Source: a virus (Duplodnaviria; Caudoviricetes). Taken from it: a stretch of DNA of 64,000 bases. The notes under the pieces are model-generated. The model had not been told where the DNA came from. It did no database searches and saw nothing but the letters and a program-made list of their open reading frames with translations. Positions 1-64,000 of this stretch are shown in pieces. The position numbers and the translations under genes are program-made. Within the stretch, counting starts at the first letter, position 1, and each line of letters begins with the position of its first letter. The stretch lies in the IMG/VR virus record IMGVR_UViG_3300027708_000016. The stretch is one strand, 5' to 3'.

Positions 1-45
1 ATTTAACCGAAAGAGAAACTTTATACATTAACGAAAAATACAATT

Positions 46-705
46 ATGACAAAACCGACATACATTAAAAGAAAAAAACGAGTAAAAAAAGAAGACACAT
101 TTGATGATTTAATTTATCATGATATTATTGATGATAGTCATGATTTAAGAGATGATCATGAAGAAGAAATGTTAATAAATGATGAAGATGACATTGATCT
201 CGTTGAAGATGCTTTAGATGAAAATATTTTGGTTGAGGTAATCAAAGATACTAATGATATTCCAAAGCGAAAAACAAAAGCAGTTACGGATAAAACAAAA
301 TATTACGTTGACCCGAAAGAATTTGATTCCGAAATAGTCAGCTATTATGATACTGGTAAAATGTCTGATAATTTAGCAAATATGATTAGTAAAATTTCTA
401 ATAAATTAAGTTATGCCCCAAACTTTATTAATTATACTTATCGAGAAGAAATGGTTGGTGATGGTGTTATCAGAATGATGAAGGCATTGATGGCAAAAAA
501 GTACAATCGTGAGAAAGGAACAAATCCCTTTTCATATTTTACTAGAATTGCCTTTAATGCATTCAGAAATAGAATCAAAAAAGAAAAGCACATGGCTGAC
601 ACTCACGAAAAATATCAAAATGAATTAATGATGATGTCTCAAAATTATAACGTTTTGATGAAAAATAATAATATCAGAATTAACAAAGAAAGAGAAAGAC
701 ATTGA
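46..705 (+). CDS. gp55: T4-like late-transcription sigma factor (gp55) with acidic N-terminal extension
   Basis: Motifs YYVDPKEF, PNFINYTYREEMVGDG, NPFSYFTRIAFNAFRNRIKKEK typical of gp55; directly upstream of gp47 as in T4-like phages. Confidence 0.9.
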   Translation: MTKPTYIKRKKRVKKEDTFDDLIYHDIIDDSHDLRDDHEEEMLINDEDDIDLVEDALDENILVEVIKDTNDIPKRKTKAVTDKTKYYVDPKEFDSEIVSYYDTGKMSDNLANMISKISNKLSYAPNFINYTYREEMVGDGVIRMMKALMAKKYNREKGTNPFSYFTRIAFNAFRNRIKKEKHMADTHEKYQNELMMMSQNYNVLMKNNNIRINKERERH

Positions 706-729
706 AATATTTTAAATTGCTGATAGAAT
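702..729 (+). promoter_or_regulatory. sigma70-like promoter for gp47
   Basis: TTGAAA(702-707)-16 nt-TAGAAT(724-729), ATG at 737. Confidence 0.5.
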
Positions 730-736
730 AGTCTTA

Positions 737-1795
737 ATGAAAATTTCTAGTAAAAAAATAGGATGTTTTTCTGATATTCACATAGGTTTAGGTCAAGATG
801 GCAAACAATGGCACGATATTGCTTTGAAATTTGCTAAATGGGCATCCGAAAAATATAAAGAACTTGGTATTGATGAAATTATAATACCAGGCGATATATT
901 TCACAATAGAAGCGAAATCAATGTAGCTACTTTAGCTACAGCAAAACAATTTTTTGATTATTTTAAAGATTTTACCGTTTATATTTCTAGCGGAAATCAC
1001 GATTGCTTTTACAAAAACAATAGCACGGTTAACTCTATATCAATTTTATCTGGATGGAACAATATTTTAATTATTGATAAAGAATGCGTTGTTCTTAAAA
1101 CACCTTATAAAGATATTGTTATGGTTCCTTGGGGCGTTGAATATGATCAAATACCAAAAACAGACGGTATAATATTTGGTCATTTTGAAATCAGTTCGTT
1201 TTATATGAATTCCTACAAGGTATGCGAACATGGAATGGAATCTAAACAACTTTTTAAAAAGTCTCCTATGATTATTTCTGGTCATTTCCACAAAAAGGAC
1301 GATAGAAAATATGATAAAGGTAGAATTGTTTATTTAGGTAGTCCATATCAACATAATTTTGGAGATACTGGTGATAGCAGAGGAATTTATGTATTAGATT
1401 TAGAGAAAACCGAACTACAATTTATAGAAAATAATATTTCACCTAAACATCTTAAACTTTCAACTAAAGCATTTGTGGAAAACCCCGAATCTATAAAAAG
1501 TGAATTGTTAAAGGAACAATTAAAAAACAATATTGTTAGTTTAATTATTGATACCGAAATTGATCAAGAAAAACTTGCACTTTTAACTTCAAAATTGCAA
1601 ATAATAGAACCATTATCAATTAGAACTGATTTTATTACAGATAATACAGGTATTGAAACGCTCGACAATACAAAGGAAATAGATTCTGGCAACTTAATTA
1701 AAGATATGGAGGATTTTGTAAACAACTTAACCATAGAAAACAAACAAGAGGTCATTGATTATCTGACCGAATCTTATAATTTATTATCTAAATGA
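737..1795 (+). CDS. gp47: Recombination endonuclease, Mre11/SbcD-like metallophosphoesterase subunit (gp47)
   Basis: Phosphoesterase motifs SDIHIG, GDIFHNR, GNHD, GHFE, SGHFH, YLGSPYQHNFGD. Confidence 0.92.
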   Translation: MKISSKKIGCFSDIHIGLGQDGKQWHDIALKFAKWASEKYKELGIDEIIIPGDIFHNRSEINVATLATAKQFFDYFKDFTVYISSGNHDCFYKNNSTVNSISILSGWNNILIIDKECVVLKTPYKDIVMVPWGVEYDQIPKTDGIIFGHFEISSFYMNSYKVCEHGMESKQLFKKSPMIISGHFHKKDDRKYDKGRIVYLGSPYQHNFGDTGDSRGIYVLDLEKTELQFIENNISPKHLKLSTKAFVENPESIKSELLKEQLKNNIVSLIIDTEIDQEKLALLTSKLQIIEPLSIRTDFITDNTGIETLDNTKEIDSGNLIKDMEDFVNNLTIENKQEVIDYLTESYNLLSK

Positions 1796-2565
1796 ACAAT
1801 TTAATAGGAATAGGCATTCTTGACCTTTATACACAAGAAGATTTACAAAATTGTTGGGATTCCATTCCTGACAAGTATAAAAATCATGATGATTTATTGA
1901 CTCGTGTTTTTGTGGTAAGCAACAATGATAATAAACCAATAACTGATGCCCAGACAAAAAAATACTCAACTGCTGTTCAAATGGCAACAATGAGAAATTA
2001 TCTTGTTTCTCAAATGAGACTAAAGGGATGCAAATATTATTTTCTTTTACACTCTAATGTGATTATTAAAGATCCAGAAATATTTGAAAAAACACTTAAA
2101 TTAGCAGATACTTTCGGTACATGGGTAATCATGGGTCCTTCCACAATAGATCAAACAATTGAAGACGATAATGGGTTAAATTTAAACCTTTCAAAGAATT
2201 TAAATTCTGAATTTATGTTTTTATTTTCAGGAATTGTAAAAAACAATGGTTATTTTGATGAAAAGTTTTTTAATGGAAAAGATATTGATGTATTGGATTA
2301 TGTTTTAAAATTAAGAAATAAAAAAGCATACCCTGCTACAAATTATCATCCAATAATATCAGAAGGTTTAGAAATTAAAAAAACGCAAATTAATAAATTG
2401 GGATTAAAGGATATTCCTGACATAGACAGAAGCGTTCAAATAAGTTATGCAAACTTTTTTAATACGCACAAGTACATCCCAACCGAAACCGATCCCCCAC
2501 ACGTATCAGAAAAAGAACTTTTAGCATCAATGGAGGAAATTCAAAAAAATTATGCAAAACGGTAA
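1792..2565 (+). CDS. Divergent GT2-like protein (possibly degenerate glycosyltransferase)
   Basis: N-terminus LIGIGIL and GYFDEKF resemble the two downstream GT2 paralogs; YYFLLHSNV where they have IFL(M/I)EDD. Confidence 0.45.
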   Translation: MNNLIGIGILDLYTQEDLQNCWDSIPDKYKNHDDLLTRVFVVSNNDNKPITDAQTKKYSTAVQMATMRNYLVSQMRLKGCKYYFLLHSNVIIKDPEIFEKTLKLADTFGTWVIMGPSTIDQTIEDDNGLNLNLSKNLNSEFMFLFSGIVKNNGYFDEKFFNGKDIDVLDYVLKLRNKKAYPATNYHPIISEGLEIKKTQINKLGLKDIPDIDRSVQISYANFFNTHKYIPTETDPPHVSEKELLASMEEIQKNYAKR

Positions 2566-3367
2566 AATAGGAGTTGGATTAATAACATGCGATAGACCTA
2601 ATTTCTTTAATAAAAGTTTTTTATCTATTAAAGATATACCAAATATAGATATAGTCGTAGTGGATGATGGCATAACACCAGTTGTTGATGAAACTTTTGA
2701 AGTTGCATCTATTAAAACAATAGGCAAAATAGGTGTTGGTAAAGCAAAAAACAAAGCTTTAAAATATCTATTAGATAATAATTGTGAACATATTTTTTTA
2801 ATGGAAGATGATATTTTTATTAAGAATGGTGAAGTTTTCCAAAAATACATCGACACTGCTCTTAACACGGGCGTTAAACATCTTAATTTTGGATTGCATG
2901 GAAACCACAATCTTGATCTTAATAAAAAACCAATCGTCAGAAAGACCATAAATTATACTGATGGTTGTAAAATAGATTTGTACCCCAATCTTCTTGGTGC
3001 ATTTAGTTATTACCATAGAGATGTTTTAGATAAATGCGGGTTAATGGACGAAGAATACTATAATGCACTTGAACATGTTGATCATACCTATCAAATTATA
3101 AAAGAAGGATACCATCCTCCGTTTAGATGGTTTGCTGATATTCATAATTCCCAAAATTACCTTGAAGATATTGTTGAAGATCACAAAGAAAGTAAAATTA
3201 GATCGGATGAGGATTTTCACAAAAAATTTATAACAGCATTAGATATTTTTATTAAGAAAAACAACTTTTCAGTAATTGGCAATTACGGACCCCAAGAAAA
3301 AAATTACACAATCCAAGAAGTAATACAAAATCTTATAACAATTCACGAAAAATATGCCAGAAAATGA
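2552..3367 (+). CDS. Glycosyltransferase family 2 (GT-A fold)
   Basis: KIGVGLITCDRP, IVVVDDG, GVGKAKNKAL, HIFLMEDD (DxD-like), GLMDEEY, EHVD. Confidence 0.85.
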   Translation: MQNGKIGVGLITCDRPNFFNKSFLSIKDIPNIDIVVVDDGITPVVDETFEVASIKTIGKIGVGKAKNKALKYLLDNNCEHIFLMEDDIFIKNGEVFQKYIDTALNTGVKHLNFGLHGNHNLDLNKKPIVRKTINYTDGCKIDLYPNLLGAFSYYHRDVLDKCGLMDEEYYNALEHVDHTYQIIKEGYHPPFRWFADIHNSQNYLEDIVEDHKESKIRSDEDFHKKFITALDIFIKKNNFSVIGNYGPQEKNYTIQEVIQNLITIHEKYARK

Positions 3368-4136
3368 AAAAATAGGTGTTGGTATAACCACTTATAATTC
3401 AGAAGGGTATTTTAAGACTCTTTATGATTCTCTTCCTCTTGATAAGATTGACGAATTGGTTGTAGTTAATGGTGGAGATCGTTATGAGGGAAAATATGAA
3501 TGTGATTGGATACAACATAATAAAAACAGGTATCCTTCAGTGTGTAGGAATGATTGTATAACATTTTTGTTAAATAAACAATGTCAACACATTTTTTTAA
3601 TTGAAGATGACATGATTATAAAAAGTCCAAATATTTTTAATGAATATATCAATGCATCAAAGATTACGGGATTAAATTATTTTTGTTTTGCCAGTATATC
3701 AGTGGATGCGGGTGCTGCGCACGAAAGAACACCAAAATTAAAAGTAAATTATGGAAATTTACTAGAAGTTTATTTTTATAATAATACCTGCAACGAATTT
3801 ACCTATCATCATAGAAGTTGTTTTGAAAAAACAGGGTTATATGATGGAAACATGAGAGAATTATTTGATGCAGATATGGTTTATCGTCAAACCTTAAAAC
3901 ATCCAAATATTTCTCCTTTTTGGTGGTTTAGTGACCTCGGTAACAGTGATGATTTAATAAAAAATAATCCAGATGCGCACAGTCGATTACAAACCGATAG
4001 ACCAGACGGCTCAAGAGAACAGACTATTGTTGGAACAATGCAGTATTTTAAAAATAAACATAGTTTAGCAGTTAATGAAATACCAATTAAAACGGAACTT
4101 GAGGTTGTTGATCATTTAAAAAAAATAAAACCATGA
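3354..4136 (+). CDS. Glycosyltransferase family 2 (GT-A fold)
   Basis: KIGVGITTYN, LVVVNGG, SVCRNDCI, HIFLIEDD, GLYDGN; paralog of the preceding ORF. Confidence 0.82.
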   Translation: MPENEKIGVGITTYNSEGYFKTLYDSLPLDKIDELVVVNGGDRYEGKYECDWIQHNKNRYPSVCRNDCITFLLNKQCQHIFLIEDDMIIKSPNIFNEYINASKITGLNYFCFASISVDAGAAHERTPKLKVNYGNLLEVYFYNNTCNEFTYHHRSCFEKTGLYDGNMRELFDADMVYRQTLKHPNISPFWWFSDLGNSDDLIKNNPDAHSRLQTDRPDGSREQTIVGTMQYFKNKHSLAVNEIPIKTELEVVDHLKKIKP

Positions 4137-4915
4137 AACTTGCTATAGGAATTAATATATTTGGATGTTATAAAAGACAAGATCATTGTATTGAAGTTTT
4201 AAACAAACTTGTATCCAAATATACAAATGACATAGAATTATATAATATAACATTTGAAAATGAAAAAAATTATTTATTGGGGTTTAAGCACTTACCATTA
4301 TTAAAACGAACCGCCAAAGATGTTGCGTTATATTCAATATCAAATAAACCAATAGCAAAAGATTTTTTTGATATTCTTTCTGAGCAAGATTGTGATTACT
4401 TTCTCTTTGTTAACAGTGACATAATGGTTACTGAAAAATTAATAAAGTTAATTTTAAAAGGCGAATATGAAACGTATTGCGTCTCTAGGCATGATGTTTA
4501 TGAAATAAACGATTTATCAGTTGATAAAATTATGCCTTTTAGAATTGAAATAGCTGGATTTGATGCATGGGCAGTTAAAAAAGATTGGTGGATTAAAAAT
4601 AGAGATTTATTTGACGATTATATTTACGCAGAAGCATTATGGGACGTTTTCTTTTCGGTTCAAATGTACAATAATAGTAATTGCATACTTTGTAATAAAG
4701 ATGTTTACTTGGCTCATGAAAAACATGAATTAAAATGGAATGAATTTTCAGCAGAGCATACACATAATGAAAAATTATGGAAAAGTACACCTTATCACGA
4801 AAGGTGGCATAAATTCATATACGATTATTTAACACAAAGACCAACATGGGGTCATTTTTTATACCCATTACCAGATGAGCTTGAAAAAGAAAAAGAATAT
4901 TTAAAAATTAAATGA
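4133..4915 (+). CDS. Putative glycosyltransferase (GT-A-like)
   Basis: DYFLFVNSDI (DxD-variant), VSRHD, AGFDAW, WD motif; glycan-island context. Confidence 0.55.
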   Translation: MKLAIGINIFGCYKRQDHCIEVLNKLVSKYTNDIELYNITFENEKNYLLGFKHLPLLKRTAKDVALYSISNKPIAKDFFDILSEQDCDYFLFVNSDIMVTEKLIKLILKGEYETYCVSRHDVYEINDLSVDKIMPFRIEIAGFDAWAVKKDWWIKNRDLFDDYIYAEALWDVFFSVQMYNNSNCILCNKDVYLAHEKHELKWNEFSAEHTHNEKLWKSTPYHERWHKFIYDYLTQRPTWGHFLYPLPDELEKEKEYLKIK

Positions 4916-5580
4916 AATATATAAATAAATTTTACGAAAAGATATACATTATTCATTGGAAACCTTTAAAAGAAAGAAAAGAATATTTGTCTAAAAAACT
5001 TGAACAGCTTAATTTTTCACATTTAGTGGAATGGGTCGATCAATATGAAACCGAAGAAAATTTACACGGTATTAAAAATGTTTTTAAACTAAATCTAAGA
5101 CTTCTTGCTGTTAATATGTCACATATCTACTGTTACGAAGAACAAATTAAGCACCAATATAAAAACATTCTAATTTTAGAAGATGATATAGATTTTGGAG
5201 AACTAGACATCTTAACTTATTTGGATCAAGTTGCATTTGAATTTCAACAATTAGATGGAGATATTGCATTTCTAAGCACTTGTTGTGGATTAAAGGTTAA
5301 AAAATTAAAACCACCAACTTTATTATATTATGATAAAAATTACGTAACCCGTTGCATGGGTGCTTATGTTGTAAATCTAAGATGCGCTGAAAAATTAATA
5401 GCAATGTGTACAAATTACCATGCAATAGACAGAGTTTTAAATTATTCTTTGCCTCTTATAAATGTAAGAGTATTATGGTCGGGTTTACCTATTAGACAAG
5501 GCAGTGAAACAGGCAAGTATAAAAGCAGCTTTCCACTAGAAATAAGAGATGCTAACGGTAATTACAAAAATATATCATGA
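4912..5580 (+). CDS. Glycosyltransferase family 25-like
   Basis: KIYIIH...ERKE, SHIYCY, ILILEDDI, GAYVVN, AIDR; typical GT25 pattern. Confidence 0.75.
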   Translation: MKYINKFYEKIYIIHWKPLKERKEYLSKKLEQLNFSHLVEWVDQYETEENLHGIKNVFKLNLRLLAVNMSHIYCYEEQIKHQYKNILILEDDIDFGELDILTYLDQVAFEFQQLDGDIAFLSTCCGLKVKKLKPPTLLYYDKNYVTRCMGAYVVNLRCAEKLIAMCTNYHAIDRVLNYSLPLINVRVLWSGLPIRQGSETGKYKSSFPLEIRDANGNYKNIS

Positions 5581-6170
5581 AACTAGAATTAATTAAAAAA
5601 TATTTTAACCCGCAAACCATATTAGATATAGGTGCACATCATGGCGAATTTAATCATCATTGTAGAGCTTATTTTCCTAATAGTTACATATTTTCAATTG
5701 AAGGTAATGAATTATGCGAAGAAATTTTAAAAAATAATAATTGTTTATATCTTATAGCACTTTTAGGTAAAGAAAAACAAAAAACCATTTTTTATAAAAC
5801 AAAACTTGATTTACATTGCACAGGTAATTCTCTTTATAAAGAGTTGACAACTCATTATAATGATATTAATTTAATAAAAGAAGAAAAAGAACTTCAAACT
5901 TTAGATGAAATTTTTTCAGCTAATGAAACTTTTGATTTGATTAAAATAGATACACAAGGTTCCGAGTTAGATATTTTAGAAGGAGGCAAAAAAATAGTTC
6001 AAAACGCAAAAGGCATTTTATTGGAAGTTTCCATAAAACCTTATAACGAAGGCGCACCGTTATATAATGATGTAATAAATTATATGAATAGCATAGGATT
6101 TGAAAATAAAGAATTTTTAGATGGTTCAATGGAATCAATTCAAGCAGATATTCTTTTTATAAAAAAATGA
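5577..6170 (+). CDS. FkbM-family SAM-dependent methyltransferase
   Basis: ILDIGAHHG, SIEGN, TLDE, DLIKIDTQGSELDILEG, LLEVS. Confidence 0.88.
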   Translation: MKLELIKKYFNPQTILDIGAHHGEFNHHCRAYFPNSYIFSIEGNELCEEILKNNNCLYLIALLGKEKQKTIFYKTKLDLHCTGNSLYKELTTHYNDINLIKEEKELQTLDEIFSANETFDLIKIDTQGSELDILEGGKKIVQNAKGILLEVSIKPYNEGAPLYNDVINYMNSIGFENKEFLDGSMESIQADILFIKK

Positions 6171-6859
6171 AACTTTATACCGTTTTTACAGAGTCACATT
6201 ATGAAATGTTCAAAGACTATTTTATTAAATCTTTTCCCTTTGACACGAATTTAGAATTAGTAATTAAATTCAAACCACAGGTTTGTGCATCATCAGAGTT
6301 CCAAAGTGAAGGGTGGAGAGATACTATGAAATATAAAGTTCAATGTTTCATTGATGCTGCATATGAAACAAAAGATGGCGAATGTTTTATGTTTTCAGAC
6401 CCAGATATACAATTTTTTAAACCATTCCATGATGATGTTGTTAAAGAACTAGGTGATTTTGATGCAGCATTCCAAAATGATTATGGTGGCGGTGTTAATA
6501 CGGGATTTTTTATAATGAGATCCACCCCAAAAACTCGTGCATTTTTAAAAACCGTTCAAGGAAATCTTGAAAAATTTCCAGAAGAACAAGTTTGTTTTAA
6601 TTATATAATCAATAACTTTGACAAATTGCCAAAAGTTGCATATAAATGGAAGATGCTACCAAGAGAATATTGGACTTATGGTGAAAAAGCAATACAGATG
6701 GGTGTTAATGGACAACCTTTTAGCACATGGAGTGGAGAAGGAGATTTTGATATTCCTGAGAACATAATAATTCATCATGCTAATTGGGCAACACCATTCA
6801 AAAACAAAATAAAAATTCTTGATGTCGTAAAGGAAAAATACAATGCTAGAAACATTTAA
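6167..6859 (+). CDS. Nucleotide-diphospho-sugar transferase (GT77-like)
   Basis: FMFSDPDIQFF (DxD), FQND, VNTGFFIMR, EQVCFN, IHHANW, K-x-K tail. Confidence 0.72.
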   Translation: MKLYTVFTESHYEMFKDYFIKSFPFDTNLELVIKFKPQVCASSEFQSEGWRDTMKYKVQCFIDAAYETKDGECFMFSDPDIQFFKPFHDDVVKELGDFDAAFQNDYGGGVNTGFFIMRSTPKTRAFLKTVQGNLEKFPEEQVCFNYIINNFDKLPKVAYKWKMLPREYWTYGEKAIQMGVNGQPFSTWSGEGDFDIPENIIIHHANWATPFKNKIKILDVVKEKYNARNI

Positions 6860-7724
6860 AAAATACTGCATCAGGGCAATATACCCACCTTACCCACCTT
6901 ATCATCAAGGTGATTATTTGGAACAATATTTTTTAAAATTTTATTTAAAAAATATAGAAGAATTTAAAAAGCTAGAAAGACAATTTATTCCAGTTTGTTG
7001 GACTGATCTTTATTTAAAAGCTTTACACATAATAAATGATTTAGCGGTTGATTTGTCAAGATTGGATAAAGGTAAAAAATACTTTACCGTATCTCAACAT
7101 GATGATGCACCAGCAGTGCAGTTATTACCACCAGATACGATTAATTTCTCCGCTGGTGGCAATCAACCCAATACCATACCAATTCCATTAATATGTAGCG
7201 CAATACCAAACCCACCAAACCAAAAAAAAGATATATTTTGTAGTTTTGTTGGTAGCGTAACATCACCATCTACAACCTTTGGCGTATTAGCACATGATAT
7301 AAGAATAAAAATGCTCAAAACATTAAAGGATAACCCCGAATATCTTTTAAAACCAAGAAACTGGTCAGAAGATATTAAAAAAGAAAGACAGGATATGTTT
7401 ATAGATATTACTGCTAGAAGTAAATTTACGCTTTGTCCAAGAGGATATGGTGCAACTAGCTATAGAATGTACGAAGCAATGCAGTTGGGTTCTGTTCCAG
7501 TTTACATATACAACGATTTTCCCTTTATACCTTACGCAGACAAGATTAACTGGAACGAAATAGCAGTTTTGATAAACCAAAATGATATGGATAATTTAGA
7601 TGCTATATTAAAATCAATTTCCGATGATCAATACAATCATATGGTTAATAAAATTAAAGAGATATATCCAAAATACTTTACACTTGAGGCAACATGTAAT
7701 AATGTTTTAGAACATTTAAAATGA
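6843..7724 (+). CDS. Exostosin-like glycosyltransferase (GT47)
   Basis: IFCSFVGS, SKFTLCPRGYG, SYRMYEAMQLGSVPVYI, PYADKINW. Confidence 0.85.
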   Translation: MLETFKKYCIRAIYPPYPPYHQGDYLEQYFLKFYLKNIEEFKKLERQFIPVCWTDLYLKALHIINDLAVDLSRLDKGKKYFTVSQHDDAPAVQLLPPDTINFSAGGNQPNTIPIPLICSAIPNPPNQKKDIFCSFVGSVTSPSTTFGVLAHDIRIKMLKTLKDNPEYLLKPRNWSEDIKKERQDMFIDITARSKFTLCPRGYGATSYRMYEAMQLGSVPVYIYNDFPFIPYADKINWNEIAVLINQNDMDNLDAILKSISDDQYNHMVNKIKEIYPKYFTLEATCNNVLEHLK

Positions 7725-8482
7725 AAAAAATATTATTTGTAATTGCAAGATATAATGATAATAGGCAGCAAATATTTGATGAAATTATCTCTCCTAGAAA
7801 CAAAGCTTATTGTGATAAGCACGGATTTAAATATATTGTAATTGGTAATTCCGCACCTTTGTTTTTATATAGGCACAATCCCACATGGTGGAAATTTTCT
7901 ATTGTAAAAGATCTTATTGATCAAGGAAAACTAGAAAATGGTGATATCCTTGCTCATATCGATGCTGATATGTATTTTGTTAATGATTCGGTTTCAATTG
8001 AAACACCAAAATCTTTTTCATATGCAATAGATTCTGGTAATACCCATTGCATGGGTTGGTACAGCATAAAAGTTAATGATTGGTCAAAAAAATTAATCAA
8101 TAATATTCTTTCACAAGAAAGATTTAATAAATTACACAATAATGTCACAATACATGACAGATTTAAAACATATTCTAGTTTTTGGAATGAATTTAGAGAG
8201 CAAGCAAGTTGGTATAGTTTAGCAGGAATTAAAAGACATTCCGATAAACCGTTTTGGGAATATCCCAACAATGGTTTTCATAGTGAAATGAATGAAGATG
8301 TAGTCTATTCAATTGATGAATTAAATGAAAATGTTCAAATATTTGATACGGGATTTAATGTAACCGAATGGCAAGGCGAAAGTGGTTGCCAGTTTAATAT
8401 TAATAAAGTTTCAGTCGATAATGTTGTAATTAGACATTTTGCTGGTGGTCAAGATTGGAATAGTGTTAAAAATTGGTTATAA
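7721..8482 (+). CDS. Putative glycosyltransferase (GT34/MNN10-like)
   Basis: NKAYCDKHGFKY, WWKFSIV, LAHIDADMYF (DxD), EQASW, IRHFAG. Confidence 0.65.
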   Translation: MKKILFVIARYNDNRQQIFDEIISPRNKAYCDKHGFKYIVIGNSAPLFLYRHNPTWWKFSIVKDLIDQGKLENGDILAHIDADMYFVNDSVSIETPKSFSYAIDSGNTHCMGWYSIKVNDWSKKLINNILSQERFNKLHNNVTIHDRFKTYSSFWNEFREQASWYSLAGIKRHSDKPFWEYPNNGFHSEMNEDVVYSIDELNENVQIFDTGFNVTEWQGESGCQFNINKVSVDNVVIRHFAGGQDWNSVKNWL

Positions 8483-9175
8483 ACCTTTAGATTTTAAAAA
8501 TGGTACAATATAATTGTTATATGTATTATTTGACATTGGGTAATATTCAAAGCAATGAAATTTAAGCATTGTTACTGATGAATTAAGATTAAATGAAAAA
8601 TTATATTTTTCAGAAATTCTTCTTGACCATTCGATATCTTCAGATTGCCCCCAAGTCAATTCCTCATTAAGAGGAATTTCTTTCATAATTTCTTTTTTAG
8701 CAACCCAATATGAACCATTTATATACATCCACTTAGAACATCTATTTTCAAAATAAGGTAATAAATGCTCATGATTAGGTAAACTGTCTTTTGGTAACTC
8801 TTTTGATGAATGCCACAACCAATCTCTATATCTTTGTCCGTTATTTAATATAACATTACTACATACTTTAAAATCATTACCAAATTTTAAATAACCTTCA
8901 TACCAATTATTATCAAAAACATGATAATCATGCATATAAACAATATTATTATATTTTGCATTTTCTGTTATTATATTTTTTTTTCTAGTAGTCCAATTTT
9001 GTTTTATAGATTCATCAAATTCAATAGTTTTAACAAAATTTTCATCTTTAAAATTAGATTTACCAACAATTATAACTTCAAAATTTGGTATTTTTAATTT
9101 TTTAACCGAATCAATAATTGTAGGAATGTATTGATTTGTATGCTCGGTTGTAGTAATTCCAAAAGTAAAATCCAT
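8477..9175 (-). CDS. GT2-like glycosyltransferase
   Basis: FTFGITT, EVIIVG, TRKKNII, IVYMHDY, WGQSEDIEWS. Confidence 0.65.
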   Translation of the reverse strand: MDFTFGITTTEHTNQYIPTIIDSVKKLKIPNFEVIIVGKSNFKDENFVKTIEFDESIKQNWTTRKKNIITENAKYNNIVYMHDYHVFDNNWYEGYLKFGNDFKVCSNVILNNGQRYRDWLWHSSKELPKDSLPNHEHLLPYFENRCSKWMYINGSYWVAKKEIMKEIPLNEELTWGQSEDIEWSRRISEKYNFSFNLNSSVTMLKFHCFEYYPMSNNTYNNYIVPFLKSKGL

Positions 9176-9183
9176 AAATTAAT

Positions 9184-9927
9184 TTATATTAGAATCCAAT
9201 TTTTTAAATCCAAAGGTCTTAAATCATGATCATCTGGTTTAGGATTTGGTAAATAGGGCCATTTATTATCGCTTATTGGAAAATATATTTTATCTGCATT
9301 TGATATATATGCTGCAAACCATGAAAAAGTTGATTTTGATATACAGATTTTTTTTGCATTTTTAAGATAAATAAAATCTGACAAAGAATCTAATGATCTT
9401 ATATTACATCCAAGACTACTAAAGTCTTTTAAATAATCGCTATAAGGCTCATCAGTAACAATAGTGCATCGATTTGGCTTTTCCATTAATATAGCTTTTA
9501 AATACAAATTTTTATCAGTTATACTTCCACCACCAGCAAATACATAATCTGTTAAACGTATATGTATTACTAATTCATCATCTAATGGTTTTTCATATTG
9601 ATTTTCGTTTTCAATTTGCAAATAATTTATTACATTCTGTCTTCCTATTTGTTTGAAACATTCATATTTATGTATCATAAAATCAATACACCAACCATTT
9701 TTTGAATTTTTAACATTTTCAAAGAATTTTTCTCTATTATTATTGTAAATTTCACTTGCTGATTTAATATTATCGTGTACTATACCATCTTTTATTTCAT
9801 AGGTGTTTAAAAACCCTTGTATTTTTTCAGGTATAAACTTCATACCAGTTAATTTATGACAATGCATAGCCGCTACGAAATAATGTAGTCTATTACCCAT
9901 TCTACCATCGGATCTTATTGTTATCAT
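9184..9927 (-). CDS. Alpha-1,2-fucosyltransferase-like (GT11)
   Basis: GRMGNRL, VIHIRLTDY (HxRxxD), DF..L..A, SKSTFSWFAAY. Confidence 0.8.
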   Translation of the reverse strand: MITIRSDGRMGNRLHYFVAAMHCHKLTGMKFIPEKIQGFLNTYEIKDGIVHDNIKSASEIYNNNREKFFENVKNSKNGWCIDFMIHKYECFKQIGRQNVINYLQIENENQYEKPLDDELVIHIRLTDYVFAGGGSITDKNLYLKAILMEKPNRCTIVTDEPYSDYLKDFSSLGCNIRSLDSLSDFIYLKNAKKICISKSTFSWFAAYISNADKIYFPISDNKWPYLPNPKPDDHDLRPLDLKNWILI

Positions 9928-9972
9928 TTTATTAAATAGTATTAAAATTTATAATGTAACATCAATTATATT

Positions 9973-10671
9973 TTAAACCCATACTCTAAAAGATAATCTT
10001 CTATTTCTAAAATTTAAAAAATCACTTGGTTCAATAAATTCTATATTTCCTGCGATATGATTAAGCATATGTGCATCAAATTGCTCATTGTTTACGGAGT
10101 TTTCGCAAAAATGTTTAATTTGATCATCAGATAAATCTTTTAATTTTAAAAAATTATTATAAGAAGTAATAAAAAAATGGCTACTTGTTTCTGTTCTATT
10201 AAACTGTTTGTCTCCTATATGGAAACATGGTGATACGTTGGCATTTTCATTAAAAAATTTCTCAGCATCTTTAATTCTTACAAAATTATCATGTCTAGAT
10301 CTAATGATATAATCATATTTTTTATTGTTTTCTTTTAGATATTTAGCAATATAAATCAAATTGTATGCAAAAAAAGGAAATCCATCATCACGACATTGAT
10401 GATATTGACTCATATCTTTCTGTTCCAAAAAAATTGGAATATCAACAACATCTTTTATTTGTTCATTTAAAAGGTTGATATCATAATCATAAAGATAATT
10501 TGCGCCTTCGTTTACTTTATGATTGCTATAGGTTCCTTTTTTGGGATACCAAGTTAAAAAAATAACTTCGACATCATGAGTCGGAAAGCAATCCTTTAAT
10601 GCTTGAATATTGGTTTTAATATCATCTAAACACTCTCTAATTGCGCCTACAAAAATCAATCCTAATTTCAT
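9973..10671 (-). CDS. Hypothetical glycan-island protein; paralog of 13053..13778
   Basis: Shared motifs KLGLIFVGAIR / VIFLTW / YDYIIRSRHD. Confidence 0.5.
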   Translation of the reverse strand: MKLGLIFVGAIRECLDDIKTNIQALKDCFPTHDVEVIFLTWYPKKGTYSNHKVNEGANYLYDYDINLLNEQIKDVVDIPIFLEQKDMSQYHQCRDDGFPFFAYNLIYIAKYLKENNKKYDYIIRSRHDNFVRIKDAEKFFNENANVSPCFHIGDKQFNRTETSSHFFITSYNNFLKLKDLSDDQIKHFCENSVNNEQFDAHMLNHIAGNIEFIEPSDFLNFRNRRLSFRVWV

Positions 10672-10677
10672 TGATAA

Positions 10678-10684
10678 TATTTAT
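10678..10684 (-). promoter_or_regulatory. T4-like late promoter (ATAAATA) for the inverted 3-gene block
   Basis: Minus strand reads GATAAATA-ttatca-ATG(10671). Confidence 0.5.
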
Positions 10685-10722
10685 CACATGTTGATTTTTT
10701 TCAAGTATTGATATTTATTGTA

Positions 10723-11472
10723 ATGGAAAGTGATATTAACATATTGATACCAATGGCAGGATTAGGCAGCAGATTTGCACATACCCATCCCAACCAATTA
10801 AAACCACTAATTGATGTTTGTGGGGTGGCAATGATTAAAAGAGTAATTGAAAATTTAAATCAAAGCCAAAACGCAAATTTTATATTTGTGATACCTAATA
10901 TTTTGAAAAATAACAAGGATTTTTTTAATATATTAAATGAATCAAACATAAAATACAAAATATTAGTAACAGAAACCCTTACGGAAGGACCCGCTTGCAC
11001 GGCTTTATTAGCAAAAGATTTTATAAACAACAACACGCCATTAATAATAACTAATTGTGATCAATACATTGCAGATTTCAGTTTAAATGACCTATTAACT
11101 TTTTCAAAAATAAACAATGCACATGGAGTTGTTGGTGTATTCCATTCTAATTCGAATAAAAATAGTTATATTAAACTAGGAAATGATTTAAGAATACAGG
11201 AAATTAGAGAAAAAATTGTCATTAGTAATATTGCAACTAATGGTTTGCATTTTTGGTCTAAAGGTGTTTATTTTGTTGAGTCGGCAGAAAAAATGATTTC
11301 TAAAAATGAAAAATATAATAATGAATATTATATAGCACCTTCTTATAATAATATGATAACAGATAACAAAAATATTTTACCATACTATTATAATTTACAT
11401 TTTCCAATCGGAACGCCCGACGATTTAAACATTTTTGTAAATGAAGTATTTAAAACTATAAAACACAAATGA
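10723..11472 (+). CDS. Sugar-phosphate nucleotidyltransferase (NTP_transferase / RmlA-GlmU-like fold)
   Basis: NILIPMAGLGSRF, KPLIDV, TEGPACTA, LIITNCDQ, EIREK, EYYIAPSYN, PIGTPDDL; ATG at 10723 preferred over TTG at 10708. Confidence 0.85.
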   Translation: MESDINILIPMAGLGSRFAHTHPNQLKPLIDVCGVAMIKRVIENLNQSQNANFIFVIPNILKNNKDFFNILNESNIKYKILVTETLTEGPACTALLAKDFINNNTPLIITNCDQYIADFSLNDLLTFSKINNAHGVVGVFHSNSNKNSYIKLGNDLRIQEIREKIVISNIATNGLHFWSKGVYFVESAEKMISKNEKYNNEYYIAPSYNNMITDNKNILPYYYNLHFPIGTPDDLNIFVNEVFKTIKHK

Positions 11473-12356
11473 AAAAATTAAAAATAAACTTTGTAGACTT
11501 TTGGCCCAACCTATTTAAAGATGATAATTACTTCTATAATCTTTTAAAAACAAAATATGATGTTGAAATAGATGAAGAAAACCCTGATATATTATTTTTT
11601 TCGGTTGATTACAATAACGAAAGAAACAGGGATAGATATAAAAACTGTTTAAAAATCTTTTATACGGGTGAAAACGTTGAACCAAATTGGAATGAATGCG
11701 ATTTAGCTTATACTTTCAGACATTCAAATGATCCAAGGGAATATCGTTTGCCTTTATGGGCATTGCATTTGAATTGGTTTAATAGACCCTATATCGCAGA
11801 AAGAGATCATGCTTATTTACACGATTTAGAGTCATTTTTAGATAAAACCAAAATTAAAAAACTAAACAAAACTGGTTTTTGTTCATTTGTTGCATCACAA
11901 CCCAAAGGAAAAAGAGTTGATTTTGTTCCAAAGCTTTTTAATTACAAACCAGTACATTGCGCAGGACGTTTATATAATAACATAGGTGATGTTTTAGTTT
12001 GTAGAGGTGACCAAATAGAAAAAATAAACTTTTTAAAAAAATTTAAATTTAATATCGCAATGGAAAACACATCTTGTCAAGGTTATTGCACAGAAAAAAT
12101 AATACATTCAATGTTTGGAATGAATATTCCCATATATTGGGGATCAACATCTGTTGAAAGCGATTTTAATCCAGAATCCTTTATTAATTGTCATAATTTT
12201 TCTTCTGATGAAGAAATTATAGAAAAAATTAAAGAATTGGACATGGATGTAGAAAAATATGTTGATATGTTAAAAAAACCTTGGTTTAAAGATGGTAAAA
12301 TTCCAGATTCCGTTCAACCTGATAATGTTATATCTTTAATATCTAATAAAATATAA
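11469..12356 (+). CDS. Alpha-1,3-fucosyltransferase-like (GT10)
   Basis: KINFVDFW, PDILFFS, FYTGEN, FCSFVAS, KFNIAMEN...GYCTEKI, IPIYWG, FNPESFIN. Confidence 0.88.
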   Translation: MKKLKINFVDFWPNLFKDDNYFYNLLKTKYDVEIDEENPDILFFSVDYNNERNRDRYKNCLKIFYTGENVEPNWNECDLAYTFRHSNDPREYRLPLWALHLNWFNRPYIAERDHAYLHDLESFLDKTKIKKLNKTGFCSFVASQPKGKRVDFVPKLFNYKPVHCAGRLYNNIGDVLVCRGDQIEKINFLKKFKFNIAMENTSCQGYCTEKIIHSMFGMNIPIYWGSTSVESDFNPESFINCHNFSSDEEIIEKIKELDMDVEKYVDMLKKPWFKDGKIPDSVQPDNVISLISNKI

Positions 12357-13051
12357 TGAAACCTGATAAAATTTATATAATTCATTATACTAAATTAAAA
12401 GACAGGTATTCAAATTTAATTTCAATTTTAGAAAAATCTAAAATACCTTTTGAATTTATAACACAATATGATAAAGAAGATTTAAAAGAAGATATATTAA
12501 ATAAATTTTATCTACCAAATCCCGAAAAATTTACAAACAAAATTAAACCTTTATGGGATTGTAATATAAATACATTCAGAGTTTTAAGTTCTTCAGAATT
12601 GTCTTGCGCAATTAAACAACTAACTGCTATTAAAAAATTATCTCAAGAGTGTAAAAATTTTGGCATGATCTTAGAAGATGACATTATGTTCGATACGAAT
12701 TTTAATTTACTTTTTAAAAAGTATATCCAAGAAACACCAAACGATTGGGATGCTATTTTTTTAGGTGAAGGTTGCGGTTTTGAATTTCAAAAGTATAAAT
12801 TATCAACAAGTATAAGAAAGAGTGAAAATTCTTATCTAGTCAATAATCCCGCTACAAACTGCGCCGAAGCATATTTATTAAAACCTGATATTGCATCTAA
12901 AATATATGAATCATCATTACCGTTTCAATTAGCTTTTGATTGGGAACTTGCATATCAGTTATATAAATTGAAAGCTAAAACATATTGGTGGTTCCCATCA
13001 ATTGCAAAACAAGGTTCCAGAACAGGACAATATCAATCATCCTTAAGATAA
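12356..13051 (+). CDS. Glycosyltransferase family 25-like
   Basis: KIYIIHY...DR, SCAIKQ, MILEDDI, WDAIFLG, AEAYLL; C-terminus KQGSRTGQYQSS matches RQGSETGKYKSS of 4912..5580. Confidence 0.75.
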   Translation: MKPDKIYIIHYTKLKDRYSNLISILEKSKIPFEFITQYDKEDLKEDILNKFYLPNPEKFTNKIKPLWDCNINTFRVLSSSELSCAIKQLTAIKKLSQECKNFGMILEDDIMFDTNFNLLFKKYIQETPNDWDAIFLGEGCGFEFQKYKLSTSIRKSENSYLVNNPATNCAEAYLLKPDIASKIYESSLPFQLAFDWELAYQLYKLKAKTYWWFPSIAKQGSRTGQYQSSLR

Positions 13052-13052
13052 A

Positions 13053-13778
13053 ATGAGAATAGCAATTTGTTTATCAGGGTTAACTAGATCCATGTGGTAT
13101 TGTTTTCCTGTATTAAAAGAATATATAATAAACGAATTAAATGCAGATGTTTTCTTACATACTTGGGAAATAGATAACGGTGGGCAAACTCCATGCGATG
13201 ATGCAGCAAAATCATGTTCCATCGAAGAAAAAAAAGAATATATTGAAAACAGAATAAAACCAAAAAGATACGTAATAGAAAATTACAACGATTTTTTACA
13301 AAAATACCCAAGCCAAACTCATCCATCAACTGCTCCCATGTATTATTCAATCATGAAGTCTAATGCCCTAAAAAAAGAATATGAATTGGAAAATAATTTT
13401 AAATATGATGTTGTTTTTAGGATAAGAATGGACGTAATGTTTGATACTACGATTGATAAAGAAGAATTAAAAAACGTCATAGAGCAAAAAAAACTATATA
13501 TAGGTTACCATAGTGTAGATAAAATTGAATCTCAACCAAAAATAAGTGATTTTTTTGCTTTTTCAACTTCTGAAAACATGGATTATTATTCGGATGCATT
13601 CAAATTATGGGAAAATAATAGATATTTAAATGGAGAAGATGTATTGAATACACATATATTAAATGCAAATTTAAAATATAAATGGACTAACACGAAAATG
13701 AAATTAACCTACCGTTGGCAAACGTGTAGAGCATATTTCGCCTATGCATATAGACAAAATTTTGCATATCAGGATTGA
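13053..13778 (+). CDS. Hypothetical glycan-island protein; paralog of 9973..10671
   Basis: RIAICLSGLTR, ADVFLHTW, MYYSI, YDVVFRIRMD, ISDFFAFS. Confidence 0.55.
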   Translation: MRIAICLSGLTRSMWYCFPVLKEYIINELNADVFLHTWEIDNGGQTPCDDAAKSCSIEEKKEYIENRIKPKRYVIENYNDFLQKYPSQTHPSTAPMYYSIMKSNALKKEYELENNFKYDVVFRIRMDVMFDTTIDKEELKNVIEQKKLYIGYHSVDKIESQPKISDFFAFSTSENMDYYSDAFKLWENNRYLNGEDVLNTHILNANLKYKWTNTKMKLTYRWQTCRAYFAYAYRQNFAYQD

Positions 13779-13802
13779 TTTTTTAAAATTTTATTATATA
13801 AT
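13775..13802 (+). promoter_or_regulatory. sigma70-like promoter
   Basis: TTGATT(13775)-16 nt-TATAAT(13797-13802), ATG at 13811. Confidence 0.55.
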
Positions 13803-13810
13803 TCTTTTAC

Positions 13811-14773
13811 ATGAAAAAAATTGCTTTTTATTTGCCGCATATTGATATACAAGGAACAGGGGTGTCAGTTTTAGATTATTGTAAATTTAATCAAGAAATT
13901 CTTGGTAATAAATCATTTATGATTCATGATTTAAATCATCCAGCCAATCATGAACTAGCCATTGAAAAATTTAAAAATAATAATATAGAAATAATATCTT
14001 TGAAGGGTAACGAAGATACGAATGAATTGGAAAGAAAATTGGACGAACTCAAAGTTGATGCAGTTTACATTCAAAAAACAGGAAGAAAGGATGACGGCAG
14101 ATTTGCTAAAAATAAACCTTCATTCATACATGTAATAGGAACCCAAAATGATCCTCACGGGACAGTCTATGCTTATGCTAGTGAATGGTTAAATCAGCAT
14201 TGCACAGGGGGAACTTATCCAGTTGTTCCTTATATGGTTCATCTACCTGAACACCATGACAATTTTAGAGATAAACTAAAACTACCCGAAAATGCAATAG
14301 TTTTTGGTAGAACAGGTGGAATATATTCTTGGAACATGCCTTGGGTTAGTCAGACTATAGAAAAAGCACTCTCGTTAAGAGATGATATATACTTTTTATT
14401 CGTACAGACCCCTCAATTTATAAAACACGAAAGAGTTATATATACAAGTCCATTTTCTGACCTTTATATAAAAAGAAAATTCATTAACACATGTGATGCA
14501 ATGATTCACGCAAGAGCAGAAGGCGAATCATTTGGTATGGCTTGTGCAGAATTTTCTTATAGTAATAAACCAGTTATAACATATAGTAATTCACCAGAAA
14601 GAAATCATATTTACGTTTTAAAGGATAAAGGTTTATATTATGATTCTCCTCAAACACTGTTAGATATACTTTTAAAATTTGAAATTCAAGATAAAGATTG
14701 GAATGCCTATCGTGAATTTACGCCAGAATCAGTAATTAACCAATTCAAAAAGGTTTTTATTGATAAAATATGA
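13811..14773 (+). CDS. GT-B fold glycosyltransferase (GT4-like)
   Basis: GTGVSVLDY, VFGRTGG, CDAMIHARAEGESFGMACAEF, KPVIT. Confidence 0.78.
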   Translation: MKKIAFYLPHIDIQGTGVSVLDYCKFNQEILGNKSFMIHDLNHPANHELAIEKFKNNNIEIISLKGNEDTNELERKLDELKVDAVYIQKTGRKDDGRFAKNKPSFIHVIGTQNDPHGTVYAYASEWLNQHCTGGTYPVVPYMVHLPEHHDNFRDKLKLPENAIVFGRTGGIYSWNMPWVSQTIEKALSLRDDIYFLFVQTPQFIKHERVIYTSPFSDLYIKRKFINTCDAMIHARAEGESFGMACAEFSYSNKPVITYSNSPERNHIYVLKDKGLYYDSPQTLLDILLKFEIQDKDWNAYREFTPESVINQFKKVFIDKI

Positions 14774-15090
14774 AAATTCTAAATATAGAAGATTTTATAG
14801 GTGGATGGTTCATTGGAGATTTTGAACCATCGGTTTTAAAAACCAAAGATTTTGAAGTTTGTTTTAAAAAACATGTTAAGGATGAAATTTGGCCCAAACA
14901 TTATCATCGAATAGCAACCGAAATTAATTATTTGATTAAAGGTGAAATGATAATACAGGGTAAACTACTAAAAACGGGTAATATTTTTATCTTAGAACCA
15001 AATGAATGGGCTAATCCAGTATTTTTACAAGATTGTGAACTTATAGTAGTAAAAACACCTTCTATAAAAGGTGATAAATATGAAAATTAA
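14770..15090 (+). CDS. Small cupin-fold protein
   Basis: GWFIGDFEP, WPKHYHRIATEINYLIKGEM (H-x-H...E cupin motif), FILEPNE. Confidence 0.8.
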   Translation: MKILNIEDFIGGWFIGDFEPSVLKTKDFEVCFKKHVKDEIWPKHYHRIATEINYLIKGEMIIQGKLLKTGNIFILEPNEWANPVFLQDCELIVVKTPSIKGDKYEN

Positions 15091-15118
15091 TTGACTTTTT
15101 TACTATTTATTATATAAT
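15091..15118 (+). promoter_or_regulatory. sigma70-like promoter of the RLP gene
   Basis: TTGACT(15091)-16 nt-TATAAT(15113-15118), ATG at 15128. Confidence 0.6.
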
Positions 15119-15127
15119 ATTATTATT

Positions 15128-16342
15128 ATGCTTAAATACGACATTTTTAAACCAGAATACAAATTAGACTCTTCCTTCTTTGCTAATTATTTTATTGTAA
15201 CATACTTAATTGGTTCAAAAACCGATTTAAAAGATGCCGCATGGAATCTAGCTATCGGGCAATCAATTGGAAATCCAAGTAAGCGTTCCGAATTTGAGAG
15301 CCAAGATTTGATTGACAATCATTGTGCTATTATTTTACATGATGAAAAATCCTTAGAGAATCTTAAAGAAGGTATTGTTAAGATTGCTTTTGCTGAAGCA
15401 AATATTAACTTTAAAACGGACGGAGTATCCCAATTGCTAGTCCAAATAATGGGAGGTCAATGTGACATTGATATTTTTGAAAAGTGTGTTATTAAAGATA
15501 TAAAATTAACTCCAAATATGGAGAACTGTTTGCAGGGACCTAAAATTGGTCTAAAAGAAATGAGAGAATATTGTGGTGTATCACAGGAAAAGCCTTTATT
15601 TGGTGGGATTGTGAAACCAAAAGTTGGTCTTTCGCCACAAAAAAATCTTGATTTGGTAAAAAAACTCATTGATGGCGGCTGTAACTTCATAAAAGAAGAT
15701 GAAATTCTTTCAGATCCCGATCATTGTAGAATTGAAGATCGTGTTCCCCCTGTAATGGATTATATTAAAAGCACTAATGCAAAAGTTTATTACGCAGTTT
15801 CAATCCATTCCGATCCTGCACACATTTTAAATCGTGTTAAGCAAGTTTATGAATTGGGTGGAAATGCTGTTCATGTAAATTTCCATTGTGGATTAGGTGT
15901 TTATAAGTCTATTAGAGAACTTGATTTACCAATTCTAGTTCACTTCCAGAAAAGCGGTGATAAAATTTTAAATTGTTATGATCATAAATTTGCAATTGAT
16001 CAAGATGTAATCTTTAAACTTGTTGGGCAAAGTGGCTGTTCGACGCTTCATGCTGGTATGATCGGTGGATACATGGATAATGAAACACAGGCGGTAAAGA
16101 AGACTATTTCCATGTTGAATGATATAAATTGCGTCCCAGCTTTAAGTTGTGGAATGCACCCAGGTTTAATTGATTATATTTTAGATGTGGTTGGACATAG
16201 CAACTGGATGGCAAATGTCGGCGGTGCATTAACATCACATCCAAGTGGTACTTTGGCAGGTACAAAGGCTATGAGACAAGCAATCGATAAGAATTACGGG
16301 GATGAATATCATCAAGCCATTGAAAAATGGGGTAAGAAATGA
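15128..16342 (+). CDS. RuBisCO-like protein (form IV RLP, RuBisCO large-subunit superfamily)
   Basis: GGIVKPKVGLS (K175/K177), NFIKEDEIL (K201/D203/E204), LVHFQK (H294), LHAG (H327), PALSCGMHPG, NVGGALTSHPSGTLAGTKAMRQA; 404 aa. Confidence 0.93.
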   Translation: MLKYDIFKPEYKLDSSFFANYFIVTYLIGSKTDLKDAAWNLAIGQSIGNPSKRSEFESQDLIDNHCAIILHDEKSLENLKEGIVKIAFAEANINFKTDGVSQLLVQIMGGQCDIDIFEKCVIKDIKLTPNMENCLQGPKIGLKEMREYCGVSQEKPLFGGIVKPKVGLSPQKNLDLVKKLIDGGCNFIKEDEILSDPDHCRIEDRVPPVMDYIKSTNAKVYYAVSIHSDPAHILNRVKQVYELGGNAVHVNFHCGLGVYKSIRELDLPILVHFQKSGDKILNCYDHKFAIDQDVIFKLVGQSGCSTLHAGMIGGYMDNETQAVKKTISMLNDINCVPALSCGMHPGLIDYILDVVGHSNWMANVGGALTSHPSGTLAGTKAMRQAIDKNYGDEYHQAIEKWGKK

Positions 16343-16755
16343 TAGTAATTTCTCATAGAGGGAATACTACTGGCCCAGTTAAACAAACCGAAAATCGACC
16401 CCAAACAATTCAACCTTTATTGGATAAAAATATCCACGTGGAAATTGATGTTTGGTTAATAGGTGACAGTTTTTTCTTGGGTCATGATGACCCTTTATAT
16501 AAAACCGATATAAAATTTTTATTACAAAAAAATCTCTGGTGTCATGCAAAAAACTTAAAATCATTAGAAGAAATGTTAAAACACGATATTAATTGTTTTT
16601 GGCATGAAAACGATAAACACACTTTAACATCTAATGGTTATATTTGGACTTATCTTAATCAAAAAACATGTGATAAATCCATAATAGTTGATTTATCAAA
16701 AAACTGGAAAGAAAAAAATTATAATTGCTATGCCATTTGTGTTGATTACTTGTAA
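16339..16755 (+). CDS. Short GDPD/PLC-like phosphodiesterase-fold protein
   Basis: MIVISHRGN, EN, HVEIDVW, FLGHD, LWCHAKN, ICVDY. Confidence 0.72.
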   Translation: MIVISHRGNTTGPVKQTENRPQTIQPLLDKNIHVEIDVWLIGDSFFLGHDDPLYKTDIKFLLQKNLWCHAKNLKSLEEMLKHDINCFWHENDKHTLTSNGYIWTYLNQKTCDKSIIVDLSKNWKEKNYNCYAICVDYL

Positions 16756-16776
16756 AAACAATTTATAATTAGGTAA

Positions 16777-18585
16777 ATGAAAAAAGTTCAATTTAATTCT
16801 GTAAAAATACAAAATTTTCTTTCCGTTGGTAAAGATCCATTAACAATTGATTTTCAAAACGGCATTAATCTCATCACTGGAGAGAATAAAGACAAGGGTG
16901 GCAAGAATGGAATAGGGAAAAGCTCCATTCTTGAAGCCATTTACTGGTGTTTATTTGGTAATACCATTCGTGATATCAAAAACGATAAGATAATTCACAA
17001 TCTTAGCAAGAAAGATTGCAAGGTTTCATTAAACTTTGAGGTTGTTACCGAAAAACACGTAACTCCATACACTATAGAAAGATCTTTAGAACCAAGTAAG
17101 GTTACTATTACTGCACATAATCAACAAAGAGACATTGATATGACTCTTTCTACCATGCCAGAGACCAATTCCTTCATTAAAGAATTACTTGGGGCAACCG
17201 AAGAAGTGTTCCAGAATGCTGTTATCATGTCTGCGAACAATACAGTGCCGTTTATGGCTCAAAAGAAGACCGATAAAAGAAAATTCATCGAAGGAATTCT
17301 TAATCTTAACATCTTTAGTGACATGTTGCTAAAGGCAAGAGGAGATTATAATGATTTTAAAAAACAAAATGACTCGTTGAGTAGTAATTTTATTACGCTT
17401 CAAAGAAATTTAAGCACTTTTGAAGATCAGAAAGCAAATGCAGAAACAAAAAAACAAGAAAAAATAGATGCATTTAATTCTCGCATTAGAGATAATGAAA
17501 AAATCATAGAACAATTAAATAACACAACCCTTCCTAGTTTAAATGAAGTTAATGACGGCATACAAAAGCTAGAAGAAAAACGCACTGCACTAAAAAGTTG
17601 CATTAAAGCTTTTAATATAACAAGGTCAGATCTTATAAAAAAAAGTTCAGATCTTTCCGCTGAGATAAGACAATTAGAAAAAGAAAAACAAAAGATAATC
17701 GACAAAGGTGGAACATGTCCAACATGTAATAGAGACTATTGTGTTGAAGACCTTGAAGCTGTTAAGCAAAGATTAAAAGATATTGCTACCAATATATCAA
17801 ATCTTGCTACCGAATCATTCACCATTAATAGTGAAAAGATTGATTGGGACGATAAGATCGAAGAAGCAGAAGATGGAGTTGAAAAAATCAATGGTAAAAT
17901 CAGAATTTTGGATCAATCAAAGTCAGATATCAAAATTAACAATCAAAAAATAACTAATTGTGAAAGTAATATTAAAGATTGTTTGAAATGGATCGAAGAT
18001 ACTAAGATAGATGATCCATCAATTGATTTAAATGTTCAAAATACCAAAAAAGAAATTGAAAACACTCAAATAGAACTAACAAAAGTTAAAAAAGAAATGG
18101 CGATAGTAGAAGCTGCCAAATTTATTGTCTCCGAGGAGGGTGTTAAAACGTATATTGTTAAGAAAATGCTTACGTTACTTAACAAGAAGCTTAATTACTA
18201 CCTCAAAGAACTTGATACTCCATGTAAATGTGAGTTCAATGATATGTTTGAAGAAACTATTATCAACGAAACTGGTAAAGAATGTTCATATTTCAATTTT
18301 AGTGGGGGAGAAAGAAAAAGAATTGATGTTGCTGTGTTGTTTATGTTTCAAGATCTCTTGAGAAGCCAAACTGGAACCTCATATTCGTTAAACATCTATG
18401 ATGAAATGATTGATTCTGCCCTTGATCAGCAAGGAACTGATAAAATTATTGGTTTACTTAAAGAAAAGGTTACAAAATACGATGAGTCTGTTTACATAGT
18501 CAGTCATAAAGCATCAGATATGGCAAGAATTGATAATGTTTTATTGTTAGAAAAAGAAAATGGTGTTACAAAAATAGTTAGTTGA
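16777..18585 (+). CDS. gp46: Recombination endonuclease ATPase subunit, Rad50/SbcC-like (gp46)
   Basis: Walker A GKNGIGKSS, coiled coil with CPTC zinc hook, signature FSGGERKRI, Walker B IYDEMIDSALD, VSH. Confidence 0.93.
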   Translation: MKKVQFNSVKIQNFLSVGKDPLTIDFQNGINLITGENKDKGGKNGIGKSSILEAIYWCLFGNTIRDIKNDKIIHNLSKKDCKVSLNFEVVTEKHVTPYTIERSLEPSKVTITAHNQQRDIDMTLSTMPETNSFIKELLGATEEVFQNAVIMSANNTVPFMAQKKTDKRKFIEGILNLNIFSDMLLKARGDYNDFKKQNDSLSSNFITLQRNLSTFEDQKANAETKKQEKIDAFNSRIRDNEKIIEQLNNTTLPSLNEVNDGIQKLEEKRTALKSCIKAFNITRSDLIKKSSDLSAEIRQLEKEKQKIIDKGGTCPTCNRDYCVEDLEAVKQRLKDIATNISNLATESFTINSEKIDWDDKIEEAEDGVEKINGKIRILDQSKSDIKINNQKITNCESNIKDCLKWIEDTKIDDPSIDLNVQNTKKEIENTQIELTKVKKEMAIVEAAKFIVSEEGVKTYIVKKMLTLLNKKLNYYLKELDTPCKCEFNDMFEETIINETGKECSYFNFSGGERKRIDVAVLFMFQDLLRSQTGTSYSLNIYDEMIDSALDQQGTDKIIGLLKEKVTKYDESVYIVSHKASDMARIDNVLLLEKENGVTKIVS

Positions 18586-18614
18586 TAAACTGACACAAAT
18601 TTATAAATTTACAT

Positions 18615-19943
18615 ATGGCATTAAAGTTAAAGCAACAACCTAAACCGCAGATTGCAACACAAGAATTGGCAAATGATAAGATAACATATCAATACAATCC
18701 AGTTTTTACAGGCATTCCAAATGCTCCTCATGGAATGCCGCAAGGGATGCCAGTTTATTCCCATGTGCAAATGAATCCTATCAAGTTTCCGTCACCCGCG
18801 CCGCTTGAAATGCCAGAAAGTAACTTACCGAGAGCATTAAACTATTATGCGGACTATGGTGGTTGTGGTTTTTGGAGAATGATTTGGCCCGAATTCATGT
18901 TGAACCAATACCAAAAGGCTTGTATCTCTGGATTAACCTGTATGGTAATGGATATTAGATTTTATCAGGGATTAAAAGCTGTTAGAATGCAAAGACAAGC
19001 TACCCCAATGCAAAGAGACTTCATCAAGGAGCTTAAAAAAGCAAGTGCTCAGATGAATTTTAAATTAATTTATGAAGTTGATGATATCGTGTTCAAGGAT
19101 GACATTCCAGATTATAACCGATGCAAAGATGCATTCTGTGATCAAAATATTATAGACAGTATTTTGGATATCATGAGTATGATGGATGAAATTACCGTTA
19201 CATGTCCATACATGAAGCAATATTACCAAGAAAAGACGGGTAATAAGAGAATTACAGTTATTCCCAACTATCCACCAAAATTTTGGCTTGATAGATTTTA
19301 TGATAAACAAAAAATTGAAAGACTTTACGATCAAAATAAAAAAAGACCTCGTATTCTGTATTCTGGATCTGGTACTCATGTTGATATTCTTAATAGAACA
19401 GGACTTAAGGATGACTTTAAGCATGTTACTGATGCAATTATCAAGGCTCGTAAGAAATTTAAGTTTGTGTGGAAGGGATGTTTTCCTTTAGCACTCAAAC
19501 CATACATCGATAATGGCGATATGGAGTTTATTGATTGGTCACCTTTGCCAGATTACCCCCAAGGTCTTGTTGATACCAATTGTAATGCTGTTTTTGCACC
19601 ATTGATTGATAATGTGTTCAATAAATCAAAAAGTAATATTAAAATGGTTGAGGCAGGAGGATTAGGACTACCTGGCACATATCAAGACATGATTACCTAT
19701 GAAGATTCAGAGTTAAAATTTAAAACTGGTGATGATTTAATCCAACAGTTAGAGTATATCACTTCCGATTTTGATCGATACATGGATCTTTCTGGTAAAG
19801 CAAGAGCATTTACCGATAAACTTTGGTTAGATGATCATATAAATGAATACGAAGCTCTTTATTCAACTGCATGGGGGTCTCCAGAAAGAAAGAAGCTTGC
19901 TCCTAAACTCATCGAACTCAACCCAGATCAAGATAGTGCTTGA
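18615..19943 (+). CDS. Phage GT-B-type glycosyltransferase adjacent to DNA polymerase
   Basis: ADYGGCGFWRM, IYEVDD, ITVTCP, VIPNY, ILYSGS, APLIDNVFNKSKSNIKMVEAG. Confidence 0.68.
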   Translation: MALKLKQQPKPQIATQELANDKITYQYNPVFTGIPNAPHGMPQGMPVYSHVQMNPIKFPSPAPLEMPESNLPRALNYYADYGGCGFWRMIWPEFMLNQYQKACISGLTCMVMDIRFYQGLKAVRMQRQATPMQRDFIKELKKASAQMNFKLIYEVDDIVFKDDIPDYNRCKDAFCDQNIIDSILDIMSMMDEITVTCPYMKQYYQEKTGNKRITVIPNYPPKFWLDRFYDKQKIERLYDQNKKRPRILYSGSGTHVDILNRTGLKDDFKHVTDAIIKARKKFKFVWKGCFPLALKPYIDNGDMEFIDWSPLPDYPQGLVDTNCNAVFAPLIDNVFNKSKSNIKMVEAGGLGLPGTYQDMITYEDSELKFKTGDDLIQQLEYITSDFDRYMDLSGKARAFTDKLWLDDHINEYEALYSTAWGSPERKKLAPKLIELNPDQDSA

Positions 19944-19968
19944 TTTATGCACCTACATGGTGCATCAT
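19940..19968 (+). promoter_or_regulatory. sigma70-like promoter of gp43 with internal inverted repeat
   Basis: TTGATT(19940)-17 nt-CATCAT(19963-68), ATG at 19975; ATGCACC/GGTGCAT dyad 19947-19965. Confidence 0.45.
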
Positions 19969-19974
19969 TGAATA

Positions 19975-22551
19975 ATGGCTTATAGAAATGTTTATTACGA
20001 CAATAAAAATGAAGTAATACATCTTTTTACTTGGGATAAGGATGGTAAAAGGACAAAAGTGCTATGTTCATATGAACCATATCTTTATATTGAGTCTCAA
20101 AATGGTTGTGATGGCAAATCTATTTTTAATTCTGCACTAAAAAAGGTTAAATTCAATAATCAAAGAGCAAGAAACAAGTTTGTAGAGGAAACCCCGATTG
20201 AAAGACTTTTTCATAATCTTGGAACCGATCAACAGTTCCTTCTTGATAATTTTAAGAACGATGTAGACAAAGAAGATTATGGTAAACAACCATTAAAGAT
20301 CTTTTACATTGATATTGAGACATATTCTGATGGTACTGGATTCTCCAAAGCATCCGATGCTAACGATCCAATCAATTTAATTACAATTTATGATTCTCTC
20401 AGTGAAATATATTACACTTTTGGATGCAATAACTATGCAACACAAGAAGAAAATGTAAAATACATTAAATGTTATTCAGAAAAAGATCTTCTTACACAAT
20501 TTATTAGGTTTTGGAAAAAAGATTATCCTGATATTGTCACTGGGTGGAACATTGATAACTATGATATTCCATATATCATCAATAGAATTACAAAAATTTT
20601 TAATGATGAAGATAAAGCAAAGGAATTGTCACCAGTTGGTAAGTTACAATTCAGGGAAAAGGTTGCAGTTAACAAATTAGGTCAGGCAATTGATCGTTGG
20701 TACATTCATGGTGTTAGTATTTTAGATTACATGGAGGTATATCAGACCTTTTCAATGGGTGATCGTGAGAGTTTCAGCTTGAATTATATTGGTGAATATG
20801 AACTAGACGAAGGAAAGGTTGCAGTTGGTAGTTATTCGCTCTCAAGACTAGCAGATGAAGATTGGATGAAGTTTGTTGACTATAATATTCAAGACGTTCG
20901 CATTTTAATTAAGTTGGAAGAGAAGTTGAAGTATCTAAAGTTGATTCGCAACCTATCATACAGGGGATTTGTTCCCTTTACAAAGGCACTGGCAAAGGTT
21001 TCAGTCATTACGGGTGCGGTTGCACACCAAGCATTAAGAGATGGTTATATAATTCCCACATTTAAAGATGAAAGAATTAAAGTAAAGTTTGCAGGAGGGT
21101 ATGTTTACCAACCCGTGCCAGGTTTATACGATGATCTAGTAACGTATGATGCAAACAGTCTTTATCCCAATACTATTATTACTTTAAATATCTCACCAGA
21201 GACTAAAATTGGTAAAATTACAAATTTTGAAGATGATAAATTTGAAGTAACGTTTTCAAATCATAAAACAATGACGTTTACGGTGGAAAACTTTAAGAAA
21301 TTTGTTTCTGATCAACAACTTTCTATTACCAAAGCAAATATTCTTTATACTCAGAAAGTTAAAGGTGTAGTTCCCAAGCTTATCGACAAGCTTTACAACG
21401 AAAGAATTACAGCAAAGACAAAAATGATGGATGCTGAGAAGAAATTAGCCAAAACAAAAGATCAAAATCAAATAAAAATCTTAGAAGAAGAGGTTAATGA
21501 TAACTATACATTACAGAATGTGTATAAAACTCTTCTAAATTCTATTTATGGTGTATTTTCTAACATTTATTCGCCACTTTTTGACATTGAACATGCCGAA
21601 AGTGTTACTTTAACAGGTCAAAATGTTGTTAAAACGGGTGCAAAGATAGTACATGAGTATGCAGTAAGCAAAGGGTTTGAAGGAGATCTTCATGATATCT
21701 GTGTTTATTCCGATACGGACAGCGTTTATTTTTGTTTTGCTAAATTATTTGCTAAAAATAACATTATTTTAGCAAATAAAGACGGTGAAATAACATCAGA
21801 AGCATCAGAAATGATCAAAGATATTGGAAAACATCTTAATGAAAAGATTAATGAATGGGCAAAACAAGAATTGAAGACGATTGATCCAAGATATTTCTTT
21901 AAAAGGGAAAAAATTTGTGACGTTGCTCTTTTACAAGCAAAAAAATATTATATTCTTCATATTTTAGATAATGAAGGTATTTCAACTAATGAATTTCTAT
22001 ATACTGGAATTGAAGTTGCCACTTCAAAAATCTCAAAGGAGATTAAGGTATTAATTAAATCAATTGTGGAGTCTGCTATTCTATCAAAAGACAGAAAGAA
22101 AGCCAATCAACTATTTCAAAATGGATATGAAGATTTTTGTAGTTTTCCCGTCGATGCGATTGCAATTAGAAAGAGAGTAAACAAATTAAAGGAGTATCAA
22201 GACAAAGTTAAAGATGAACAAGTTGCAAAGGGTACGCAGGGTCACACCAAAGCTGCAATTTACTTTAATATACTACTCAAGAAATTAAATCTTACCAACA
22301 AGTATCATCCAATTCAAACTGGAACTAAATTAAAGGTATTTTATTGCAAGAAGAATAAATTTGGTTATGACGTTTTTGCATTTACCGATGAATTACCAGT
22401 TGAAATTCAAAAATATATTAAACCAGATTACAAAATGATGTTTGAAAAAACTGTCATGCCAGTTGTTACTAAGATTTTTAACATCATTGGGTGGCCCACG
22501 CCTGAGATCGGTTGCGAAGAACATACTGATTTAATTGCATTATTATCATGA
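19975..22551 (+). CDS. gp43: Family B DNA polymerase (T4 gp43-like)
   Basis: Exo motifs YIDIET, GWNIDNYDIPY, DYNIQDV; Pol motifs YDANSLYP, KTLLNSIYG, YSDTDS, KKYY. Confidence 0.95.
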   Translation: MAYRNVYYDNKNEVIHLFTWDKDGKRTKVLCSYEPYLYIESQNGCDGKSIFNSALKKVKFNNQRARNKFVEETPIERLFHNLGTDQQFLLDNFKNDVDKEDYGKQPLKIFYIDIETYSDGTGFSKASDANDPINLITIYDSLSEIYYTFGCNNYATQEENVKYIKCYSEKDLLTQFIRFWKKDYPDIVTGWNIDNYDIPYIINRITKIFNDEDKAKELSPVGKLQFREKVAVNKLGQAIDRWYIHGVSILDYMEVYQTFSMGDRESFSLNYIGEYELDEGKVAVGSYSLSRLADEDWMKFVDYNIQDVRILIKLEEKLKYLKLIRNLSYRGFVPFTKALAKVSVITGAVAHQALRDGYIIPTFKDERIKVKFAGGYVYQPVPGLYDDLVTYDANSLYPNTIITLNISPETKIGKITNFEDDKFEVTFSNHKTMTFTVENFKKFVSDQQLSITKANILYTQKVKGVVPKLIDKLYNERITAKTKMMDAEKKLAKTKDQNQIKILEEEVNDNYTLQNVYKTLLNSIYGVFSNIYSPLFDIEHAESVTLTGQNVVKTGAKIVHEYAVSKGFEGDLHDICVYSDTDSVYFCFAKLFAKNNIILANKDGEITSEASEMIKDIGKHLNEKINEWAKQELKTIDPRYFFKREKICDVALLQAKKYYILHILDNEGISTNEFLYTGIEVATSKISKEIKVLIKSIVESAILSKDRKKANQLFQNGYEDFCSFPVDAIAIRKRVNKLKEYQDKVKDEQVAKGTQGHTKAAIYFNILLKKLNLTNKYHPIQTGTKLKVFYCKKNKFGYDVFAFTDELPVEIQKYIKPDYKMMFEKTVMPVVTKIFNIIGWPTPEIGCEEHTDLIALLS

Positions 22552-22577
22552 AAAAGTTTCCAAATATATCAAAAGCA

Positions 22578-23003
22578 CTAGGATGGGATATCTCTTAAAC
22601 GACCTTTAATAAACTTTTTAAGTGTTTTTGGTTTATCTGGATCATACGGGGGCATTCCTAAATCTTTTCTTAATTTAGCAAACGGATCTTCATTCATTTC
22701 TAAAGTTTTATTTCCATCATCGAAAGTTTGTAAGTGTTTATTTGCAATCTTGGGGTCTAATTCGTTTATAAGTTTATCAAAAAAAGAAATCATTGCTATC
22801 TCGGCATCCTTTTCTGTTATAAAATCATACCCTGATACATATATTTCATCTTTGTCAGAATATTTTATTTTATATTCAACTCTATAGGCAATAAACGATT
22901 TTGATTCATATGTATCACCATCAAAACTAGTTATATTCTTACTGTCAAATGTCGGTGGATTATATAAAATCAAATCTCTATAAGTTTTTTGATATTCTTT
23001 CAT
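22578..23003 (-). CDS. Hypothetical protein
   Basis: 141 aa ORF filling the gap; TAAATA motif 9 nt upstream on the minus strand. Confidence 0.55.
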   Translation of the reverse strand: MKEYQKTYRDLILYNPPTFDSKNITSFDGDTYESKSFIAYRVEYKIKYSDKDEIYVSGYDFITEKDAEIAMISFFDKLINELDPKIANKHLQTFDDGNKTLEMNEDPFAKLRKDLGMPPYDPDKPKTLKKFIKGRLRDIPS

Positions 23004-23058
23004 TATTTTTAATATTTACCCCCTTGCATAATTAATAAGCACTTCTAAATCTTATTAT

Positions 23059-23439
23059 ATGACAACAACAACAGACAAAACAAAACTAACCATAATCCTA
23101 GATTCAGTTGGTCGCACCATTCTTGGTGAGACTGTTGAGGCTACGGATACAACGAAAACCGTAATCAAGAACCCAGTAGTTCTTCACGTAATCCCAGCAG
23201 ACAATCAAGGTAAGATGTCCGTTCAGTTACTACCAATCTTTTTTAGGGAGTTTCTCGCTGATAAGACAGGTGATGTTAACATCACTTATGATAATTCAAG
23301 GATTAGTGTCACCGATATTGATGCTCTTGATTTCCGTCTTCAGGCTCAGTATCTTCAGATGTTTAATCAGAACAATGCTTTTGTTCCTCCAACACCGCAG
23401 CAGGATTCAAGTTCAGTAATTAATCTTTTTGATGAGTAA
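23059..23439 (+). CDS. Hypothetical protein
   Basis: 126 aa ORF with codon usage resembling the core genes, followed by a terminator. Confidence 0.65.
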   Translation: MTTTTDKTKLTIILDSVGRTILGETVEATDTTKTVIKNPVVLHVIPADNQGKMSVQLLPIFFREFLADKTGDVNITYDNSRISVTDIDALDFRLQAQYLQMFNQNNAFVPPTPQQDSSSVINLFDE

Positions 23440-23468
23440 TTCGTAATCTGATCAAAGAAACCAGTAGG

Positions 23469-23506
23469 AAACCCAGAATGTTTTTGACATTCTGGGTTTT
23501 TCTGTT
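23469..23506 (+). terminator. Rho-independent terminator overlapping the uvsX promoter
   Basis: 13-bp perfect stem AAACCCAGAATGT(23469-81)/ACATTCTGGGTTT(23487-99) followed by T-rich tail; TTGACA at 23484, TAATAT at 23506. Confidence 0.7.
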
Positions 23507-23518
23507 AATATAGGATAT

Positions 23519-24637
23519 ATGGCTAAAAAGAAAATCGAAGAAATAGATGAAGTTAAAAACGGTAATGTAGAAGATGCATTTAAAGTGCTTTCTGACCTTA
23601 ACCCAGAAGCAGCATTCTTGGATGATGGCAGTCTTTCAAGCGTGAATGAATGGATTGATACAGGATCATACGCTTTAAATGCTATTATATCTGGTTCGCT
23701 TTATGGTGGAGTACCAATGGGAAGACTTACAGGCTTTATTGGACCTGAATCATGTGGTAAAACACTTATGTGTAACAAAGTTATGGCTAATGCACAGAAA
23801 AAAGATATGCATATTGCATATTTTGACACAGAGGGTGCATTGGATGAGAATACAGCAAAGAGACTTGGGTGTGATACATCAAAAATTAAACATGTTCCTA
23901 GTGAAGTGACTGAAAATTGCAGAAATCAAATTGTAAAGTTCCTTGATACGGTTATTGAAAAGGGTTTACACGGTAAAGTACTTCTTGTTATCGATTCTTT
24001 GGGTAATTTAATCACCGCACAAGAGAAAAAGAAGATTGACGAGGGTTCTGACACTCCAGACATGGGAAATCGTGCAAAATCCCTTAAATCAATGATGAGA
24101 GCAATCACACATTCTGCCGCAAAAGCAAATTGTCCTGTGATTTTTACCAATCATATTTATGATGATCCTTCACAACTCCATCCTAGTGCAATTAAGAAGC
24201 AAGCAGGTGGCTCTGGACCCCTTTATATGGCATCTGTAATTGTTCAAATGGCAAAAAAAGCCGAAAGATCGGAAGATAGTAAGAATAAAGATTCAAATGT
24301 AGAAACAACTTTGCTATCAAAGGGTATTAATGGTTTAACATTAAGAGCATTGACCACAAAAAATCGATTTGTTACTCCATTTTTAGAAATTGAGATGTAT
24401 TTGAACTTTAGAACTGGATTAAACAAATATTCTGGTCTTGTTGAAATGGCAGAAGGTTACGGAGTTATTGAAAAAAATGGTCATAGATACGTTTTTAATG
24501 GTGAAAATCTCGGTTTCTTCAAAGAATGGAAAGATGATGAAGCAGTTTGGAATAAAATTCTTCCAAAATTAGAAGAAAAACTTCAAATTGGTCTATCATT
24601 TAAAAATGATTCTGGACAATCTTTAACATTGGAGTAA
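23519..24637 (+). CDS. uvsX: RecA-like recombinase (UvsX)
   Basis: IDTGSYALNAIISG, Walker A GPESCGKT, YFDTEGA, VIDSLG, DMGNRAK, FTNH, GGSG, KNRF. Confidence 0.92.
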   Translation: MAKKKIEEIDEVKNGNVEDAFKVLSDLNPEAAFLDDGSLSSVNEWIDTGSYALNAIISGSLYGGVPMGRLTGFIGPESCGKTLMCNKVMANAQKKDMHIAYFDTEGALDENTAKRLGCDTSKIKHVPSEVTENCRNQIVKFLDTVIEKGLHGKVLLVIDSLGNLITAQEKKKIDEGSDTPDMGNRAKSLKSMMRAITHSAAKANCPVIFTNHIYDDPSQLHPSAIKKQAGGSGPLYMASVIVQMAKKAERSEDSKNKDSNVETTLLSKGINGLTLRALTTKNRFVTPFLEIEMYLNFRTGLNKYSGLVEMAEGYGVIEKNGHRYVFNGENLGFFKEWKDDEAVWNKILPKLEEKLQIGLSFKNDSGQSLTLE

Positions 24638-24646
24638 ATTTATTAT

Positions 24647-24883
24647 ATGATTAATACGACAACAAAAGAAATTATTAGTGGAACAGAAGAAGAACTACTT
24701 GAATACTTCACGAAGAAGTACGACTTAGTTAAAAATGATTCTAATACCGCTCAAACAACCGAAGTAACCGAAACAACTCCTACACAATCTACTTGTTGTG
24801 CAAATAAAGGTGTTCAGGTTGGTAATAAAGTTACTACGGGTATTGGTAATTTGTTCGCAGGGACAACTTGGGGAAACAAATGA
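24647..24883 (+). CDS. Hypothetical protein
   Basis: 78 aa ORF between uvsX and helicase; Thr-rich. Confidence 0.5.
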   Translation: MINTTTKEIISGTEEELLEYFTKKYDLVKNDSNTAQTTEVTETTPTQSTCCANKGVQVGNKVTTGIGNLFAGTTWGNK

Positions 24884-24891
24884 TTTATGAG

Positions 24892-24920
24892 TTGCTTTTG
24901 TGTGAGAAGCAACTTATAAT
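24892..24920 (+). promoter_or_regulatory. sigma70-like promoter of gp41 with inverted repeat
   Basis: TTGCTT(24892)-17 nt-TATAAT(24915-20), ATG at 24927; AGTTGCTT/AAGCAACT dyad 24890-24914. Confidence 0.55.
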
Positions 24921-24926
24921 AGTTTA

Positions 24927-26324
24927 ATGGATAAAAAACAGCTTCCTTTAGATTTAGTTGAGTATGAAAAGATAATCATATTCAACTCAATCATGGATCA
25001 ATCGTACTTGGAAACGATTTTTGATCACGCAAAACCTTCTTTTTTTAAGGATAAGGATATCAAAACAATATTTAATATTGTAAATTCTTATTACGAAGAG
25101 CATAATGCAGTACCAAATATAACAGAGATCAAAGCGCATTTGGTTTCCGAAGAAGATAAACAATCATTGAAGAGAGTTTTGTTGTCTTTTGATAAAATTG
25201 ATAAGACATATGATAAAGAAGTTTTGATAAAAAATACAGAAAGGTGGTTAAAACAGAAGGCAATTTTAAATACCTATTTTAATACTTCGGTAGATGTTCA
25301 AAGTGGCGATATCGACAGCGAAAATATTCTTAAAAAGTTTGAAGAAGCCTGTAACATTTCTTTGATAGATAATCTTGGGTTGGATTACTTGGAGAGTATT
25401 GATGAACATGTTGATGAGCTTCTAAAAACAGAAGAAAGAATCTCAACAGGGTGGAAATGGCTCGACAAAAACATTGGAGGTGGCTTTCTTAAAGATGGTA
25501 GAGCACTTTATGTTTTCTACGGATCAACAAACGTTGGTAAATCCATCTTCTTAGGTAATATTGCAACCAATATTCTTAATCAAAACAAAACAGTTGTTCT
25601 TATAACATTGGAAATGCCAGAGCATGTTTATGCAAAAAGAATAAGTGCATCCTTATCAAGGATTCCTTCCAATGATTTGAAACTACAAATTGAACCATTA
25701 AGGAATAAACTTAATCAGTATAAGGTTAAGAACAGTGATAGTAAATTAATCATCAAAGAATTTCCAACCAAAGGCATTACGGTTTTGGGTATTAAAACTT
25801 ATATTGAGAAACTTATTAAAAATGGTGTTAAACCCGATGCAATCATTTTGGATTATTTGAATTTGATTGCACCCAACACTGCCAATAAGAATTCTTATGA
25901 CACTATTAAGGAAATAACCGAATATGTCAGAGCATTAACTTATAAGTTTGAATGTCCAATCATTACAGCAACACAAACCAATCGATCTGGTTACAAAAAC
26001 GAGATGCCAGACTTAGAAACAACCAGTGAATCTATGGGATTAGCTCATACTGCTGATGCACAGTTCCCAATTTGGGTTGATGAAAAGGATTTTGAGCTTG
26101 GTATTATCCATTTGGGTATTGCTAAAAATCGATTTGGTGGAAGAGGTATTCATACACAATTAAAAATTGATTATCCAACTTTATCAATTACCGAACTTGA
26201 TGAAGTAGTGTTTAACTACACATTAAAGGGATCTGCACCCAAGAATTTAAATACAGATTCCAATCCAAGTATAACAGATATATTAAATAGTGCACAAAAT
26301 TATTCAAACGATGATGACATTTAA
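24927..26324 (+). CDS. gp41: Replicative DnaB-like helicase (gp41)
   Basis: ISTGWKWLD, Walker A GSTNVGKS, ITLEM, IIKEFPT, IILDYLNL, TATQTNRSG, SESMG, KNRFG. Confidence 0.92.
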   Translation: MDKKQLPLDLVEYEKIIIFNSIMDQSYLETIFDHAKPSFFKDKDIKTIFNIVNSYYEEHNAVPNITEIKAHLVSEEDKQSLKRVLLSFDKIDKTYDKEVLIKNTERWLKQKAILNTYFNTSVDVQSGDIDSENILKKFEEACNISLIDNLGLDYLESIDEHVDELLKTEERISTGWKWLDKNIGGGFLKDGRALYVFYGSTNVGKSIFLGNIATNILNQNKTVVLITLEMPEHVYAKRISASLSRIPSNDLKLQIEPLRNKLNQYKVKNSDSKLIIKEFPTKGITVLGIKTYIEKLIKNGVKPDAIILDYLNLIAPNTANKNSYDTIKEITEYVRALTYKFECPIITATQTNRSGYKNEMPDLETTSESMGLAHTADAQFPIWVDEKDFELGIIHLGIAKNRFGGRGIHTQLKIDYPTLSITELDEVVFNYTLKGSAPKNLNTDSNPSITDILNSAQNYSNDDDI

Positions 26325-26333
26325 CGGTTTATG

Positions 26334-26341
26334 TATAAATA
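26334..26341 (+). promoter_or_regulatory. T4 late promoter consensus TATAAATA
   Basis: Exact TATAAATA, 6 nt before ATG 26348. Confidence 0.6.
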
Positions 26342-26347
26342 AACTTA

Positions 26348-26650
26348 ATGATTATAACATCATCACAACAATTTGATAATTTAAGTAACCCGTATGACGC
26401 ACTAAACATAGAAGAATTTGAAAGTATTACTTTAAAATTTGGATCATTTGTTTGTATATCAAAAGGTAAAAAAATGAACTATTTAAACTTTTTAAAATAT
26501 TTAGTAGACGATAAAAAAACCCAAAAAATATATTTTGCATTATTGGGAGAATATTCTTTACAAAATATTATAAAGGCTTATCTTGGATCTACGCCAAATG
26601 TCTATAAAAAGATATTCAGATCCAAATTAAACCGAAAAAAAGATGCTTAG
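26348..26650 (+). CDS. Hypothetical protein
   Basis: 100 aa ORF preceded by the late-promoter consensus. Confidence 0.6.
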   Translation: MIITSSQQFDNLSNPYDALNIEEFESITLKFGSFVCISKGKKMNYLNFLKYLVDDKKTQKIYFALLGEYSLQNIIKAYLGSTPNVYKKIFRSKLNRKKDA

Positions 26651-27290
26651 TCTATCAGATAAAGAAAAACAAATTTACAATTGCTATTTAAAATATTCTA
26701 GAAAGGGGCAACCATACACTCCTAGAAAGAATTTTTCCGATATCGATGCCAATACTTTTACGAATTTAAAAAAGATATCTTTAATTCTTTCTAAATTTAA
26801 TCATATAAGGATTGATGATTACTTTAAAGCTCCTTATATTCTTCATCCAGAAGATGCTTATCCTTCTTTAGTTTCTTTTACCACACTTTCTGCTACGAGA
26901 AATTATTCCTTGTTTAAAAAACAACAAGAAGACGAAGATCCAGAAAAGCAATTTGATAGTATCAAGGAAAGCTTTAGGTTCATAACAATGTTTTGTTTGG
27001 AGAATAAAATTCCATTGGAAAAATACTTGAGTCACAAGACAGGTTACATGACATCTTGGTTAAATCATTACAGAGAGCATAGAATCAATCCTTATGGGTT
27101 AATGGAGATGGATGGTATATTTGACAGCTTATCTTCTTTTCAAAAAGATGAGATTGAGTTATTTGCCAAAAACTTAAATGAAAAATTTGTTGCTTATAAA
27201 TCAAGATATATCTCATCAACCCCAACAAGGACTCTAGTGAAAGAGGCAACAAACAAAATTAAGAATTTTATTAAAAATAACTTGCAATAA
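26643..27290 (+). CDS. Hypothetical protein (position of gp59 helicase loader in T4-like genomes)
   Basis: 215 aa helical-looking ORF directly upstream of gp32; function assigned by synteny only. Confidence 0.4.
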   Translation: MLSLSDKEKQIYNCYLKYSRKGQPYTPRKNFSDIDANTFTNLKKISLILSKFNHIRIDDYFKAPYILHPEDAYPSLVSFTTLSATRNYSLFKKQQEDEDPEKQFDSIKESFRFITMFCLENKIPLEKYLSHKTGYMTSWLNHYREHRINPYGLMEMDGIFDSLSSFQKDEIELFAKNLNEKFVAYKSRYISSTPTRTLVKEATNKIKNFIKNNLQ

Positions 27291-27320
27291 ACAAAAACGC
27301 TGCTAAGATAGATTATAGAT

Positions 27321-28172
27321 ATGACAACTAAATACAACTCAAATATATTCGACTCACTCAAGGATGCGCTTTCCACAAAGGACGTATCAGAAAACAGTTT
27401 TAGGGACTTCTTGAAGATGGAGCCAGACAAGACCTACATTGTTCGCTTGCTTCCAAATCTTGCTGATGGTAAGAGGACTCGCTTCCATTATTACCAGCAC
27501 GTATTCCCATCTCTTCTTTCACAGAAGAAGGTTTCCTGCCTCTGCCCTCACACGTATGGTGAGAAATGCCCAATTGATGAGTATCGTAGCAAGGTTTATG
27601 CTGCAAAGAATGATACTCTTATTGATCAGTCTCGTCCCTTAAAAAGGTCTGAGAAGTGGCTTTACAATGCTTTGGTTATCAAAGACCCAAGCAATCCAGA
27701 GAACGAGGGTCAGGTAAAGATCATCAATGCTGGTATCCAGCTTAACAAGATCATCCAGAATGCCATTGATGGTGATGATAAGGATGAGTTTGGTTTCAGA
27801 ATCTTTGATCTCTCTCCAAATGGTTGCAATCTTCGTATCAAGGTTGAGACCAATGATGGTGGGTATCCAACGTATGTTTCTTCAAGGTTTGTTTCACCAA
27901 GTCCTGTTGAGGGTCTTGATGATGCTGATGAGATTTACAATCAGGTTAAGAGTCTTGATACTATCTTTCAACAGAAGTCGTATGAGGAGATCAAGAACCT
28001 CCTTGATTCTCATTTCTTTGGCAAGGAAGTTTCTTCGACTCCAACCCAGATTGGTGACACCGAAGAAGATGATGACAAGACATTTGAGGATGTAAAACCA
28101 GATGTTGAAAAACCAACACCAGTTCTTTCTGAACAGGAGAAGAAGGTTCAGGATATCCTCAAAGATCTCTAA
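27321..28172 (+). CDS. gp32: Single-stranded DNA-binding protein (gp32)
   Basis: IVRLLP, HYYQH, CLCPHTYGEKCPI (Zn site), VIKDPSNPENEGQVKI, FDL..G.NLRIK, Y..S.F, acidic tail ending DILKDL. Confidence 0.9.
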   Translation: MTTKYNSNIFDSLKDALSTKDVSENSFRDFLKMEPDKTYIVRLLPNLADGKRTRFHYYQHVFPSLLSQKKVSCLCPHTYGEKCPIDEYRSKVYAAKNDTLIDQSRPLKRSEKWLYNALVIKDPSNPENEGQVKIINAGIQLNKIIQNAIDGDDKDEFGFRIFDLSPNGCNLRIKVETNDGGYPTYVSSRFVSPSPVEGLDDADEIYNQVKSLDTIFQQKSYEEIKNLLDSHFFGKEVSSTPTQIGDTEEDDDKTFEDVKPDVEKPTPVLSEQEKKVQDILKDL

Positions 28173-28174
28173 GA

Positions 28175-28636
28175 ATGAATCGCCAACAAGAGGAAGCGTT
28201 AGAAGCAGCAAAACTTGCTGCTATGGTTGGGTCTCATCTTAGAACAATGGATCAGATGACCGTAGAAAGTTCAGATGTACCAGCTAATCGTATTGATTTA
28301 AATAAATTTATCAATAATGTTAGACAGCACGATCCAAGAAGAAACAATGCACCTAGACAAAATTTTGGATATAGAAATGTATCTAGTCCATACCCATCCG
28401 AAGATCAAGTTAGAGCAATGATTCCAGATGCACCGTCATTTGTTCCACCTCAACCTTCATTTGAAGACATAGCGGCGCAAATGATTCCGTTACCTTCTGC
28501 TCCATTGCCGCAGAATACACCGATTTCAAACGAATCACTAACAAATATTGAAAAAAATGTAGAAAGGATTGGTAATACTTTGGAAACTCTGTTAGAATTA
28601 GTTAATAAAATAACAATTCAACAAAGTGAGCAATAA
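28175..28636 (+). CDS. Hypothetical protein (Pro-rich middle, coiled-coil C-terminus)
   Basis: 153 aa ORF between gp32 and the clamp. Confidence 0.6.
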   Translation: MNRQQEEALEAAKLAAMVGSHLRTMDQMTVESSDVPANRIDLNKFINNVRQHDPRRNNAPRQNFGYRNVSSPYPSEDQVRAMIPDAPSFVPPQPSFEDIAAQMIPLPSAPLPQNTPISNESLTNIEKNVERIGNTLETLLELVNKITIQQSEQ

Positions 28637-29381
28637 CAATCTTCTTCCAATTCCGAAAACATCTATTGAAAAGCTTTTAAAGCCTATCAATAGGGTTACA
28701 GAAAGCTGCGTACTGCGAACCAGTAGCGATAGTTTGTATTCTCTTTGTACTTCCGCTGATAATAGTGTAATTCTTTATGCTGTTTGTAATCTTCCGATGC
28801 AAATTGAAGATTCAAAACTCAATATTATTAATATCAAGAAGTTCTTAACTGGTCTTGATTGTTTGGGTGATGATGGTGAATTTACCATGATCATTGAGAA
28901 AAATAACATTAAGTGTCAGTCTAAGAACGATGAGACAGCCGAAAATGCTCATTTTAAATATCATTTGGTTGATGATGGTATTATTAAGGAATCAACTGTT
29001 AAAATTGAAAACATAATCAAATTAAACTTTGATACTGTTTTTGATATCGAGTTATCAAAACTCAGACAAATTATGTCAGGATATTCCTTTGTATCAGATG
29101 TTACAAAGATTTATTTTTACACAAAAGATGGTAGAGTCTATGCAGAGATTGATGATAAAACTATGCAGAATGTGGATAATATTTCTTTGATGTTATCATC
29201 AAATTACCAAGGAAAAGACATTGAACCAATCTCCATCAAAATTGAGGTTTTCAAGAGTTTGATTAGTAGCAAGTACCCTGTAAAGGTTAAGATTAATGAT
29301 GAAATGAAAATCTTTGTTTTTACTACAAAAGAAGATGAAAATGTTGAACTAAAATATATTGTTTCTGCACTTGTTAAATAA
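28626..29381 (+). CDS. gp45: Sliding clamp (gp45-like)
   Basis: 251 aa, two-domain size, KYHLVDDGII resembling the gp45 interdomain motif, KYIVSAL C-terminus; replication-cluster context. Confidence 0.65.
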   Translation: MSNNNLLPIPKTSIEKLLKPINRVTESCVLRTSSDSLYSLCTSADNSVILYAVCNLPMQIEDSKLNIINIKKFLTGLDCLGDDGEFTMIIEKNNIKCQSKNDETAENAHFKYHLVDDGIIKESTVKIENIIKLNFDTVFDIELSKLRQIMSGYSFVSDVTKIYFYTKDGRVYAEIDDKTMQNVDNISLMLSSNYQGKDIEPISIKIEVFKSLISSKYPVKVKINDEMKIFVFTTKEDENVELKYIVSALVK

Positions 29382-29389
29382 AATAAACC

Positions 29390-29397
29390 TATAAATA
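29390..29397 (+). promoter_or_regulatory. T4 late promoter consensus TATAAATA
   Basis: Exact TATAAATA, 5 nt before ATG 29403. Confidence 0.6.
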
Positions 29398-29402
29398 TAA
29401 TT

Positions 29403-29741
29403 ATGTCAAAGAACAAGCTCACAACATGTAGTTATTTCATAAAACGTTTGCGTGATAGTGGATACGTTACCGATAAGGTATTTACGGATTATGCAGAATC
29501 TGATCCTCGTTCATGGACGGTCATCGTTGACCCAAAAGGTTCATCTGTTATGATTACTTGTTTTAATAATCATAATTATTTGGGTGAGGAGTATTTTGAA
29601 ATGCACGATGGTGGTCAATTTATACCCGAACATTTTAAAATTAAAACCAGTTCAATTGAGGTTTTAATTGAATATCTTGTAAAGTTTGGCATTAATAATA
29701 AAGCACAAGGTTATGGCTCCAAGAAAGAAGAAACCAAATAA
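29403..29741 (+). CDS. Hypothetical protein
   Basis: 112 aa ORF after the late promoter. Confidence 0.6.
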   Translation: MSKNKLTTCSYFIKRLRDSGYVTDKVFTDYAESDPRSWTVIVDPKGSSVMITCFNNHNYLGEEYFEMHDGGQFIPEHFKIKTSSIEVLIEYLVKFGINNKAQGYGSKKEETK

Positions 29742-30117
29742 CACTGGTACACCTTCCTTATCTTCGGTTGACTCTATCTTGCACAAAATAGAAACAAATC
29801 CAAAAGATTTATCCGATGAAATAGCAAAGAAAGTTTTTACTGTCGTTTCCAATCTTGAACTTCAAAAAAGTATTGATAAGTTCATGAAAGAAAGTAAACG
29901 AGCAAATCAAATTTCAATGCGAGATCTAAGTATTCTTAAAGGAATAATGAGCGAATACTTGGATGCGTTTTTAGTTTTTGGTTATAATATTGAAGGCGAT
30001 AGAATCATTCTTCAAAATTTTAAAAATGCACGAGACCGAGATGCTATTATGGAATTTTTAAAAACAATTTTTCTTAAACAGCAACATGAGAATTTTTTAG
30101 ATCAAGACGATGAATAA
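29713..30117 (+). CDS. Hypothetical protein
   Basis: ORF 29686..30117; internal ATG (MAPRKKK) at 29713 preferred. Confidence 0.55.
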   Translation: MAPRKKKPNNTGTPSLSSVDSILHKIETNPKDLSDEIAKKVFTVVSNLELQKSIDKFMKESKRANQISMRDLSILKGIMSEYLDAFLVFGYNIEGDRIILQNFKNARDRDAIMEFLKTIFLKQQHENFLDQDDE

Positions 30118-31111
30118 TATACCAACAGCAGATCCAATATGTGATGTAACAAAATTAAATCCTGCATTTTTTCCAATGGGGAGTGCAGTTACCGATCCAA
30201 ATTTCAACATACTTCCGTTTTTATGTAACCTTTTGCAACATGCTACTGACGAATCGATAGATCCAGTTTTAATCCCCCCAACACCTTATGATATCAGTCC
30301 TCATATAAATTTTACGGCTCTTACTGCCATAGGTGATCACCGATTTTCAGATGGAGATTTATTACATATAGCATTTGCTAATTTTTTACCAAAGTTAGTA
30401 ACTCAAGTTGAAGTCAAACAGGCAGGGGGTACACAGATAATAAACAATTATATTTGTGATTCAGATGGAAACCCAATAAAGCAATCACAGATTGCTCCTA
30501 TTTTAACCACGGTTGGCAATGGTAACATTAATTTGTTTGGTTATAACATTCCACCAATAGCTGATCCAAATGAATTACTAAAGCCATTTAAAGCAGAAGA
30601 CGTATTAGCAGTAGTTAATAATGCAATCATAAGTGGATCTAACAAGGATGCTGATGCATTTTGCGAATATTTGCAACTTTATTATCCAAAAGCTCAGTGG
30701 AATGCAAAATTGTTTGCATTCCCAAGACCACAATTTTTTTACGTTGAATTAGACTACGCACAAGATTCATCAATAGCAATATATCTTAAGTATCATCCTG
30801 AAATGCAATCATATGTTGCTAAAAAATTAGCAAGTGCTGGTTATATTGCTTCTGATGCAGAAGTAATAATTAAAAACAATACTTTGTTTGCAAATAATGC
30901 ATTAGCTAGAATTTTCTTAGAACCTATCGCAAATTATGTTACTTTGATTAATAATTCCACATTGGCAGTGCAGCATCAAATGAGTGCAGTTGATATATTT
31001 TCTGCAAAACCCAATGAGCAATATGTTAACATGGTTAATAGTTCCATAAGTGGTCTTAGTGGTATAACAACACAGAGTTTAAACACTGTTACAACTTATT
31101 TTAATAGTTAA
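30110..31111 (+). CDS. Hypothetical protein (possibly structural)
   Basis: 333 aa ORF converging on the baseplate genes. Confidence 0.55.
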   Translation: MNNIPTADPICDVTKLNPAFFPMGSAVTDPNFNILPFLCNLLQHATDESIDPVLIPPTPYDISPHINFTALTAIGDHRFSDGDLLHIAFANFLPKLVTQVEVKQAGGTQIINNYICDSDGNPIKQSQIAPILTTVGNGNINLFGYNIPPIADPNELLKPFKAEDVLAVVNNAIISGSNKDADAFCEYLQLYYPKAQWNAKLFAFPRPQFFYVELDYAQDSSIAIYLKYHPEMQSYVAKKLASAGYIASDAEVIIKNNTLFANNALARIFLEPIANYVTLINNSTLAVQHQMSAVDIFSAKPNEQYVNMVNSSISGLSGITTQSLNTVTTYFNS

Positions 31112-33201
31112 CAGACGTATTTTAAACTGGATTCAGCTGGTGGAACCAGATTACCATCTGGTGTAAAAGTTGTTTTAGCATCAACATAATTGCTTTGTTT
31201 AAATTCATCACCTTCAATATTGTAAGCTTGATTTCTGTATTTTGTTGGAGGGAATGAAAACGCACCACCACCACCACAAGAGCTTGGCAAATCCTTTGCA
31301 CTAGGTGTAGATGCCATAGGTGCGGAAGCAGGTGATGGTATATGACTTGGTGCAGGAGTTGCAGAATTTATACCACCAATATTACCATGCCAAGAACCAG
31401 CAGCAGTTGCATAAGCATGAGTATGGAAATCATCATAATGAGAGTGAACGTGTGGTTGCGTCCACACAGGAATACATGCGGGTTGAACCATAGCAAATCC
31501 CGTAATTGTAGCTGCACCAGCACCAACAACCGTAACCTGAGTTCCATAAACTGGTGCGGGTGCGGGAGGACCGTTAATAATATACGCCATTAGTGGATTA
31601 TAAGTCGTACAATCATAAACCATAGCATATCCAGTTGGTATACCTGTATTCGTAACAGGTAAATTCATTTTAGCACCTTGTATTGCAGTTTGAACTGTAT
31701 CAAACAACCAAGATAAAGTTAAAAGAGAGTTTAATGCATCAATTCCATCTTGTATTTTTTCTAAAGTTTTACCAATTGTATTATAAACAGTTGCCTGAAC
31801 ACCATTTGGTATTGGGAAAGTACTGTTATGAATTGCATCCCCTCCGTTATAGTGTGGAGATGAGGCAGGATCTGTAATAAGAGTCATTCCTCTTGTTATT
31901 GTGTTTGGAGTTGAGACATTACCATTACATGTTATTGTCCCAGTAACAACTAAATCACCTGTTACACTCAATTGACCTTTAACCATTGCCTTTTTTGCAT
32001 CAATTTCCAATCCATGATCACCACTTCCATCATTTGCATCAATTTTAATATTTGCACCCTTTAAAACGGTTTTACCCTTTGATGCCAAATTCAATGTACC
32101 ATCACTTGCAATGATATTCATACTACCAGCAAGATAATCAGAATGTCCATTAGTACCTAAAACTATTCCATGAGCACCAGCATTTATAGAAACTTTATTA
32201 TCTGCAACGATATGATACTCACCGCCTGGCGTCATATCAGGTGGTACACTATCATACTGGATACAAGAGCCTGGCGACGATGGAACAGGAATAGATGTTG
32301 CATCTTTACCCTTTTCCAGTGCTACCATTTGAGGCGCAGCAACACCTTTTGCATATGCTGGTAAATCATTAATTTGTCCAGAACCAACAATTATTGAAAA
32401 ACTACCTTTATGGTGTTCACAAACACTACTAACAGATAATTGTTGTTCAAGTTTGTTAATGTCATCAGTTTTTATCTTCCATAATTCATCAGCAGCAGCA
32501 TTAGCAGCTTCGGTTTTACCAGAAGAAGTTTCAATCATTCCGTTTTCGCATGATGGATTACTACAATTTTTACCACCTTTTGCGGCAATTGCAGACCCGC
32601 TACTCATAAATGGAACAATTAAACATGAAAGAATAAACTGAACTGCATTCATTGGAAATTTAATTTTTGGGGGCCAAAAATACTTTCCTATTGTTCTTGC
32701 TATTGCTGTAGCTTTTTCACTTGCTCTATCTTGTGCAATTTTAGTTGAACAAACAGGACATTCTACTTTATCACCTTTAGTTTGTTCATAAGCATTAATT
32801 TTTGCAGTTTGTATTTCAGCTAAATGACTTTTTAATTGTGCATGTAAATCGGTTGCAGCTTGTCCATGATCACCACCCAATTCAACTTTATCACCAATGG
32901 TGTAATGATTTCTATCACCCTGAACTGTATCTTGAACAGCACCCCTTACGGATGTAACTTTATTACCACCAACTTCCAACGAGTAATCACCATAAGTTTT
33001 AAATAAACCACCACCAGCCATAAACTTTAAAAAGCTTTTTGAGGTTCCATCTTGGAAAGTAGCACTTGAATAGTTATTCCAAACTACCGATGATCCATCT
33101 TTATTATAAATAGTATTAAAACTTAATGAACCTGCTTCTGCATTAATACCGTCGAGTTTTATTACGTTGTTTGGTGTTGAAATGTCTCCTGTTGTTGCCA
33201 T
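31108..33201 (-). CDS. Baseplate hub/spike protein, gp5 C-terminal-like beta-helix with Cys clusters
   Basis: VgrG/gp5-like repeats (SLEVGGNKVTSVRGAVQDTVQGDRNHYTIG; VSINAG, IKIDA, LSVTGDLVVTG), CPVC and CSNPSC; follows the gp5-N ORF. Confidence 0.6.
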   Translation of the reverse strand: MATTGDISTPNNVIKLDGINAEAGSLSFNTIYNKDGSSVVWNNYSSATFQDGTSKSFLKFMAGGGLFKTYGDYSLEVGGNKVTSVRGAVQDTVQGDRNHYTIGDKVELGGDHGQAATDLHAQLKSHLAEIQTAKINAYEQTKGDKVECPVCSTKIAQDRASEKATAIARTIGKYFWPPKIKFPMNAVQFILSCLIVPFMSSGSAIAAKGGKNCSNPSCENGMIETSSGKTEAANAAADELWKIKTDDINKLEQQLSVSSVCEHHKGSFSIIVGSGQINDLPAYAKGVAAPQMVALEKGKDATSIPVPSSPGSCIQYDSVPPDMTPGGEYHIVADNKVSINAGAHGIVLGTNGHSDYLAGSMNIIASDGTLNLASKGKTVLKGANIKIDANDGSGDHGLEIDAKKAMVKGQLSVTGDLVVTGTITCNGNVSTPNTITRGMTLITDPASSPHYNGGDAIHNSTFPIPNGVQATVYNTIGKTLEKIQDGIDALNSLLTLSWLFDTVQTAIQGAKMNLPVTNTGIPTGYAMVYDCTTYNPLMAYIINGPPAPAPVYGTQVTVVGAGAATITGFAMVQPACIPVWTQPHVHSHYDDFHTHAYATAAGSWHGNIGGINSATPAPSHIPSPASAPMASTPSAKDLPSSCGGGGAFSFPPTKYRNQAYNIEGDEFKQSNYVDAKTTFTPDGNLVPPAESSLKYVC

Positions 33202-33205
33202 ATTT

Positions 33206-34474
33206 TTATACTCTTGTTAAATTTTGATTTCCTACTTGATAATTAGTTGCTTCTTGTACACTTGCAAAGTATACAGGTCTTTGAACGTCTCCATCATAGA
33301 AAAACACCCAAACTTTTGCACCAACTGCGGGTCTTGAAAAGAAACCAGCAGCACCACCAACTGAACTTGGCATAGGAACACCTGCTTCTGCTGCTAGTGT
33401 ATCTTGTATTTTAATGGGTTGAGCAGTACCCGTTGGGGTTGGAGAAGGTGTTGTTTGTGGACGTTTAACACCTGCTAATTTATCTGATATAACATTTGGT
33501 GATAATCCAGCAAAACGATTTACTGTACCATATTCACTAGCTACACCTTTATGTTTAATTAGTTTTCCATTAGAATTATAAACTGGAGACCCAAAAATGG
33601 CATTTTCAGAATTACTCAATTTATCTACAATTTTTCGTGCAGTTGCAGCACTTTGTGCTGCTGGATCATATATGTTTGCAGCGGTTACCCCTAAATCGCC
33701 TATACTATTACTAAATAAACCTTCTGATATTGCATATGTTTTTCCATCATTTGAGAAATTTTCTGCATATTGATTATTAATTGCTATATATTGTCCATAT
33801 GTTACAGATTCATGTAAAGCTAGGGAATCTAGAAAATTAGCCCATTGATCAGCTGTTGGTTGAGAACCAGCAGGACCTAATGCGTAACTTTCACCATCAG
33901 ATGGGGATGGTACATTAGCCAAATATTGTTGTGCTGTTTGTAAATTAATTTTATGCATATCATCTAAAGTAATATAATCTAGATTTGAATAATCAGTCCT
34001 TAAATCAACCGTTGGATATCTACCATCATTTTGAACATTTCCTGTTTGACCATTAGCACCAATATCAGTTCCATGATATGCGGTAACACTTATTGCTGGT
34101 TGATTATTTAAATTTTGAGATTTTGCATTAATAAGCATTAATGCTGGTGTCACTGCCAAAGGGTTAGCAGTATAAGATGGCATTGCTGATGCATTACCAG
34201 TAAATTTAATTGGTCCTGCCGTACCACCACCAAAAGCAGGAACCGCTATTTCACTCCAAGGTAATTGCTCCTTTAGTCTTTCCAAAACACCACCACCAAA
34301 AGCAGAATTATTAACTTCTGAGGATTTAAAAATCTTATCGGTTAATCCTTGATTCCAATCTGCAAACAATGTATTTGATACATGAGGAACAAATATCTGT
34401 AACCTTCCTCTGTTTTCTGGATCTTGGTTATTTATTACAATACCAACATGATTTGAAAAAACTGGATCATACAT
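33206..34474 (-). CDS. gp5 N-terminal OB-fold baseplate protein with inserted lysozyme/SLT-like domain
   Basis: VGIVINNQDPENRGRLQIFVP, LPWSE, RPAVGAKVWVFFYDGDVQRPVYFAS; insert contains LALHES, SEGLFS, NIYDP. Confidence 0.72.
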   Translation of the reverse strand: MYDPVFSNHVGIVINNQDPENRGRLQIFVPHVSNTLFADWNQGLTDKIFKSSEVNNSAFGGGVLERLKEQLPWSEIAVPAFGGGTAGPIKFTGNASAMPSYTANPLAVTPALMLINAKSQNLNNQPAISVTAYHGTDIGANGQTGNVQNDGRYPTVDLRTDYSNLDYITLDDMHKINLQTAQQYLANVPSPSDGESYALGPAGSQPTADQWANFLDSLALHESVTYGQYIAINNQYAENFSNDGKTYAISEGLFSNSIGDLGVTAANIYDPAAQSAATARKIVDKLSNSENAIFGSPVYNSNGKLIKHKGVASEYGTVNRFAGLSPNVISDKLAGVKRPQTTPSPTPTGTAQPIKIQDTLAAEAGVPMPSSVGGAAGFFSRPAVGAKVWVFFYDGDVQRPVYFASVQEATNYQVGNQNLTRV

Positions 34475-34479
34475 AAAAG

Positions 34480-36291
34480 TTATTGGGTTTTGCCCGTGAA
34501 TATATTTCCAATAGTAGTTCCAACTGCTTTAGTTGCATTACCAACATCAGATGGTATACCTGCCAACCCTCCACCAATATCACCAAATGCTTTTGAAAAA
34601 TTGCAAGCATCGTTTCCAAGGTTTGTTACGGTTTGACCAGCAATAGCTCCAATGTTACTACCTAAATTAGCAGTAGCTGTTGCTAATGGATTTACATCAC
34701 TAATAATTGAAGTATTAACAGTTTTTAACGCAACAGGATTAGAATTAACATCAATTTGTGTACCATCTGTTGCAGTGTAAGAATTTGCATTGATCGGTGC
34801 AAAATTAGGTGGAAACTGACCACCAAAATGAGTATAAATTGCCGTTGCCTTGGATAAAATATTACCCAATGGACTTTGTGATGCAGCATAAGAAGAACCA
34901 TATTTACTTGCCAATGCACCTAACATATTACCTTGCAAAGCTTGTAAAACATAACCATATTGGAAATTTGTCATTTTATCACTGATGAATCCATTTGGAT
35001 CATTAGCCATTTGATTAACCATAATTATAATATTGTTAATCTGTGGCGGTAAAAACGATTGAATTGTTCCTAATGGATTTTGAACAAATGAAGAAGTTAT
35101 ATTTAAATATTGTTGAAAACTATTTAAATAATTTAACCAAGGACCTGCCATTTGAAAAAGTGAAGTAAAAAAATTAATATCATTTAAAACAACTTGTAAA
35201 GTATCTAAAATTAAACATAATAGATCAAGTGGTATAATATCATTTATTATACTAATAATTTTCTTTTGTATCTGAGCCATGATACCGTTTATATATGCAT
35301 AAATTTGTTTAACTATTGCAATACATCCTTGATATATATCTGTTATCATTTTTTGGAATGCAGCTATTGATGCTTCGATACCATGAACCAAACGACTCAA
35401 AGAACTAAAACTTCCTTTTGGTGCAGCTAACCACGAATGAGTTCTTATTTTATTACAGAAGGATTCTAAAGCGGCTGTGGTGCCAGGATGTATACCCTCT
35501 AATATTTTTTCCACTAAACTTGGAGCATGTTTTGCGGGTCCTGTAATAGGACTTGAAGGTTGAGCAGTGCTACTGGCAGCAGTAGCACCCCATGCACCAG
35601 CACTTTTAAAACATCCTTTTTTCCACGCAGGAGTTAATTTTAAGTAAGGAATTAAATTTGCATCTTTACCCATTAATACAAATCTTTTCTTAAATGCATC
35701 GTCGATAACAACTTGATTTTGTGTTGGTGATAAATTTGCAGACATTACATCACAATCAAATCCTTTAACCAACATATGTAATAATAAATATCTTGCATTT
35801 TTATTCAAGTGACATTGTCTAAAAAATAAATAAATTGCAGTCAAGCCTGGTGAGGTTCCATCTTTGTTAACTAAGTTAGTTTGTTTTTCTAAATTTAAAA
35901 TCTTTTTATCAGTTACTTGTTGAGAATTAGTATACGCTGCTTGTTGCTTATCATTATGAGAATCTATGGTTTTTTTAGGATTATTTTGTGCAGCAGAAGC
36001 TGCACTGCCTTGTTGGGGGACACCCAATCCACCACCTATAAATGGTGCATTTGGATCTGAACTACTAGCAGCACCCTGCCCTTGACCATAACCTGCCAAA
36101 TTACCCATTTGCATTGTTGTATCAATGGTAGAAGTTTGCAGAGTCTGATTTATATTTAATGAACCGCCAAATTGCGTCATTGAATTATTTCCAGATGCAC
36201 CATTTGGATTAAATTTATTAATAATATCACTACCACCGTTAATCGGTTGTGAATTTACGGAAGTAGGAGTAAATGTTGTATTGTCAGCCAT
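34480..36291 (-). CDS. Hypothetical virion/baseplate-associated protein
   Basis: 603 aa, Gly/Ala/Ser-rich ends and amphipathic helical core; co-oriented with the gp5-like genes. Confidence 0.5.
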   Translation of the reverse strand: MADNTTFTPTSVNSQPINGGSDIINKFNPNGASGNNSMTQFGGSLNINQTLQTSTIDTTMQMGNLAGYGQGQGAASSSDPNAPFIGGGLGVPQQGSAASAAQNNPKKTIDSHNDKQQAAYTNSQQVTDKKILNLEKQTNLVNKDGTSPGLTAIYLFFRQCHLNKNARYLLLHMLVKGFDCDVMSANLSPTQNQVVIDDAFKKRFVLMGKDANLIPYLKLTPAWKKGCFKSAGAWGATAASSTAQPSSPITGPAKHAPSLVEKILEGIHPGTTAALESFCNKIRTHSWLAAPKGSFSSLSRLVHGIEASIAAFQKMITDIYQGCIAIVKQIYAYINGIMAQIQKKIISIINDIIPLDLLCLILDTLQVVLNDINFFTSLFQMAGPWLNYLNSFQQYLNITSSFVQNPLGTIQSFLPPQINNIIIMVNQMANDPNGFISDKMTNFQYGYVLQALQGNMLGALASKYGSSYAASQSPLGNILSKATAIYTHFGGQFPPNFAPINANSYTATDGTQIDVNSNPVALKTVNTSIISDVNPLATATANLGSNIGAIAGQTVTNLGNDACNFSKAFGDIGGGLAGIPSDVGNATKAVGTTIGNIFTGKTQ

Positions 36292-36298
36292 ATTTTTA

Positions 36299-36326
36299 TT
36301 GCAATAACAAAATTCTTTGCTATACT
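36299..36326 (+). promoter_or_regulatory. sigma70-like promoter of dNMP kinase
   Basis: TTGCAA(36299)-16 nt-TATACT(36321-26), ATG at 36333. Confidence 0.55.
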
Positions 36327-36332
36327 ATATTT

Positions 36333-36944
36333 ATGCGTAAAACCATATTTTCATACCCTAATATCATTGGAATATCAGGTGCTGCTCGTTCTGGAAAAGA
36401 TACTCTCTGTAGAGCTTTACAAAGACAATTTGCTAAAAAAGATATTTTAGCAGTAAGAAAATCAATTGCTGGTGATACTGTAAAGTCAGATTTACAAGAA
36501 TTAATTGAAAGAAAGTTTAATTTAGATTCTTTTACGGAAAAAAACGACGAAAAAGAATTCATGCGTCCTCTTCTTGTTGAATATGGTAAAATGCAAAGAG
36601 CAAAAACCCAAGGCAGATACTTTATTGAAAGATTTGAACCAGAACAATACGCAATAAACATATTACCAGATATTCGTTATGTTGAATATCTCAAGGATGA
36701 AGTTCAATGGCTTAAAAATGAAGTCGGTGGCTTTTTGATTTTTGTAGAAAGAGATGGAATTTATGATGCCAATGATACAGAAAAGGTGAACAATAAAATT
36801 ATTTGTAATCTAGCAGATTATAATGTTAAATGGAGTTCATTGTCTGAAAGTATACCTGATGAAAAGGAGCAAATTGATCAACAGGCTCATAGAGTTATAA
36901 GTTGGATGACTACCATTTACCAATTGGACAAACAGCAGCCTTAA
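36333..36944 (+). CDS. Deoxynucleoside monophosphate kinase (T4 gp1-like)
   Basis: IIGISGAARSGKDT P-loop, RPLLVEYG, ILPDIRY..E; ATG 36333 preferred. Confidence 0.78.
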   Translation: MRKTIFSYPNIIGISGAARSGKDTLCRALQRQFAKKDILAVRKSIAGDTVKSDLQELIERKFNLDSFTEKNDEKEFMRPLLVEYGKMQRAKTQGRYFIERFEPEQYAINILPDIRYVEYLKDEVQWLKNEVGGFLIFVERDGIYDANDTEKVNNKIICNLADYNVKWSSLSESIPDEKEQIDQQAHRVISWMTTIYQLDKQQP

Positions 36945-37212
36945 TATAGGTTTTAACTGCCATAAAACACCCACATTTTGTGCATCTTTGGGATGTTTTT
37001 TGATAAAATTCACACCCTTCGCAAATGTTTTTTCTTTTATTTGAATCTTCATTAGAAACATTCAATGGATTACCTTCTGCAATTCCTTTAACACTATCAA
37101 CGGTTGTTCTTACTATATTCTTAGCCATTTGTAGAGCAGTAGGCATTTGAACTTTAGGCGTTATATTGGCAGCATTACGAATTAACAACTTCTTTAATTC
37201 TTCTTTATCCAT
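36910..37212 (-). CDS. Small Cys-rich (Zn-binding) hypothetical protein
   Basis: CEGC...CTKCGCFM..K....AVCPIGKW; start at MDKEE (37212), 5 nt after TAAATA. Confidence 0.65.
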   Translation of the reverse strand: MDKEELKKLLIRNAANITPKVQMPTALQMAKNIVRTTVDSVKGIAEGNPLNVSNEDSNKRKNICEGCEFYQKTSQRCTKCGCFMAVKTYIKAAVCPIGKW

Positions 37213-37213
37213 A

Positions 37214-38926
37214 TTAATATTTACTATTATCCTTTGTGAATAAATTTGACCAGCTATCAATTTTAACTGCTACAACCTCAGTGTTATAATCGTCTTGGGA
37301 AAAAACATGATTAACTTTTACAATTAACCATTGCCCTAAAACTCTATCATCAAAAGGATTTTTATCTGCACCCGAAGATCCTAATCGATCTATGAAAATA
37401 AACTTACCCGGCGTTCTCATTGTTATCCCTTTAACTTTAAATGTTAAAGTTTCGTTTAAAAATATAGCATCTTTTAACATTTTTGCTCCAGAATAATTTG
37501 GGGGAAAATATTTACTGGGAACAAATATATTTTTTAAATTTATACCTTTTCTGTTGGTTTCATTTATATTTAACAATATACCAGCACCACTTGGATTAGG
37601 ATGGGATGATGAAAAATTAAACAATCCAGTTTTAGCTAATTTTTCTAAATTATTTTTTACATCTATTGCCCTGTTTCCAGTATGTTTTACACTAAATTGA
37701 TTAGTTGAAAAATCATAAGTGTGTACAGGTGCATTTGTTATTCTTGCTGAATCCATTGCAACCATTGGTGAAAAACTATATTGAAATATTCTTGAAGCAA
37801 TAGCAGATGAAAAGTTTACAGTGTTTTTATCATTTGTTGCATTTGGTGCTCTTGAAACAGAAGGTTGAGCGTTTTCAGCACCATCTTCTATAAAAAGTCT
37901 TTCTATTTGATTTTTATTAGCATTACTAAAAAAATTAGATAGTGAATTAAGTTTCCAAGTTTTATCAAGACTTGATCTACCAAAATTAAGTAAAACGGGT
38001 CCGTTATCCAATCCTATACATCTATCCAAAGCATATTTTACATCATCCAATGCACTAGAGTTTGAGGGTGAGCTATAATTAATATAGTTATCGGGCGCAC
38101 CAATATCCCAATTTTTATTATCAAAATTTGCCATTGATTGAGTAGGTGAAGCAATAGATTCACTTTGTAAAAATCCAACTTTTATAAAATCACCTTGGTT
38201 TTGATTTATGGTAAATGGATTATTTCTAATTGTCGGTGTGACTGATGCAGCAGTCATTATTATGTCCTGTAAAGCTAACGAGGGATTTATTGATCGTTGT
38301 GAATCCGTAAGACTAGCTGCGGTTAAAGTTGAACCAACATTATTTAAAAGACCACCCGTATTAACTGGTAATTTTTTTCTATATATTGAACTATAAACAG
38401 TTGAGTATTCTATGTTTCGTTCTGATAATATTTGAAATCTTTCATCCCAAAAATAAAGTTTTTTTAATTTTTGTTGATTGTTACCAGTTTGTATATCTTC
38501 AATATCATAAATTGAAAAATCAAAAGACATTTCCCACATATCATGAGGGTATACATCTTCAGTATTTGTCGGATCAACTGGATAAATTCTAAAACTAATT
38601 TTATTTCTACCATCTGTTCTAAAAACATAAGGAGCTTTAATTGCTGGTAATGTTATTTGATTATTATTTTGTGATACTATAGTACTATTAGAACCTCTTT
38701 CAAATATTTCAAAATCACTTCTTAGAATAATCCATCCTTTTGTTATCCAATCAATTAATGATTCGTTAATTGAAAAAGAATTTACAAATAAAAATGGAAC
38801 TTTTACAGGTGGATAACCTTCCAATTGATTATAAAGATATATTTCTATATAGTAACTCTGATCTCTTATCTGTACTATAAAAGGAGAGTCTGTATAATTT
38901 TTATTATCAGCCATAACTATTGACAA
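37214..38926 (-). CDS. Putative baseplate hub protein (gp27-like)
   Basis: SINESL...ITKGWI N-terminus; GITMRTPGKFI and GQWLIVKVNHVF C-terminus typical of hub/late-D proteins. Confidence 0.55.
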   Translation of the reverse strand: MSIVMADNKNYTDSPFIVQIRDQSYYIEIYLYNQLEGYPPVKVPFLFVNSFSINESLIDWITKGWIILRSDFEIFERGSNSTIVSQNNNQITLPAIKAPYVFRTDGRNKISFRIYPVDPTNTEDVYPHDMWEMSFDFSIYDIEDIQTGNNQQKLKKLYFWDERFQILSERNIEYSTVYSSIYRKKLPVNTGGLLNNVGSTLTAASLTDSQRSINPSLALQDIIMTAASVTPTIRNNPFTINQNQGDFIKVGFLQSESIASPTQSMANFDNKNWDIGAPDNYINYSSPSNSSALDDVKYALDRCIGLDNGPVLLNFGRSSLDKTWKLNSLSNFFSNANKNQIERLFIEDGAENAQPSVSRAPNATNDKNTVNFSSAIASRIFQYSFSPMVAMDSARITNAPVHTYDFSTNQFSVKHTGNRAIDVKNNLEKLAKTGLFNFSSSHPNPSGAGILLNINETNRKGINLKNIFVPSKYFPPNYSGAKMLKDAIFLNETLTFKVKGITMRTPGKFIFIDRLGSSGADKNPFDDRVLGQWLIVKVNHVFSQDDYNTEVVAVKIDSWSNLFTKDNSKY

Positions 38927-39528
38927 GCAAGACTATTAACATCTGCTAATAATGAAACATCAAGTTGATTAAATGAAAAGGTTACGGTACAATTTATTTC
39001 ACTTGGATCTTGATTGGAAAAATTTATTTCACCTAGTGTAGTTGGAAATGCATTACTGTAAGTAAAAGAAATAATTTTATTATTATATTCATCTAAAGAT
39101 ATTATTGAAAATTCAGAAGTGTATTGGTGTACAGGATTAGTTAATATTGGAAGTTGATTTGGTTGTATAGGTGTATTACGAGCAGTTGCTATATCTGATG
39201 AAGATCTTTTAGAATCATTAAATAGATTCATCCATTTCCACAATATCCAATAATTCTTATAACCATTATCAACTAAAAATTTTATACTTAATGGATTATA
39301 AGCTGGTCTAGAATTTGAAGAAATTTTATGAACCTGTCCACCAAAAGGAACACTTATATCTGGTACGGAAATTTGTGGTACAGGAGAACCGTAAATTGAA
39401 AATTGTAAAGGATCAATCTTGTAATTTTGACCCAAAACATGATCATATTGATCTTTCATTGCCTTTGGCAAATCCAAAACCATTATGAATTTATCATTAC
39501 GTGACCTATTTAAACTTGCTTGATTCAT
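38917..39528 (-). CDS. Tail completion / tube terminator (gp3-like)
   Basis: YNPLSIKFLVDNGYKNYWILWKWM, FPTTLGEINF, CTVTFSF; tube-fold. Confidence 0.65.
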   Translation of the reverse strand: MNQASLNRSRNDKFIMVLDLPKAMKDQYDHVLGQNYKIDPLQFSIYGSPVPQISVPDISVPFGGQVHKISSNSRPAYNPLSIKFLVDNGYKNYWILWKWMNLFNDSKRSSSDIATARNTPIQPNQLPILTNPVHQYTSEFSIISLDEYNNKIISFTYSNAFPTTLGEINFSNQDPSEINCTVTFSFNQLDVSLLADVNSLACQ

Positions 39529-39530
39529 TT

Positions 39531-41417
39531 TTAAAATAATATGCTTGGCATATATCCTTCTCCTTCATATTTATCTATTTTTTCAGGTCTTAATGTCTTT
39601 AAAATAGGTAAATCATTCTGTGGTGGAGGATTTATACCATCCCATTTGGTTAACCAATTGGTGAATTCGGCAACGTCATTGTCCATTAATGGGTTGTGTT
39701 GTTCATCAAACGTTCCAACCCATGCCATTGGCGTTGATGTTATAGAGCTTTTTTTGTAAATTGATACTTTACCTTCAAAAATAGGACTTTTTTTAATTAA
39801 ATCTGTATTATCGATCAATGGTTTTATCTTTAAAGGTCTCCCTTGATCATCAAATTCGGTGATATTAAAATATTTCATAGCCAAGGATGGATCTAATAAG
39901 AATAACGCCCAAACCAATGCTAAAACTCTGTCATCTAAATCTTTGTCTGTTCTTTTACTGAATGTAAAATTTGGAAGTTTAACAAAAGTTGACAATTCTA
40001 TTGCAGTATCAAGATCATTCAACCTTAATGCCTTCAAACTATTTGCCCAATATCTAAAATTTGTTATACCTTTGTAACGGGTATTAGTATGATTATGTAT
40101 ACCAAGTCTATTATCATTGTTATAATGCTTACTCATACCCTCAAATGTGTAGGTAACTATGTTTTCATAGTTGTGTGTACGAGCCAAAACGTCTAAAACT
40201 TGTTGACCATTGTTATTATTTTCAATTAATATAGGTGGTCTACCCCAATCTTCCAATACTCCCATTAATCTTGTTCCAAAATTATAAGGGTTTATTGTAT
40301 TTGACGCATAAACTGCAACTTGTTCAACACAGGTTAAATCAGAAACATCTAATATTTGAGCAACACTATTTGATCTTCCAATTCCTTCACCAACGTCAAC
40401 GCCAATTACATAAAAAGATCCTTCCTTTGGCTGGGTAAATATTTTATAGTCACCGTTATCCATAACTAAAATTGGATCTCTACAAGATGATTTTAATCTT
40501 TCTAATTCTTCGGGGTCAATTGCAGTTTTACCTTTTTCGTGGAAAACATTTCCATACTCCTGATCAAAATCTTCCTTGGAACCACCTAATAAATCAATAG
40601 CTTCTTTTTTCCAAATCTCGTCACGACCTGGCACATCCCACCAGTTAACAGTTTCCAAATGCCATCCACTTTTTGGGTCTTTACCTTGTTGAACAAGATC
40701 ATAAAATTGATTATCTACTCCATTAGGAGTACTAATAACCACAAGTTGTGATTTTTTCATCGAAGAAATAATAGGAATAGCTGATTTCCATAATTCTTTC
40801 ATCAAATCGTTAGGACAGTGAGCCATTTCATCAATAATCAGAAGATTACTTGTTGTTCCACGAGGTCCAGCACTTGATGTGGAAGAAACAGTTATCTTTG
40901 ATCCGTTTTCCAATTCAAATCCATCTTTTCTCCATGACTTAACCGAAGGTTTCATCCATATGGGAAGTTCTTCAAAAGACATTTTGATACGTGCAAAAAT
41001 TTCTTTTGCAGTATCTTCCTTGTTTGCTACGATTGTAATCCTCTTATCATCTTGGAAACACACCATCCATAGCGCATAAATGGTGATTGTGGTCGTTTTT
41101 CCACTCTGACGGCTTGAAAGTACCACATTAAATCTATTATTAACAAATGCCTTTAATAATTGTTTTTGATATTTGTATAATTTAATTTTTTCTTTACCGC
41201 TTTCGGTAATAATATAAAAATATTCTTCAGCAAAATGCAAAATTTTCTTTGCACAGGTTTTTATCTCCTCAATCATCTCAGGAGTCCACTTGATTTGTGC
41301 GTTACCTCTTAAAAGATTTTCGTTTCCCTTATAAAAATTACCATCAATTAATACGTCTTTGTTACTGAGATCAGATAATGAAGGAGTATCATCTACTATT
41401 TTAGGTTTTCTTCCCAT
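39531..41417 (-). CDS. gp17: Terminase large subunit (gp17)
   Basis: YKGNENL, LYKYQ, SSRQSGKTT, LLIIDEMAH, VISTPNG, FDQEY, IGVDVGEG, IENN, DDRVLAL. Confidence 0.95.
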   Translation of the reverse strand: MGRKPKIVDDTPSLSDLSNKDVLIDGNFYKGNENLLRGNAQIKWTPEMIEEIKTCAKKILHFAEEYFYIITESGKEKIKLYKYQKQLLKAFVNNRFNVVLSSRQSGKTTTITIYALWMVCFQDDKRITIVANKEDTAKEIFARIKMSFEELPIWMKPSVKSWRKDGFELENGSKITVSSTSSAGPRGTTSNLLIIDEMAHCPNDLMKELWKSAIPIISSMKKSQLVVISTPNGVDNQFYDLVQQGKDPKSGWHLETVNWWDVPGRDEIWKKEAIDLLGGSKEDFDQEYGNVFHEKGKTAIDPEELERLKSSCRDPILVMDNGDYKIFTQPKEGSFYVIGVDVGEGIGRSNSVAQILDVSDLTCVEQVAVYASNTINPYNFGTRLMGVLEDWGRPPILIENNNNGQQVLDVLARTHNYENIVTYTFEGMSKHYNNDNRLGIHNHTNTRYKGITNFRYWANSLKALRLNDLDTAIELSTFVKLPNFTFSKRTDKDLDDRVLALVWALFLLDPSLAMKYFNITEFDDQGRPLKIKPLIDNTDLIKKSPIFEGKVSIYKKSSITSTPMAWVGTFDEQHNPLMDNDVAEFTNWLTKWDGINPPPQNDLPILKTLRPEKIDKYEGEGYMPSILF

Positions 41418-41434
41418 TGTTAATAAATACTTAG

Positions 41435-41827
41435 GTGAAAACTAATAAATCTGAACTACCAAAGGGACAAAAACTGGTAGATTTGGGTAAAAAAGATGGT
41501 GTTTTTCAATATAATAGTAATTGGCCCATCTTTGTTTTGCATAAAACAGACCCAACTGGTATATGGACAAGATTACAAAACAAACTTAACATTTTAGAAT
41601 ACCAGAATATTTTACAAAAATTACCAGTTAATGAAGTTGAACAATATCTATATGATAACCCTGATATTGATTTTGAATTAAATATGTTTGATGAGGAATT
41701 TCCTGATTTTTACTTTTTTAAATATAAAAATCAAATATATTGTTATACAAGTGGTAAAAAAGGAAAAGACAAAAATAAAATATATGCTAGGTTTTACTTT
41801 GACTTAGAAGATATTATTAGCTGTTAA
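41435..41827 (+). CDS. Hypothetical protein
   Basis: 130 aa ORF with GTG start, divergent from terminase; TAAATA 5 nt upstream. Confidence 0.5.
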   Translation: MKTNKSELPKGQKLVDLGKKDGVFQYNSNWPIFVLHKTDPTGIWTRLQNKLNILEYQNILQKLPVNEVEQYLYDNPDIDFELNMFDEEFPDFYFFKYKNQIYCYTSGKKGKDKNKIYARFYFDLEDIISC

Positions 41828-42176
41828 GTTGCAAATTAAGCTGTTGCATTACGGGCCAAACGTATTGAGATTTTAGTAATTTTAATGTCGTTCCAACTTC
41901 GGGTAAAGTTGTTGCATCTTTTATTTGGTTATATTCACAAACTAACCACCATAAATCCATAGTATTATAATAATTATATGATATTAAATACCAAGTATCA
42001 TTTCCTTTTGTAACATATGTATCTTCAACTGATGTATTTTTTGCGGGGAACACATTTATATTTGCTAATAAGTTATAAAAATAAGATCCATCGTTATTCT
42101 GATAGACATTAAAAAAGTTTTCATATCTATAAAGGGATGGTAGATTTGGTAAAGCTGGTAAATTATCTTGTTTCAT
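41817..42176 (-). CDS. Baseplate wedge gp53 / LysM-like protein
   Basis: DTWYLISYNYYNTMDLWWLVCEYNQI..P..G..LK pattern. Confidence 0.72.
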   Translation of the reverse strand: MKQDNLPALPNLPSLYRYENFFNVYQNNDGSYFYNLLANINVFPAKNTSVEDTYVTKGNDTWYLISYNYYNTMDLWWLVCEYNQIKDATTLPEVGTTLKLLKSQYVWPVMQQLNLQLNS

Positions 42177-43296
42177 TTGCTATTGGAGTTTGTTTTGTAT
42201 AATCAACTGGTGTTGATCCTGTTGGCGTTTTGTTTGCAAATTCAACATTGTCTTTAACATATGTAATACCTGCATTTAATTTATTTTTTGTATATTCACC
42301 AGCAGCAGCAGCAGGGGTTGCCACCTGTTCTTGAAATTGATTTGTAATTTTATTAATATCATTCAATCCAGATATAACAACTTTTTGTCCACCCATAGTT
42401 CCTGCAAATATATTTGAACTTTGGGATATTAGTTCCTTAAATGTTATAGTTACTTTATATGCTTCTGGAACTAAAATATTATTTCCGTTTGTTATTTCTA
42501 AATAAGATGAAATATCTCTTGTAGTTCCTATACTATCTATTTTAAAATTGGATACATATGCTAAGGGCCAATACAAACCTCCTAAATTTTTACTATCTAA
42601 AGTATATAACTTAGGTGGAATAAAAGTCATAAAGGATGTTCTGGTTTTTAAATTTTGAAAAGTAAACATAGATACAAACGCATAATTGTTAAATGCATCT
42701 ATAATTGTTGTCGTGTTATATAAAGGAAAAGATATTGTTATTTCCTGTAATTCTGTTTTTTTAAATTCGTTAATTTCTTCAAACCCAATTCCTGGCGATA
42801 TTGCACCAAACCCAGCAGCTGCACCTGCACCAAGTATAGAACCAATTGTAGCTTTTTCGGAAACTTTTTTCAAAAGTCCTGGCAATCCTTCCACCGTACC
42901 CCAACTATTATTAATACTTCTAATATTTTCCCCATCTTTTAATAACCAAGGAAAACTATAATTAAATCCAGTTGGTTGTGATGCATACAATTGCAAATAT
43001 GCATCAATTTGACTATGAGTAAAAATATTTTCAACTAATGTTAATGCTTTTGCAAAATTCTGTGTCCACATTCCATACTGAAGTTCTAACTCTCTGGCAA
43101 AAATTCTTGGAACTTCGGCTGCATTACCAGAATTTTTCCATTTAAATTTATTAACAATATCAATTAATCCACCTGCGGTTTTTGGTGTTAATTTCGGAAC
43201 TGCATTAAACAAATTACCGAGACCATATACTTGTTTTTTTGTAGTTGTTACATCATAAAGTAATGTTGGCAACAGTGGTATGTTATTTGTATCCAT
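42163..43296 (-). CDS. Putative baseplate/tail-tube initiator (gp48-like)
   Basis: ITISFPLYNT, FIPPKLYTL, AYVSNFKI, PEAYKVTITFKEL; between tape measure and LysM gene. Confidence 0.5.
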   Translation of the reverse strand: MDTNNIPLLPTLLYDVTTTKKQVYGLGNLFNAVPKLTPKTAGGLIDIVNKFKWKNSGNAAEVPRIFARELELQYGMWTQNFAKALTLVENIFTHSQIDAYLQLYASQPTGFNYSFPWLLKDGENIRSINNSWGTVEGLPGLLKKVSEKATIGSILGAGAAAGFGAISPGIGFEEINEFKKTELQEITISFPLYNTTTIIDAFNNYAFVSMFTFQNLKTRTSFMTFIPPKLYTLDSKNLGGLYWPLAYVSNFKIDSIGTTRDISSYLEITNGNNILVPEAYKVTITFKELISQSSNIFAGTMGGQKVVISGLNDINKITNQFQEQVATPAAAAGEYTKNKLNAGITYVKDNVEFANKTPTGSTPVDYTKQTPIANETR

Positions 43297-43309
43297 AGGT
43301 AATTAATAT

Positions 43310-45526
43310 TTAATGTCTCAAGCCAGGGTTTATACCCCAATACTCTTGTCTAAAATCAAAGTTTCTGTCTCTTGATGATCCCTCACCTCCACCACCTCCA
43401 GCAGATACATTAACCGATGAAAAATTATTTGAACTATTATTAGACATTGCTGCAATTTGTTCGGAAAAAGATTTAAATATAACTTTCATGTTTTTATTAA
43501 GATCAGAAATACCATCAACCTTTAACATATTATCATCTGGTAATAGGGTTAATGGTTCATTTGGTTCGGGAGTATATTGATTTCCATCTGATCCCTGCAT
43601 ATTAAATATTTCACCTATTGGCATACTATCGACTGTATCAATTTTTGTATTTAAAGATTCTATTTCTTGATTTCTTGTATCTTTATTTCTTAGATAATCG
43701 TCCACTATTTGATTATTTTTATCATAAGTTGATTTCCATGCTTCATCTAATACATCTTGTCTTCTTTGATTTTCAACACTTGGATTTTTACTAAGTTGAT
43801 CTCGTAATCGAGAATTGCGTCTCATTATTAATCCATTTTTATCATACTCATCATTTTCAAATCCATATCTTGATTTTTTATATTCTTTTTGACGATCAAA
43901 TAAAGCAGTTAATTGGTTGTTTAAATTATCAAGTTTATCTTGTGCATCAATTTGTTCTTGAGTGCCAAATTTCATTTTACTAGTCAATACTTCCTTATTA
44001 TCTTCTTGGAATTTATCACGTATTAATTTTAATGTTTTTAATTGTTCGTCGTTTTCGGCAATATCAGCAGGTGAAATAGAACCTCTGGCTACGGGTTTAC
44101 TAAAAGCAGCAATATTTTTATTAAATTGATCATTTTTTTTATCATTTTCGTCTGGTATAAAAACATCTTCACCGTTATAATCCATACCCATTATGTTAGC
44201 AAACATTTTTCTCATACCAAACCAATCAGGTATCCACTTTAAAACAGTTTTACCTATTTCTTTTCTTAGATTTTTAGCAAAATCACCAAAATTAATACTA
44301 TTAAATTTTCCTTCTTGGTCTGTGGTTGTAGAATCCAATAATGCTTTAAGCACTGATGGAAAATATCCTAACATAGGAAAACTTTCAAGCTCGTCTAACC
44401 CTTGCATGAATTGACTAGTATTTCCACTTGCTAAACCTTCAAAGAAATTTTTAAAACCAGAACCAATCGTAATCAATGTTCCTATAATTGGTACATCTTT
44501 AAATTTTTGTACAAATTTTTCTTGCCAACCTGAAAGTATATTTAATTTTTTAGCACTTGCTTCAGCAGAAGACCCACCAGCTTTCTCATCCAAAATTGCA
44601 TTCAATACATCAACACCACTTGCAAGAACAAATCCCAAGCCTGGCACCACTTCATCCAAGAGATTAACTAATCCCGATACAACTTCTAAAATTCCCCCTA
44701 CTACATCACCGTTATTAAATCTTTCAATAGCAAAACCAAATGCAAATATTGTTCCAATACCAAGTGGTATTCTTTTTAATGCCACCTTACTAAGATCTTT
44801 AAAAATTAATTTTGCAATATTCTTAATACCAAAACGCAAACCGTTTTTACCGATTATTTCTAAGATGCCCTTGGCAGGTCCATTCACGGAAAATGCTGCA
44901 ATGGTTCCAGCTACACCAGCTAATAACAAAGCAAGAGGTCCCATCAGTTCGGAAACTAAAGCACCTATTTCACCAAACATTCCTTCCTTCTTCGCACCCG
45001 TAACCTTTAAATCAACTTTTCTAAATTTTTCAAAATTTTGACCTAAAAAAGTTTTTGTGTCTTCCCCAATATCAAAAGTTTGTTTTTTAACACCAAATCC
45101 TTTTTGTTCACCATCATCCATTAATTTTTTTGATGGTTGTTGCACCATATCACCAGTTTTACTTGATGATAAAATATTTAAAAATCCTTTTTGATCTTTT
45201 GTAAAATCCGTATCCAATAACTTTGCCATTTTTTCTTTATAGGCATTTATTTTTTCTTTATATTCTTCGGAAATATCACCTATTCCAAATGGATCAACTA
45301 TTTTTTTTGTATTAACATTATCTATGTCACGATTTAATTTAACATAAAGAGATTTTAGTTTGTTTGCTACGGGTGTGAAGAACCCATCTTTAAATGTTGA
45401 ACGAAACTCATCAACATAACTTGAATTGCCTTCAAACAACAGTCTATCCAAGAATTCTTTAGCAGGAACTTCTCCTGTAAAGTCATACTTTGATAAAATC
45501 TGGTTTAATGCATCTAAATCTGCCAT
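43310..45526 (-). CDS. Tape-measure-like / gp29-like protein
   Basis: 738 aa, Gly/Ala-rich amphipathic segments (GDVVGGILEVVSGLVNLL), coiled coil; follows gp26-like genes. Confidence 0.6.
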   Translation of the reverse strand: MADLDALNQILSKYDFTGEVPAKEFLDRLLFEGNSSYVDEFRSTFKDGFFTPVANKLKSLYVKLNRDIDNVNTKKIVDPFGIGDISEEYKEKINAYKEKMAKLLDTDFTKDQKGFLNILSSSKTGDMVQQPSKKLMDDGEQKGFGVKKQTFDIGEDTKTFLGQNFEKFRKVDLKVTGAKKEGMFGEIGALVSELMGPLALLLAGVAGTIAAFSVNGPAKGILEIIGKNGLRFGIKNIAKLIFKDLSKVALKRIPLGIGTIFAFGFAIERFNNGDVVGGILEVVSGLVNLLDEVVPGLGFVLASGVDVLNAILDEKAGGSSAEASAKKLNILSGWQEKFVQKFKDVPIIGTLITIGSGFKNFFEGLASGNTSQFMQGLDELESFPMLGYFPSVLKALLDSTTTDQEGKFNSINFGDFAKNLRKEIGKTVLKWIPDWFGMRKMFANIMGMDYNGEDVFIPDENDKKNDQFNKNIAAFSKPVARGSISPADIAENDEQLKTLKLIRDKFQEDNKEVLTSKMKFGTQEQIDAQDKLDNLNNQLTALFDRQKEYKKSRYGFENDEYDKNGLIMRRNSRLRDQLSKNPSVENQRRQDVLDEAWKSTYDKNNQIVDDYLRNKDTRNQEIESLNTKIDTVDSMPIGEIFNMQGSDGNQYTPEPNEPLTLLPDDNMLKVDGISDLNKNMKVIFKSFSEQIAAMSNNSSNNFSSVNVSAGGGGGEGSSRDRNFDFRQEYWGINPGLRH

Positions 45527-45532
45527 ATATAA

Positions 45533-45540
45533 TATTTATA
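45533..45540 (-). promoter_or_regulatory. T4 late promoter consensus TATAAATA
   Basis: Minus strand TATAAATA-ttatat-ATG(45526). Confidence 0.65.
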
Positions 45541-45560
45541 TGGCGCATATGATTTATGTC

Positions 45561-46403
45561 TTAACTTAAAAATAATAAACTATCAACTGATATTACCTTT
45601 GTTTTGTCTCCAACACTAACAGTTAAGAAAGAATCTATCTCTTTTTTCCAATTTGACACCTTATCTAGTATCTTTTGGATCAAAGTCGATGGTAATTTTT
45701 CCACAATTTTGATTTTTTGATCAAGAGTCATGGTTTTAAAATTAAATTTGCTATCATTGATGAGCATATAGTTGATATATTTGGAAGTTTCACCTATAAA
45801 TGCATCAGAAATAATACCCTGAACGTCTTTTGTTGACTTCACATCATCAATATTCTTATATTTTTTATAAAATTGCTCTTCGTAATCAACTTCATCCTTC
45901 ACGGAAGGCAAACTTACGTTACATATTATGGTTACAACTTCATTTTTGATTACTAAATCATCAGAATCAGGCAAATTATAGTTTCTAAAATTAGAAATTA
46001 AAGGTTCTAATTTAACTTTTTCGGTGATTTCATCCGTGAATTTTACACTAATTTCTTCTGAAATTTGTGATCTGAGTGTAATTCCAATGAAATATTTGTC
46101 AACAATTGTAAAATTATCTACTATAGACTTGTCTTCGTTTAAAAGGTTTTCTTTCAATATATTATAAAAAGATTTAATAAATTCGGAATTATAAACCGAA
46201 TTATCCATTGCTGCACTTAATAAACTCTTTTGTTGCTTGGCATCTATCTCTTTAAAGGTTAGTGTTTTCTTCAATGATGGAATCCATGCATCGATTTTAA
46301 AAGATTCAGATACACTGTTAAGTGCCGCAATAGCATCGTTAAAATTTAAAATTGGAGTTTCTTCTGACATATGATTATTTAGGTGGAGAATCTCCAAATT
46401 CAA
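45561..46403 (-). CDS. Baseplate hub assembly protein (gp26-like)
   Basis: IPSLKKTLTFKEIDAKQQK, TIVDKYFIGITLRSQI, KIVEKLPS; gp26-like pattern. Confidence 0.6.
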   Translation of the reverse strand: MNLEILHLNNHMSEETPILNFNDAIAALNSVSESFKIDAWIPSLKKTLTFKEIDAKQQKSLLSAAMDNSVYNSEFIKSFYNILKENLLNEDKSIVDNFTIVDKYFIGITLRSQISEEISVKFTDEITEKVKLEPLISNFRNYNLPDSDDLVIKNEVVTIICNVSLPSVKDEVDYEEQFYKKYKNIDDVKSTKDVQGIISDAFIGETSKYINYMLINDSKFNFKTMTLDQKIKIVEKLPSTLIQKILDKVSNWKKEIDSFLTVSVGDKTKVISVDSLLFLS

Positions 46404-47355
46404 GTGCTAAATCTTGAACTGCCCTACTGCTATTACTGTTAATTTTATTAAAATCATAGTTGTCTTGTTTGTTTTCCATTTTTTTAGCTTCCTGAACTAA
46501 CGTAGAATAGATTTTTCTTTCGGATGGAGATATACTCAAGACATATTCTGGCGTTATACCCGATCTTGCTAAATAAGAAATCTCTTGATATATTGCTCTT
46601 ACATCATTTGAATAAAATAATCTTATATAATCTATAAAATTTAAATTAAAAAAGTTAAACGTATAGTTTTTAAAAGTAGAAATTCCAAATAAATCATATG
46701 TCAGAACGTATTTTACACAATCTAAAACTCTGTCTTTTATCTTTTTTATCATCGATATGGATAATTCGTCCATTAAATCTATTTTTTGTTTTAAATTAAA
46801 ATCATTAAAAGAAATTTTTTTATTATTTATTTTTATATATTCTATAAATTCATGATAAGTTTCGTTGAAAATTTGATATTGGTTTTTTTCTAGTGTTAGT
46901 AAGTCTTGAAAAAGCTTTACAGACTCCACCGTGGGCCATCCTAATTTGACTTCTACATTGTTTTCTAACAAAATACTATCAACTAGAGCTTCAGTTGTGC
47001 AACTGTATAGATTTTTCAAAAATACATTTAAATCTATTGTAGTTTTAGTTGATTTAAATTCTTTGTTTTTTGACTCGGTTGTTAAAGTAATAATATTACC
47101 GATGCTTACAATTCTTAATTTTGTAAGAAACAACATATAATCAACAATATTGATTTTATCAAAATCATTTTTATTTTCTAAAATGTTTTTAACAGTGGTT
47201 AATACAAAATTATTAAAGGGAAAATAATTATCCTTTGAGTTATTAAATGATAAATTAGCCTTTGCTAATGCCATTTGTTCATTAGTATTAATTTCCCGAA
47301 ATGCTACAACCTTTTTAGAAAAAGGTAATTCAATATTATAATTGTAATATTCCAC
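46375..47355 (-). CDS. Baseplate hub assembly protein (gp26/gp51-like)
   Basis: IELPFSKKVVAFREI, DYMLFLTKLRIVSIG; C-terminal G.TPEY....SP.ER..Y segment typical of gp51-like chaperones. Confidence 0.6.
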   Translation of the reverse strand: MEYYNYNIELPFSKKVVAFREINTNEQMALAKANLSFNNSKDNYFPFNNFVLTTVKNILENKNDFDKINIVDYMLFLTKLRIVSIGNIITLTTESKNKEFKSTKTTIDLNVFLKNLYSCTTEALVDSILLENNVEVKLGWPTVESVKLFQDLLTLEKNQYQIFNETYHEFIEYIKINNKKISFNDFNLKQKIDLMDELSISMIKKIKDRVLDCVKYVLTYDLFGISTFKNYTFNFFNLNFIDYIRLFYSNDVRAIYQEISYLARSGITPEYVLSISPSERKIYSTLVQEAKKMENKQDNYDFNKINSNSSRAVQDLALEFGDSPPK

Positions 47356-47369
47356 TTGTGTTACTTATT

Positions 47370-48146
47370 CTACTGTAACCCAATATAAAGACTTGTACCA
47401 GCATCTTGCACAGCATAACTATCGTAAACAAATTCAACATTACTAGTTCTTAACCCTTCTTCCATGTAGGAATACTCCTCACCTGGCATGTTAACTGGAG
47501 CAACATTATAAAATCTATAAATTTTTCTAATCCCCATCGGTGCAGCAATATTTGAATAACTATTAGAGGGTGCTGCTGCATAAAAATCATTCATTCTTCC
47601 TGTTTTTGCCAACATTACAACATCTACAAAGTTTGATTTTACATAAAGAGGTGAGTTTGTTGGTCTAGCAACTAATCCGTTATAACCAACTGAAATAATC
47701 CAAGGTCTTAAAACTAAATCTAAAAAAGATGCATTAGTTTCAAGCATGGTTACACCCAATTTTTTATAATTTTCTCTATTTGAAGCAGTTGCAGGAGCTT
47801 GAAACCCACCATAATCTAACCCCTTATTACCAGCATCTATGGTTTCACCTGGCAAGCTCACCTGTCTTGCAAATGCACAACCCATTATATTATTTCCAGC
47901 ATATTGTAAGCTACCATCCAACAAATATTGAGTAACATTACTATTTAAATTCCACTGGTCGATAGTTTCTCTGTCTCTTAATATTCCCTGTAAATTACCC
48001 ATTAAGGAATTTACGGAAGTAAAATCAAAATATATCAACCACTGACTAGCAAGAGCTAGACCAGTGGGCCATTTACCCAGTAAATTTAGGTAATAAGAAT
48101 ACGCACTAATACCCCCAAAGGGAGGAAGCATGAAATTATTTGGCAT
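47370..48146 (-). CDS. Tail-tube-like protein (gp54-like)
   Basis: FARQVSLPG, LGVTMLET, FYNVAPVNM, VEFVYD; downstream of gp19. Confidence 0.6.
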   Translation of the reverse strand: MPNNFMLPPFGGISAYSYYLNLLGKWPTGLALASQWLIYFDFTSVNSLMGNLQGILRDRETIDQWNLNSNVTQYLLDGSLQYAGNNIMGCAFARQVSLPGETIDAGNKGLDYGGFQAPATASNRENYKKLGVTMLETNASFLDLVLRPWIISVGYNGLVARPTNSPLYVKSNFVDVVMLAKTGRMNDFYAAAPSNSYSNIAAPMGIRKIYRFYNVAPVNMPGEEYSYMEEGLRTSNVEFVYDSYAVQDAGTSLYIGLQ

Positions 48147-48174
48147 AATAATATTTATGCCTTAGTTCTTATTA

Positions 48175-48714
48175 TTAAGAATTTCTCCAATACTGGTATG
48201 CAATAGTTGCCTGTTGTGTGAGAACATCTCCAGCAGCTGTGATATCCAATGAGAGTTCACCAATTTGCTGTAACCATGCACCATATAATGTATATGTCTC
48301 AAGAGGATTACCTTGCTTATCGATTAAAACTAAAACAACTTGGTTTGATGCAGCAGTTGATGGAATATTATATGCACCAGTACTTGTTGAATCATCAAAA
48401 ATTGATCTTTGCCATGCTTCAAGTTTCTGACGAATTGAAATATTTTGTGGTAAACGGAATGTTACTTGCCATCCCGCACTGTTTGGATAATTCACCGTGC
48501 CTGGCACGTTAAATCTTAATCCCATGAAAGGCACTTCAACGTTCTGAATTGCCTTTGCTGGTAATGTTGTTGTTGTCACATAAAGCAACTCGTTAGTATC
48601 AAAGGTTGTTCCACCTAGTGCTACTACTCTGAATAAATTCGTTCTTGCGAAGTCATTTACTTGGGCTGTGTTATAGAAGTTTTCGATTCCGTATTGGTCT
48701 AGTATTCCACTCAT
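48175..48714 (-). CDS. gp19: Tail tube protein (gp19)
   Basis: DFARTNLFRV, TTLPA, EVPFMG..F.VPG, WQVTF, YGAW...IGEL, F..T.AYQYW-like end; follows the sheath gene. Confidence 0.88.
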   Translation of the reverse strand: MSGILDQYGIENFYNTAQVNDFARTNLFRVVALGGTTFDTNELLYVTTTTLPAKAIQNVEVPFMGLRFNVPGTVNYPNSAGWQVTFRLPQNISIRQKLEAWQRSIFDDSTSTGAYNIPSTAASNQVVLVLIDKQGNPLETYTLYGAWLQQIGELSLDITAAGDVLTQQATIAYQYWRNS

Positions 48715-48732
48715 ATATTAATATTTATCCTT

Positions 48733-51162
48733 TTATTGTCCAACTATTTCGTTAAAATTAACGCCTGTTTGGGTTGCGATAAAGTCACAGAGAATAAACT
48801 CTGCGGTTTTAACTGGTTGGATGTAAATCGATATCGCTAATTGATTTGAATCGATTACTGAAGGTGTATTGTTTCTTTCGTCACAAACAAGAAGGTAATC
48901 ATATAAACCATTGTTGATTTTTGCATTATCAAATATTGGTCTTAATGCTCCGACTAATCTTGTTCTTGTACTGAATGTATTTGGCTCAAACACAAAGTAC
49001 TTTAATAAAGCCTGTGTTTGTTTTTCCAAGGTTAAGAAAAGTCTACGAACATTAAGGCGATCAAAAGCTGATGGTGTGCGATAGAGAGTCTTCTGTCCGT
49101 ATACCACATAACCTTCATTTGGGAAATATGCAATCGGATTGATATTACCTTTGTAAAGCAAATCTCTCTGTTTCTGTGTTGGGTTTATTGCAACATCAGT
49201 AACATTTGATAATGTACCTCTGCTGAATCCAGCAACTGCACTCCAAGGGAATGATGTTTGAGATGATGAAGCAATTAATCCTGCTACATATCCAGATGGA
49301 GGAAGCCATACTGGTGAATTTGAGAACGTATCATTATATTTGAGCCAGTTGCCATAAGTTACAACATAACTGCTGATATTAGGTGAATACAAGTTGTTAA
49401 GGGGCCAGTATATGTGATCAGAGAACACATAATCAGGTAATGCCGAAGTCTTTTGGTTAGCACCAACTACAAATATATGTCTCAGAGGATCTGCGATGAA
49501 TACGTGATCTTTTCTCGTGTCATTTGCGAGAGATATAAACTGATTTGCAATTGCTTGATAATAAAATCCAGCACCTTGCCCAGTACTACCCGAAGCATTC
49601 GATGTATTATAAAGATTTGCTTTATTGTTGCGATCACTATTAAGATAATTGTATGTATCATCATATGTGATAGGGAGAGTACTATTTGCATTAGATGCAC
49701 TTAATGAGGCGCAACTTGCCCAGATTGTTCCTAAACCTGCTTCAGCAGTTATATCCAAGTTAATTTCATCACTGTTTTGTAATGAATTTAATACATTTTG
49801 TAACTTAAGAGGAATATTACCAACTTTAGCAGCTGATGTATCGGTATCTGATACATAAACACCAAGAGGATATAAACTTTGGGCAGCAGCACCAACGGTA
49901 ACAGTTTTGAGAGGAGTATATACTCCATCAAGTGTAGTGTTACTCCAGTTTCCAACCTTTGAAATATATGGATTTATTAAAACCTGAATATTTCTTGATG
50001 CATTATCAACAACTGTTTCTAACGAGAATGACTTAGCAGCCCCACCATTTGGATTTGGAATTGTTCTATTTGCATAAAGCGAACCAGTATAAGCTTCAGC
50101 AACCTTATAATTTAAAGATATAGTATCTTTATTATAATTTGATGTAGTTATTTTGAAAAGACCAATGACCAAACTGTCATTGTAAGATTTTGAAGCAAAC
50201 GAGAATCCCGTTGGATATTGCTCAATAACCTGTGAAAGACTTGTACCTCCAAAATTTGCATATGCTGCGGTTAATTGGAAATTAAGTCTACTTTGCGGAA
50301 CAGTTGCATATGATTGAACTATACCCGTGTTTGATACTGCCGTTTGAATTGATGTAACCGAAGTAAAGTTTGTTGATGGGTTTACATTCTGGTTACTGAT
50401 AACACCAACATAATATCCTTGGAAAAGACTATCGATACTTCTCTTTGAAGTATTTAAAATAATTAATCCAGCATTAGCTAATGCAGATACGGAATCTGTT
50501 GTAGTTGGAGTAATTGAAGATGTTACATATGATCCACTACTGGAATAATACCATGTTACTGCTGATAAAGTTGGTGAAATTGCACTTACACTCGTAACGT
50601 CTGAAGAAACTGCACTAGCACCCGTGTAAAACGCTGCAAGTGTTGCATAAGTTGCTCCACTACCAATCTGCGTGGAAGATAAAGCATATGGTGTTGTTGA
50701 CCATGTTATATTACCAGATTGTAATTGATTAAATTGATTATTTGTTAAAAGAACAGATGTTGGTGCACCTAAAACATATGCTGATGCATTTTGAAATTGT
50801 GTATTTGATGTTCCAGTAGTATTAGTATCTAATGTTACTGGATAAACTAATGCACTATATGTATTGGAAAAACCCTGACCTGCTTGATCACCATAAGGTA
50901 ATCTGTTTACCAAAAGATTGCCTGGTGAAGTATTTAAAATCTGTCTTGCTGTGTGATAAAGATATCGTTCTGCTGCATTTGTAGGAACGCCAAACGTATC
51001 TTCAAATTCAGAAATACTTGAAATTCTTACAAATTCTTCTGTTGGTCCGTAGTTTGTGAATCCAGTTATAAGGATATCCGTTGCTCCGATTGGTCTTGAT
51101 ATTACGCTAAGATCAGTTTCGCTGATTTGCACACCTGGTGATGTTAAAGTTAAAGTAGACAT
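48733..51162 (-). CDS. gp18: Tail sheath protein (gp18)
   Basis: SPGVQISETDLS, WSAVAGFSRG, RDLLYK..INPI, GQKTL, SAFDRLNVRRLF, FEPN, IQPVKTAEFI; ATG at 51162 preferred. Confidence 0.95.
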   Translation of the reverse strand: MSTLTLTSPGVQISETDLSVISRPIGATDILITGFTNYGPTEEFVRISSISEFEDTFGVPTNAAERYLYHTARQILNTSPGNLLVNRLPYGDQAGQGFSNTYSALVYPVTLDTNTTGTSNTQFQNASAYVLGAPTSVLLTNNQFNQLQSGNITWSTTPYALSSTQIGSGATYATLAAFYTGASAVSSDVTSVSAISPTLSAVTWYYSSSGSYVTSSITPTTTDSVSALANAGLIILNTSKRSIDSLFQGYYVGVISNQNVNPSTNFTSVTSIQTAVSNTGIVQSYATVPQSRLNFQLTAAYANFGGTSLSQVIEQYPTGFSFASKSYNDSLVIGLFKITTSNYNKDTISLNYKVAEAYTGSLYANRTIPNPNGGAAKSFSLETVVDNASRNIQVLINPYISKVGNWSNTTLDGVYTPLKTVTVGAAAQSLYPLGVYVSDTDTSAAKVGNIPLKLQNVLNSLQNSDEINLDITAEAGLGTIWASCASLSASNANSTLPITYDDTYNYLNSDRNNKANLYNTSNASGSTGQGAGFYYQAIANQFISLANDTRKDHVFIADPLRHIFVVGANQKTSALPDYVFSDHIYWPLNNLYSPNISSYVVTYGNWLKYNDTFSNSPVWLPPSGYVAGLIASSSQTSFPWSAVAGFSRGTLSNVTDVAINPTQKQRDLLYKGNINPIAYFPNEGYVVYGQKTLYRTPSAFDRLNVRRLFLTLEKQTQALLKYFVFEPNTFSTRTRLVGALRPIFDNAKINNGLYDYLLVCDERNNTPSVIDSNQLAISIYIQPVKTAEFILCDFIATQTGVNFNEIVGQ

Positions 51163-51244
51163 ATTTCTAAATGTATTTACCCTACGAAATACCACTTTTT
51201 ACAAAATCTTTTTTTATTTGATTACGATGGTAAGTATTTGCACG

Positions 51245-51514
51245 ATGAGTAAATTTGATTTAGCTGTAGCTTCAATATTAGAAGAAGCAAATTGCACAAA
51301 AACAACACAAAAAACGCATTCAACAAGAAAAGGCAAAAAGTGGATGAAGTGTGTTAAGAATCCAAAAGGTGGATACAAAAGAATCCATTGGGGTCAAGCT
51401 GGTGTAAGAGTTGGAAAGAATAATCCAAAAAGAAGAAAATCATTTCGTGCTAGACACAAGTGTTCAAGTGCAAAGCCAGGCACACCAAAGTATCAAGCTT
51501 GTAAAGATTGGTAA
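51245..51514 (+). CDS. Small highly basic protein with Cys/His motifs
   Basis: IHWGQ, NPKRRKSFRARHKC...YQACKDW; ATG at 51245, 8 nt after TAAGTA. Confidence 0.65.
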   Translation: MSKFDLAVASILEEANCTKTTQKTHSTRKGKKWMKCVKNPKGGYKRIHWGQAGVRVGKNNPKRRKSFRARHKCSSAKPGTPKYQACKDW

Positions 51515-51533
51515 GTAATAGTATAATAATATT

Positions 51534-51977
51534 ATGAGCAAACAATTTGACAAAATAATAAACAAATTTTTAACCGAAAGTGGAGTTGAAGATGCAATTA
51601 AAAATAATCCACCATTAGATAATGCGCTTAAAACAATTTATAAAAGCAACCCACAAGTTGCTAAAATAACTGGCGCACTTGGTGAAAAGCAAGCCGAAAT
51701 AGCAAACGAAACAGATCCTTCTAAACAAAACGATCCAGCTACTTTGGTTCAACAATTAGCAAGCACAGATCCTGCACACAGCGATATTTCCCATGTAAAT
51801 AATATATTACATCATCAAGGTGTTCCCGAATATTTAACCAAAATTGGTTTACAACCAATACAACCCCAAGAACAAAAAACAAACAGCGAAAAGGCAAAGG
51901 CTGGAGAGCAGCCAAATACCAATCCAAGCGCAAACGACACTAATCAAGCTGCTACCTATAATAAAGCAGTACAATAA
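51534..51977 (+). CDS. Hypothetical protein
   Basis: 147 aa ORF, Q/N-rich C-terminus. Confidence 0.55.
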   Translation: MSKQFDKIINKFLTESGVEDAIKNNPPLDNALKTIYKSNPQVAKITGALGEKQAEIANETDPSKQNDPATLVQQLASTDPAHSDISHVNNILHHQGVPEYLTKIGLQPIQPQEQKTNSEKAKAGEQPNTNPSANDTNQAATYNKAVQ

Positions 51978-52000
51978 TATCATTTAGATATTAAATTTTT

Positions 52001-52855
52001 ATGAGCAAAAAAATGCGCCCTAGTAAAAAGGGTTCTGACAGACCTCAATCTGGAAGAATTCGTAACATAACAACAAACAATGAAGCAGGAAAACAAGATG
52101 ATAATTCTCCTTATGTTTTTCAAAGAGATAAAATAAATTTTGATTTATCAATTAAAAATTTACCTTGGACAACAAAACAAAAAGAAATTATTGCAAGATT
52201 TTTAGATAAGGAAACAAAGGTTCTTTTACTTAAAGGACCCGCTGGTACTTCCAAAACAACGCTTGCCATGTATTGTGGATTAACTCTCCTTCAAAATAGA
52301 AGAGTTTCTGATATGGTTCTTGTTCGTTCAGCGGTTGAGTCTTCGGATTCAAAACTTGGATTCTTGCCAGGCACGTTAGATGAAAAAATTGCCGTTTATC
52401 TTACACCTTTCCATGATAAATTTGAGGAATTACTCTGCAAAGCTCAATTAGACAAGCTTCAGAAAGACAATAGATTAACAATTTGTCCAATTAATTTTGC
52501 ACGAGGACTTCATTTCTCTGCAAAATTTATTTGTGCTGATGAAGTTCAAAACTTTTCAAAAAAAGAAATTCATACATTAATGAGTCGTATTGGAGAGTTT
52601 TCAAAAGTATTTCTTTGTGGAGATCCAGAACAATCGGATCTTCCTTATGGTAAGTCTGGTTTTGACAAAGTTTATAATTTATTTGATAACGAAGAAGCAA
52701 GAGAACAAGGTATTTTCTGCATGGAATTAGGGGAAGAAGACATTGTTCGTTCCGTTCTTTGTAGATTTATCACTCATAAGTTCAAAGAATTATATTTGGC
52801 AGATCAACCAAAAGATTTTAATAAAGACAATTGGAAACCATCTGAGGGTAAGTAA
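52001..52855 (+). CDS. phoH: PhoH-family ATPase
   Basis: GPAGTSKT, LVRSAVE, LGFLPGT, PINFARG, ADEVQN, MSRIGEFSK, GDPEQSD, EDIVRS. Confidence 0.92.
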   Translation: MSKKMRPSKKGSDRPQSGRIRNITTNNEAGKQDDNSPYVFQRDKINFDLSIKNLPWTTKQKEIIARFLDKETKVLLLKGPAGTSKTTLAMYCGLTLLQNRRVSDMVLVRSAVESSDSKLGFLPGTLDEKIAVYLTPFHDKFEELLCKAQLDKLQKDNRLTICPINFARGLHFSAKFICADEVQNFSKKEIHTLMSRIGEFSKVFLCGDPEQSDLPYGKSGFDKVYNLFDNEEAREQGIFCMELGEEDIVRSVLCRFITHKFKELYLADQPKDFNKDNWKPSEGK

Positions 52856-52865
52856 GTATAATACG

Positions 52866-53048
52866 ATGAATAATAATCCTCAATATCAAATACTAGAGAA
52901 TCGCCCTATTGCTTGCACCTTCTGTGGAGCAAGTGTTCAGGGTAAAGTATCACCAAAGCAAGACCCAAAAACAAAAGCCATTGTTCAAGAATGTCGTTGG
53001 ACTTGCTCAAGATGCAATAATTTAGTTAGAATTGGTAACTTAAAATAA
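52866..53048 (+). CDS. Small zinc-ribbon protein
   Basis: CTFC...CSRC; ATG at 52866, 7 nt after TAAGTA. Confidence 0.6.
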   Translation: MNNNPQYQILENRPIACTFCGASVQGKVSPKQDPKTKAIVQECRWTCSRCNNLVRIGNLK

Positions 53049-53051
53049 ATA

Positions 53052-53537
53052 ATGGAATTGGAGAAGGTCATAACAGAAGTCTATGATACTGCCAACAAAA
53101 GTTATGGTGGATACAGTGCACCAGCCAGAAAAGACTTTGTTCCACAGTCATCAAAAAATACTGCAAACTTCCCTTACCAGAAACAGGATGATTTAACCAA
53201 TCCTCCACCCGAATCAATTGCCAGCATACCTTGGCCCCTTCAAACAGTGGTTGATGATTTAGCTGATAGTTTTGTTTTTCTTTCCACTGCAATGGATAAG
53301 ATGGCATCTTGTGTTAAACACAATCCCTCAATAAGAGGTGATCAAAAAGATGAATTAATAAAGCTTTATAAGCTTTCTAAGAAAGCTCTCTTAGCAATTA
53401 GAAAGGTTGGTTCACATTTAACAGGTGTTGTAAATATTGCTGGCGACCAACCATCTCAGAATCCTGTTCAAGGACCTGAATATAAAGAGCCTGAGTCAGA
53501 TCCAATAAAGAATACTATTAAAATAAGAATAAGATAA
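53052..53537 (+). CDS. Hypothetical protein
   Basis: 161 aa ORF in the operon. Confidence 0.55.
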   Translation: MELEKVITEVYDTANKSYGGYSAPARKDFVPQSSKNTANFPYQKQDDLTNPPPESIASIPWPLQTVVDDLADSFVFLSTAMDKMASCVKHNPSIRGDQKDELIKLYKLSKKALLAIRKVGSHLTGVVNIAGDQPSQNPVQGPEYKEPESDPIKNTIKIRIR

Positions 53538-53540
53538 TTA

Positions 53541-53569
53541 TTGACATTTAATAAAAAATATACTAATAT
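53541..53569 (+). promoter_or_regulatory. sigma70 promoter
   Basis: TTGACA(53541)-17 nt-TAATAT(53564-69), ATG at 53576. Confidence 0.6.
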
Positions 53570-53575
53570 TAGTAT

Positions 53576-54016
53576 ATGTCAAAATATAGTATTCCTTGGA
53601 ATTTTTTAAAATCAACAATTACAGTTATTGTAATATCAACTATTGCCTCGCTTGGTATAAAATCTATTGGTGGAAATTTCTGGGCAAGTTTTAGTTTGTT
53701 TTTTGTGATACAATATGTTTTGTTTTCTTTTATTGCATCGATAATTAAAAATCATCAGATTCAAAAAACTATTCAAAAAGAACTTGAAGTTCTTGAACCA
53801 CTTTCTACAATATTAGAATGTGCATATTGTAATACATCAAATGTTATGACATTTGTACCAGACCAGAATGAAAGAGCAGAGTTTTCTTGTTCATCGTGTA
53901 ACGAAAAGAATTCCGTTACTATTCAGTTTGTTGTTGCAAGAGTAACCAAACCCGTAAACACTGGAACTACAATTGGAACAGCATCTATTCAAACAACGAC
54001 CAATGAAAAGGAATAA
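53576..54016 (+). CDS. Membrane protein with C-terminal zinc ribbon
   Basis: Two hydrophobic helices, then CAYC...CSSC. Confidence 0.65.
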   Translation: MSKYSIPWNFLKSTITVIVISTIASLGIKSIGGNFWASFSLFFVIQYVLFSFIASIIKNHQIQKTIQKELEVLEPLSTILECAYCNTSNVMTFVPDQNERAEFSCSSCNEKNSVTIQFVVARVTKPVNTGTTIGTASIQTTTNEKE

Positions 54017-54278
54017 CAAAACTTGGAGAGTAATTACCGAAGAGTCTGCTAAATGGGCAAGATGGATAGCCTTTTATGAAGCTATAAACATGATTATAGA
54101 TAGTGCAGAAGATAAAAATATACCTCTTGATAAAGTTGTCTTTAAACCTCTCAAGATTAGAGAATATATCGAATCTACCGAAGATTTAATTTTAAGAAAG
54201 CTTCTCAGACAAGAGCACAATATCGATGTTGCTTACCATGAAGAGAAAGTTAAAAAAAACGATTTTCAATTTGTTTAA
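54003..54278 (+). CDS. Hypothetical protein
   Basis: ORF 53973..54278; ATG 54003 plausible. Confidence 0.5.
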   Translation: MKRNNKTWRVITEESAKWARWIAFYEAINMIIDSAEDKNIPLDKVVFKPLKIREYIESTEDLILRKLLRQEHNIDVAYHEEKVKKNDFQFV

Positions 54279-54904
54279 TATTCACCGTAAACACTTGTAT
54301 TGCTACAAGGATTTTCTTCAACATAATTAAAGTTAGAATCCGCCAATGCCTCTAGTGCATCATTATCATTGTTTGGTTTATTACCAATACCAGAACCAGG
54401 CGATCCATCTTCGAAGCTGTAGTCGTATCTTTTTGCTTTAAAAAACCAAACATAATGCCCACCTAATGCATTTGTAACAAACTCATCTATGACCTCCGTA
54501 AGCTCATAGACAGTAGCTCCACGTTTGGGCCAGTTGATTCTATCACTACCAAATTCTGATAACTGCAAAAGATCACTTGGTTTTGGTTCACTACCAGCAC
54601 CAAAAACTTCATTAAAATCAGCAGGGTGTAAAACACCATTTAAATCACTGTCAGCAATAATACCAAATTTTGATAAAAGATATGAATCGTTACTGAGGTT
54701 TAATAAAACAACCAAAGGTTGACCTTCTAAAAATCCTGCCTGTGGATCTTCACCATAAAGAACATTCATACCAGATAAAGTAGATTTGTTCGTGAAGAAA
54801 TTTATTTGTTGACCGTAAATATTAATTTGTTCTCTCCACCAATTACTAAAGAGATTTCTCTCATTCTGGTTTATTTCTTTATTTAAATAACGAAGCTTTT
54901 CCAT
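54275..54904 (-). CDS. gp14: Neck protein (gp14-like)
   Basis: EQINIYGQQI, LYGEDP, SKFGI, PKPSDLL, YELTEV, YVWFFKAKRYDYSFE. Confidence 0.75.
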   Translation of the reverse strand: MEKLRYLNKEINQNERNLFSNWWREQINIYGQQINFFTNKSTLSGMNVLYGEDPQAGFLEGQPLVVLLNLSNDSYLLSKFGIIADSDLNGVLHPADFNEVFGAGSEPKPSDLLQLSEFGSDRINWPKRGATVYELTEVIDEFVTNALGGHYVWFFKAKRYDYSFEDGSPGSGIGNKPNNDNDALEALADSNFNYVEENPCSNTSVYGEY

Positions 54905-54905
54905 T

Positions 54906-55316
54906 TTACTTTAAAATAAATTGAAGTTTATTAGTTGCACGATTTACACTCTTATATAATCTAAGTTGTTGATTGGTTTTTTCGTTTTTTATTTTATTGT
55001 TTATAACCTTACCTTCTGCTGACATACTTTTTAAAGTTTGATCTGGTGTTTCAAAGCCTAAATCACTTAGCATTTTTAATGCTTCATCATAACCAATAAT
55101 TTGTGGTACGCCTTTTTTTGCATTTTTAATTTTAGGATTGTCAAAGTATGAATCCGTTCTGTATTTAGCAACTCTTGGTTTAACGGTTTTAAGATGTGCG
55201 CTTGGGTCTTTACTTGTTAAATTGCCATCAGGTAAATCTCCTAGATTATCTGTATGATGTTGAGCATTAGCCAAAGGTCCCATCTTTTGTTCTAATACAA
55301 ATTGTTTAAAGTTCAT
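54906..55316 (-). CDS. Hypothetical protein (late-expressed)
   Basis: 136 aa ORF; TAAGTA 6 nt upstream; MNFKQF..E N-terminus. Confidence 0.6.
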   Translation of the reverse strand: MNFKQFVLEQKMGPLANAQHHTDNLGDLPDGNLTSKDPSAHLKTVKPRVAKYRTDSYFDNPKIKNAKKGVPQIIGYDEALKMLSDLGFETPDQTLKSMSAEGKVINNKIKNEKTNQQLRLYKSVNRATNKLQFILK

Positions 55317-55334
55317 TACTATTACTTACCAACA

Positions 55335-55360
55335 AAAAAGCCCTCCGAAGAGGGCTTTTT
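55335..55360 (-). terminator. Rho-independent terminator with cUUCGg tetraloop
   Basis: AAAAAGCCCTC-CGAA-GAGGGCTTTTT; on the minus strand the loop is C(UUCG)G, a T4-type hairpin, downstream of 55382..56308. Confidence 0.85.
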
Positions 55361-55381
55361 ATGATTTTGTTGTTTTATTTT

Positions 55382-56308
55382 TTACTCTTGGTCGAAATGT
55401 GATCTACCTGTCTTTACTCCGCCAACGTTATTGTTTTTTCCTTGGAGTGAACTGATTCCACCTTCGTTTTTGAAATCTTCTGGCTTACCATTGACTTTCT
55501 TACCCTTTACAATTTGAGCACTTTTCTTTTTAACAGGAACTGCACCCTTAACCGTGAATGATGTTTTCTTTGTGTGTCCAGCTTCCAACTTCTCCTGATC
55601 AACGAGTGCGTGTCCAAGAACTTCTGCGTCAACTGCCTCACCAAAAGGATTCTCTTCGTCTTCCTCATCCTCGTAGTCTTCATCTTCGTCTTCAAACTCA
55701 TGACCGTCTTCTCCAACCTCGCTCTCTTCTTCACCTTCTTCCTCACCCTCTTCACTAACACCGAGTTTCTCTCCGATCTTAGCTACTAACTCTTTAAGCT
55801 GTGCGAAAAGATCTTCTGCCGACTCTTCTTCCTCTCCGAAACCTTCATCTTCACCCTCTTCATCTTCGTCGCTTTCAAATTCGTTTTCTTCATCTTCATC
55901 TCCAGAAGCATGACCGATCCCCTCAGGTCCACCAAAGTTACTATCAGGCTTTAATGTGTTGTCTCCTGTCTCGAAATCAAATGAATCTTCTGAAATGATT
56001 TTGTTAAATAATACATCAAAAGGATTCTTTGCTTCACCCTTTAATGTTAACTTTTCACCCTTCTTTAATTCTTTTGGCTCACACTCTGAACCATCAGTTG
56101 TTAATTCACAAGGTGCTTCTTCTGGGGATTCAATGTCTTTTTCAACACGTTCTGTTCCAGACTTTGCGTAAAACTTTGAGGTATTTACTTTATTTTTAGG
56201 ATCACCAAAAGGTTCTCCCACTTTTAAGGATTGTCCTTCGACTTTTCCGTTAGATGCGTTTTCATTGATTACCTTGAGGTAAGCTGATGTGATAGGATCT
56301 TGTTTCAT
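55382..56308 (-). CDS. Highly acidic protein (possible head scaffold/internal protein)
   Basis: Long Glu/Asp-rich tract; strong terminator downstream; TAAATA upstream of ATG 56308. Confidence 0.55.
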   Translation of the reverse strand: MKQDPITSAYLKVINENASNGKVEGQSLKVGEPFGDPKNKVNTSKFYAKSGTERVEKDIESPEEAPCELTTDGSECEPKELKKGEKLTLKGEAKNPFDVLFNKIISEDSFDFETGDNTLKPDSNFGGPEGIGHASGDEDEENEFESDEDEEGEDEGFGEEEESAEDLFAQLKELVAKIGEKLGVSEEGEEEGEEESEVGEDGHEFEDEDEDYEDEEDEENPFGEAVDAEVLGHALVDQEKLEAGHTKKTSFTVKGAVPVKKKSAQIVKGKKVNGKPEDFKNEGGISSLQGKNNNVGGVKTGRSHFDQE

Positions 56309-56380
56309 ATATTGTTTTGAATATTTACTCTTCACTTATCCCATTTTCAACAATTTTTTTTAAAAAATAAAAAATCGTGT

Positions 56381-57205
56381 TTATACATTGTCTAAAAGAT
56401 GCTTTGCTTCTTTTTCAAGATCAATAATATTTATCAATTCATAATCCTCTTTACCAGCAACCCAAACAATATTACATTCACCAACTTCAAATGGTGAGTT
56501 TCTTTCAATGATTAATTTGTATAATAAAAGTTGAATACTGTACTTTGAAAGTTCACAATTTGGGATATGATCAAACGGTTTCAATAACATTTCATCTTTA
56601 TAACCTTTGGTTTTTATTTCTTTATTTGTCTTATAATCAAATAATACAAGCTTACCTGTTTTCTTATTAAACGAAAGATTATCAATCGTTCCACAAACTT
56701 TCTTTTCTTTATCACCTATCACAAATTCAGATTTTAAAAGAATATGATCTTGTTTCCACCATTCGTAAAAGTTTCTAAAGTTTTTAATTAACAATGCCAT
56801 TTCGGTATAATAGTTTTCTAAATTATTATTTCCTCCACTTTTATTTATGAGTTCAATCGCTGCTTGTTTATCAATTGGTATAGTTCTTCTCTCATAAAAA
56901 TTCTCAACCATTAAATGAAATTCGCTACCTTTATGACATGAATAATCACCATTATATTTCCATTCATCCAATATAGCTTCAACGGGTTTGCCATCTCGTC
57001 TGGCAATATGAGAAGCAATTTTTTCTTTTTCAAAAGGCTTTTCATATTTTTTAATAAGCTGTGAAACAGACTTCTTTGCTCGTACTCCGTCTATTTCATA
57101 ATAATGACCTTTTTCAAAAAACTTAATATCTGAAAATGCATCTAACAGTGTTATTAAACTATTAAAATTAGGTTTTTCCAAATCCAATGATTCTTTCTTT
57201 GTCAT
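56381..57205 (-). CDS. PD-(D/E)XK exonuclease (RecB-family)
   Basis: KGSEFH, LKSEF, VCGTIDNL, LFDYKT, YSIQLLLY. Confidence 0.82.
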   Translation of the reverse strand: MTKKESLDLEKPNFNSLITLLDAFSDIKFFEKGHYYEIDGVRAKKSVSQLIKKYEKPFEKEKIASHIARRDGKPVEAILDEWKYNGDYSCHKGSEFHLMVENFYERRTIPIDKQAAIELINKSGGNNNLENYYTEMALLIKNFRNFYEWWKQDHILLKSEFVIGDKEKKVCGTIDNLSFNKKTGKLVLFDYKTNKEIKTKGYKDEMLLKPFDHIPNCELSKYSIQLLLYKLIIERNSPFEVGECNIVWVAGKEDYELINIIDLEKEAKHLLDNV

Positions 57206-58382
57206 CTTTTATTTTTTCCTCGTTTAAATCTACATCCTTTTCCAAATTATAAATGTCTGCAACAGACATTGCTTTTGTAATTTTATCAATGGTTTTTTTA
57301 CTATACTTCAAAGTTTTTGCTAATTTCTTTGCATCAGTTATAGGTAGCGCACCAAATTCATAATCAACTTGTAATCTACCCTTTCTTCTGAGAGCAGAAT
57401 CAATTTCGTTCTTTGGACAGTTATAAGTCAATATAACGGAAGTCTTTAGAATATCACTCATAATTCCATCAGACAAATTAAGAAGCGAAGAAACAGCAGA
57501 TGAATCCATACCATCACCATGTCTTTTCATAATTGCTTTTTCTGCGTCTTCCAAAATAATAATTGAATTTGGTTTTTGAATAAGCATACTTAAACAATTC
57601 GGATCAGATGTAAAAGTCTCAACCATTGTTGTTGGGATATAGATAAAATCTCTATTAACTTGCCCAGCAAGATATTTAATATATGTAGTTTTTCCAGTTC
57701 CTGGCAAACCATGAAACATAAATAATCCACTTTTATTATTAGTTAGTCTATCCTTAATGGTTTTATCAATATCTAAAAATTTAGATCCATAATTTAATTC
57801 TAAATCAATATTTTCTGGTACACTAACTGAAATTGGTTCAAATGCAAAATCACCATACTGATTTTTAATAAAAAGATGAACCTTTGATCCTTCTTCTTTA
57901 ACTATAAAATTTTCAAAGTCTTCAAAATGATAATCTTGCACCTGTGCAGGTGCTGCAATCATTAAATCAAACTTTTTTAATAAGATTTTTTTATCATTTC
58001 TAGCTTTTTCATCTTCATCAAACTTAAATGGCAATCCACCAACATCCATTGTTACATTATCGTCATCTTGACCACTTGCAGATAGTTTAATATAAATATC
58101 TTTATATTTAAACCAAAAAGTACCACCTCTAAAATGTTTGTAATTTTCTTTCATCTGAGTTAATTTCCCAGTTGAACTGAATTTAATTAATTTTGAATTA
58201 TTTAAAAGATATTCAAAAATGTCTTCATTAAATTTTTCATCAATGAAAAAAAATGATACAGATGAGTTATAAGTCAATGAAATATAACGAGTTATATTAA
58301 ATTCACTTCCTGATGAATGAGCATAAAGATCGTTATTTTTATCTGTATGTTTAAAAATCTTTGATTCTTTTAACTTGAACAT
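57168..58382 (-). CDS. AAA+ ATPase
   Basis: Walker A HGLPGTGKT, Walker B IIILEDAE, LLNLSDG, ILTYN, ID.AL.RKGR arginine finger. Confidence 0.88.
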   Translation of the reverse strand: MFKLKESKIFKHTDKNNDLYAHSSGSEFNITRYISLTYNSSVSFFFIDEKFNEDIFEYLLNNSKLIKFSSTGKLTQMKENYKHFRGGTFWFKYKDIYIKLSASGQDDDNVTMDVGGLPFKFDEDEKARNDKKILLKKFDLMIAAPAQVQDYHFEDFENFIVKEEGSKVHLFIKNQYGDFAFEPISVSVPENIDLELNYGSKFLDIDKTIKDRLTNNKSGLFMFHGLPGTGKTTYIKYLAGQVNRDFIYIPTTMVETFTSDPNCLSMLIQKPNSIIILEDAEKAIMKRHGDGMDSSAVSSLLNLSDGIMSDILKTSVILTYNCPKNEIDSALRRKGRLQVDYEFGALPITDAKKLAKTLKYSKKTIDKITKAMSVADIYNLEKDVDLNEEKIKDDKERIIGFGKT

Positions 58383-58431
58383 CTATTAAATTTAACAGAT
58401 ATGTAACATAAAGCAACAATAAAATTTATAG

Positions 58432-58460
58432 TTGACTTTTTTAAATAAAAAATTTATAAT
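58432..58460 (+). promoter_or_regulatory. sigma70 promoter
   Basis: TTGACT(58432)-17 nt-TATAAT(58455-60), ATG at 58467. Confidence 0.65.
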
Positions 58461-58466
58461 TTAAAT

Positions 58467-58658
58467 ATGAAACTATTAATTTTATTACTTTTTACTATAA
58501 TTTATGTTGTTGGGTCTCCGTTTCTAGTAATATGGAGCCTTAATAACCTTTTTAAGCTCAGTATAGAATTTTCTTATATAAACTGGCTTTCGGGTTTTGC
58601 ACTACTTAGTGTATTAGATATGCTTTTAAATGGTTCCAAAAGAATATCAAAAAATTGA
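58467..58658 (+). CDS. Small membrane protein
   Basis: 63 aa, two hydrophobic segments; canonical promoter directly upstream. Confidence 0.6.
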   Translation: MKLLILLLFTIIYVVGSPFLVIWSLNNLFKLSIEFSYINWLSGFALLSVLDMLLNGSKRISKN

Positions 58659-58670
58659 TAAATATATGGT

Positions 58671-59054
58671 ATGGAAAAGCTAGGTAAAATCAAAACTAAT
58701 AAACTTTATACAAGATGTCTTAATCTAGCCAGAAGAAAACCACCTGAATTTTTTAATTTCAGAAAAATGAGGGGAACTCATGGTATTTGTAATTGGACGG
58801 ATTTGGAATTCAATCCTTCGGGGGAATTACTATCAACTGCATACCACGAATGTATTCATTATCTTGAACCAGATTGGAGTGAAACTCAAGTAATATATGC
58901 AGAATCCAGAGTTAGAAACATTGTCACATACTTGGAACATGCAAGATTTTTAAAATACATATCTATGAAACTTTACAAATCCGAACTCCAAAAGCATATT
59001 CTAAGCAAACCAAAAAAGAAAAAGAAAAAGCTCGCAACAATTAAAAAAAACTAA
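58671..59054 (+). CDS. Hypothetical protein with HExxH motif (possible metallopeptidase)
   Basis: HGICNW...STAYHECIHY; basic C-terminus. Confidence 0.5.
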   Translation: MEKLGKIKTNKLYTRCLNLARRKPPEFFNFRKMRGTHGICNWTDLEFNPSGELLSTAYHECIHYLEPDWSETQVIYAESRVRNIVTYLEHARFLKYISMKLYKSELQKHILSKPKKKKKKLATIKKN

Positions 59055-59075
59055 TACACTTACTAAGTAAACTTT

Positions 59076-60047
59076 ATGATATTCGAAGAACAAATAAGCC
59101 GCAAACCTAACAACTATCCTTGGACAGAAGAATTTATCGAAGCAATGCACAATGGCTTCTGGACAGATAAAGAATTTAATTTTAAATCAGATGTTCAGCA
59201 GTTCAAAGTAAATTTGAATGATCAAGAAAGAGAAATTATCATTCGTACTCTTTCTGCAATTGGACAAATTGAAATCGCAGTTAAAACATTTTGGGCAAAG
59301 CTCGGTGAGAATCTTCCGCATCCATCACTTTCTGATCTTGGTTATGTGATGGCAAACGTAGAAGTTATTCACAATAATGCATACGAAAGATTAATTTCTG
59401 CCCTTGGGTTGGAAGATATTTTTGAAAAGAACCTAAAGCTAGATTGGATCGAAGGGAGAGTGAAATATCTTAGAAAATATACTCACAGATTTTATAAAGA
59501 TTCCAAGAAGCAATATCTATATGCCCTCATTTTATTCACATTATTTGTTGAGAATGTTAGTTTGTTTTCTCAATTCTATGTTATTAATTGGTTTGCTCGT
59601 TTTAAGAACGTTCTTAAAGACACAGATCAACAAGTAAAATATACTCGTAACGAAGAACAGATTCATGGTCTTGTTGGCACTAGAATCATTAATACAATTA
59701 GAGAAGAGTATCCAGAACTTTTTGATGCAGAACTTGAAGAGAAGATTGCACATGAAGCAAAAATGGCTTTTGAATCTGAATCAGAAATTGTAGATTGGAT
59801 GGTTAATGGAATTAAGGAAGAAAACTTAACTGCTCCAATTCTTAAAGAATTTATCAAGAATCGTATTAATGATTCTCTCATTCAAATTAAATTCAAGCCT
59901 GTATTTGATGTTGATAAGGAAATTCTTAAGAAGACAATGTGGTTTCAAGAAGAACTTCTTGGAAATACGATGACTGACTTTTTTTTCCAAAAGCCAACCG
60001 AATACGCAAAAAAAGATCAGTGTTTTGATGAATCTGAATTATTTTAA
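59076..60047 (+). CDS. nrdB: Ribonucleotide reductase class I beta subunit
   Basis: FWTDKEF..DV, QIEIAV, EVIHNNAY, FVENVSLFSQF, RNEEQIH, DFF C-terminus. Confidence 0.93.
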   Translation: MIFEEQISRKPNNYPWTEEFIEAMHNGFWTDKEFNFKSDVQQFKVNLNDQEREIIIRTLSAIGQIEIAVKTFWAKLGENLPHPSLSDLGYVMANVEVIHNNAYERLISALGLEDIFEKNLKLDWIEGRVKYLRKYTHRFYKDSKKQYLYALILFTLFVENVSLFSQFYVINWFARFKNVLKDTDQQVKYTRNEEQIHGLVGTRIINTIREEYPELFDAELEEKIAHEAKMAFESESEIVDWMVNGIKEENLTAPILKEFIKNRINDSLIQIKFKPVFDVDKEILKKTMWFQEELLGNTMTDFFFQKPTEYAKKDQCFDESELF

Positions 60048-60092
60048 GATTGCTATTCATTAGCAATTTGATAAGATAGATATATCAAATTT

Positions 60093-61769
60093 ATGAGTAC
60101 CGAAACGCAGCAAACAGAGATTTATTGGCTTAACAAAGATTCTAGAAAATTCCTTCAAAGAGGTTATTTATTAGAGGATGAAACACCAGAACAAAGAATT
60201 TCTGACATTGCAAAAACAGCACAAAAACTTTTAGTAGAATTTACAGGCGATACAAAGTTTGCAAAAAAGTTTGAGAATTATATGCACAGAGGATTTTATT
60301 CTCTTGCTTCTCCCATTTGGTCAAATTTTGGTCGTAAGAGAGGTCTTCCGATTTCTTGTTTTGGTTCTCATATTCCTGACACAATGGCAGGTATTTTAGA
60401 AAAAGTTGCAGAGGTTGGAATCATGACAAAGAATGGCGGTGGAACATCTGCTTACTTTGGCAATCTTAGGGCAAGAGGTGAGGCAATTTCTTCTGGTGGT
60501 GAATCAACAGGATCAGTACATTTTATGGAGCTTTTTAATAAGCTCATGAGCGTTGTATCGCAAGGTAATGTTCGTAGAGGATCTTTTGCTGCGTATCTTC
60601 CAATTGATCATGGTGACATTGAAGAGTTTTTAAAAATTCGTGGAGAAGGAAACGAGATTCAGGATCTTTCAATCGGTGTTACTATTACCGATGAATGGAT
60701 GAAGTCAATGCTTGATGGTGACAAAGAAAAAAGAAGAATTTGGGGTCTTGTACTCAAGAAAAGATTTGAGTCTGGTTATCCTTATATTTTCTTTACTGAT
60801 AATGTAAACAAGCAAGCACCACAAGTTTATAAAGATAAGAAGATGAAGATTACTCAATCTAATCTTTGCACAGAAATCATGCTTCCTAATAGTGAAGATG
60901 AATCATTTGTTTGTGATCTTTCTTCAATGAATCTTGAAAGATGGGAAGAGTGGAAGGATACTGATGCGGTAGAAACCATGATTTATTTCTTGGATGCAGT
61001 AATGTCAGAATTTATTGGAAAAACATATGGTATGGAGTTTATGGAAGCACCTCGTAAGTTTGCAATCAATCATCGTGCATTAGGTCTTGGTGTTCTTGGC
61101 TGGCATTCTTTATTGCAATCCGAGATGATTGCATTTGAGTCTATGCAAGCAAAAATTCTTAATACAATTATCTGGAGAACTATTCGTGAGAGAGCAGATA
61201 AAGCAACCAAAGAACTTTCTGAATTAATTGGTGAACCAGAACTACTTAAAGGTTATGGTCGTAGGAATACCACAACGCTTGCTGTAGCTCCTACAACGTC
61301 ATCCTCATTCATTTTAGGTCAGGTTAGTCCATCTATCGAACCAAACAATAGTAACTATTATGTTAAGGATCTGGCTAAAGGAAAATTTTCATATAAGAAT
61401 CCTTACCTCAAAAAACTCTTGAAAGAAAAAGGAAAGCATAATGATGAAGTTTGGATGGATATTCTTAAGCATAGTGGATCAGTTCAGCATTTAGATTTCT
61501 TATCTCAAGAAGAGAAAGATGTATTCAAAACTTTTGAAGAAACTTCACAAAAAGAAATTATCATTCAAGCTGCTTCTCGCCAAAAGTATATTGATCAAGG
61601 TCAAAGTTTAAATATGCTTATCCCTGCTGGTACACCACCAAAAGCAGTTAATGAACTTATTATTTTTGCTTGGGAGCAAGGTATTAAATCTCTTTATTAT
61701 CAGAGATCAACTAATCCAGCAAAGGAACTTGCTCGTTCAATTATGACTTGCAAATCCTGCGAAGCATAA
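60093..61769 (+). CDS. nrdA: Ribonucleotide reductase class I alpha subunit (no ATP cone)
   Basis: SLASPIWSN, LPISCF, GGGT, QGNVRRG, QSNLCTEI, VCDLSS, RALGLG, AVAPTTSSS, IDQGQS, KSLYYQRS, C-terminal CKSC. Confidence 0.95.
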   Translation: MSTETQQTEIYWLNKDSRKFLQRGYLLEDETPEQRISDIAKTAQKLLVEFTGDTKFAKKFENYMHRGFYSLASPIWSNFGRKRGLPISCFGSHIPDTMAGILEKVAEVGIMTKNGGGTSAYFGNLRARGEAISSGGESTGSVHFMELFNKLMSVVSQGNVRRGSFAAYLPIDHGDIEEFLKIRGEGNEIQDLSIGVTITDEWMKSMLDGDKEKRRIWGLVLKKRFESGYPYIFFTDNVNKQAPQVYKDKKMKITQSNLCTEIMLPNSEDESFVCDLSSMNLERWEEWKDTDAVETMIYFLDAVMSEFIGKTYGMEFMEAPRKFAINHRALGLGVLGWHSLLQSEMIAFESMQAKILNTIIWRTIRERADKATKELSELIGEPELLKGYGRRNTTTLAVAPTTSSSFILGQVSPSIEPNNSNYYVKDLAKGKFSYKNPYLKKLLKEKGKHNDEVWMDILKHSGSVQHLDFLSQEEKDVFKTFEETSQKEIIIQAASRQKYIDQGQSLNMLIPAGTPPKAVNELIIFAWEQGIKSLYYQRSTNPAKELARSIMTCKSCEA

Positions 61770-61785
61770 GTATATTACAGTTTGT

Positions 61786-62364
61786 ATGAGTCATCTTAAT
61801 AGGACAACCGTGCTCGTGCTTAATCGTAACTGGCAAGCAATCCATGTAAAATCTCCAGCAGAAGCATTATCAATGATGTATACTGATAATGCTACTGGAT
61901 TGGATATTTTAGGCGAGGATAATATGGTTCCTTATCGTTGGAAAGATTGGATTAATTTAACAAAAGATGAAACATCAGAATATGTTTCTACTGTTCGTGG
62001 AGAAATTAAAATACCAAAGGTTATTGTTCTTTGTAAGTTCGACAGAGTACCTCTTAAACGCCCCAAATTCTCTCTAGGAGCCGTTTGGAATAGAGATGAG
62101 GGTATTTGTCAATATACGGGTAAAAAGCTTTCTAAAAACGAAGGTAACGTCGATCATATTATGCCAAGAAGTAGGGGTGGTAAAACTACATGGGATAATT
62201 GTGTTCTTACACATAAGGAAGTCAATGCAAAGAAAGCTGATAGAACACCAGAGGAAGCAGGATTAAAGCTTATTAAAAAGCCCTTAGCTCCAAAGTATAT
62301 GCCATCTTCTCATTATATTAAGAATAAGCACAATATAAAAGAATGGGAATTATTCCTCTCTTGA
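61786..62364 (+). CDS. HNH endonuclease (McrA-like)
   Basis: VLVLNRNWQAI, RDEGICQYTG, NVDHIMPRSRGG...WDNCV...NAKK. Confidence 0.9.
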   Translation: MSHLNRTTVLVLNRNWQAIHVKSPAEALSMMYTDNATGLDILGEDNMVPYRWKDWINLTKDETSEYVSTVRGEIKIPKVIVLCKFDRVPLKRPKFSLGAVWNRDEGICQYTGKKLSKNEGNVDHIMPRSRGGKTTWDNCVLTHKEVNAKKADRTPEEAGLKLIKKPLAPKYMPSSHYIKNKHNIKEWELFLS

Positions 62365-62379
62365 GTGTAAATATTAAAT

Positions 62380-62868
62380 ATGAGAAATAAAGATACAATT
62401 TTATTAGAAGAAGCTTATGAACAAGTCTTAATAGAAGAAAACTGGAAAGGCTTATTAGCTTCAGCAGCAATGGCTTTATCTAATCTATTAGCACCGCAAG
62501 CTAATGCAGCACAAGGACCTAATTTAGTTCAACAAGCAGCTTCAAATATAGAACAAGCTTACACTCAATCTGCTCAAGGTGTTAGCAAAGGTACTAATAA
62601 TGTAACATTCTATGACGCTGCTAAGAAAGATATCAATCAGCAGATATCTCAGAAACTCGGTATACCAGTTGATCAAGTAGAATCTCGTCTCCATAATATA
62701 TATAATTCAGATCCTGAAAAGTATAAAGGTTTGGAATTCTATTTCGGTAATGCGCCTGAGCTTAGAGATAATACTACTGCGTCAGTAAGGAATACTGACG
62801 CAGTAAGGAATACTGACGCAGTAAGCAATACTGATTCTATAGTTAATACAATATCTCAAGGTGGATAA
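62380..62868 (+). CDS. Hypothetical protein with short tandem repeat
   Basis: 162 aa; hydrophobic segment; VRNTDA-VRNTDA-VSNTDS repeat. Confidence 0.6.
   Translation: MRNKDTILLEEAYEQVLIEENWKGLLASAAMALSNLLAPQANAAQGPNLVQQAASNIEQAYTQSAQGVSKGTNNVTFYDAAKKDINQQISQKLGIPVDQVESRLHNIYNSDPEKYKGLEFYFGNAPELRDNTTASVRNTDAVRNTDAVSNTDSIVNTISQGG
62775..62834 (+). repeat. 18-bp tandem repeat (~2.9 copies) overlapping a 13-bp inverted repeat
   Basis: CAGTAAGGAATACTGACG at 62783 and 62801, degenerate copy at 62819; TACTGCGTCAGTA(62775-87)/TACTGACGCAGTA(62793-805). Confidence 0.85.
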
Positions 62869-62873
62869 TTATA

Positions 62874-63245
62874 ATGAACTTTGATATAATTTTAGAAGCA
62901 ATTAAAAAAGACATGGGTGTTGAGGATAAATTTGATGAATTTCTCAACAAACGTAAAGCTGGTGCTGAAAAATTAGAAGCACAGACAAGAAAAAAAGGTG
63001 GTTATTCTTTACTCACTGCCATCCATTATGCTGCTAAAGAAAAACCATACGCTGATGCCTTAAAATGGCAAAACAAGGAAGGTAAAGAAAAACATTTTAA
63101 AGAAAAAGCAGAAGAAATTTATAAGAAATTAGCTGATCTAGATTCGTTAACCCAACGAGAATTTCAAGATCTTATGGGTAGACTAGAAGTATATGGTGAG
63201 GTTTACATTCGTGCTACAAAGCCTAATAGTATTAAGCTTGATTAA
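62874..63245 (+). CDS. Hypothetical protein
   Basis: 123 aa ORF. Confidence 0.6.
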   Translation: MNFDIILEAIKKDMGVEDKFDEFLNKRKAGAEKLEAQTRKKGGYSLLTAIHYAAKEKPYADALKWQNKEGKEKHFKEKAEEIYKKLADLDSLTQREFQDLMGRLEVYGEVYIRATKPNSIKLD

Positions 63246-63271
63246 TTTTTAAAAACATCTATAATATATAG

Positions 63272-63673
63272 ATGACTTGGGAACAATACGCTCTTAAACT
63301 TGCAGAAGTTGCTGCACACAAATCTAAAGATCCTTGGCAAACCGTAGGATGTTGTCTTCTAAGGCATGATAATAGTGTTGCATCGTTAGGTTATAATGGT
63401 TTCCCTGCTGGAATGCAAGAAGATTGGAATGATAGAGATGAACGCAGAAAGTATGTTGTTCATTCAGAGATTAATGCATTAAGATACGTAAAGCCCAATG
63501 AGTGCTATTTAGCGGCAACAACTTTATTACCTTGTAATGATTGTTTAAAATCTCTTGCTGCTTATGGTATCAAAAAAATTGTCTATAAAGACCTTTATAA
63601 ATTTGACCCATCAACTCTTGAACTTGCTAAAAAATTCGGAATTGAATTAATCAATATCGTGACGGTAGACTAA
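63272..63673 (+). CDS. dCMP deaminase
   Basis: SKDP...VGCCL, GYNGFP, HSEINAL, PCNDC; promoter TTGATT-16-TATAAT 6 nt upstream. Confidence 0.9.
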   Translation: MTWEQYALKLAEVAAHKSKDPWQTVGCCLLRHDNSVASLGYNGFPAGMQEDWNDRDERRKYVVHSEINALRYVKPNECYLAATTLLPCNDCLKSLAAYGIKKIVYKDLYKFDPSTLELAKKFGIELINIVTVD

Positions 63674-63697
63674 TACGTTAGCTACCTTATCTGATTT

Positions 63698-63946
63698 TTA
63701 GGCTTTACCTATAAGACTTTTTGCTTTTCTGATAAGGTCAGAAATAAAAGGAATTAAATCCACCACATCACCTTCATCAACTTTTTTTACAGCATCTGTG
63801 ATATTATCAATTGATGTTTCAAGATTGGCAGAATTTGCTGACGGGGTTTCCTCTGGTGGTGTTGGTGTAACTTCGGATGAATTAACTTCGTTTGAAGTAA
63901 CTTCATCATAGGCTTCCATTAAATTAAGGATATCCTTTTTATTCAT
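63698..63946 (-). CDS. Hypothetical protein
   Basis: 82 aa; TAAATA 6 nt upstream; MNKKDILNLMEAY resembles the N-terminus of 62380 (MRNKDTILLEEAY). Confidence 0.55.
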   Translation of the reverse strand: MNKKDILNLMEAYDEVTSNEVNSSEVTPTPPEETPSANSANLETSIDNITDAVKKVDEGDVVDLIPFISDLIRKAKSLIGKA

Positions 63947-64000
63947 ATGGAATATTTACCCACACGAATACCAAAATTAGAAATTTATTTTAAATGTTGT

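What the first reader, a model, noticed from the sequence alone, without database searches (positions are those of the whole stretch)
1792..16755. ~15 kb glycosylation island splitting the gp47-gp46 pair
Seen: 19 consecutive ORFs, nearly all glycan-related, separate gp47 from gp46; many overlap by 1-14 nt. Established: gp47 and gp46 are neighbours in T4 and act as one Mre11/Rad50 complex. Inference: this is a hypervariable island, possibly exchanged by recombination in the conserved flanks. It could build a complex glycan on the virion (shielding, host range) or remodel the host surface (superinfection exclusion).
Basis: partly seen in the sequence, partly recalled or inferred. Interest (0 to 1): 0.72.

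Follow-up and report, generated by a model that had tools for sequence, protein, structure and literature searches.

The report
Variable sugar-building island in phage
A divergent T4-like phage carries a 15-kb block of about 20 sugar-chain-building genes wedged between its two DNA-repair nuclease genes; relatives carry differently stocked versions at the same spot, and this one includes a RuBisCO-like enzyme that probably helps make an unusual activated sugar.

Summary
Window 1792-16755 holds 20 tightly packed ORFs (not 19), 99.5% coding, between a gp47 and a gp46 homologue. About 13 are glycosyltransferases or GT-like. The rest are an FkbM methyltransferase, a weak HAD-like match, one unknown, and a four-gene module: sugar nucleotidyltransferase, small cupin, form IV-like RuBisCO-like protein (RLP) and GDPD-like protein.

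All nine IMG/VR relatives with both flanks have a 6.2-16.7 kb island at the same junction; cyanophages P-SSM2 and S-CAM9 have one 92-aa ORF there. Three GT-A paralogues next to gp47 are kept in all nine relatives. The rest changes by cassette gain, loss or replacement at gene borders. The closest relative has an NDP-heptose-type module where the window has its RLP-module genes. So the island is hypervariable, but through internal cassette turnover, not whole-island exchange through the flanks.

No island protein has a membrane helix, and relatives lack the hydroxymethylase family (ThyA) that T4-type DNA glycosylation depends on. I favour virion-protein glycosylation (~0.4), then host-envelope remodelling (~0.3); neither is shown.

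In 8 of 8 other genomic contexts the RLP sits beside the same nucleotidyltransferase and cupin inside glycan clusters. That gives a testable role to phage RLPs, reported in 2019 with unknown function.

Glycosyltransferase-rich hypervariable islands are already known in aquatic T4-like phages. The scan's earlier first-reader notes flagged this island and its RLP module on this same genome. This is a new variant of a known kind.

The parts
737..1795 (+). gp47 (Mre11/SbcD-like nuclease subunit), left flank
   Evidence: Metallophos E 4.9e-9. 80-81% identical to G001/G002 and 57-60% to G003-G005.
1792..4136 (+). o03, o04, o05: three paralogous GT-A glycosyltransferases, the core kept in every relative
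   Evidence: phrog_2456/1579 glycosyltransferase, E 7e-27 and 8e-18. Paralogy shown. The o04 model (pLDDT 88.9) is a GT-A fold, with TarS, TarP, B4GALNT1 and GnT-I as best PDB matches. Present next to gp47 in 9 of 9 relatives. The nearest cultured-phage homologues are cluster F1 mycobacteriophage glycosyltransferases.
4133..4915 (+). o06: possible HAD-type phosphatase
   Evidence: Hydrolase_3 E 9.8e-4, below the Pfam cut-off. 69-73% identical in G001/G002.
4912..5580 (+). o07: GT25 glycosyltransferase
   Evidence: Glyco_transf_25 E 4.1e-9.
5577..6170 (+). o08: FkbM-type methyltransferase, probably a sugar O-methylase; present in G002, absent in G001
   Evidence: Methyltransf_21 E 3.2e-15. Presence and absence.
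6167..6859 (+). o09: nucleotide-diphospho-sugar transferase (GT77-like)
   Evidence: Nucleotid_trans E 2.5e-10.
6843..7724 (+). o10: exostosin GT47 / RXYLT1-like glycosyltransferase
   Evidence: Exostosin_GT47 E 3.9e-19; RXYLT1_C E 1.2e-11.
7721..8482 (+). o11: probable GT34-like transferase, the most conserved island gene
   Evidence: No Pfam or PHROG match. Atlas feature search gives phage clusters carrying PF05637, score 0.97; this is a lead only. 85-87% identical in G001/G002, dN/dS 0.08.
8477..10684 (-). Inverted three-gene cassette: o14 (DUF7796-like), o13 (GT11-like), o12 (unknown), headed by a late-promoter-like ATAAATA at 10678-10684. It lies in the segment where G001/G002 have a GDP-mannose-dehydratase-like gene instead.
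   Evidence: o13: Glyco_transf_11 E 2e-4 and phrog_2644 E 6e-6. o14. Motif. Replacement. Lowest third-codon-position GC (GC3) in the island, 0.13-0.17.
10723..11472 (+). o15: sugar-phosphate nucleotidyltransferase; donor module, part 1. The likely start is the ATG at 10723, not the TTG at 10708.
   Evidence: NTP_transferase E 2e-9. phrog_3980 E 5e-53. Homologues sit beside the RLP in 8 of 8 contexts. Start codon.
11469..12356 (+). o16: GT10 alpha-1,3-fucosyltransferase-like
   Evidence: FucT_N E 1.3e-21; Glyco_transf_10 E 9.6e-19.
12356..13051 (+). o17: GT25 glycosyltransferase, paralogue of o07
   Evidence: Glyco_transf_25 E 9.5e-12. Paralogy.
13053..13778 (+). o18: DUF7796-like protein, probably GT-A fold
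   Evidence: DUF7796 E 4.7e-6, just below the cut-off. phrog_13607. The model is low-confidence (pLDDT 66) with weak GT-A matches. Homologues recur beside the cupin and nucleotidyltransferase in other phages.
13811..14773 (+). o19: GT-B (GT1-like) glycosyltransferase, kept in seven of the nine relatives
   Evidence: Glycos_transf_1 E 1.9e-4. Orthologues at 36-54% identity in G002, G003, G005, L007 and L016. Also found in L004, L008 and L010, fragments lacking the gp47 flank. 42% identical to a gene in the glycan cluster of cyanophage S-SKS1.
14770..15090 (+). o20: 106-aa cupin; donor module, part 2
   Evidence: Invariant H-x-H-x4-E-x6-G motif. PDB profile best match is a 113-aa cupin named mannose-6-phosphate isomerase, E 0.0018. 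The homologue in L038 carries Pfam Cupin_2. phrog_24762 E 2e-35.
15128..16342 (+). o21: form IV-like RuBisCO-like protein, not a carboxylase; donor module, part 3
   Evidence: RuBisCO_large E 1.6e-34. All NCBIfam equivalog scores are far below their cut-offs. Active-site motifs read from the alignments.
16339..16755 (+). o22: short GDPD-like phosphodiesterase-fold protein; donor module, part 4
   Evidence: Invariant HRGN, E-N, E-x-D and GHD motifs. PDB profile best matches are glycerophosphodiester phosphodiesterases, E 0.011. phrog_34507. Found beside the RLP in 6 of 8 contexts.
16777..18585 (+). gp46 (Rad50/SbcC-like ATPase subunit), right flank
   Evidence: SMC_N and AAA_23 domains. Matches annotated gp46 genes.
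18615..19943 (+). o24: glycosyltransferase just outside the island, between gp46 and DNA polymerase; kept in all 16 related loci and more conserved than gp46 in the more distant relatives
   Evidence: phrog_7162 glycosyltransferase E 9.5e-20. 65-82% identical in L001-L016, where gp46 is 44-83%.

Best explanation
The island is a lineage-specific, modular glycan-assembly island in the replication and recombination gene block of a divergent, low-GC T4-like myovirus.

How I think it works:
- About 13 soluble cytoplasmic glycosyltransferases and a sugar O-methyltransferase build a branched, partly methylated, probably fucose-containing oligosaccharide.
- A conserved inner set primes a conserved acceptor. 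This set is three GT-A paralogues next to gp47, plus the GT-B o19 in seven of the nine relatives, plus the GT o24 just past gp46.
- A rapidly changing outer set of transferases and donor-sugar modules diversifies the glycan from phage to phage.
- In this phage the extra donor comes from a four-gene module: nucleotidyltransferase o15, cupin o20, RuBisCO-like protein o21 and GDPD-like o22. I infer that it turns a ketose phosphate into an unusual nucleotide-activated sugar or polyol phosphate. The product is unknown.
- The acceptor is most likely the phage's own virion proteins, giving a glycan coat as in cluster F1 mycobacteriophages and chloroviruses.

Shown: gene content, position, variability, modular turnover, purifying selection, lack of membrane or lipid-carrier machinery, and the RLP-nucleotidyltransferase-cupin linkage.
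Inferred: the inner/outer division of labour, the module's chemistry and the acceptor.

I put 0.9 on 'variable glycan-assembly island' and about 0.4 on 'acceptor is the virion'. The overall confidence covers the whole statement.
For: - Content: family matches for glycosyltransferases, the methyltransferase and the nucleotidyltransferase. o04 is a confident GT-A fold with an E-D-D motif.
- Position and variability: 9 of 9 relatives have a 6.2-16.7 kb island between gp47 and gp46. The gp47-proximal core is shared and the gp46-proximal content differs. In the relatives scanned, the differing genes are mostly glycan genes too:
  - G001: GT1, TylF and FkbM methyltransferases, SIS, transaldolase, GHMP kinase, cytidylyltransferase-like and epimerase, which together look like an NDP-heptose route.
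  - G003: GT7, GT2, FkbM and HtrL.
- Turnover: breakpoints lie at gene borders.
- Selection: shared genes have dN/dS 0.08-0.23, with dS like the flanks.
- Soluble machinery: no hydrophobic 19-residue segment in any island protein of the window or eight relatives, once o15 starts at 10723.
- Link to virion glycosylation:
  - o04's nearest cultured-phage homologues are glycosyltransferases at the right end of 558 Mycobacterium phage genomes, including Rita (30% identity, E 1e-7).
  - Che8 and Rita virions are reported as glycosylated (PMC11256854, citing Freeman 2023).
- Timing: the inverted cassette starts 6 nt after an ATAAATA. The same motif lies 5-7 nt before six other genes, including ones beside the tail sheath gene (7 observed, about 0.05 expected).
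- Donor module:
  - 8 of 8 independent RLP contexts place an o15-like nucleotidyltransferase and an o20-like cupin beside the RLP inside glycan clusters; 6 of 8 also have an o22 homologue.
  - Cyanophage Bellamy has homologues of o15, o20, o18 and o22 without the RLP.
Against: - No virion protein, glycan or acceptor motif was identified, so the acceptor is pure inference.
- Homology of o04 to the mycobacteriophage glycosyltransferases is remote and of generic GT-A type.
- Several families here and in relatives are best known from lipopolysaccharide or lipo-oligosaccharide core synthesis: GT25, GT10/11, WavE, HtrL and the heptose route. Those enzymes are also soluble or peripheral.
- Published interpretations of similar clusters in pelagimyophages and cyanomyophages favour host-surface change (PMC7029224, PMC12801897).
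- Most island genes are co-oriented with early or middle replication genes and preceded by sigma-70-like promoter motifs. Only one cassette has the late-type motif.
- The module's chemistry rests on gene association and weak profile matches for o20 and o22 (E 0.0018 and 0.011).
Confidence: 0.42

Rival explanations
1. Host-envelope remodelling. The enzymes act during infection on the host's lipid-linked glycans (LPS or LOS core, O-antigen, capsule precursors). This changes the cell surface to block superinfection or adsorption of progeny to infected cells. Host flippases and ligases do the export.
For: - GT25, GT10 and GT11 are classic LPS/LOS families.
- Relatives carry HtrL_YibB and an NDP-heptose-type route.
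- A WavE gene sits in two RLP contexts.
- In the cellular contig L029 the same donor module lies in a cluster with a Bac_transf priming transferase.
- This is the reading published for pelagimyophage and cyanomyophage clusters (PMC7029224; PMC12801897).
- Most island genes share the orientation of early and middle genes, which suits action before lysis.
Against: - No membrane protein, flippase, polymerase, ligase or polyprenyl-phosphate transferase occurs in the island of the window or eight relatives.
- The inner glycosyltransferases are conserved with the phage clade, not with any host.
- A lytic T4-like cycle leaves little time for new LPS to reach the surface (my inference).
- One cassette carries the late-gene motif shared with tail genes.
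Confidence: 0.3
2. DNA hypermodification. The transferases glycosylate modified bases in phage DNA to escape restriction, as T4 alpha- and beta-glucosyltransferases and other phage DNA glycosyltransferases do.
For: - The island lies inside the replication and recombination block.
- The conserved glycosyltransferase o24 sits between gp46 and DNA polymerase in all 16 related loci.
- From memory, not checked here: T4's alpha-glucosyltransferase gene lies near genes 47 and 55, and phage DNA can carry multi-sugar glycans (Pyle 2024, cited in PMC12619734).
Against: - No ThyA-family dCMP/dUMP hydroxymethylase (PF00303) in five relatives, including one 92% complete.
- ThyX, which makes ordinary dTMP, is present in four of the five.
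- No Tet/JBP match, although the control for that search did not ring, so it says little.
- Thirteen or so transferases, a methyltransferase and donor modules are far more than known DNA glycans need.
- The rest of this phage's roughly 218-kb genome could not be searched.
Confidence: 0.06
3. No coherent pathway. The junction is simply a permissive insertion site where unrelated glycan genes accumulate, each acting alone or not at all.
For: - T4-type genomes are known to have plastic regions between core modules (Comeau 2007, cited in PMC7029224).
- Content differs greatly between relatives.
- Two cassettes have lower GC3 than the rest.
Against: - 99.5% coding, with 14 of 21 junctions overlapping, which suggests translational coupling.
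- All shared genes are under purifying selection.
- Content is functionally coherent in every relative scanned, with mostly glycan genes.
- Donor modules occur together with matching transferases. In G001/G002 a GDP-mannose-dehydratase-like gene sits next to the fucosyltransferase.
- A GT10-GT25-GT-B set travels with the RLP module in a separate phage contig, L039.
Confidence: 0.12

Closest known systems
Hypervariable glycosyltransferase-rich regions of pelagimyophages and cyanomyophages (host recognition cluster; LPS / 'cell-wall synthesis' clusters of P-SSM2, S-SCSM1, S-SCSM2R, S-SKS1, Bellamy)
   Same: - Aquatic T4-like myoviruses.
- Many soluble glycosyltransferases plus nucleotide-sugar enzymes in a non-syntenic region between conserved modules (PMC7029224; PMC12801897).
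- Direct homologues exist. The S-SKS1 cluster has o10 (42%), o16 (36%), o19 (42%), o07, o17, o18 and o15 homologues. Bellamy has o15, o20, o18 and o22 homologues.
   Different: - Those islands lie in or near the structural and tail-fibre region, between VrlC and gp14 in pelagimyophages. This one splits the gp47-gp46 pair inside the replication block.
- In P-SSM2 and S-CAM9 that junction holds one 92-aa ORF.
- No tail-fibre genes here.
- The RLP is absent from all 50,697 cultured-phage records searched.
Virion glycosylation system of cluster F1 mycobacteriophages (Che8, Rita)
   Same: Phage-encoded soluble GT-A transferases. o04 matches the right-end glycosyltransferases of these phages. Their capsids carry glycans (PMC11256854).
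   Different: - Those phages have two to four transferases, not about 13.
- They are temperate siphoviruses of actinobacteria.
- Identity is only about 30% over 74% of o04.
- No acceptor motif was found here.
Chlorovirus and giant-virus capsid glycosylation machinery (from memory: PBCV-1 A064R, A075L, A111/114R)
   Same: Virus-encoded cytoplasmic transferases of families better known in eukaryotes (exostosin-like, fucosyltransferase), combined with sugar methyltransferases. A conserved core glycan carries strain-specific decorations.
   Different: Eukaryotic host. No sequence comparison was made here. This is a resemblance recalled from memory and is a lead only.
Phage 'form IV-like' RuBisCO-like proteins (Jaffe et al. 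2019, PMC6389311)
   Same: About 400 aa, on myovirus-type contigs near 200 kb, related to CPR (candidate phyla radiation) bacterial copies, with a partly conserved active site. o21 has more than 2,500 homologues, the listed ones at 54-76% identity.
   Different: That paper left the function open. Here the RLP is always linked to a nucleotidyltransferase and a cupin inside glycan clusters (8 of 8 contexts), which points to nucleotide-sugar synthesis.
T4 alpha/beta-glucosyltransferases (DNA glucosylation)
   Same: Glycosyltransferase genes within the early replication region of a T4-type genome.
   Different: Relatives lack the hydroxymethylase family (ThyA) that T4-type DNA glucosylation needs. 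The number and kinds of enzymes go far beyond DNA glucosylation.

Membership tests
Phage hypervariable glycan-gene island (as in pelagimyophages and cyanomyophages) | Several glycosyltransferases plus nucleotide-sugar enzymes clustered together | tested here: met
   Ten ORFs with glycosyltransferase family or PHROG matches and three more GT-like ORFs, plus FkbM and NTP_transferase.
Phage hypervariable glycan-gene island (as in pelagimyophages and cyanomyophages) | Non-syntenic content between relatives, flanked by conserved core genes | tested here: met
   Nine relatives, islands of 6.2-16.7 kb, different gp46-proximal content, breakpoints at gene borders.
Phage hypervariable glycan-gene island (as in pelagimyophages and cyanomyophages) | Under-recruitment of metagenomic reads across the island | not testable with these tools
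Phage hypervariable glycan-gene island (as in pelagimyophages and cyanomyophages) | Location in the structural or tail-fibre region (host recognition cluster) | tested here: not met
   The island lies between gp47 and gp46 in the replication block. No tail-fibre genes are present.
Virion glycosylation system (mycobacteriophage type) | Phage-encoded transferases homologous to those of glycosylated phages | tested here: inconclusive
   o04 against cluster F1 glycosyltransferases: 30% identity, E 1e-7, 74% coverage. The fold is generic GT-A.
Virion glycosylation system (mycobacteriophage type) | Glycans covalently bound to capsid or tail proteins | not testable with these tools
   Needs virions. 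No Ser/Thr-rich C-terminal tails were seen in the window's structural ORFs, but the major capsid gene was not identified in the window.
Bona fide RuBisCO (forms I-III) | Complete carboxylase active site, including loop-6 Lys334 and His294/Arg295 | tested here: not met
   In the alignment with 8dht, HGHRAMH aligns with HFQKSGD and loop-6 GKLEG with GYMDN. TIGR03326 scores 141 bits against a 497-bit cut-off.
RuBisCO-like protein (form IV sensu lato) | RuBisCO large-chain fold with the carbamyl-Lys/Mg site (KPK; K-x-D-E) kept | tested here: met
   RuBisCO_large E 1.6e-34. VKPKVG and FIKEDE align with the PKPKVG and YIKDDE motifs of 8dht.
Known RLP equivalogs (MtnW enolase, OiaX decarboxylase) | Score above the curated equivalog cut-off | tested here: not met
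   MtnW scores 120 and 99 bits against cut-offs of 409 and 514. OiaX scores 117 against 700.
DNA glycosylation system (T4 type) | ThyA-family dCMP/dUMP hydroxymethylase providing the acceptor base | tested here: not met
   PF00303 is absent from five relatives, one of them 92% complete, and ThyX is present in four. The window's own full genome is not held.
Self-contained surface-polysaccharide locus (Wzx/Wzy or ABC type) | Membrane proteins: priming transferase, flippase, polymerase or transporter | tested here: not met
   No hydrophobic 19-residue segment in any island protein of the window or eight relatives.

The most novel reading that the evidence does not exclude
The phage-type 'form IV-like' RuBisCO-like protein is a nucleotide-sugar pathway enzyme. 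Together with a dedicated nucleotidyltransferase, a small cupin and a GDPD-like protein, it would convert a ketose phosphate into a previously unknown activated sugar or polyol phosphate. The island's transferases would then place this on the virion. The gp47-gp46 island would be a swappable 'serotype locus' of the phage particle itself, with a conserved inner glycan and diversifying outer glycan.
Probability: 0.25. Interest if true: 0.85.

Novelty: new variant of a known kind. Interest (0 to 1): 0.58.

Why it matters
- Function for a mystery enzyme. Phage RuBisCO-like proteins were reported in 2019 without a function. Their strict linkage here to a nucleotidyltransferase and cupin inside glycan clusters turns that open question into a four-enzyme in-vitro experiment.
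- A phage 'serotype locus'. The layout (conserved inner transferases, swappable outer transferases and donor modules) resembles bacterial O-antigen loci. If the acceptor is the virion, phage particles would carry variable glycan coats. That would matter for adsorption, survival, grazing and recognition in aquatic systems.
- Genome architecture. The two genes of a two-subunit nuclease stay co-oriented and functional although 6-17 kb apart. This junction is therefore a tolerated insertion hotspot in one T4-type lineage.

Tried and rejected
- Megablast of window 1-20000 against 50,697 phage records: no match. The phage has no close cultured relative.
- tblastn of the RLP against the same records: no match.
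- The window's own genome is not held, so hydroxymethylase and structural genes outside the 64 kb could not be searched. Relatives were used instead.
- Exact TATAAATA is not enriched (7 found, 13 expected). The generic sigma-70 scan is not above shuffles (145 against 131). Only the positional pattern of ATAAATA 5-7 nt before start codons is meaningful.
- GC and GC3 give no clear sign that the RLP was acquired recently; its GC3 of 0.25 matches core genes.
- Relaxed Pfam scan (E up to 5) of the unexplained ORFs gave nothing usable. o12 stays unknown.
- o12 relatives in IMG/VR (L041, L042) lack o13 and o14 neighbours, so the inverted cassette is not a fixed mobile unit.
- tblastn of o05 found only three weak coliphage hits and did not help with the acceptor.
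- The o18 model was low-confidence (pLDDT 66). Its GT-A matches are weak (TM 0.36-0.48) and count only as a lead.
- Freeman et al. 2023 could not be read. Its result is cited second-hand through PMC11256854.
- The 'moraphage' lineage (PMC12619734) is reported as lying outside the T4 group, with hosts predicted in Bacteroidota. I did not test whether this window belongs to it.
- No complex prediction was run, because the report does not claim that any two proteins bind.

Full report
**What is there**

Window 1-22551 reads, all on the + strand unless stated:
- a gp55-like sigma factor (46-705; weak Sigma70_r2 match);
- gp47 (737-1795; Metallophos E 4.9e-9);
- twenty ORFs (1792-16755);
- gp46 (16777-18585; SMC_N and AAA_23);
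- a 442-aa glycosyltransferase, o24 (18615-19943; phrog_7162 E 9.5e-20);
- family B DNA polymerase (19975-22551).

Further on lie UvsX, a DnaB-like helicase, a gp32-like protein, terminase, baseplate and sheath genes and ribonucleotide reductase. This is a T4-type myovirus. It is far from any cultured phage: megablast finds nothing, and gp46 is only about 28% identical to cyanophage and SPO1-group copies. The protein collection holds a contig of 218 kb with the same RLP.

The island is 99.5% coding. Fourteen of its 21 junctions overlap by 1-17 nt. Three of them (8477-10671) are on the - strand.

**Gene content**

| ORF(s) | Assignment | Evidence |
|---|---|---|
| o03-o05 | three paralogous GT-A transferases | phrog_2456/1579; paralogy; o04 model pLDDT 88.9 with TarS, TarP, B4GALNT1 and GnT-I as best PDB matches, |
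| o06 | weak HAD-like match | |
| o07, o17 | GT25 | |
| o08 | FkbM methyltransferase | |
| o09 | Nucleotid_trans | |
| o10 | exostosin GT47 / RXYLT1_C | |
| o11 | GT34-like, lead only | Atlas features, |
| o12 | unknown | |
| o13 | GT11-like, weak | |
| o14, o18 | DUF7796-like, weakly GT-A | |
| o15 | sugar nucleotidyltransferase | |
| o16 | GT10 fucosyltransferase-like with FucT_N | |
| o19 | GT-B | |
| o20 | 106-aa cupin | |
| o21 | RuBisCO-like protein | |
| o22 | short GDPD-like protein | |

No island protein in the window or in eight relatives has a hydrophobic 19-residue segment, once o15 is started at the ATG at 10723.

**Comparison with relatives**

A scan of IMG/VR with gp46 gave 16 loci. 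Nine have both flanks, and I fetched the full islands of five of them.
- Size. Every one has an island between gp47 and gp46. Sizes are 16.7, 10.9, 10.0, 11.3, 9.6, 7.5, 6.7 and 6.2 kb, against 15.0 kb in the window, which is itself the ninth member of the comparison set.
- Core. All keep o03, o04 and an o05-like gene next to gp47. In the more distant relatives the third paralogue is fused into a 490-710 aa protein. In the one scanned, G003, it also carries GT7 and FkbM domains.
- Also conserved. Seven of the nine keep o19. All 16 loci keep o24 directly after gp46, at 65-82% identity, higher than gp46's own in the more distant relatives.
- Contrast. Cyanophages P-SSM2 and S-CAM9 have gp55-gp47, one 92-aa ORF, then gp46.

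**How the island varies**

Against the closest relative G001 (gp47 81% identical), blastn shows collinear blocks interrupted only at gene borders:
- G001 has an extra GT47-like gene after o05.
- The window has o08 where G001 has nothing.
- Window 8463-11466 (the inverted cassette plus o15) replaces a 344-aa GDP-mannose-dehydratase-like gene.
- Window 13046-16773 (o18 to o22) replaces 7 kb in G001. That stretch encodes GT1, TylF-type and FkbM methyltransferases, a SIS isomerase, transaldolase, a GHMP kinase, a cytidylyltransferase-like protein and an epimerase. I read it as an NDP-heptose-type donor route.

G003 and G004 carry further GT2 genes. G003 also has the GT7/FkbM fusion, another FkbM gene and HtrL. 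The RLP is absent from all five fetched relatives.

Shared genes are under purifying selection (dN/dS 0.08-0.23). Their dS matches that of gp47 and gp46. For most transferases dN is 1.3-3 times higher than in the flanks. So the left half was inherited together with the flanks, and the variability comes from cassette turnover inside the island. This supports 'hypervariable island' but not 'exchange through the conserved flanks'.

**The RLP module**

*Active site.* o21 keeps the KPK motif and the K-x-D-E metal site, a histidine at the His327 position, and the phosphate-binding SxG and GG motifs. By the alignment with 8dht it has Q-K where His294-Arg295 stand, and no loop-6 lysine. It scores far below every curated RuBisCO, MtnW or OiaX cut-off.

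*Distribution.* It has more than 2,500 homologues, the listed ones at 54-76% identity, and none in cultured phages. Jaffe et al. 2019 (PMC6389311) described about 80 such 'form IV-like' proteins on myovirus-type contigs and in Beckwithbacteria, and left the function open.

*Gene neighbourhood.* I looked at eight independent contexts: L027, L029, L033, L034, L035, L038, L039 and L040.
- All eight have an o15-like nucleotidyltransferase and an o20-like cupin beside the RLP, inside clusters of transferases, methyltransferases and epimerases.
- Six also have an o22 homologue.
- L029 is a 372-kb cellular contig where the module lies next to a Bac_transf priming transferase.
- L039 also carries GT10, GT25, an RXYLT1_C protein and an o19-like gene, the same set as the window's right half.
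- Cyanophage Bellamy has o15 (fused to a phosphatase domain), o20, o18-like and o22-like genes but no RLP.
- In S-SKS1 the o15 homologue is fused to a domain annotated as 3,4-dihydroxy-2-butanone-4-phosphate synthase.

*Inference.* The partners of this nucleotidyltransferase (RLP, RibB-like domain, aldolase) all work on ketose phosphates by metal-assisted enolisation. This rests on general knowledge of those families. I therefore infer that the module converts a ketose phosphate into an unusual nucleotide-activated sugar or polyol phosphate. The product is unknown.

**What is glycosylated**

*DNA is unlikely.* Five relatives, one of them 92% complete, lack the ThyA-family hydroxymethylase. Four have ThyX. 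The enzyme set is also far larger than any DNA glycan needs.

*A self-contained surface-polysaccharide pathway is excluded* by the absence of any membrane component. Modification of host lipid-linked intermediates is not excluded. GT25, GT10/11, HtrL, WavE and heptose routes are typical of LPS core synthesis. This is also the reading published for pelagimyophages and cyanomyophages.

*Four points favour virion proteins:*
- The inner transferases are conserved with the phage clade.
- o04's nearest cultured-phage homologues are the right-end glycosyltransferases of cluster F1 mycobacteriophages. Che8 and Rita virions of that cluster are reported as glycosylated.
- The whole machinery is soluble.
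- The inverted cassette begins 6 nt after an ATAAATA. The same motif lies 5-7 nt before six other genes, among them ORFs beside the tail sheath gene (7 cases against about 0.05 expected).

I put the virion at about 0.4, the host envelope at about 0.3 and DNA at about 0.06.

**Novelty**

Glycosyltransferase-rich hypervariable regions are already described in aquatic T4-like phages (PMC7029224, PMC12801897). Phage RLPs are already described too (PMC6389311). Three things are new here:
- the place, splitting the gp47-gp46 pair in a whole clade;
- the layout, with a conserved inner set and swappable outer transferases and donor modules, and two different donor routes at the same position in close relatives;
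- the consistent genomic link between the phage RLP and nucleotide-sugar genes.

I found no paper combining RuBisCO-like proteins with nucleotidyltransferases, glycosyltransferases or nucleotide sugars in this sense. Earlier first-reader notes of this scan had already flagged the island, the RLP module, the late-type motif and o24 on this same genome. I tested those leads here and did not rely on them.

**Limits**

- The cupin and GDPD assignments rest on motifs, weak profile matches and a Pfam-annotated homologue.
- The o18 model is of low confidence.
- dS is near saturation, so the dN/dS values are approximate.

Noticed in passing
window 10678-10684(-), 26335-26341, 29391-29397, 45533-45539(-), 48152-48158(-), 48722-48728(-), 58658-58664: ATAAATA lies exactly 5-7 nt upstream of the start codon of seven genes, including ORFs next to the tail sheath gene. 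About 0.05 cases are expected by chance. It looks like a T4-type late promoter placed so close to the ATG that the transcripts would be nearly leaderless.
   Followed up: partly
window 13774-13809, 15090-15125, 16742-16769: A repeated promoter-like element (TTGAyT, 16 nt, TATAAT) sits in the three intergenic gaps before o19, the RLP and gp46. The first two copies are 78% identical over 36 nt. All three gaps lie in the island's variable right half, and only 16742-16769 is near a breakpoint mapped. They could be early promoters and also give short homology for cassette exchange.
   Followed up: no
window 18615-19943: A 442-aa glycosyltransferase between gp46 and DNA polymerase is kept in all 16 related loci at 65-82% identity. 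In the more distant relatives it is more conserved than gp46 itself. The only cultured-phage homologues are weak: Streptomyces phage Zuko gp5 and phAPEC8-like coliphages.
   Followed up: partly
L022 (G001) 1887-8886, minus strand: The closest relative's island carries transaldolase, a SIS isomerase, a GHMP kinase, a cytidylyltransferase-like protein and an epimerase in a row. This looks like a phage-encoded NDP-heptose-type route that even makes its own sedoheptulose phosphate.
   Followed up: partly
L032 (Synechococcus phage S-SKS1) 6001-7428: The o15-type nucleotidyltransferase is fused to a domain annotated as 3,4-dihydroxy-2-butanone-4-phosphate synthase (RibB-like), inside a glycan cluster that shares o10, o16, o18 and o19 homologues with the window.
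   Followed up: no
L029 8497-11212: A 372-kb cellular contig with type IV pilus and T2SS genes carries the same four module genes in the order GDPD-like, nucleotidyltransferase, cupin, RLP. They lie in a polysaccharide cluster with a Bac_transf priming transferase. The RLP is 68% identical to the phage's. Another homologue, also 68% identical, is labelled Parcubacteria in NCBI.
   Followed up: partly
window 8477-9175 (-): o12 (232 aa) has no match in Pfam, PHROGs, NCBIfam or the cultured-phage records. Only two IMG/VR relatives were found (42-43% identity), in other gene contexts.
   Followed up: partly
window 10708-10722: The longest ORF for o15 starts at a TTG and adds a hydrophobic 5-residue extension. 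The family matches begin about ten residues into that ORF, so the ATG at 10723 is the more likely start.
   Followed up: yes

What the first reader, a model, noticed from the sequence alone, without database searches (positions are those of the whole stretch)
10723..16755. Candidate new pathway: nucleotidyltransferase + cupin + RLP + GDPD-like protein making an unusual activated sugar or polyol donor
Seen: the cupin (14770), RLP (15128) and GDPD-like ORF (16339) are contiguous, and the RLP and GDPD-like ORFs overlap by 4 nt. A sugar-phosphate nucleotidyltransferase (10723) and GT10/GT25/GT-B transferases lie just upstream. Established: NTP-transferases activate sugar- or polyol-phosphates, cupins often act as sugar isomerases/epimerases, and GDPD-fold proteins act on phosphodiesters or cyclic phosphates. 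Inference: these four form a donor-synthesis module (RLP rearranges a ketose phosphate, cupin epimerises, the phosphodiesterase trims, the NTP-transferase activates). It would supply a rare, possibly branched or acid, monosaccharide to the island's transferases, a biosynthetic role not established for RLPs.
Basis: inference. Interest (0 to 1): 0.9.

Follow-up and report, generated by a model that had tools for sequence, protein, structure and literature searches.

The report
Phage RuBisCO-like sugar-activation cassette
A freshwater T4-like phage carries a RuBisCO relative that cannot fix CO2, locked into a gene cassette with a sugar-activating enzyme, a small cupin and a miniature phosphodiesterase; the same cassette recurs in surface-sugar gene clusters of hundreds of phages, SAR11, tiny bacteria and tiny archaea, pointing to an undescribed biosynthetic job for the RuBisCO family.

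Summary
All ORFs exist as described. The cupin and the GDPD-like ORF have no Pfam hit, but profiles and confident AlphaFold models confirm both.

In 75 non-redundant loci with an RLP homologue (34-76% identity):
- the same nucleotidyltransferase family lies within 5 kb in 71;
- the mini-GDPD lies within 5 kb in 63;
- the cupin lies within 5 kb in 52.

The genes are usually in the order NTP-cupin-RLP-GDPD with overlapping stops. NTP-cupin, NTP-GDPD and GDPD-DUF7796 fusions also occur. RuBisCO homologues outside this clade lack the cassette.

The RLP keeps the Mg/carbamate site and both phosphate pockets. It has lost E60, N123, H294 and K334, so it is an enolising isomerase or epimerase, not a carboxylase.

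The cassette always sits among glycosyltransferases. Cyanophage islands without the RLP keep NTP, mini-GDPD and DUF7796, and carry RpiB or a class II aldolase-like enzyme instead. I therefore read the RLP as a precursor-tailoring step on a phosphoketose.

The substrate, the product, the order of steps and the role of the GDPD remain unknown.

Phage 'Form IV-like' RLPs were reported by Jaffe et al. 2019 without a function or gene context. This scan has already found the same cassette on other DNA several times, with the same conclusion.

The parts
10708..11472 (+). Sugar/polyol-phosphate nucleotidyltransferase (NTP_transferase fold). It is the cassette's NTP gene, displaced 3.6 kb from the cupin by four transferase genes. 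The start is either TTG 10708 or ATG 10723.
   Evidence: PF00483 at 2e-9 and 37.8 bits; phrog_3980 at 5e-53. Its only PDB relative by sequence is 4evw, of unknown function. It is 59-64% identical to the NTP genes adjacent to cupin-RLP in L003, L004, L007 and L008.
11469..14773 (+). Four transferase-type genes lying between the NTP gene and the cupin: GT10 fucosyltransferase-like (11469-12356), GT25 (12356-13051), a DUF7796-like 'capsular polysaccharide biosynthesis' protein (13053-13778) and a weak GT1/GT-B (13811-14773). They are the probable consumers of the donor.
   Evidence: Pfam hits. The DUF7796-like family recurs in 36-48 of the RLP loci and in every RLP-less cyanophage island examined, and is fused to the mini-GDPD in L068. 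Its Atlas structure neighbours are 'capsular biosynthesis proteins' of Pseudomonadota and Campylobacterota.
14770..15090 (+). A 106-aa single-domain metal cupin (HxH...E site).
   Evidence: phrog_24762 at 2e-35. Alignment A2 has H44, H46, E51 and G58 invariant. The AF2 model has pLDDT 97.7. Best structural match is 7zvy at Z 12.9, rmsd 2.0, 98 aa aligned. Fused to the NTP-transferase in six loci.
15091..15118 (+). Best sigma-70-like promoter match of the region (TTGACT-16-TATAAT, 11 of 12), in the 37-nt gap upstream of the RLP.
   Evidence: It is a consensus match only. The total number of such matches in the region is not above shuffled expectation (58 against 48.9).
15128..16342 (+). RuBisCO-like protein of the phage/CPR 'Form IV-like' clade. 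It is non-carboxylating and predicted to be a Mg2+/carbamate-dependent enolising isomerase or epimerase.
   Evidence: PF00016 at 1.6e-34. It falls far below every NCBIfam equivalog cut-off. Residue map. The clade has 99 SH-aLRT support. There are 381 relatives in IMG/VR.
16339..16755 (+). A 138-aa miniature GDPD-fold phosphodiesterase, translationally coupled to the RLP through an ATGA overlap.
   Evidence: phrog_34507 at 3e-23. Alignment A3 has H6, R7, E18, N19, E35, D37, H49, D50, H69 and K71 invariant. PDB profile hits to GDPDs. The AF2 model has pLDDT 97.2. VIA-align Z is 9.5 to 1vd6 and 1o1z, and the top 22 hits are all GDPD or PLD type.

Best explanation
These genes are this phage's copy of a widespread, horizontally mobile cassette that makes a nucleotide-activated sugar-like or polyol-phosphate-like unit for a surface glycan.

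Shown:
- The RLP, an NTP-transferase of one particular subfamily, a mini-GDPD phosphodiesterase and, in about two thirds of cases, a small metal cupin travel together. They are mostly translationally coupled and lie inside glycosyltransferase-rich islands of phages, SAR11, Patescibacteria, DPANN archaea and a few other bacteria.

Inferred:
- Activation and transfer end: NTP-transferase, mini-GDPD and the DUF7796-like protein. This trio also exists without any RLP.
- Precursor-tailoring end: RLP with or without the cupin. Using its intact carbamylated-Lys/Mg2+ site, the RLP enolises a phosphorylated 2-ketose and re-protonates it. The result is an isomerisation or epimerisation without CO2 addition or C-C cleavage.
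- Likely substrate: a pentulose phosphate or bisphosphate. Both phosphate pockets are kept, and RLP-less islands carry RpiB or a ribulose-5-P-4-epimerase-like enzyme in the RLP's place.
- The cupin, closest to mini phosphomannose isomerases, does an adjacent aldose/ketose or keto-isomer step.
- The NTP-transferase then couples the product's phosphate to NMP, giving the donor that the island's transferases use.

Not established: the exact substrate, the product, the nucleotide, and what the mini-GDPD cleaves.
For: Co-occurrence:
- 123 RLP loci give 90 clusters at 90% identity. Of these, 75 have at least 3 kb of flank on both sides.
- In those 75, the NTP gene lies within 5 kb in 71, the GDPD in 63, the cupin in 52, and all three in 44.
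- The commonest order is NTP-cupin-RLP-(methyltransferase)-GDPD on one strand, with overlaps of a few nucleotides.

Fusions:
- NTP-cupin in six loci.
- NTP-GDPD in a Micrarchaeota genome, with a PF03009 hit.
- GDPD-DUF7796.
- beta-PGM-type HAD fused to NTP.
- Cupin fused to a sugar C-methyltransferase.

Specificity:
- RuBisCO homologues L062 and L063 fall outside the clade, with a bona fide RbcL, and have no cassette.
- The 107 cassette-linked RLPs form one clade with 99 SH-aLRT support.

Context in relatives: GT2, GT1, GT9, GT11, GT17, GT61, WavE, Bac_transf, RmlC, DegT, SDR epimerases/dehydratases, and FkbM and CmcI-type methyltransferases.

Active site:
- Kept: K175, K177, K201, D203, E204, H292, H327, S379, G381, G403, G404.
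- Conservative change: R295K.
- Changed: E60G, T65N, W66P, N123G, T173I, H294Q, H298D, K334Y.
- The window residues at these positions that could be read in A1 are invariant or at least 90% conserved across 30 homologues.

RLP-less cyanophage islands:
- They keep NTP, mini-GDPD and DUF7796-like, and add RpiB fused to the NTP gene and a class II aldolase / L-ribulose-5-P 4-epimerase-like gene.
- None of the 123 RLP loci has RpiB or a class II aldolase.
Against: - No enzyme was assayed, and no substrate can be read from sequence.
- No reductase, kinase or mutase is universally present, so the route from a central metabolite to a substrate for the NTP-transferase is incomplete.
- GDPD-fold enzymes hydrolyse phosphodiesters, which has no obvious place in a simple sugar-phosphate to NDP-sugar route.
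- The cupin match to phosphomannose isomerases is tied within 1 Z unit with functionally unrelated cupins.
- The RpiB/aldolase versus RLP exclusivity rests on only five RLP-less cyanophage loci.
- In this window the NTP gene is not adjacent to the other three genes.
- No RNA data were found.
Confidence: 0.6

Rival explanations
1. The NTP-transferase, mini-GDPD and DUF7796-like protein form a glycerophosphate or other polyol-phosphate decoration system. The GDPD releases glycerol-3-P from glycerophosphodiesters, the NTP-transferase makes the CDP-alcohol, and DUF7796 transfers it. In this reading the RLP and cupin are a separate, merely co-located sugar-phosphate salvage pair.
For: The trio exists without any RLP in cyanophages. 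The GDPD catalytic motifs are intact. NTP-GDPD and GDPD-DUF7796 fusions occur, but no RLP fusion does. The island has an RXYLT1-like GT47; RXYLT1 acts on ribitol-phosphate in animals (weak hint).
Against: The RLP is translationally coupled to these genes in most loci, across three domains and 34-76% identity. That is hard to explain by co-location alone. The NTP-cupin fusions tie the cupin side to the activation side.
Confidence: 0.15
2. The cassette makes a soluble small molecule rather than a glycan donor. Candidates are a nucleotide-linked metabolite, a phosphodiester solute of the di-inositol-phosphate type, or an anti-defence or signalling compound.
For: There is a weak NCBIfam resemblance of the NTP N-terminus to inositol-1-P cytidylyltransferase (8e-8). 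An Inositol_P family gene lies next to the cassette in L005. A phosphodiesterase fits phosphodiester metabolites.
Against: The cassette is embedded among glycosyltransferases, and in cells beside initiating phosphoglycosyl transferase, heptosyltransferase and CMP-sugar synthetase genes. No CDP-alcohol phosphatidyltransferase was seen.
Confidence: 0.1
3. The island supplies a sugar for hypermodification of phage DNA, since it is inserted between gp47 and gp46 next to the replication genes.
For: The island lies between the SbcD/gp47-like gene (737-1795) and the gp46 gene (16777-18585), upstream of DNA polymerase. A further GT-like gene follows gp46.
Against: The same cassette sits in chromosomal LPS/capsule-type clusters of SAR11, Patescibacteria and archaea. 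In other phages it lies at unrelated positions, for example next to ribonucleotide reductase or baseplate genes. No hydroxymethylase was seen in the window.
Confidence: 0.07
4. The RLP works in nucleoside, SAM by-product or pentose-bisphosphate salvage, as known RLPs and form III RuBisCO do, and feeds central metabolism during infection.
For: All characterised RLPs are salvage or catabolic enzymes. Both phosphate pockets are kept, as needed for a ribulose-bisphosphate-like substrate. The R. rubrum RLP works with a cupin in the MTA-isoprenoid shunt (my own recollection, not tested here).
Against: No methionine-salvage, AMP-phosphorylase or R15P-isomerase genes accompany it in any locus inspected. 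Scores against the MtnW and OiaX equivalogs are far below cut-off. The general-base Lys of the enolase is missing.
Confidence: 0.08

Closest known systems
'Form IV-like' RuBisCO-related proteins of phages and Beckwithbacteria (Jaffe, Castelle, Dupont & Banfield 2019, Mol Biol Evol, PMC6389311)
   Same: Same kind of carriers: Myoviridae-type phage contigs from many environments plus Beckwithbacteria. My clade contains a Beckwithbacteria MAG (L037, 49% identity) and hundreds of IMG/VR contigs. The sequences are divergent, keep only part of the catalytic residues, and lie outside the canonical RLP clades.
   Different: That paper gives no function and does not mention neighbouring genes. New here are the cassette and its glycan context, the wider host range (SAR11, Saccharimonadia, Woese-/Nano-/Micrarchaeota, Verrucomicrobiae, Azospirillum) and the residue map. 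Their sequences were not compared directly with mine.
DK-MTP-1-P enolase MtnW/YkrW (PDB 2oek) and the R. rubrum 5-methylthioribulose-1-P isomerase RLP
   Same: Same fold. Same carbamylated Lys, Asp and Glu Mg site, and same P1 phosphate loop. Both are expected to enolise a 1-phospho-2-ketose without carboxylation.
   Different: About 25% identity. NCBIfam scores are 98.7 and 119.7 bits against cut-offs of 513.6 and 409. Lys98 of the enolase aligns to Q111. The distal pocket stays cationic (K275, H308) instead of hydrophobic. There is no methionine-salvage context.
Form III RuBisCO (8dht, T. kodakarensis 3a13/1geh)
   Same: Best-scoring solved relatives (A1 profile E 6e-45 to 1e-40). The KPK and K-x-D-E motifs, H327, S379 and the GG loop are shared.
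   Different: E60, N123, H294 and K334 are all replaced. The type III equivalog scores 141.6 bits against a cut-off of 497.
Bifunctional GDP-mannose pyrophosphorylase / type II phosphomannose isomerase (NTP-transferase + cupin), and the archaeal mini-cupin PMIs 7zvm/7zvy
   Same: An NTP-transferase is paired with, and in six loci fused to, a metal cupin. The cupin's best structural matches are the 105-115 aa Thermococcus PMIs.
   Different: 21-23% identity. Other small cupins (KdgF, Pac13, ectoine synthase, DddK) score within 1 Z unit. There is no PF01050 hit. Activity is unknown.
Glycerophosphodiester phosphodiesterases (GDPD, PF03009; e.g. 1vd6, 1o1z, UgpQ/GlpQ)
   Same: The N-terminal catalytic motifs (HR, EN, ExD, HD) and the barrel topology are shared. 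Z is 9.5 over about 131 residues.
   Different: Only 138 aa against about 220-250 aa, so it is a stripped-down barrel. It has no Pfam hit of its own. It is found almost only in viruses and these cassettes. Its substrate is unknown.
Heptose, CDP-ribitol and CDP-glucitol type donor pathways (isomerase, then kinase/phosphatase or reductase, then NTP-transferase)
   Same: The logic is the same: a central ketose phosphate is tailored and then nucleotide-activated. Related cyanophage islands do carry an HddA-like kinase, RpiB and HAD phosphatases.
   Different: None of those pathways uses a RuBisCO-superfamily enzyme or a GDPD-fold enzyme.

Membership tests
RuBisCO large-subunit superfamily (PF00016) | Catalytic-domain HMM score above the gathering threshold | tested here: met
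   120 bits against a cut-off of 30.1.
Bona fide RuBisCO (forms I-III) | Carbamylated Lys201 with Asp203 and Glu204 as the Mg2+ site, plus Lys175 and Lys177 | tested here: met
   K189, D191, E192, K163 and K165 are invariant in 30 homologues.
Bona fide RuBisCO (forms I-III) | Carboxylation and cleavage residues Glu60, Asn123, His294 and loop-6 Lys334 | tested here: not met
   The substitutions are E60G, N123G, H294Q and K334Y, from alignment to a form I RbcL and to form III chains.
Bona fide RuBisCO (forms I-III) | NCBIfam type III equivalog cut-off | tested here: not met
   141.6 bits against 497.45.
DK-MTP-1-P enolase (MtnW, IV-YkrW) | Equivalog HMM cut-off, and the general-base Lys at the Asn123 position | tested here: not met
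   98.7 bits against 513.6 and 119.7 against 409. K98 of 2oek aligns to Q111.
3-oxo-isoapionate-4-P decarboxylase OiaX | Equivalog HMM cut-off | tested here: not met
   117.1 bits against 700.
'Form IV-like' phage/Beckwithbacteria RLP clade (Jaffe 2019) | A separate clade holding Myoviridae-type phage sequences and Beckwithbacteria, outside the canonical RLPs | tested here: met
   A clade of 107 sequences with 99 SH-aLRT support includes the window, IMG/VR contigs and the Beckwithbacteria MAG L037. A form I RbcL, a second Azospirillum RLP and L062/L063 fall outside. Caveat: the published sequences themselves were not in the tree.
Cupin superfamily | Motif 1, G(X)5HXH(X)3-4E(X)6G, and the double-stranded beta-helix fold | tested here: met
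   H44, H46, E51 and G58 are invariant. Z is 12.9 to 7zvy, and 171 Foldseek hits have E<=1e-3.
Phosphomannose isomerase (cupin type) | Man-6-P/Fru-6-P isomerase activity, and a PF01050 hit | tested here: inconclusive
   There is no Pfam hit. PMIs are the top structural match, but they are tied with unrelated cupins. Activity cannot be tested here.
GDPD phosphodiesterases (PF03009) | Catalytic His-Arg, Glu/Asp metal ligands and a second His, on a TIM-barrel fold | tested here: met
   H6, R7, E18, N19, E35, D37, H49 and D50 are invariant. The motif alignment to 3i10 and 7e0v has E 1e-5. Z is 9.5, and the top 22 hits are GDPD or PLD type.
GDPD phosphodiesterases (PF03009) | Pfam gathering threshold and a full-length (about 230 aa) barrel | tested here: not met
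   The window protein has no PF03009 hit and is 138 aa. A homologous domain fused to NTP in L043 does reach 30.5 bits against a cut-off of 23.6.
Sugar-phosphate nucleotidyltransferases (PF00483) | HMM score above the gathering threshold, and an N-terminal G-x-G-x-R loop | tested here: met
   37.8 bits against 21.2. The sequence AGLGSRF is at residues 17-23.
Named NTP-transferase equivalogs (RmlA, GlmU, GalU, IPCT, KdsB) | NCBIfam equivalog cut-offs | tested here: not met
   All hits are at or below 43 bits, against cut-offs of 175-600.

The most novel reading that the evidence does not exclude
The RLP catalyses a reaction type not yet known in the RuBisCO superfamily, and the reaction is biosynthetic. 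It would rearrange a ketose (bis)phosphate or a nucleotide-linked ketose. Together with two NTP-transferase paralogues and the mini-GDPD acting on a cyclic or nucleotide phosphodiester intermediate, it would yield a new class of activated sugar, for example an NDP-ketose or a branched or rare pentose. That sugar would be widely used in the surface glycans of SAR11, CPR bacteria and DPANN archaea, and by the phages that remodel those surfaces.
Probability: 0.2. Interest if true: 0.9.

Novelty: new variant of a known kind. Interest (0 to 1): 0.72.

Why it matters
Every characterised RuBisCO-like protein works in salvage or catabolism. A clade of hundreds of members wired to a nucleotidyltransferase inside glycan islands would give the superfamily its first biosynthetic role and probably a new reaction.

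The carriers include some of the most abundant and least cultivable aquatic microbes (SAR11, Patescibacteria, DPANN) and their phages. The product is therefore likely a common but unidentified component of cell-surface glycans that matter for phage recognition.

The question is directly testable. It needs four small soluble proteins, a short list of candidate phosphosugars, and at least one cultured carrier.

Tried and rejected
- tblastn of the RLP against 50,697 isolated phage genomes found nothing. No cultured phage carries it. The cupin and the mini-GDPD are found only in cyanophages.
- No whole genome is held for the window.
- Foldseek against the PDB gave only weak E-values for the mini-GDPD. 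The Foldseek-independent VIA search was needed.
- My first tree used wrong-frame 'longest ORFs' from the high-GC Azospirillum loci as outgroups, so its root and the placement of L062/L063 are invalid. I rebuilt it with the correct frames.
- I first read the HFQK motif by eye as 'H294 kept, R295 to F'. Three independent alignments shift this by two: H292 is kept, H294 becomes Q and R295 becomes K. Several first-stage notes elsewhere carry the same by-eye error.
- I considered the cupin as an FdtA-type NDP-sugar 3,4-ketoisomerase or as the R. rubrum MTXu-5-P methylsulfurylase cupin. Both come from memory only. Neither appeared among the top structural hits, and I could not test them further.
- Tabita 2007 could not be read, so a possible identity with its 'IV-GOS' clade remains unchecked.
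- The literature searches I ran for phage RLP function or context found only Jaffe 2019 on this clade.
- No RNA run holds the stretch.
- One Pfam call failed on wrong coordinates and was repeated.

Full report
**What the window is.**
- The window has about 30% G+C and comes from a T4-like myophage.
- A gp47/SbcD-like phosphoesterase lies at 737-1795.
- A gp46/SbcC-like ATPase lies at 16777-18585 (phrog_77, 1.6e-99) and a gp43 DNA polymerase at 19975-22551 (phrog_262, 3.7e-182).
- The nearest isolated phages, pelagiphages and cyanophages, share only about 30% polymerase identity.
- The stretch occurs in at least seven freshwater metagenome studies, and no RNA run holds it.
- The region from 1792 to 16755, between gp47 and gp46, is a glycan-building island. 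It holds GT25, FkbM methyltransferase, GT77-like, GT47/RXYLT1-like, GT10, GT25, DUF7796-like and GT1-like genes.

**Checking the observation.**
- The RLP and GDPD-like ORFs overlap by ATGA. The GT1-like and cupin ORFs also overlap by 4 nt. The cupin and RLP are 37 nt apart. That gap holds the best sigma-70-like match of the region, 11 of 12.
- Pfam confirms the NTP-transferase, GT10, GT25 and RuBisCO_large.
- The 'cupin' and the 'GDPD-like' protein have no Pfam or NCBIfam hit, so I tested them separately.
- Cupin. A 57-sequence alignment has H44, H46, E51 and G58 invariant, which is cupin motif 1. Its profile hits PDB cupins. The model (pLDDT 97.7) superposes best on the 105-115 aa Thermococcus phosphomannose isomerases (Z 12.9 and 12.6). 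Other small cupins lie within one Z unit.
- GDPD-like protein. A 62-sequence alignment has H6, R7, E18, N19, E35, D37, H49, D50, H69 and K71 invariant. The profile aligns these to the HR/EN/ExD/HD motifs of solved GDPDs. The model (pLDDT 97.2) has GDPD/PLD-type phosphodiesterases as its 22 best matches among 48,161 chains, at Z 7.2-9.5 with about 131 of 138 residues aligned. It is a miniature GDPD barrel with the catalytic set intact.

- I fetched RLP homologues with their flanks: 89 IMG/VR loci out of 381 matching contigs, 38 loci from species-representative genomes, and several metagenome contigs.
- I called ORFs and searched them with iterated HMMs of the window's four proteins.
- After collapsing RLPs at 90% identity and requiring 3 kb of flank on both sides, 75 loci remain. 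The NTP-transferase lies within 5 kb in 71, the mini-GDPD in 63, the cupin in 52, and all three in 44.
- The commonest arrangement is NTP-cupin-RLP-(O-methyltransferase)-GDPD on one strand, with overlapping or nearly abutting genes. Other arrangements are GDPD-NTP-RLP (SAR11 and similar viral contigs), GDPD-NTP-RLP-NTP (another SAR11 group), RLP-NTP with GDPD and NTP on the opposite strand (DPANN), and GDPD-cupin-RLP (Beckwithbacteria and Patescibacteria).
- In the window itself, each HMM hits exactly one ORF in 64 kb.
- The window's NTP gene is 3.6 kb away, but it is 59-64% identical to the NTP genes that abut cupin-RLP in the closest relatives. That parallels the 72-75% identity of their RLPs. 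It is therefore the cassette's own NTP gene, separated by four transferase genes.
- Domain fusions link the parts physically. There are NTP-cupin fusions in six loci, an NTP-GDPD fusion in a Micrarchaeota MAG, a GDPD-DUF7796 fusion, a cupin-C-methyltransferase fusion and beta-phosphoglucomutase-type HAD-NTP fusions.
- Two RuBisCO homologues caught by the same scan, L062 and L063, lack the cassette. They group with a bona fide form I RbcL outside the clade. The 107 cassette-linked RLPs form one clade with 99 SH-aLRT support.
- The co-occurrence is therefore specific to this RLP clade and far beyond chance.

**Carriers and context.**
- Cellular carriers include a complete Pelagibacter genome and many SAR11 single-cell genomes. 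They also include Saccharimonadia, Beckwithbacteria and other Patescibacteria, Woese-, Nano-, Pace- and Micrarchaeota, a Verrucomicrobiae chromosome and the cultured Azospirillum oleiclasticum.
- Viral and cellular sequences are interleaved in the tree. The window's nearest neighbours are viral contigs, followed by Saccharimonadia.
- Wherever Pfam annotation was available, the neighbours are glycan genes. These are GT1, GT2, GT9, GT11, GT17 and GT61, WavE, the initiating transferase Bac_transf, RmlC, DegT aminotransferase, UDP-GlcNAc 2-epimerase, SDR epimerases/dehydratases, a CMP-sugar synthetase-like gene, and FkbM, CmcI and C-methyltransferases.

**What the RLP can and cannot do.**
- I aligned it to a form I RbcL and, by HMMER, to form III chains.
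- Kept: K175, K177, the carbamylation and metal triad K201/D203/E204, H292, H327, S379, G381 and G403/G404.
- Conservative change: R295 becomes Lys.
- Replaced: E60G, T65N, W66P, N123G, T173I, H294Q, H298D and K334Y.
- Interpretation from established RuBisCO mechanism. The enolisation machinery and both phosphate or anion pockets survive. The residues for CO2 addition (E60, N123, K334) and for hydration and cleavage (H294) are gone.
- The enzyme scores far below every curated equivalog (type III, MtnW, OiaX) and lacks the enolase's general-base Lys.
- I conclude that it is an enolising isomerase or epimerase of a doubly anionic phosphoketose. The substrate is not identifiable from sequence.

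**How the parts divide.**
- Cyanophage isolates have no RLP, but their sugar islands have the mini-GDPD and sometimes the cupin.
- In five such loci the constant set is NTP-transferase, mini-GDPD and a DUF7796-like 'capsular polysaccharide biosynthesis' protein. The variable partners are RpiB fused to the NTP gene, a class II aldolase closest to L-ribulose-5-P 4-epimerase, an HddA-like kinase and small HAD-type phosphatases.
- None of the 123 RLP loci contains RpiB or a class II aldolase.
- I read this as two layers. One is an activation and transfer layer (NTP, mini-GDPD, DUF7796-like). The other is an exchangeable precursor-tailoring layer, where RLP with or without cupin is one option and pentose-phosphate isomerase or epimerase enzymes are another.
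- This favours a pentulose phosphate as the RLP substrate. The sample of RLP-less loci is small and the inference is weak.
- The role of the mini-GDPD is the least understood. Its constant pairing with the NTP-transferase suggests that it acts on the nucleotide-linked or transferred product, or supplies the phosphate ester, rather than 'trimming' after the RLP.

**Comparison with the known.**
- Jaffe et al. (2019) reported about 80 'Form IV-like' RLPs on Myoviridae-type contigs plus Beckwithbacteria. They left the function open and did not discuss neighbours.
- Reviews and papers I could read list only enolase, isomerase, decarboxylase and oxygenase roles for RLPs, in salvage or catabolism.
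- The literature searches I ran for phage RLP function or context found only Jaffe 2019 on this clade.
- Within this scan, the same cassette has already been followed up on other DNA at least five times, with the same conclusion. My results agree with those reports. They add the dereplicated counts, the corrected residue map, the mini-GDPD and cupin folds, the fusions and the RLP-less comparison.

**Verdict.**
- Well supported: this is a real, conserved, mobile cassette that most likely builds a nucleotide-activated glycan precursor, with the RLP as an enolising tailoring enzyme.
- Inference or unknown: the order of steps, the identity of the sugar, the 'branched or acid' suggestion and the job of the GDPD.

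Noticed in passing
window 737-18585: The whole ~15-kb glycan island (1792-16755) is inserted between the gp47/SbcD-like gene (737-1795, Metallophos) and the gp46/SbcC-like gene (16777-18585). These two genes are normally adjacent partners in T4-like phages.
   Followed up: partly
window 15091-15118: An 11-of-12 sigma-70-like promoter match (TTGACT-16-TATAAT) fills the 37-nt gap between the cupin and the RLP. The RLP and mini-GDPD may therefore have their own early-type start. The overall promoter-like count in the region is not above shuffled expectation.
   Followed up: no
window 6843-7724: A GT47/exostosin-like transferase also matches the C-terminal domain of RXYLT1 (1.2e-11). RXYLT1 is the animal enzyme that xylosylates ribitol-phosphate. 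This is a faint hint that the island handles a polyol-phosphate.
   Followed up: no
window 18615-19943: A 442-aa protein between gp46 and the DNA polymerase matches only a phage 'glycosyltransferase' family (phrog_7162, 1e-19) and no Pfam family. It lies outside the island, inside the replication gene run.
   Followed up: no
L001 6835-7992; L002 7835-8992 (cyanophages SynMITS9220M01 and Bellamy): A 385-aa fusion of an NTP-transferase with ribose-5-phosphate isomerase B, annotated only as 'phosphatase', sits directly upstream of a homologue of the window's cupin. Bellamy and S-SM2 also carry a tandem NTP-NTP protein of about 520 aa.
   Followed up: partly
L030, L070, L017, L132 and others: Proteins of 450-470 aa fuse a beta-phosphoglucomutase-family HAD domain to a paralogue of the cassette's NTP-transferase. 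In L132 and in cyanophage B23 such a protein directly abuts the mini-GDPD. The window has no such fusion, only a weak HAD-like ORF at 4133-4915.
   Followed up: partly
L087, L093, L100, L104, L119, L122, L123, L125 (IMG/VR): These 'viral' contigs share the GDPD-NTP-RLP order and cluster tightly with RLPs from Pelagibacter genomes (L030-L032). They are either pelagiphages that exchanged the cassette with SAR11, or host DNA filed as viral.
   Followed up: no
L030 4686-5687 and 9166-9936 (Pelagibacter sp. complete genome): In SAR11 the cassette is flanked by a D-2-hydroxyacid dehydrogenase (PGDH-like), a GT9 heptosyltransferase and a CMP-sugar-synthetase-like cytidylyltransferase. This places it in the LPS/glycan hypervariable region.
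   Followed up: no
L130 12558-13793: A phage contig carrying the cassette also encodes a 411-aa protein with PARP regulatory and catalytic domains, a few genes downstream.
   Followed up: no
L009 2017-3480; L131 6013-7245: A sugar C-methyltransferase (Methyltransf_23 + Methyltransf_14) is fused to the cupin in L009 and encoded two genes upstream of the cassette in L131. In some relatives the product may therefore be C-methylated, that is, branched.
   Followed up: no

What the first reader, a model, noticed from the sequence alone, without database searches (positions are those of the whole stretch)
15128..16342. Phage-encoded RuBisCO-like protein (form IV) with a remodelled active site
Seen: a full-length 404 aa RuBisCO-fold ORF in an otherwise clearly T4-like phage. 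By eye (RbcL numbering) it keeps K175/K177 (KPK), the carbamylation/Mg site K201-x-D203-E204 (KEDE), H294, H327 and the phosphate loops (SCG, GG). It appears to lack E60 (GQS), N123 (MGGQ), R295 (HF) and loop-6 K334 (GGYM). Established: loss of these residues marks non-carboxylating RLPs, whose known activities include DK-MTP-1-P enolase (B. subtilis MtnW), MTRu-1-P isomerase (R. rubrum) and transcarboxylase/decarboxylase steps in apiose catabolism. Inference: no methionine-salvage or catabolic genes are nearby, so this RLP probably does new biosynthetic sugar-phosphate chemistry. I know of no characterised phage RLP.
Basis: partly seen in the sequence, partly recalled or inferred. Interest (0 to 1): 0.95.

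Follow-up and report, generated by a model that had tools for sequence, protein, structure and literature searches.

The report
Phage RuBisCO-like enzyme feeding sugar activation
A freshwater T4-like phage carries a real RuBisCO relative that cannot fix CO2; in phages, SAR11, Legionella and tiny archaea this enzyme sits beside, or fused to, a sugar-activating enzyme in glycan gene clusters, which suggests an undescribed job for the RuBisCO fold.

Summary
The ORF at 15128-16342 is real: 404 aa, Pfam RuBisCO_large E=1.6e-34, and an AlphaFold model with pLDDT 94 and TM 0.86 to type III Rubisco.

The Mg/carbamate site (K175, K177, K201, D203, E204), H327 and the P1 phosphate cradle are kept. E60, N123 and K334 are lost. 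One register error needs correcting: the retained His is H292, H294 is Gln and R295 is Lys.

The gene sits in a true T4-like myovirus, inside a glycan island between gp47 and gp46.

Phage RLPs of this clade ('form IV-like') were reported by Jaffe et al. 2019, with no function assigned.

What I add:
- The clade (100/100 support) also includes SAR11, Legionellaceae, Actinobacteria, CPR and DPANN genes.
- Its 21-site active-site signature is nearly invariant across 39 sampled members.
- In 62 of 66 loci a specific nucleotidyltransferase lies nearby, often with a small cupin and a miniature GDPD-like phosphodiesterase.
- Fused ORFs link RLP, cupin and GDPD-like each to the nucleotidyltransferase, and GDPD-like to RLP.

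Most likely the RLP enolises or isomerises a ketose phosphate, and the nucleotidyltransferase then activates the product for glycan decoration. The substrate is unknown.

This scan found the same module earlier on other DNA.

The parts
15128..16342 (+). RuBisCO-like protein (404 aa) of the 'form IV-like', nucleotidyltransferase-linked clade. The Mg/carbamate site and P1 phosphate cradle are kept; the carboxylation and hydrolysis residues are replaced.
10708..11472 (+). Sugar-phosphate nucleotidyltransferase (254 aa, PF00483). It belongs to the family found next to the RLP in 62 of 66 clade loci.
   Evidence: Pfam 2e-09. The family profile matches PDB 4evw, an 'NDP-sugar pyrophosphorylase', at 1.5e-27. 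Co-occurrence. One RLP-NTP-transferase fusion, P0121.
14770..15090 (+). Small cupin (106 aa) with an HxH(x)4E(x)6G metal motif; invariant H44, H46 and E51.
   Evidence: Alignment A2. Weak PDB profile hits to cupin_2, the 113-aa mannose-6-P isomerase 7zvm and KdgF. Atlas assigns it to cupin clusters. Present in 19/19 viral and 12/47 cellular loci. A cupin+NTP-transferase fusion occurs in L020.
16339..16755 (+). Miniature GDPD-like phosphodiesterase (138 aa). It keeps the HRG, EN, ExD and GHD motifs. Its start overlaps the RLP stop (ATGA).
   Evidence: Alignment A3. PDB profile hit to GDPD 7e0v at 3.4e-4, N-terminal motifs only. AF2 pLDDT 96.7; the top Foldseek hits are all GDPDs, TMq 0.53-0.63. 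Overlap shown. Fusions: GDPD-like+RLP (P0165) and GDPD+NTP-transferase (L041).
13053..13778 (+). DUF7796 protein (241 aa), a frequent accessory of the module and a candidate transferase of unknown activity.
   Evidence: Pfam DUF7796 at 4.7e-06. The same BLAST family occurs in 24 loci, including SAR11 and DPANN. Atlas labels it 'capsular polysaccharide biosynthesis protein'. No PDB match.
1792..16755 (+). Glycan-building island inserted between gp47 (SbcD-like, 737-1795) and gp46 (SbcC-like, 16777-18585). It holds the RLP module. Most genes are on the + strand; three (8477-10671) are on the minus strand.
   Evidence: Pfam: GT25 (4912-5580 and 12356-13051), FkbM methyltransferase (5577-6170), Nucleotid_trans (6167-6859), GT47/RXYLT1-like (6843-7724), GT10 fucosyltransferase (11469-12356), and a weak GT1 hit at 21.4 bits, below the 26.4-bit cut-off (13811-14773). 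Flanks identified by PHROGs.
15091..15118 (+). Best sigma-70-like promoter match in the region (TTGACT-16-TATAAT, 11 of 12). It ends 9 nt before the RLP start codon, and no Shine-Dalgarno sequence is visible. Status uncertain.
   Evidence: The total count of promoter-like sites is not above shuffles (57 against 47), so this is a lead only.

Best explanation
The ORF encodes a folded, catalytically competent RuBisCO-fold enzyme that cannot carboxylate. It is the signature enzyme of a conserved module: nucleotidyltransferase + RLP as the core, with a small cupin, a miniature GDPD-like phosphodiesterase and DUF7796 as frequent accessories. The module lies in surface-glycan gene clusters.

Proposed mechanism:
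1. The carbamylated Lys189, with Mg2+ held by Asp191 and Glu192, abstracts a proton next to the carbonyl of a phosphorylated ketose. The phosphate is held in the retained Gly342/Gly365/Gly366 cradle.
2. The CO2-binding residues (E60, N123, K334) and the water-activating residue (H294) are replaced, so the enediolate is reprotonated rather than carboxylated or cleaved. The clade-specific residues Y315, C341, Q274 and K275 are candidates for this step. The product is an isomer or epimer, possibly with a rearranged skeleton.
3. The partner nucleotidyltransferase converts that sugar phosphate into an NDP-linked donor.
4. Transferases of the island add it to a glycan. The island encodes many glycosyltransferases. 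In Legionellaceae the neighbouring transferase is LicD-family, a family annotated as phosphocholine transferases.

In this phage the 15-kb island between gp47 and gp46 probably builds a glycan on virion proteins or on the infected cell's envelope.

Shown: fold, residue pattern, clade, gene linkage and fusions. Inferred: the reaction type, the order RLP before nucleotidyltransferase, and the final acceptor. Unknown: the substrate.
For: Integrity of the protein:
- AF2 pLDDT 94.3 and TMq 0.86 to type III Rubisco.
- 49 positions are at least 98% conserved among 134 family members. They include the metal/carbamate site and new N-domain motifs such as GQSxGxP and GGxxDI.

One conserved function:
- The 21 active-site positions read GNPGIKKKDEQKDHYxSCGGG in 34 of the 39 clade members sampled. 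The other five differ at one or two further sites (H298, R295 or G380).
- The sample spans phages, SAR11, CPR, DPANN, Legionellaceae and Actinobacteria, down to about 31% overall identity.
- The pattern differs from MtnW, OiaX-like and bona fide RuBisCO.
- The clade is one branch with 100/100 support.

Linkage to the nucleotidyltransferase:
- It is present in 62 of 66 clade loci and within two genes in 54.
- It is absent from the five loci with other RuBisCO forms.

Fused ORFs:
- RLP+NTP-transferase (P0121).
- GDPD-like+RLP (P0165).
- Cupin+NTP-transferase (L020) and GDPD+NTP-transferase (L041).

Glycan context:
- GDP-mannose dehydratase, UDP-GlcNAc 2-epimerase, methyltransferases and many glycosyltransferases in phage loci.
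- GT17, GT61 and RmlD-like genes in SAR11, and Wzz and GT2 genes in Francisellaceae.
- A LicD-family transferase lies beside RLP+NTP-transferase in all four Legionellaceae loci.

Analogy: a longer paralogue of the same nucleotidyltransferase is fused to a HAD beta-phosphoglucomutase-like domain. The upstream partner there supplies the sugar phosphate.

Coupling: the RLP stop overlaps the mini-GDPD start.
Against: - No biochemical data exist for any member of the clade.
- The substrate cannot be read from the sequence.
- The order of steps is not fixed. The residues that cap the P1 phosphate in RuBisCO (T65, W66, K334) are all replaced, so the RLP could instead act on an NDP-linked ketose after the nucleotidyltransferase.
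- The role of a phosphodiesterase (GDPD-like) in a biosynthetic route is unexplained.
- The RLP-NTP-transferase fusion P0121 is seen on a single 2.5-kb contig.
- LicD was found only in the four Legionellaceae loci, so a phospho-transfer donor is not general evidence.
- No RNA run was listed for the gene, so expression is not shown.
- Glycan islands hold many nucleotidyltransferases, so some co-occurrence is expected. However, the specific family and the fusions go beyond that.
Confidence: 0.6

Rival explanations
1. Reversed order. The nucleotidyltransferase first activates a common ketose phosphate, as in the known CDP-fructose and CDP-xylulose routes. The RLP then isomerises the NDP-linked ketose, binding the beta-phosphate in the P1 cradle.
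For: The residues that close over the P1 phosphate in RuBisCO (T65, W66, K334) are all replaced, while the glycine cradle is kept. That could open space for a nucleotide. The fusions are compatible with either order. That ketose phosphates can be cytidylylated rests on the abstract of PMC10918830, listed, and on my own knowledge.
Against: No RuBisCO-superfamily enzyme is known to take a nucleotide-linked substrate. By analogy with the HAD-mutase+NTP-transferase paralogue, the partner acts upstream. In the Legionellaceae, the module's own families comprise only RLP, NTP-transferase and LicD, which fits a simple supply-activate-transfer order; three further conserved neighbours there have no family match.
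Confidence: 0.2
2. Methionine or SAM by-product salvage. The RLP is an MtnW-type enolase or a Rhodospirillum-type methylthioribulose-1-P isomerase, carried as an auxiliary metabolic gene.
For: MtnW structures are among the best full-length PDB sequence matches (2oej, 1.5e-24). The substrates of those enzymes are ketose 1-phosphates, the same chemical class as proposed here.
Against: The NCBIfam mtnW models score 98.7 and 119.7 bits against cut-offs of 513.6 and 409. The active-site pattern differs from a bona fide MtnW at 10 of the 21 sites; for example, the Lys at the N123 position is Gly and H294 is Gln. The clade is separated from MtnW with 100/100 support. No mtn-type families appear among the neighbours scanned; the neighbours are glycan genes.
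Confidence: 0.04
3. The module makes an activated sugar for phage DNA hypermodification, as in glucosyl- or arabinosyl-hmC in T-even phages, rather than for a protein or envelope glycan.
For: The island lies among replication and recombination genes: gp47, gp46 and DNA polymerase in the window, and directly after the DNA polymerase in L010-L013.
Against: Cellular members sit in surface-glycan loci with Wzz, GT2, GT17, GT61 or LicD. The window's island encodes about ten transferases of different families and methyltransferases, which suits a complex oligosaccharide.
Confidence: 0.08
4. The protein is a non-catalytic relic or structural subunit, or a true carboxylase or nucleotide-salvage (AMP pathway) RuBisCO.
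For: It has the full RuBisCO large-subunit fold, and type III Rubisco is its closest structural match.
Against: E60, N123, H294 and K334, which carboxylation and hydrolysis need, are all replaced. Near-invariance of 20 of the 21 active-site positions across domains of life and down to about 31% identity argues against a relic. The fusions of form III RuBisCO with the AMP-pathway isomerase (P0171, P0179) fall outside the clade.
Confidence: 0.03

Closest known systems
'Form IV-like' RuBisCO-related proteins of phages and Beckwithbacteria (Jaffe, Castelle, Dupont and Banfield 2019, Mol Biol Evol, PMC6389311)
   Same: Both are phage (Myoviridae) encoded, highly divergent RLPs with changed key residues, and both group with Beckwithbacteria sequences. 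A Beckwithbacteria MAG gene (L034) falls in the same 100/100 clade as the window's protein.
   Different: That paper left the function open. It does not mention nucleotidyltransferases, cupins or glycosylation, and it saw the clade as essentially phage plus Beckwithbacteria. Here the clade also includes SAR11, Legionellaceae, Actinobacteria, Verrucomicrobia, Bacteroidota and DPANN, and it is tied to a nucleotidyltransferase. I did not compare sequences from the paper directly.
MtnW/YkrW 2,3-diketo-5-methylthiopentyl-1-phosphate enolase (PDB 2oej, 2oek, 2zvi)
   Same: Same fold, retained carbamate/Mg site, one phosphate site, and enolisation chemistry without carboxylation.
   Different: About 23% identity. 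NCBIfam scores lie far below the cut-offs. The active-site pattern differs, the clade is separate, and the neighbours are glycan genes rather than methionine-salvage genes.
Apiose-pathway RLPs (3-oxo-isoapionate-4-phosphate decarboxylase OiaX and the related transcarboxylase/hydrolase)
   Same: RLPs that act on unusual, branched sugar-acid phosphates. They show that the fold handles non-RuBP sugar phosphates.
   Different: NF042437 scores 117 bits against a cut-off of 700. The OiaX-like clade (P0186) keeps H294, R295 and K334, which are replaced here. Those enzymes are catabolic; this one is in a biosynthetic setting.
Type III RuBisCO (Thermococcus kodakarensis 3a12/3kdo; 8dht)
   Same: Closest solved structures (TMq 0.86-0.87) and the best sequence hit. 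K175, K177, K201, D203, E204 and H327 are shared.
   Different: E60, N123, H294, R295, H298 and K334 are replaced. There is no AMP-pathway context. TIGR03326 scores 141.6 bits against a cut-off of 497.
Supply-activate-transfer routes to CDP-linked donors (TarJ/TarI for CDP-ribitol; LicA/LicC/LicD for phosphocholine; CDP-6-D-fructose in Campylobacter jejuni HS:5, PMC10918830)
   Same: The logic is the same: an enzyme makes a phospho-alcohol or ketose phosphate, a nucleotidyltransferase activates it, and a transferase adds it to a glycan. In Legionellaceae the transferase next to RLP+NTP-transferase is LicD-family.
   Different: None of those routes uses a RuBisCO-fold enzyme. The nucleotidyltransferase here matches no named NCBIfam equivalog. 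This comparison rests on established knowledge and one abstract, not on a test.

Membership tests
Bona fide RuBisCO (forms I-III) | Carbamylation and Mg site with the catalytic lysines (K175, K177, K201, D203, E204) | tested here: met
   K163, K165, K189, D191 and E192 align to these positions in hhalign.
Bona fide RuBisCO (forms I-III) | Carboxylation and hydrolysis residues E60, N123, H294, K334, plus P2-site R295 and H298 | tested here: not met
   They read G44, G110, Q274, Y315, K275 and D278.
Bona fide RuBisCO (forms I-III) | Score above the curated NCBIfam cut-offs (TIGR03326, NF003252, NF010002) | tested here: not met
   141.6 against 497; 137.3 against 438; 86.7 against 489.
MtnW (DK-MTP-1-P enolase) | Score above the TIGR03332 / NF007095 cut-offs, and placement in the MtnW clade | tested here: not met
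   98.7 against 513.6 and 119.7 against 409. The bona fide MtnW representative P0257 (652 bits) lies outside the 100/100 clade that holds the window's protein.
MtnW (DK-MTP-1-P enolase) | MtnW active-site pattern, including Lys at the N123 position (the general base in Geobacillus MtnW, from my own knowledge) and retained H294 | tested here: not met
   MtnW representatives read K at N123 and H at H294. The window's protein reads G and Q.
MtnW (DK-MTP-1-P enolase) | Methionine-salvage gene neighbourhood | tested here: not met
   The neighbours are glycosyltransferases, a nucleotidyltransferase, a cupin and a GDPD-like protein. Two island ORFs (8477-9175 and 9184-9927, minus strand) were not scanned.
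OiaX/OiaT apiose-pathway RLPs | Score above the NF042437 cut-off, and placement in the clade | tested here: not met
   117.1 against 700. The OiaX-like representatives P0186 and P0178 lie outside the clade.
Rhodospirillum-type MTRu-1-P 1,3-isomerase (IV-DeepYkr) | Grouping with the characterised R. rubrum RLP | not tested
   No labelled reference sequence of that enzyme was available from the tools. All non-clade RLP representatives fall on the other side of the 100/100 branch.
'Form IV-like' phage/Beckwithbacteria clade (Jaffe et al. 2019) | Encoded on myovirus-type phage genomes from diverse environments | tested here: met
   T4-like genes in the window. Twenty IMG/VR loci. Freshwater metagenomes.
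'Form IV-like' phage/Beckwithbacteria clade (Jaffe et al. 2019) | Groups with Beckwithbacteria sequences, apart from other RLPs | tested here: met
   The Beckwithbacteria MAG gene L034 lies inside the clade. The paper's own sequences were not compared.
Nucleotidyltransferase-linked RLP module (defined here and in earlier reports of this scan) | Active-site signature GNPGIKKKDEQKDHYxSCGGG at the 21 canonical positions | tested here: met
   The window's protein reads GNPGIKKKDEQKDHYMSCGGG.
Nucleotidyltransferase-linked RLP module (defined here and in earlier reports of this scan) | A 4evw-like nucleotidyltransferase in the same gene cluster | tested here: met
   Window 10708-11472, six genes upstream on the same strand. 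The family is present in 62 of 66 loci.

The most novel reading that the evidence does not exclude
The 'form IV-like' clade is one isofunctional enzyme family that catalyses a reaction not yet known in the RuBisCO superfamily: an epimerisation, carbonyl migration or skeletal (alpha-ketol type) rearrangement of a ketose phosphate. Its product is the dedicated substrate of a partner nucleotidyltransferase. This would define a new nucleotide-activated sugar or phospho-sugar donor, used for surface or virion glycans by T4-like phages, SAR11, Legionellaceae, CPR bacteria and DPANN archaea.
Probability: 0.55. Interest if true: 0.85.

Novelty: new variant of a known kind. Interest (0 to 1): 0.7.

Why it matters
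RuBisCO-like proteins have so far been assigned only to methionine salvage, SAM by-product recycling and apiose catabolism. A large, cross-domain clade wired to a sugar-activating enzyme would give the fold its first anabolic role in glycan biosynthesis. It would probably also reveal a new activated sugar.

The carriers are ecologically and medically relevant:
- SAR11, among the most abundant marine bacteria.
- Legionella species.
- Episymbiotic CPR and DPANN organisms.
- Many aquatic T4-like phages.

The product probably shapes cell or virion surfaces that phages and grazers recognise.

The hypothesis is directly testable with two to four small soluble proteins.

Tried and rejected
- tblastn of the RLP against 50,697 GenBank phage records found nothing. 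No cultured phage in that set carries it.
- No whole genome is held for the window.
- Control-genome hits for PF00016 gave no usable reference sequences. I therefore labelled reference clades with NCBIfam on library representatives.
- Pfam and NCBIfam gave no family for the cupin or the mini-GDPD.
- The PDB profile search for DUF7796 was empty.
- Literature searches for 'rubisco-like' with nucleotidyltransferase, cytidylyltransferase, Pelagibacter or 'form IV-like' found no functional study. A broad six-term search was uninformative.
- The GOS paper notes new RuBisCO homologue groups but gives no context.
- A LicD profile built from the Legionellaceae found no LicD in the phage or other loci. 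I therefore do not generalise the phospho-transfer reading.
- No RNA-seq run was listed.
- The promoter scan is not above chance overall.
- I considered a chimeric contig, a dead enzyme, a true carboxylase and MtnW, and rejected each on the evidence given under the rival explanations.
Full report
**The object**

The ORF at 15128..16342 (+) is intact, starts with ATG and encodes 404 aa.
- It matches Pfam RuBisCO_large at E=1.6e-34.
- All six NCBIfam RuBisCO/RLP models match it only far below their curated cut-offs. Rubisco_III scores 141.6 against 497, mtnW 98.7 against 513.6, and OiaX 117.1 against 700.
- The best PDB sequence matches are a type III Rubisco (8dht, 1.6e-28) and Geobacillus MtnW (2oej, 1.5e-24).
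- An AlphaFold2 model built on a 27-sequence family alignment has mean pLDDT 94.3 and pTM 0.90.
- Foldseek aligns the model to type III Rubisco (3kdo, 3a12, 8dht) with TMq 0.86-0.87 at 22-24% identity. Solved RLPs (3nwr, 1ykw, 2oem) rank slightly lower.

It is a complete RuBisCO large-subunit fold, and no close relative has a solved structure.

**Active site**

I aligned a profile of the family (A4) to a profile of bona fide RuBisCOs (A5). The members of A5 were checked with NCBIfam. hhalign gave probability 100% over 382 columns. Spinach numbers are assigned by motif, from established knowledge.
- Retained: K175 (K163), K177 (K165), K201 (K189), D203 (D191), E204 (E192), H327 (H308), S379 (S340), G381 (G342), G403/G404 (G365/G366).
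- Replaced: E60->G44, T65->N49, W66->P50, N123->G110, H294->Q274, R295->K275, H298->D278, K334->Y315, G380->C341.

The His it saw (H272) corresponds to H292. H294 is Gln, and R295 is a conservative Lys.

By established RuBisCO mechanism, E60, N123 and K334 position CO2 and the carboxylated intermediate, and H294 is linked to hydration and cleavage. The enolisation machinery is kept and the carboxylation/cleavage machinery is gone.

**The genome around it**

PHROGs identifies the following:
- SbcD-like gp47 (737-1795)
- SbcC-like gp46 (16777-18585)
- family B DNA polymerase (19975-22551)
- a DnaB-like helicase
- the large terminase (39531-41417)
- tail sheath (48733-51195)

The polymerase is only about 30% identical to its nearest cultured relatives: Pelagibacter phage Mosig, Methylophilales phage Melnitz and HTVC008M. 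GC content is even across the window. The stretch occurs in freshwater metagenomes of seven studies, of which three samples may be the source of this DNA.

The RLP lies at the end of a roughly 15-kb island between gp47 and gp46. The island encodes:
- two GT25s
- a GT10 fucosyltransferase
- a GT47/RXYLT1-like protein
- a Nucleotid_trans protein
- a weak, sub-threshold GT1-like match (21.4 bits against a cut-off of 26.4)
- an FkbM methyltransferase
- a DUF7796 protein
- a PF00483 nucleotidyltransferase

The contig is a genuine T4-like myovirus, not a host chimera.

**Is it known?**

tblastn finds no RuBisCO homologue in 50,697 GenBank phage records.

Jaffe et al. 2019 (PMC6389311) had already reported about 80 non-redundant 'form IV-like' RLPs on phage scaffolds, including Myoviridae and one curated phage of about 200 kb. 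These grouped with Beckwithbacteria, and the authors left the function open. Their text never mentions nucleotidyltransferases, cupins or glycosylation.

My searches found no later functional study.

**How large and how wide the family is**

A search of 5.8 billion proteins returned over a hundred clusters of about 400 aa at 54-76% identity. In the 50%-identity library, 40 representatives scored below 1e-30. IMG/VR gave 20 viral loci.

A scan of one genome per prokaryotic species gave 57 loci, including:
- a complete Candidatus Pelagibacter chromosome (53% identity) and many SAR11 single-cell genomes
- a closed Verrucomicrobiae chromosome
- Legionella drozanskii, L. nautarum and L. maceachernii (31-32%)
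- Nonomuraea rosea and Azospirillum oleiclasticum
- Beckwithbacteria, and many Woesearchaeota and Nanoarchaeia

An IQ-TREE analysis of 82 sequences (LG+G4) puts all 53 of these on one side of a branch with 100/100 support. On the other side lie MtnW (P0257), OiaX-like (P0186), form II (P0244), form III/I-like (P0169) and the other RLPs. A 186-row FastTree agrees. The window's protein sits in a phage-dominated subclade.

**One function across the clade**

At the 21 canonical active-site positions, 34 of 39 sampled clade members read GNPGIKKKDEQKDHYxSCGGG. The sample spans phages, SAR11, CPR, DPANN, Legionellaceae and Actinobacteria. The other five differ at one or two further positions (H298, R295 or G380).

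The pattern differs from the other groups:
- MtnW reads GS-KIKVKDEHPSLSVSAGGG.
- Bona fide RuBisCO reads ET-NIKKKDEHRHHKMSGGGG.
- OiaX-like sequences differ as well.

Within 134 close members, 49 positions are at least 98% conserved. These include new N-domain motifs at the loops that carry E60 and N123 in RuBisCO. This is remodelling under selection, not decay.

**Gene context**

ORF calling, clustering and HMMs built from the phage copies were run over 66 clade loci.
- A specific nucleotidyltransferase family is present in 62 loci and within two genes in 54. It matches PF00483, and its profile matches PDB 4evw at 1.5e-27.
- A 140-150-aa GDPD-like protein is present in 43 loci (a separate clustering splits these into a short form of about 150 aa and a long form of about 250 aa).
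- A 106-aa cupin is present in 31 loci.
- A DUF7796 protein is present in 24 loci.
- SDR-type sugar-nucleotide enzymes are present in 22 loci.
- The five loci that hold other RuBisCO forms (L072-L076) have none of these partners.

Fused ORFs occur in the assembled contigs:
- RLP+nucleotidyltransferase (P0121; seen on a single 2.5-kb contig)
- GDPD-like+RLP (P0165)
- cupin+nucleotidyltransferase (L020) and GDPD+nucleotidyltransferase (L041)

In the window, the RLP stop overlaps the mini-GDPD start (ATGA).

Neighbourhoods are glycan-type:
- GDP-mannose 4,6-dehydratase, UDP-GlcNAc 2-epimerase, and FkbM and TylF methyltransferases in phages
- GT17, GT61 and RmlD-like genes in SAR11
- Wzz and GT2 genes in a Francisellaceae genome

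In all four Legionellaceae loci only RLP+nucleotidyltransferase is present, next to a divergently transcribed LicD-family protein (PF04991 3e-43). LicD was not found in the other loci.

**The partners**
- The cupin has the HxH(x)4E(x)6G motif, with invariant H44, H46 and E51. It has weak profile matches to small cupins, among them a 113-aa mannose-6-phosphate isomerase and KdgF.
- The 138-aa protein keeps the GDPD motifs HRG, EN, ExD and GHD. It folds with pLDDT 96.7 into a compact domain whose best Foldseek matches are all GDPDs, at modest scores (TMq 0.53-0.63, E about 1e-3).
- The nucleotidyltransferase matches no named NCBIfam equivalog.
- Homologues of the nucleotidyltransferase at 41% identity exist in cultured cyanophages without an RLP.
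- A longer paralogue of the nucleotidyltransferase in locus L007 (452 aa; cyanophage S-CAM9 carries a comparable 461-aa ORF) has a HAD beta-phosphoglucomutase-like domain fused upstream. In that case the upstream partner supplies the sugar phosphate.

**Interpretation**

Shown: a competent-looking, non-carboxylating RuBisCO-fold enzyme, one conserved active site across domains of life, and tight genetic and physical (fusion) linkage to a nucleotidyltransferase in glycan clusters.

Inferred:
- The RLP uses the carbamate/Mg2+ site to enolise a phosphorylated ketose.
- It releases an isomer or epimer. RuBisCO itself makes xylulose bisphosphate by misprotonation (established knowledge). Y315 and C341 are candidate proton donors.
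- The nucleotidyltransferase then activates the product.
- Island transferases add it to a glycan on the virion or the infected cell.

The LicD neighbour in Legionellaceae hints at a CDP-X, phospho-transfer type of donor, but only for that lineage.

The reverse order, with the RLP acting on an NDP-ketose, is not excluded. The replacement of the P1-capping residues T65, W66 and K334 would be compatible with it.

The role of the phosphodiesterase is unexplained. Expression is not shown, because no RNA run was listed.

**Verdict**

The interpretation that this is new biosynthetic sugar-phosphate chemistry is supported by context.

The existence of phage RLPs is published, and the enzyme is not phage-specific. 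The functional link to nucleotide activation appears undescribed in the searchable literature.

Earlier reports of this scan reached the same reading on other genomes. I saw the cross-genome reports only after reaching mine from the data. The titles of two first-reader notes on this same stretch came back, after I had stated my reading.

Noticed in passing
P0159 (583 aa, library representative; not in the window): An N-terminal TIR_2 domain (3.3e-13) is fused to a complete RuBisCO-like protein of a different RLP clade. A TIR-RLP fusion might belong to a defence or signalling system.
   Followed up: no
P0171 and P0179 (726 and 742 aa, library representatives): An IF-2B family domain (ribose-1,5-bisphosphate isomerase type) is fused to a form III RuBisCO. 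Two AMP-pathway steps are in one polypeptide, and both proteins lie outside the clade studied here.
   Followed up: partly
window 16339-16755: The GDPD-like protein is only 138 aa, about half a normal GDPD barrel. It still folds with pLDDT 96.7 and keeps the catalytic motifs. It may be a minimised barrel or one that assembles by oligomerisation.
   Followed up: partly
window 15091-15127: A near-consensus sigma-70-like promoter (11 of 12) ends 9 nt before the RLP start codon, with no Shine-Dalgarno sequence. The mRNA would be nearly leaderless, or the match is a chance product of the AT-rich spacer.
   Followed up: partly
window 6843-7724: A GT47/exostosin-like protein also matches the RXYLT1 C-terminal domain (44.8 bits). 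RXYLT1 is the family of the mammalian enzyme that extends ribitol-phosphate on dystroglycan, a pathway that also uses an IspD-type nucleotidyltransferase and LicD-family transferases.
   Followed up: no
L079 (Synechococcus phage S-CAM9, 4341-5726) and L080 (phage Bellamy, 3992-5149): Cultured cyanophages carry the same nucleotidyltransferase family at about 32-41% identity, inside longer ORFs in glycan clusters and without any RLP. By analogy with L007, the extra part of the S-CAM9 ORF may be a HAD phosphomutase-like domain. This looks like a parallel, RLP-independent route.
   Followed up: partly
L022 (Saccharibacteria MAG contig) and L023 (372-kb contig of an 'uncultured bacterium' MAG): Their RLPs are 68% identical to the window's and nest inside the phage subclade with the same four-gene order. 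These contigs may be phage genomes, one of jumbo size, binned into bacterial MAGs.
   Followed up: no
L065, L067, L068 (Legionella), about 3-6.7 kb of each locus: Beside LicD+RLP+nucleotidyltransferase, three further conserved proteins (about 113, 295-337 and 328 aa) have no Pfam or NCBIfam match. They may complete the Legionella version of the pathway.
   Followed up: partly
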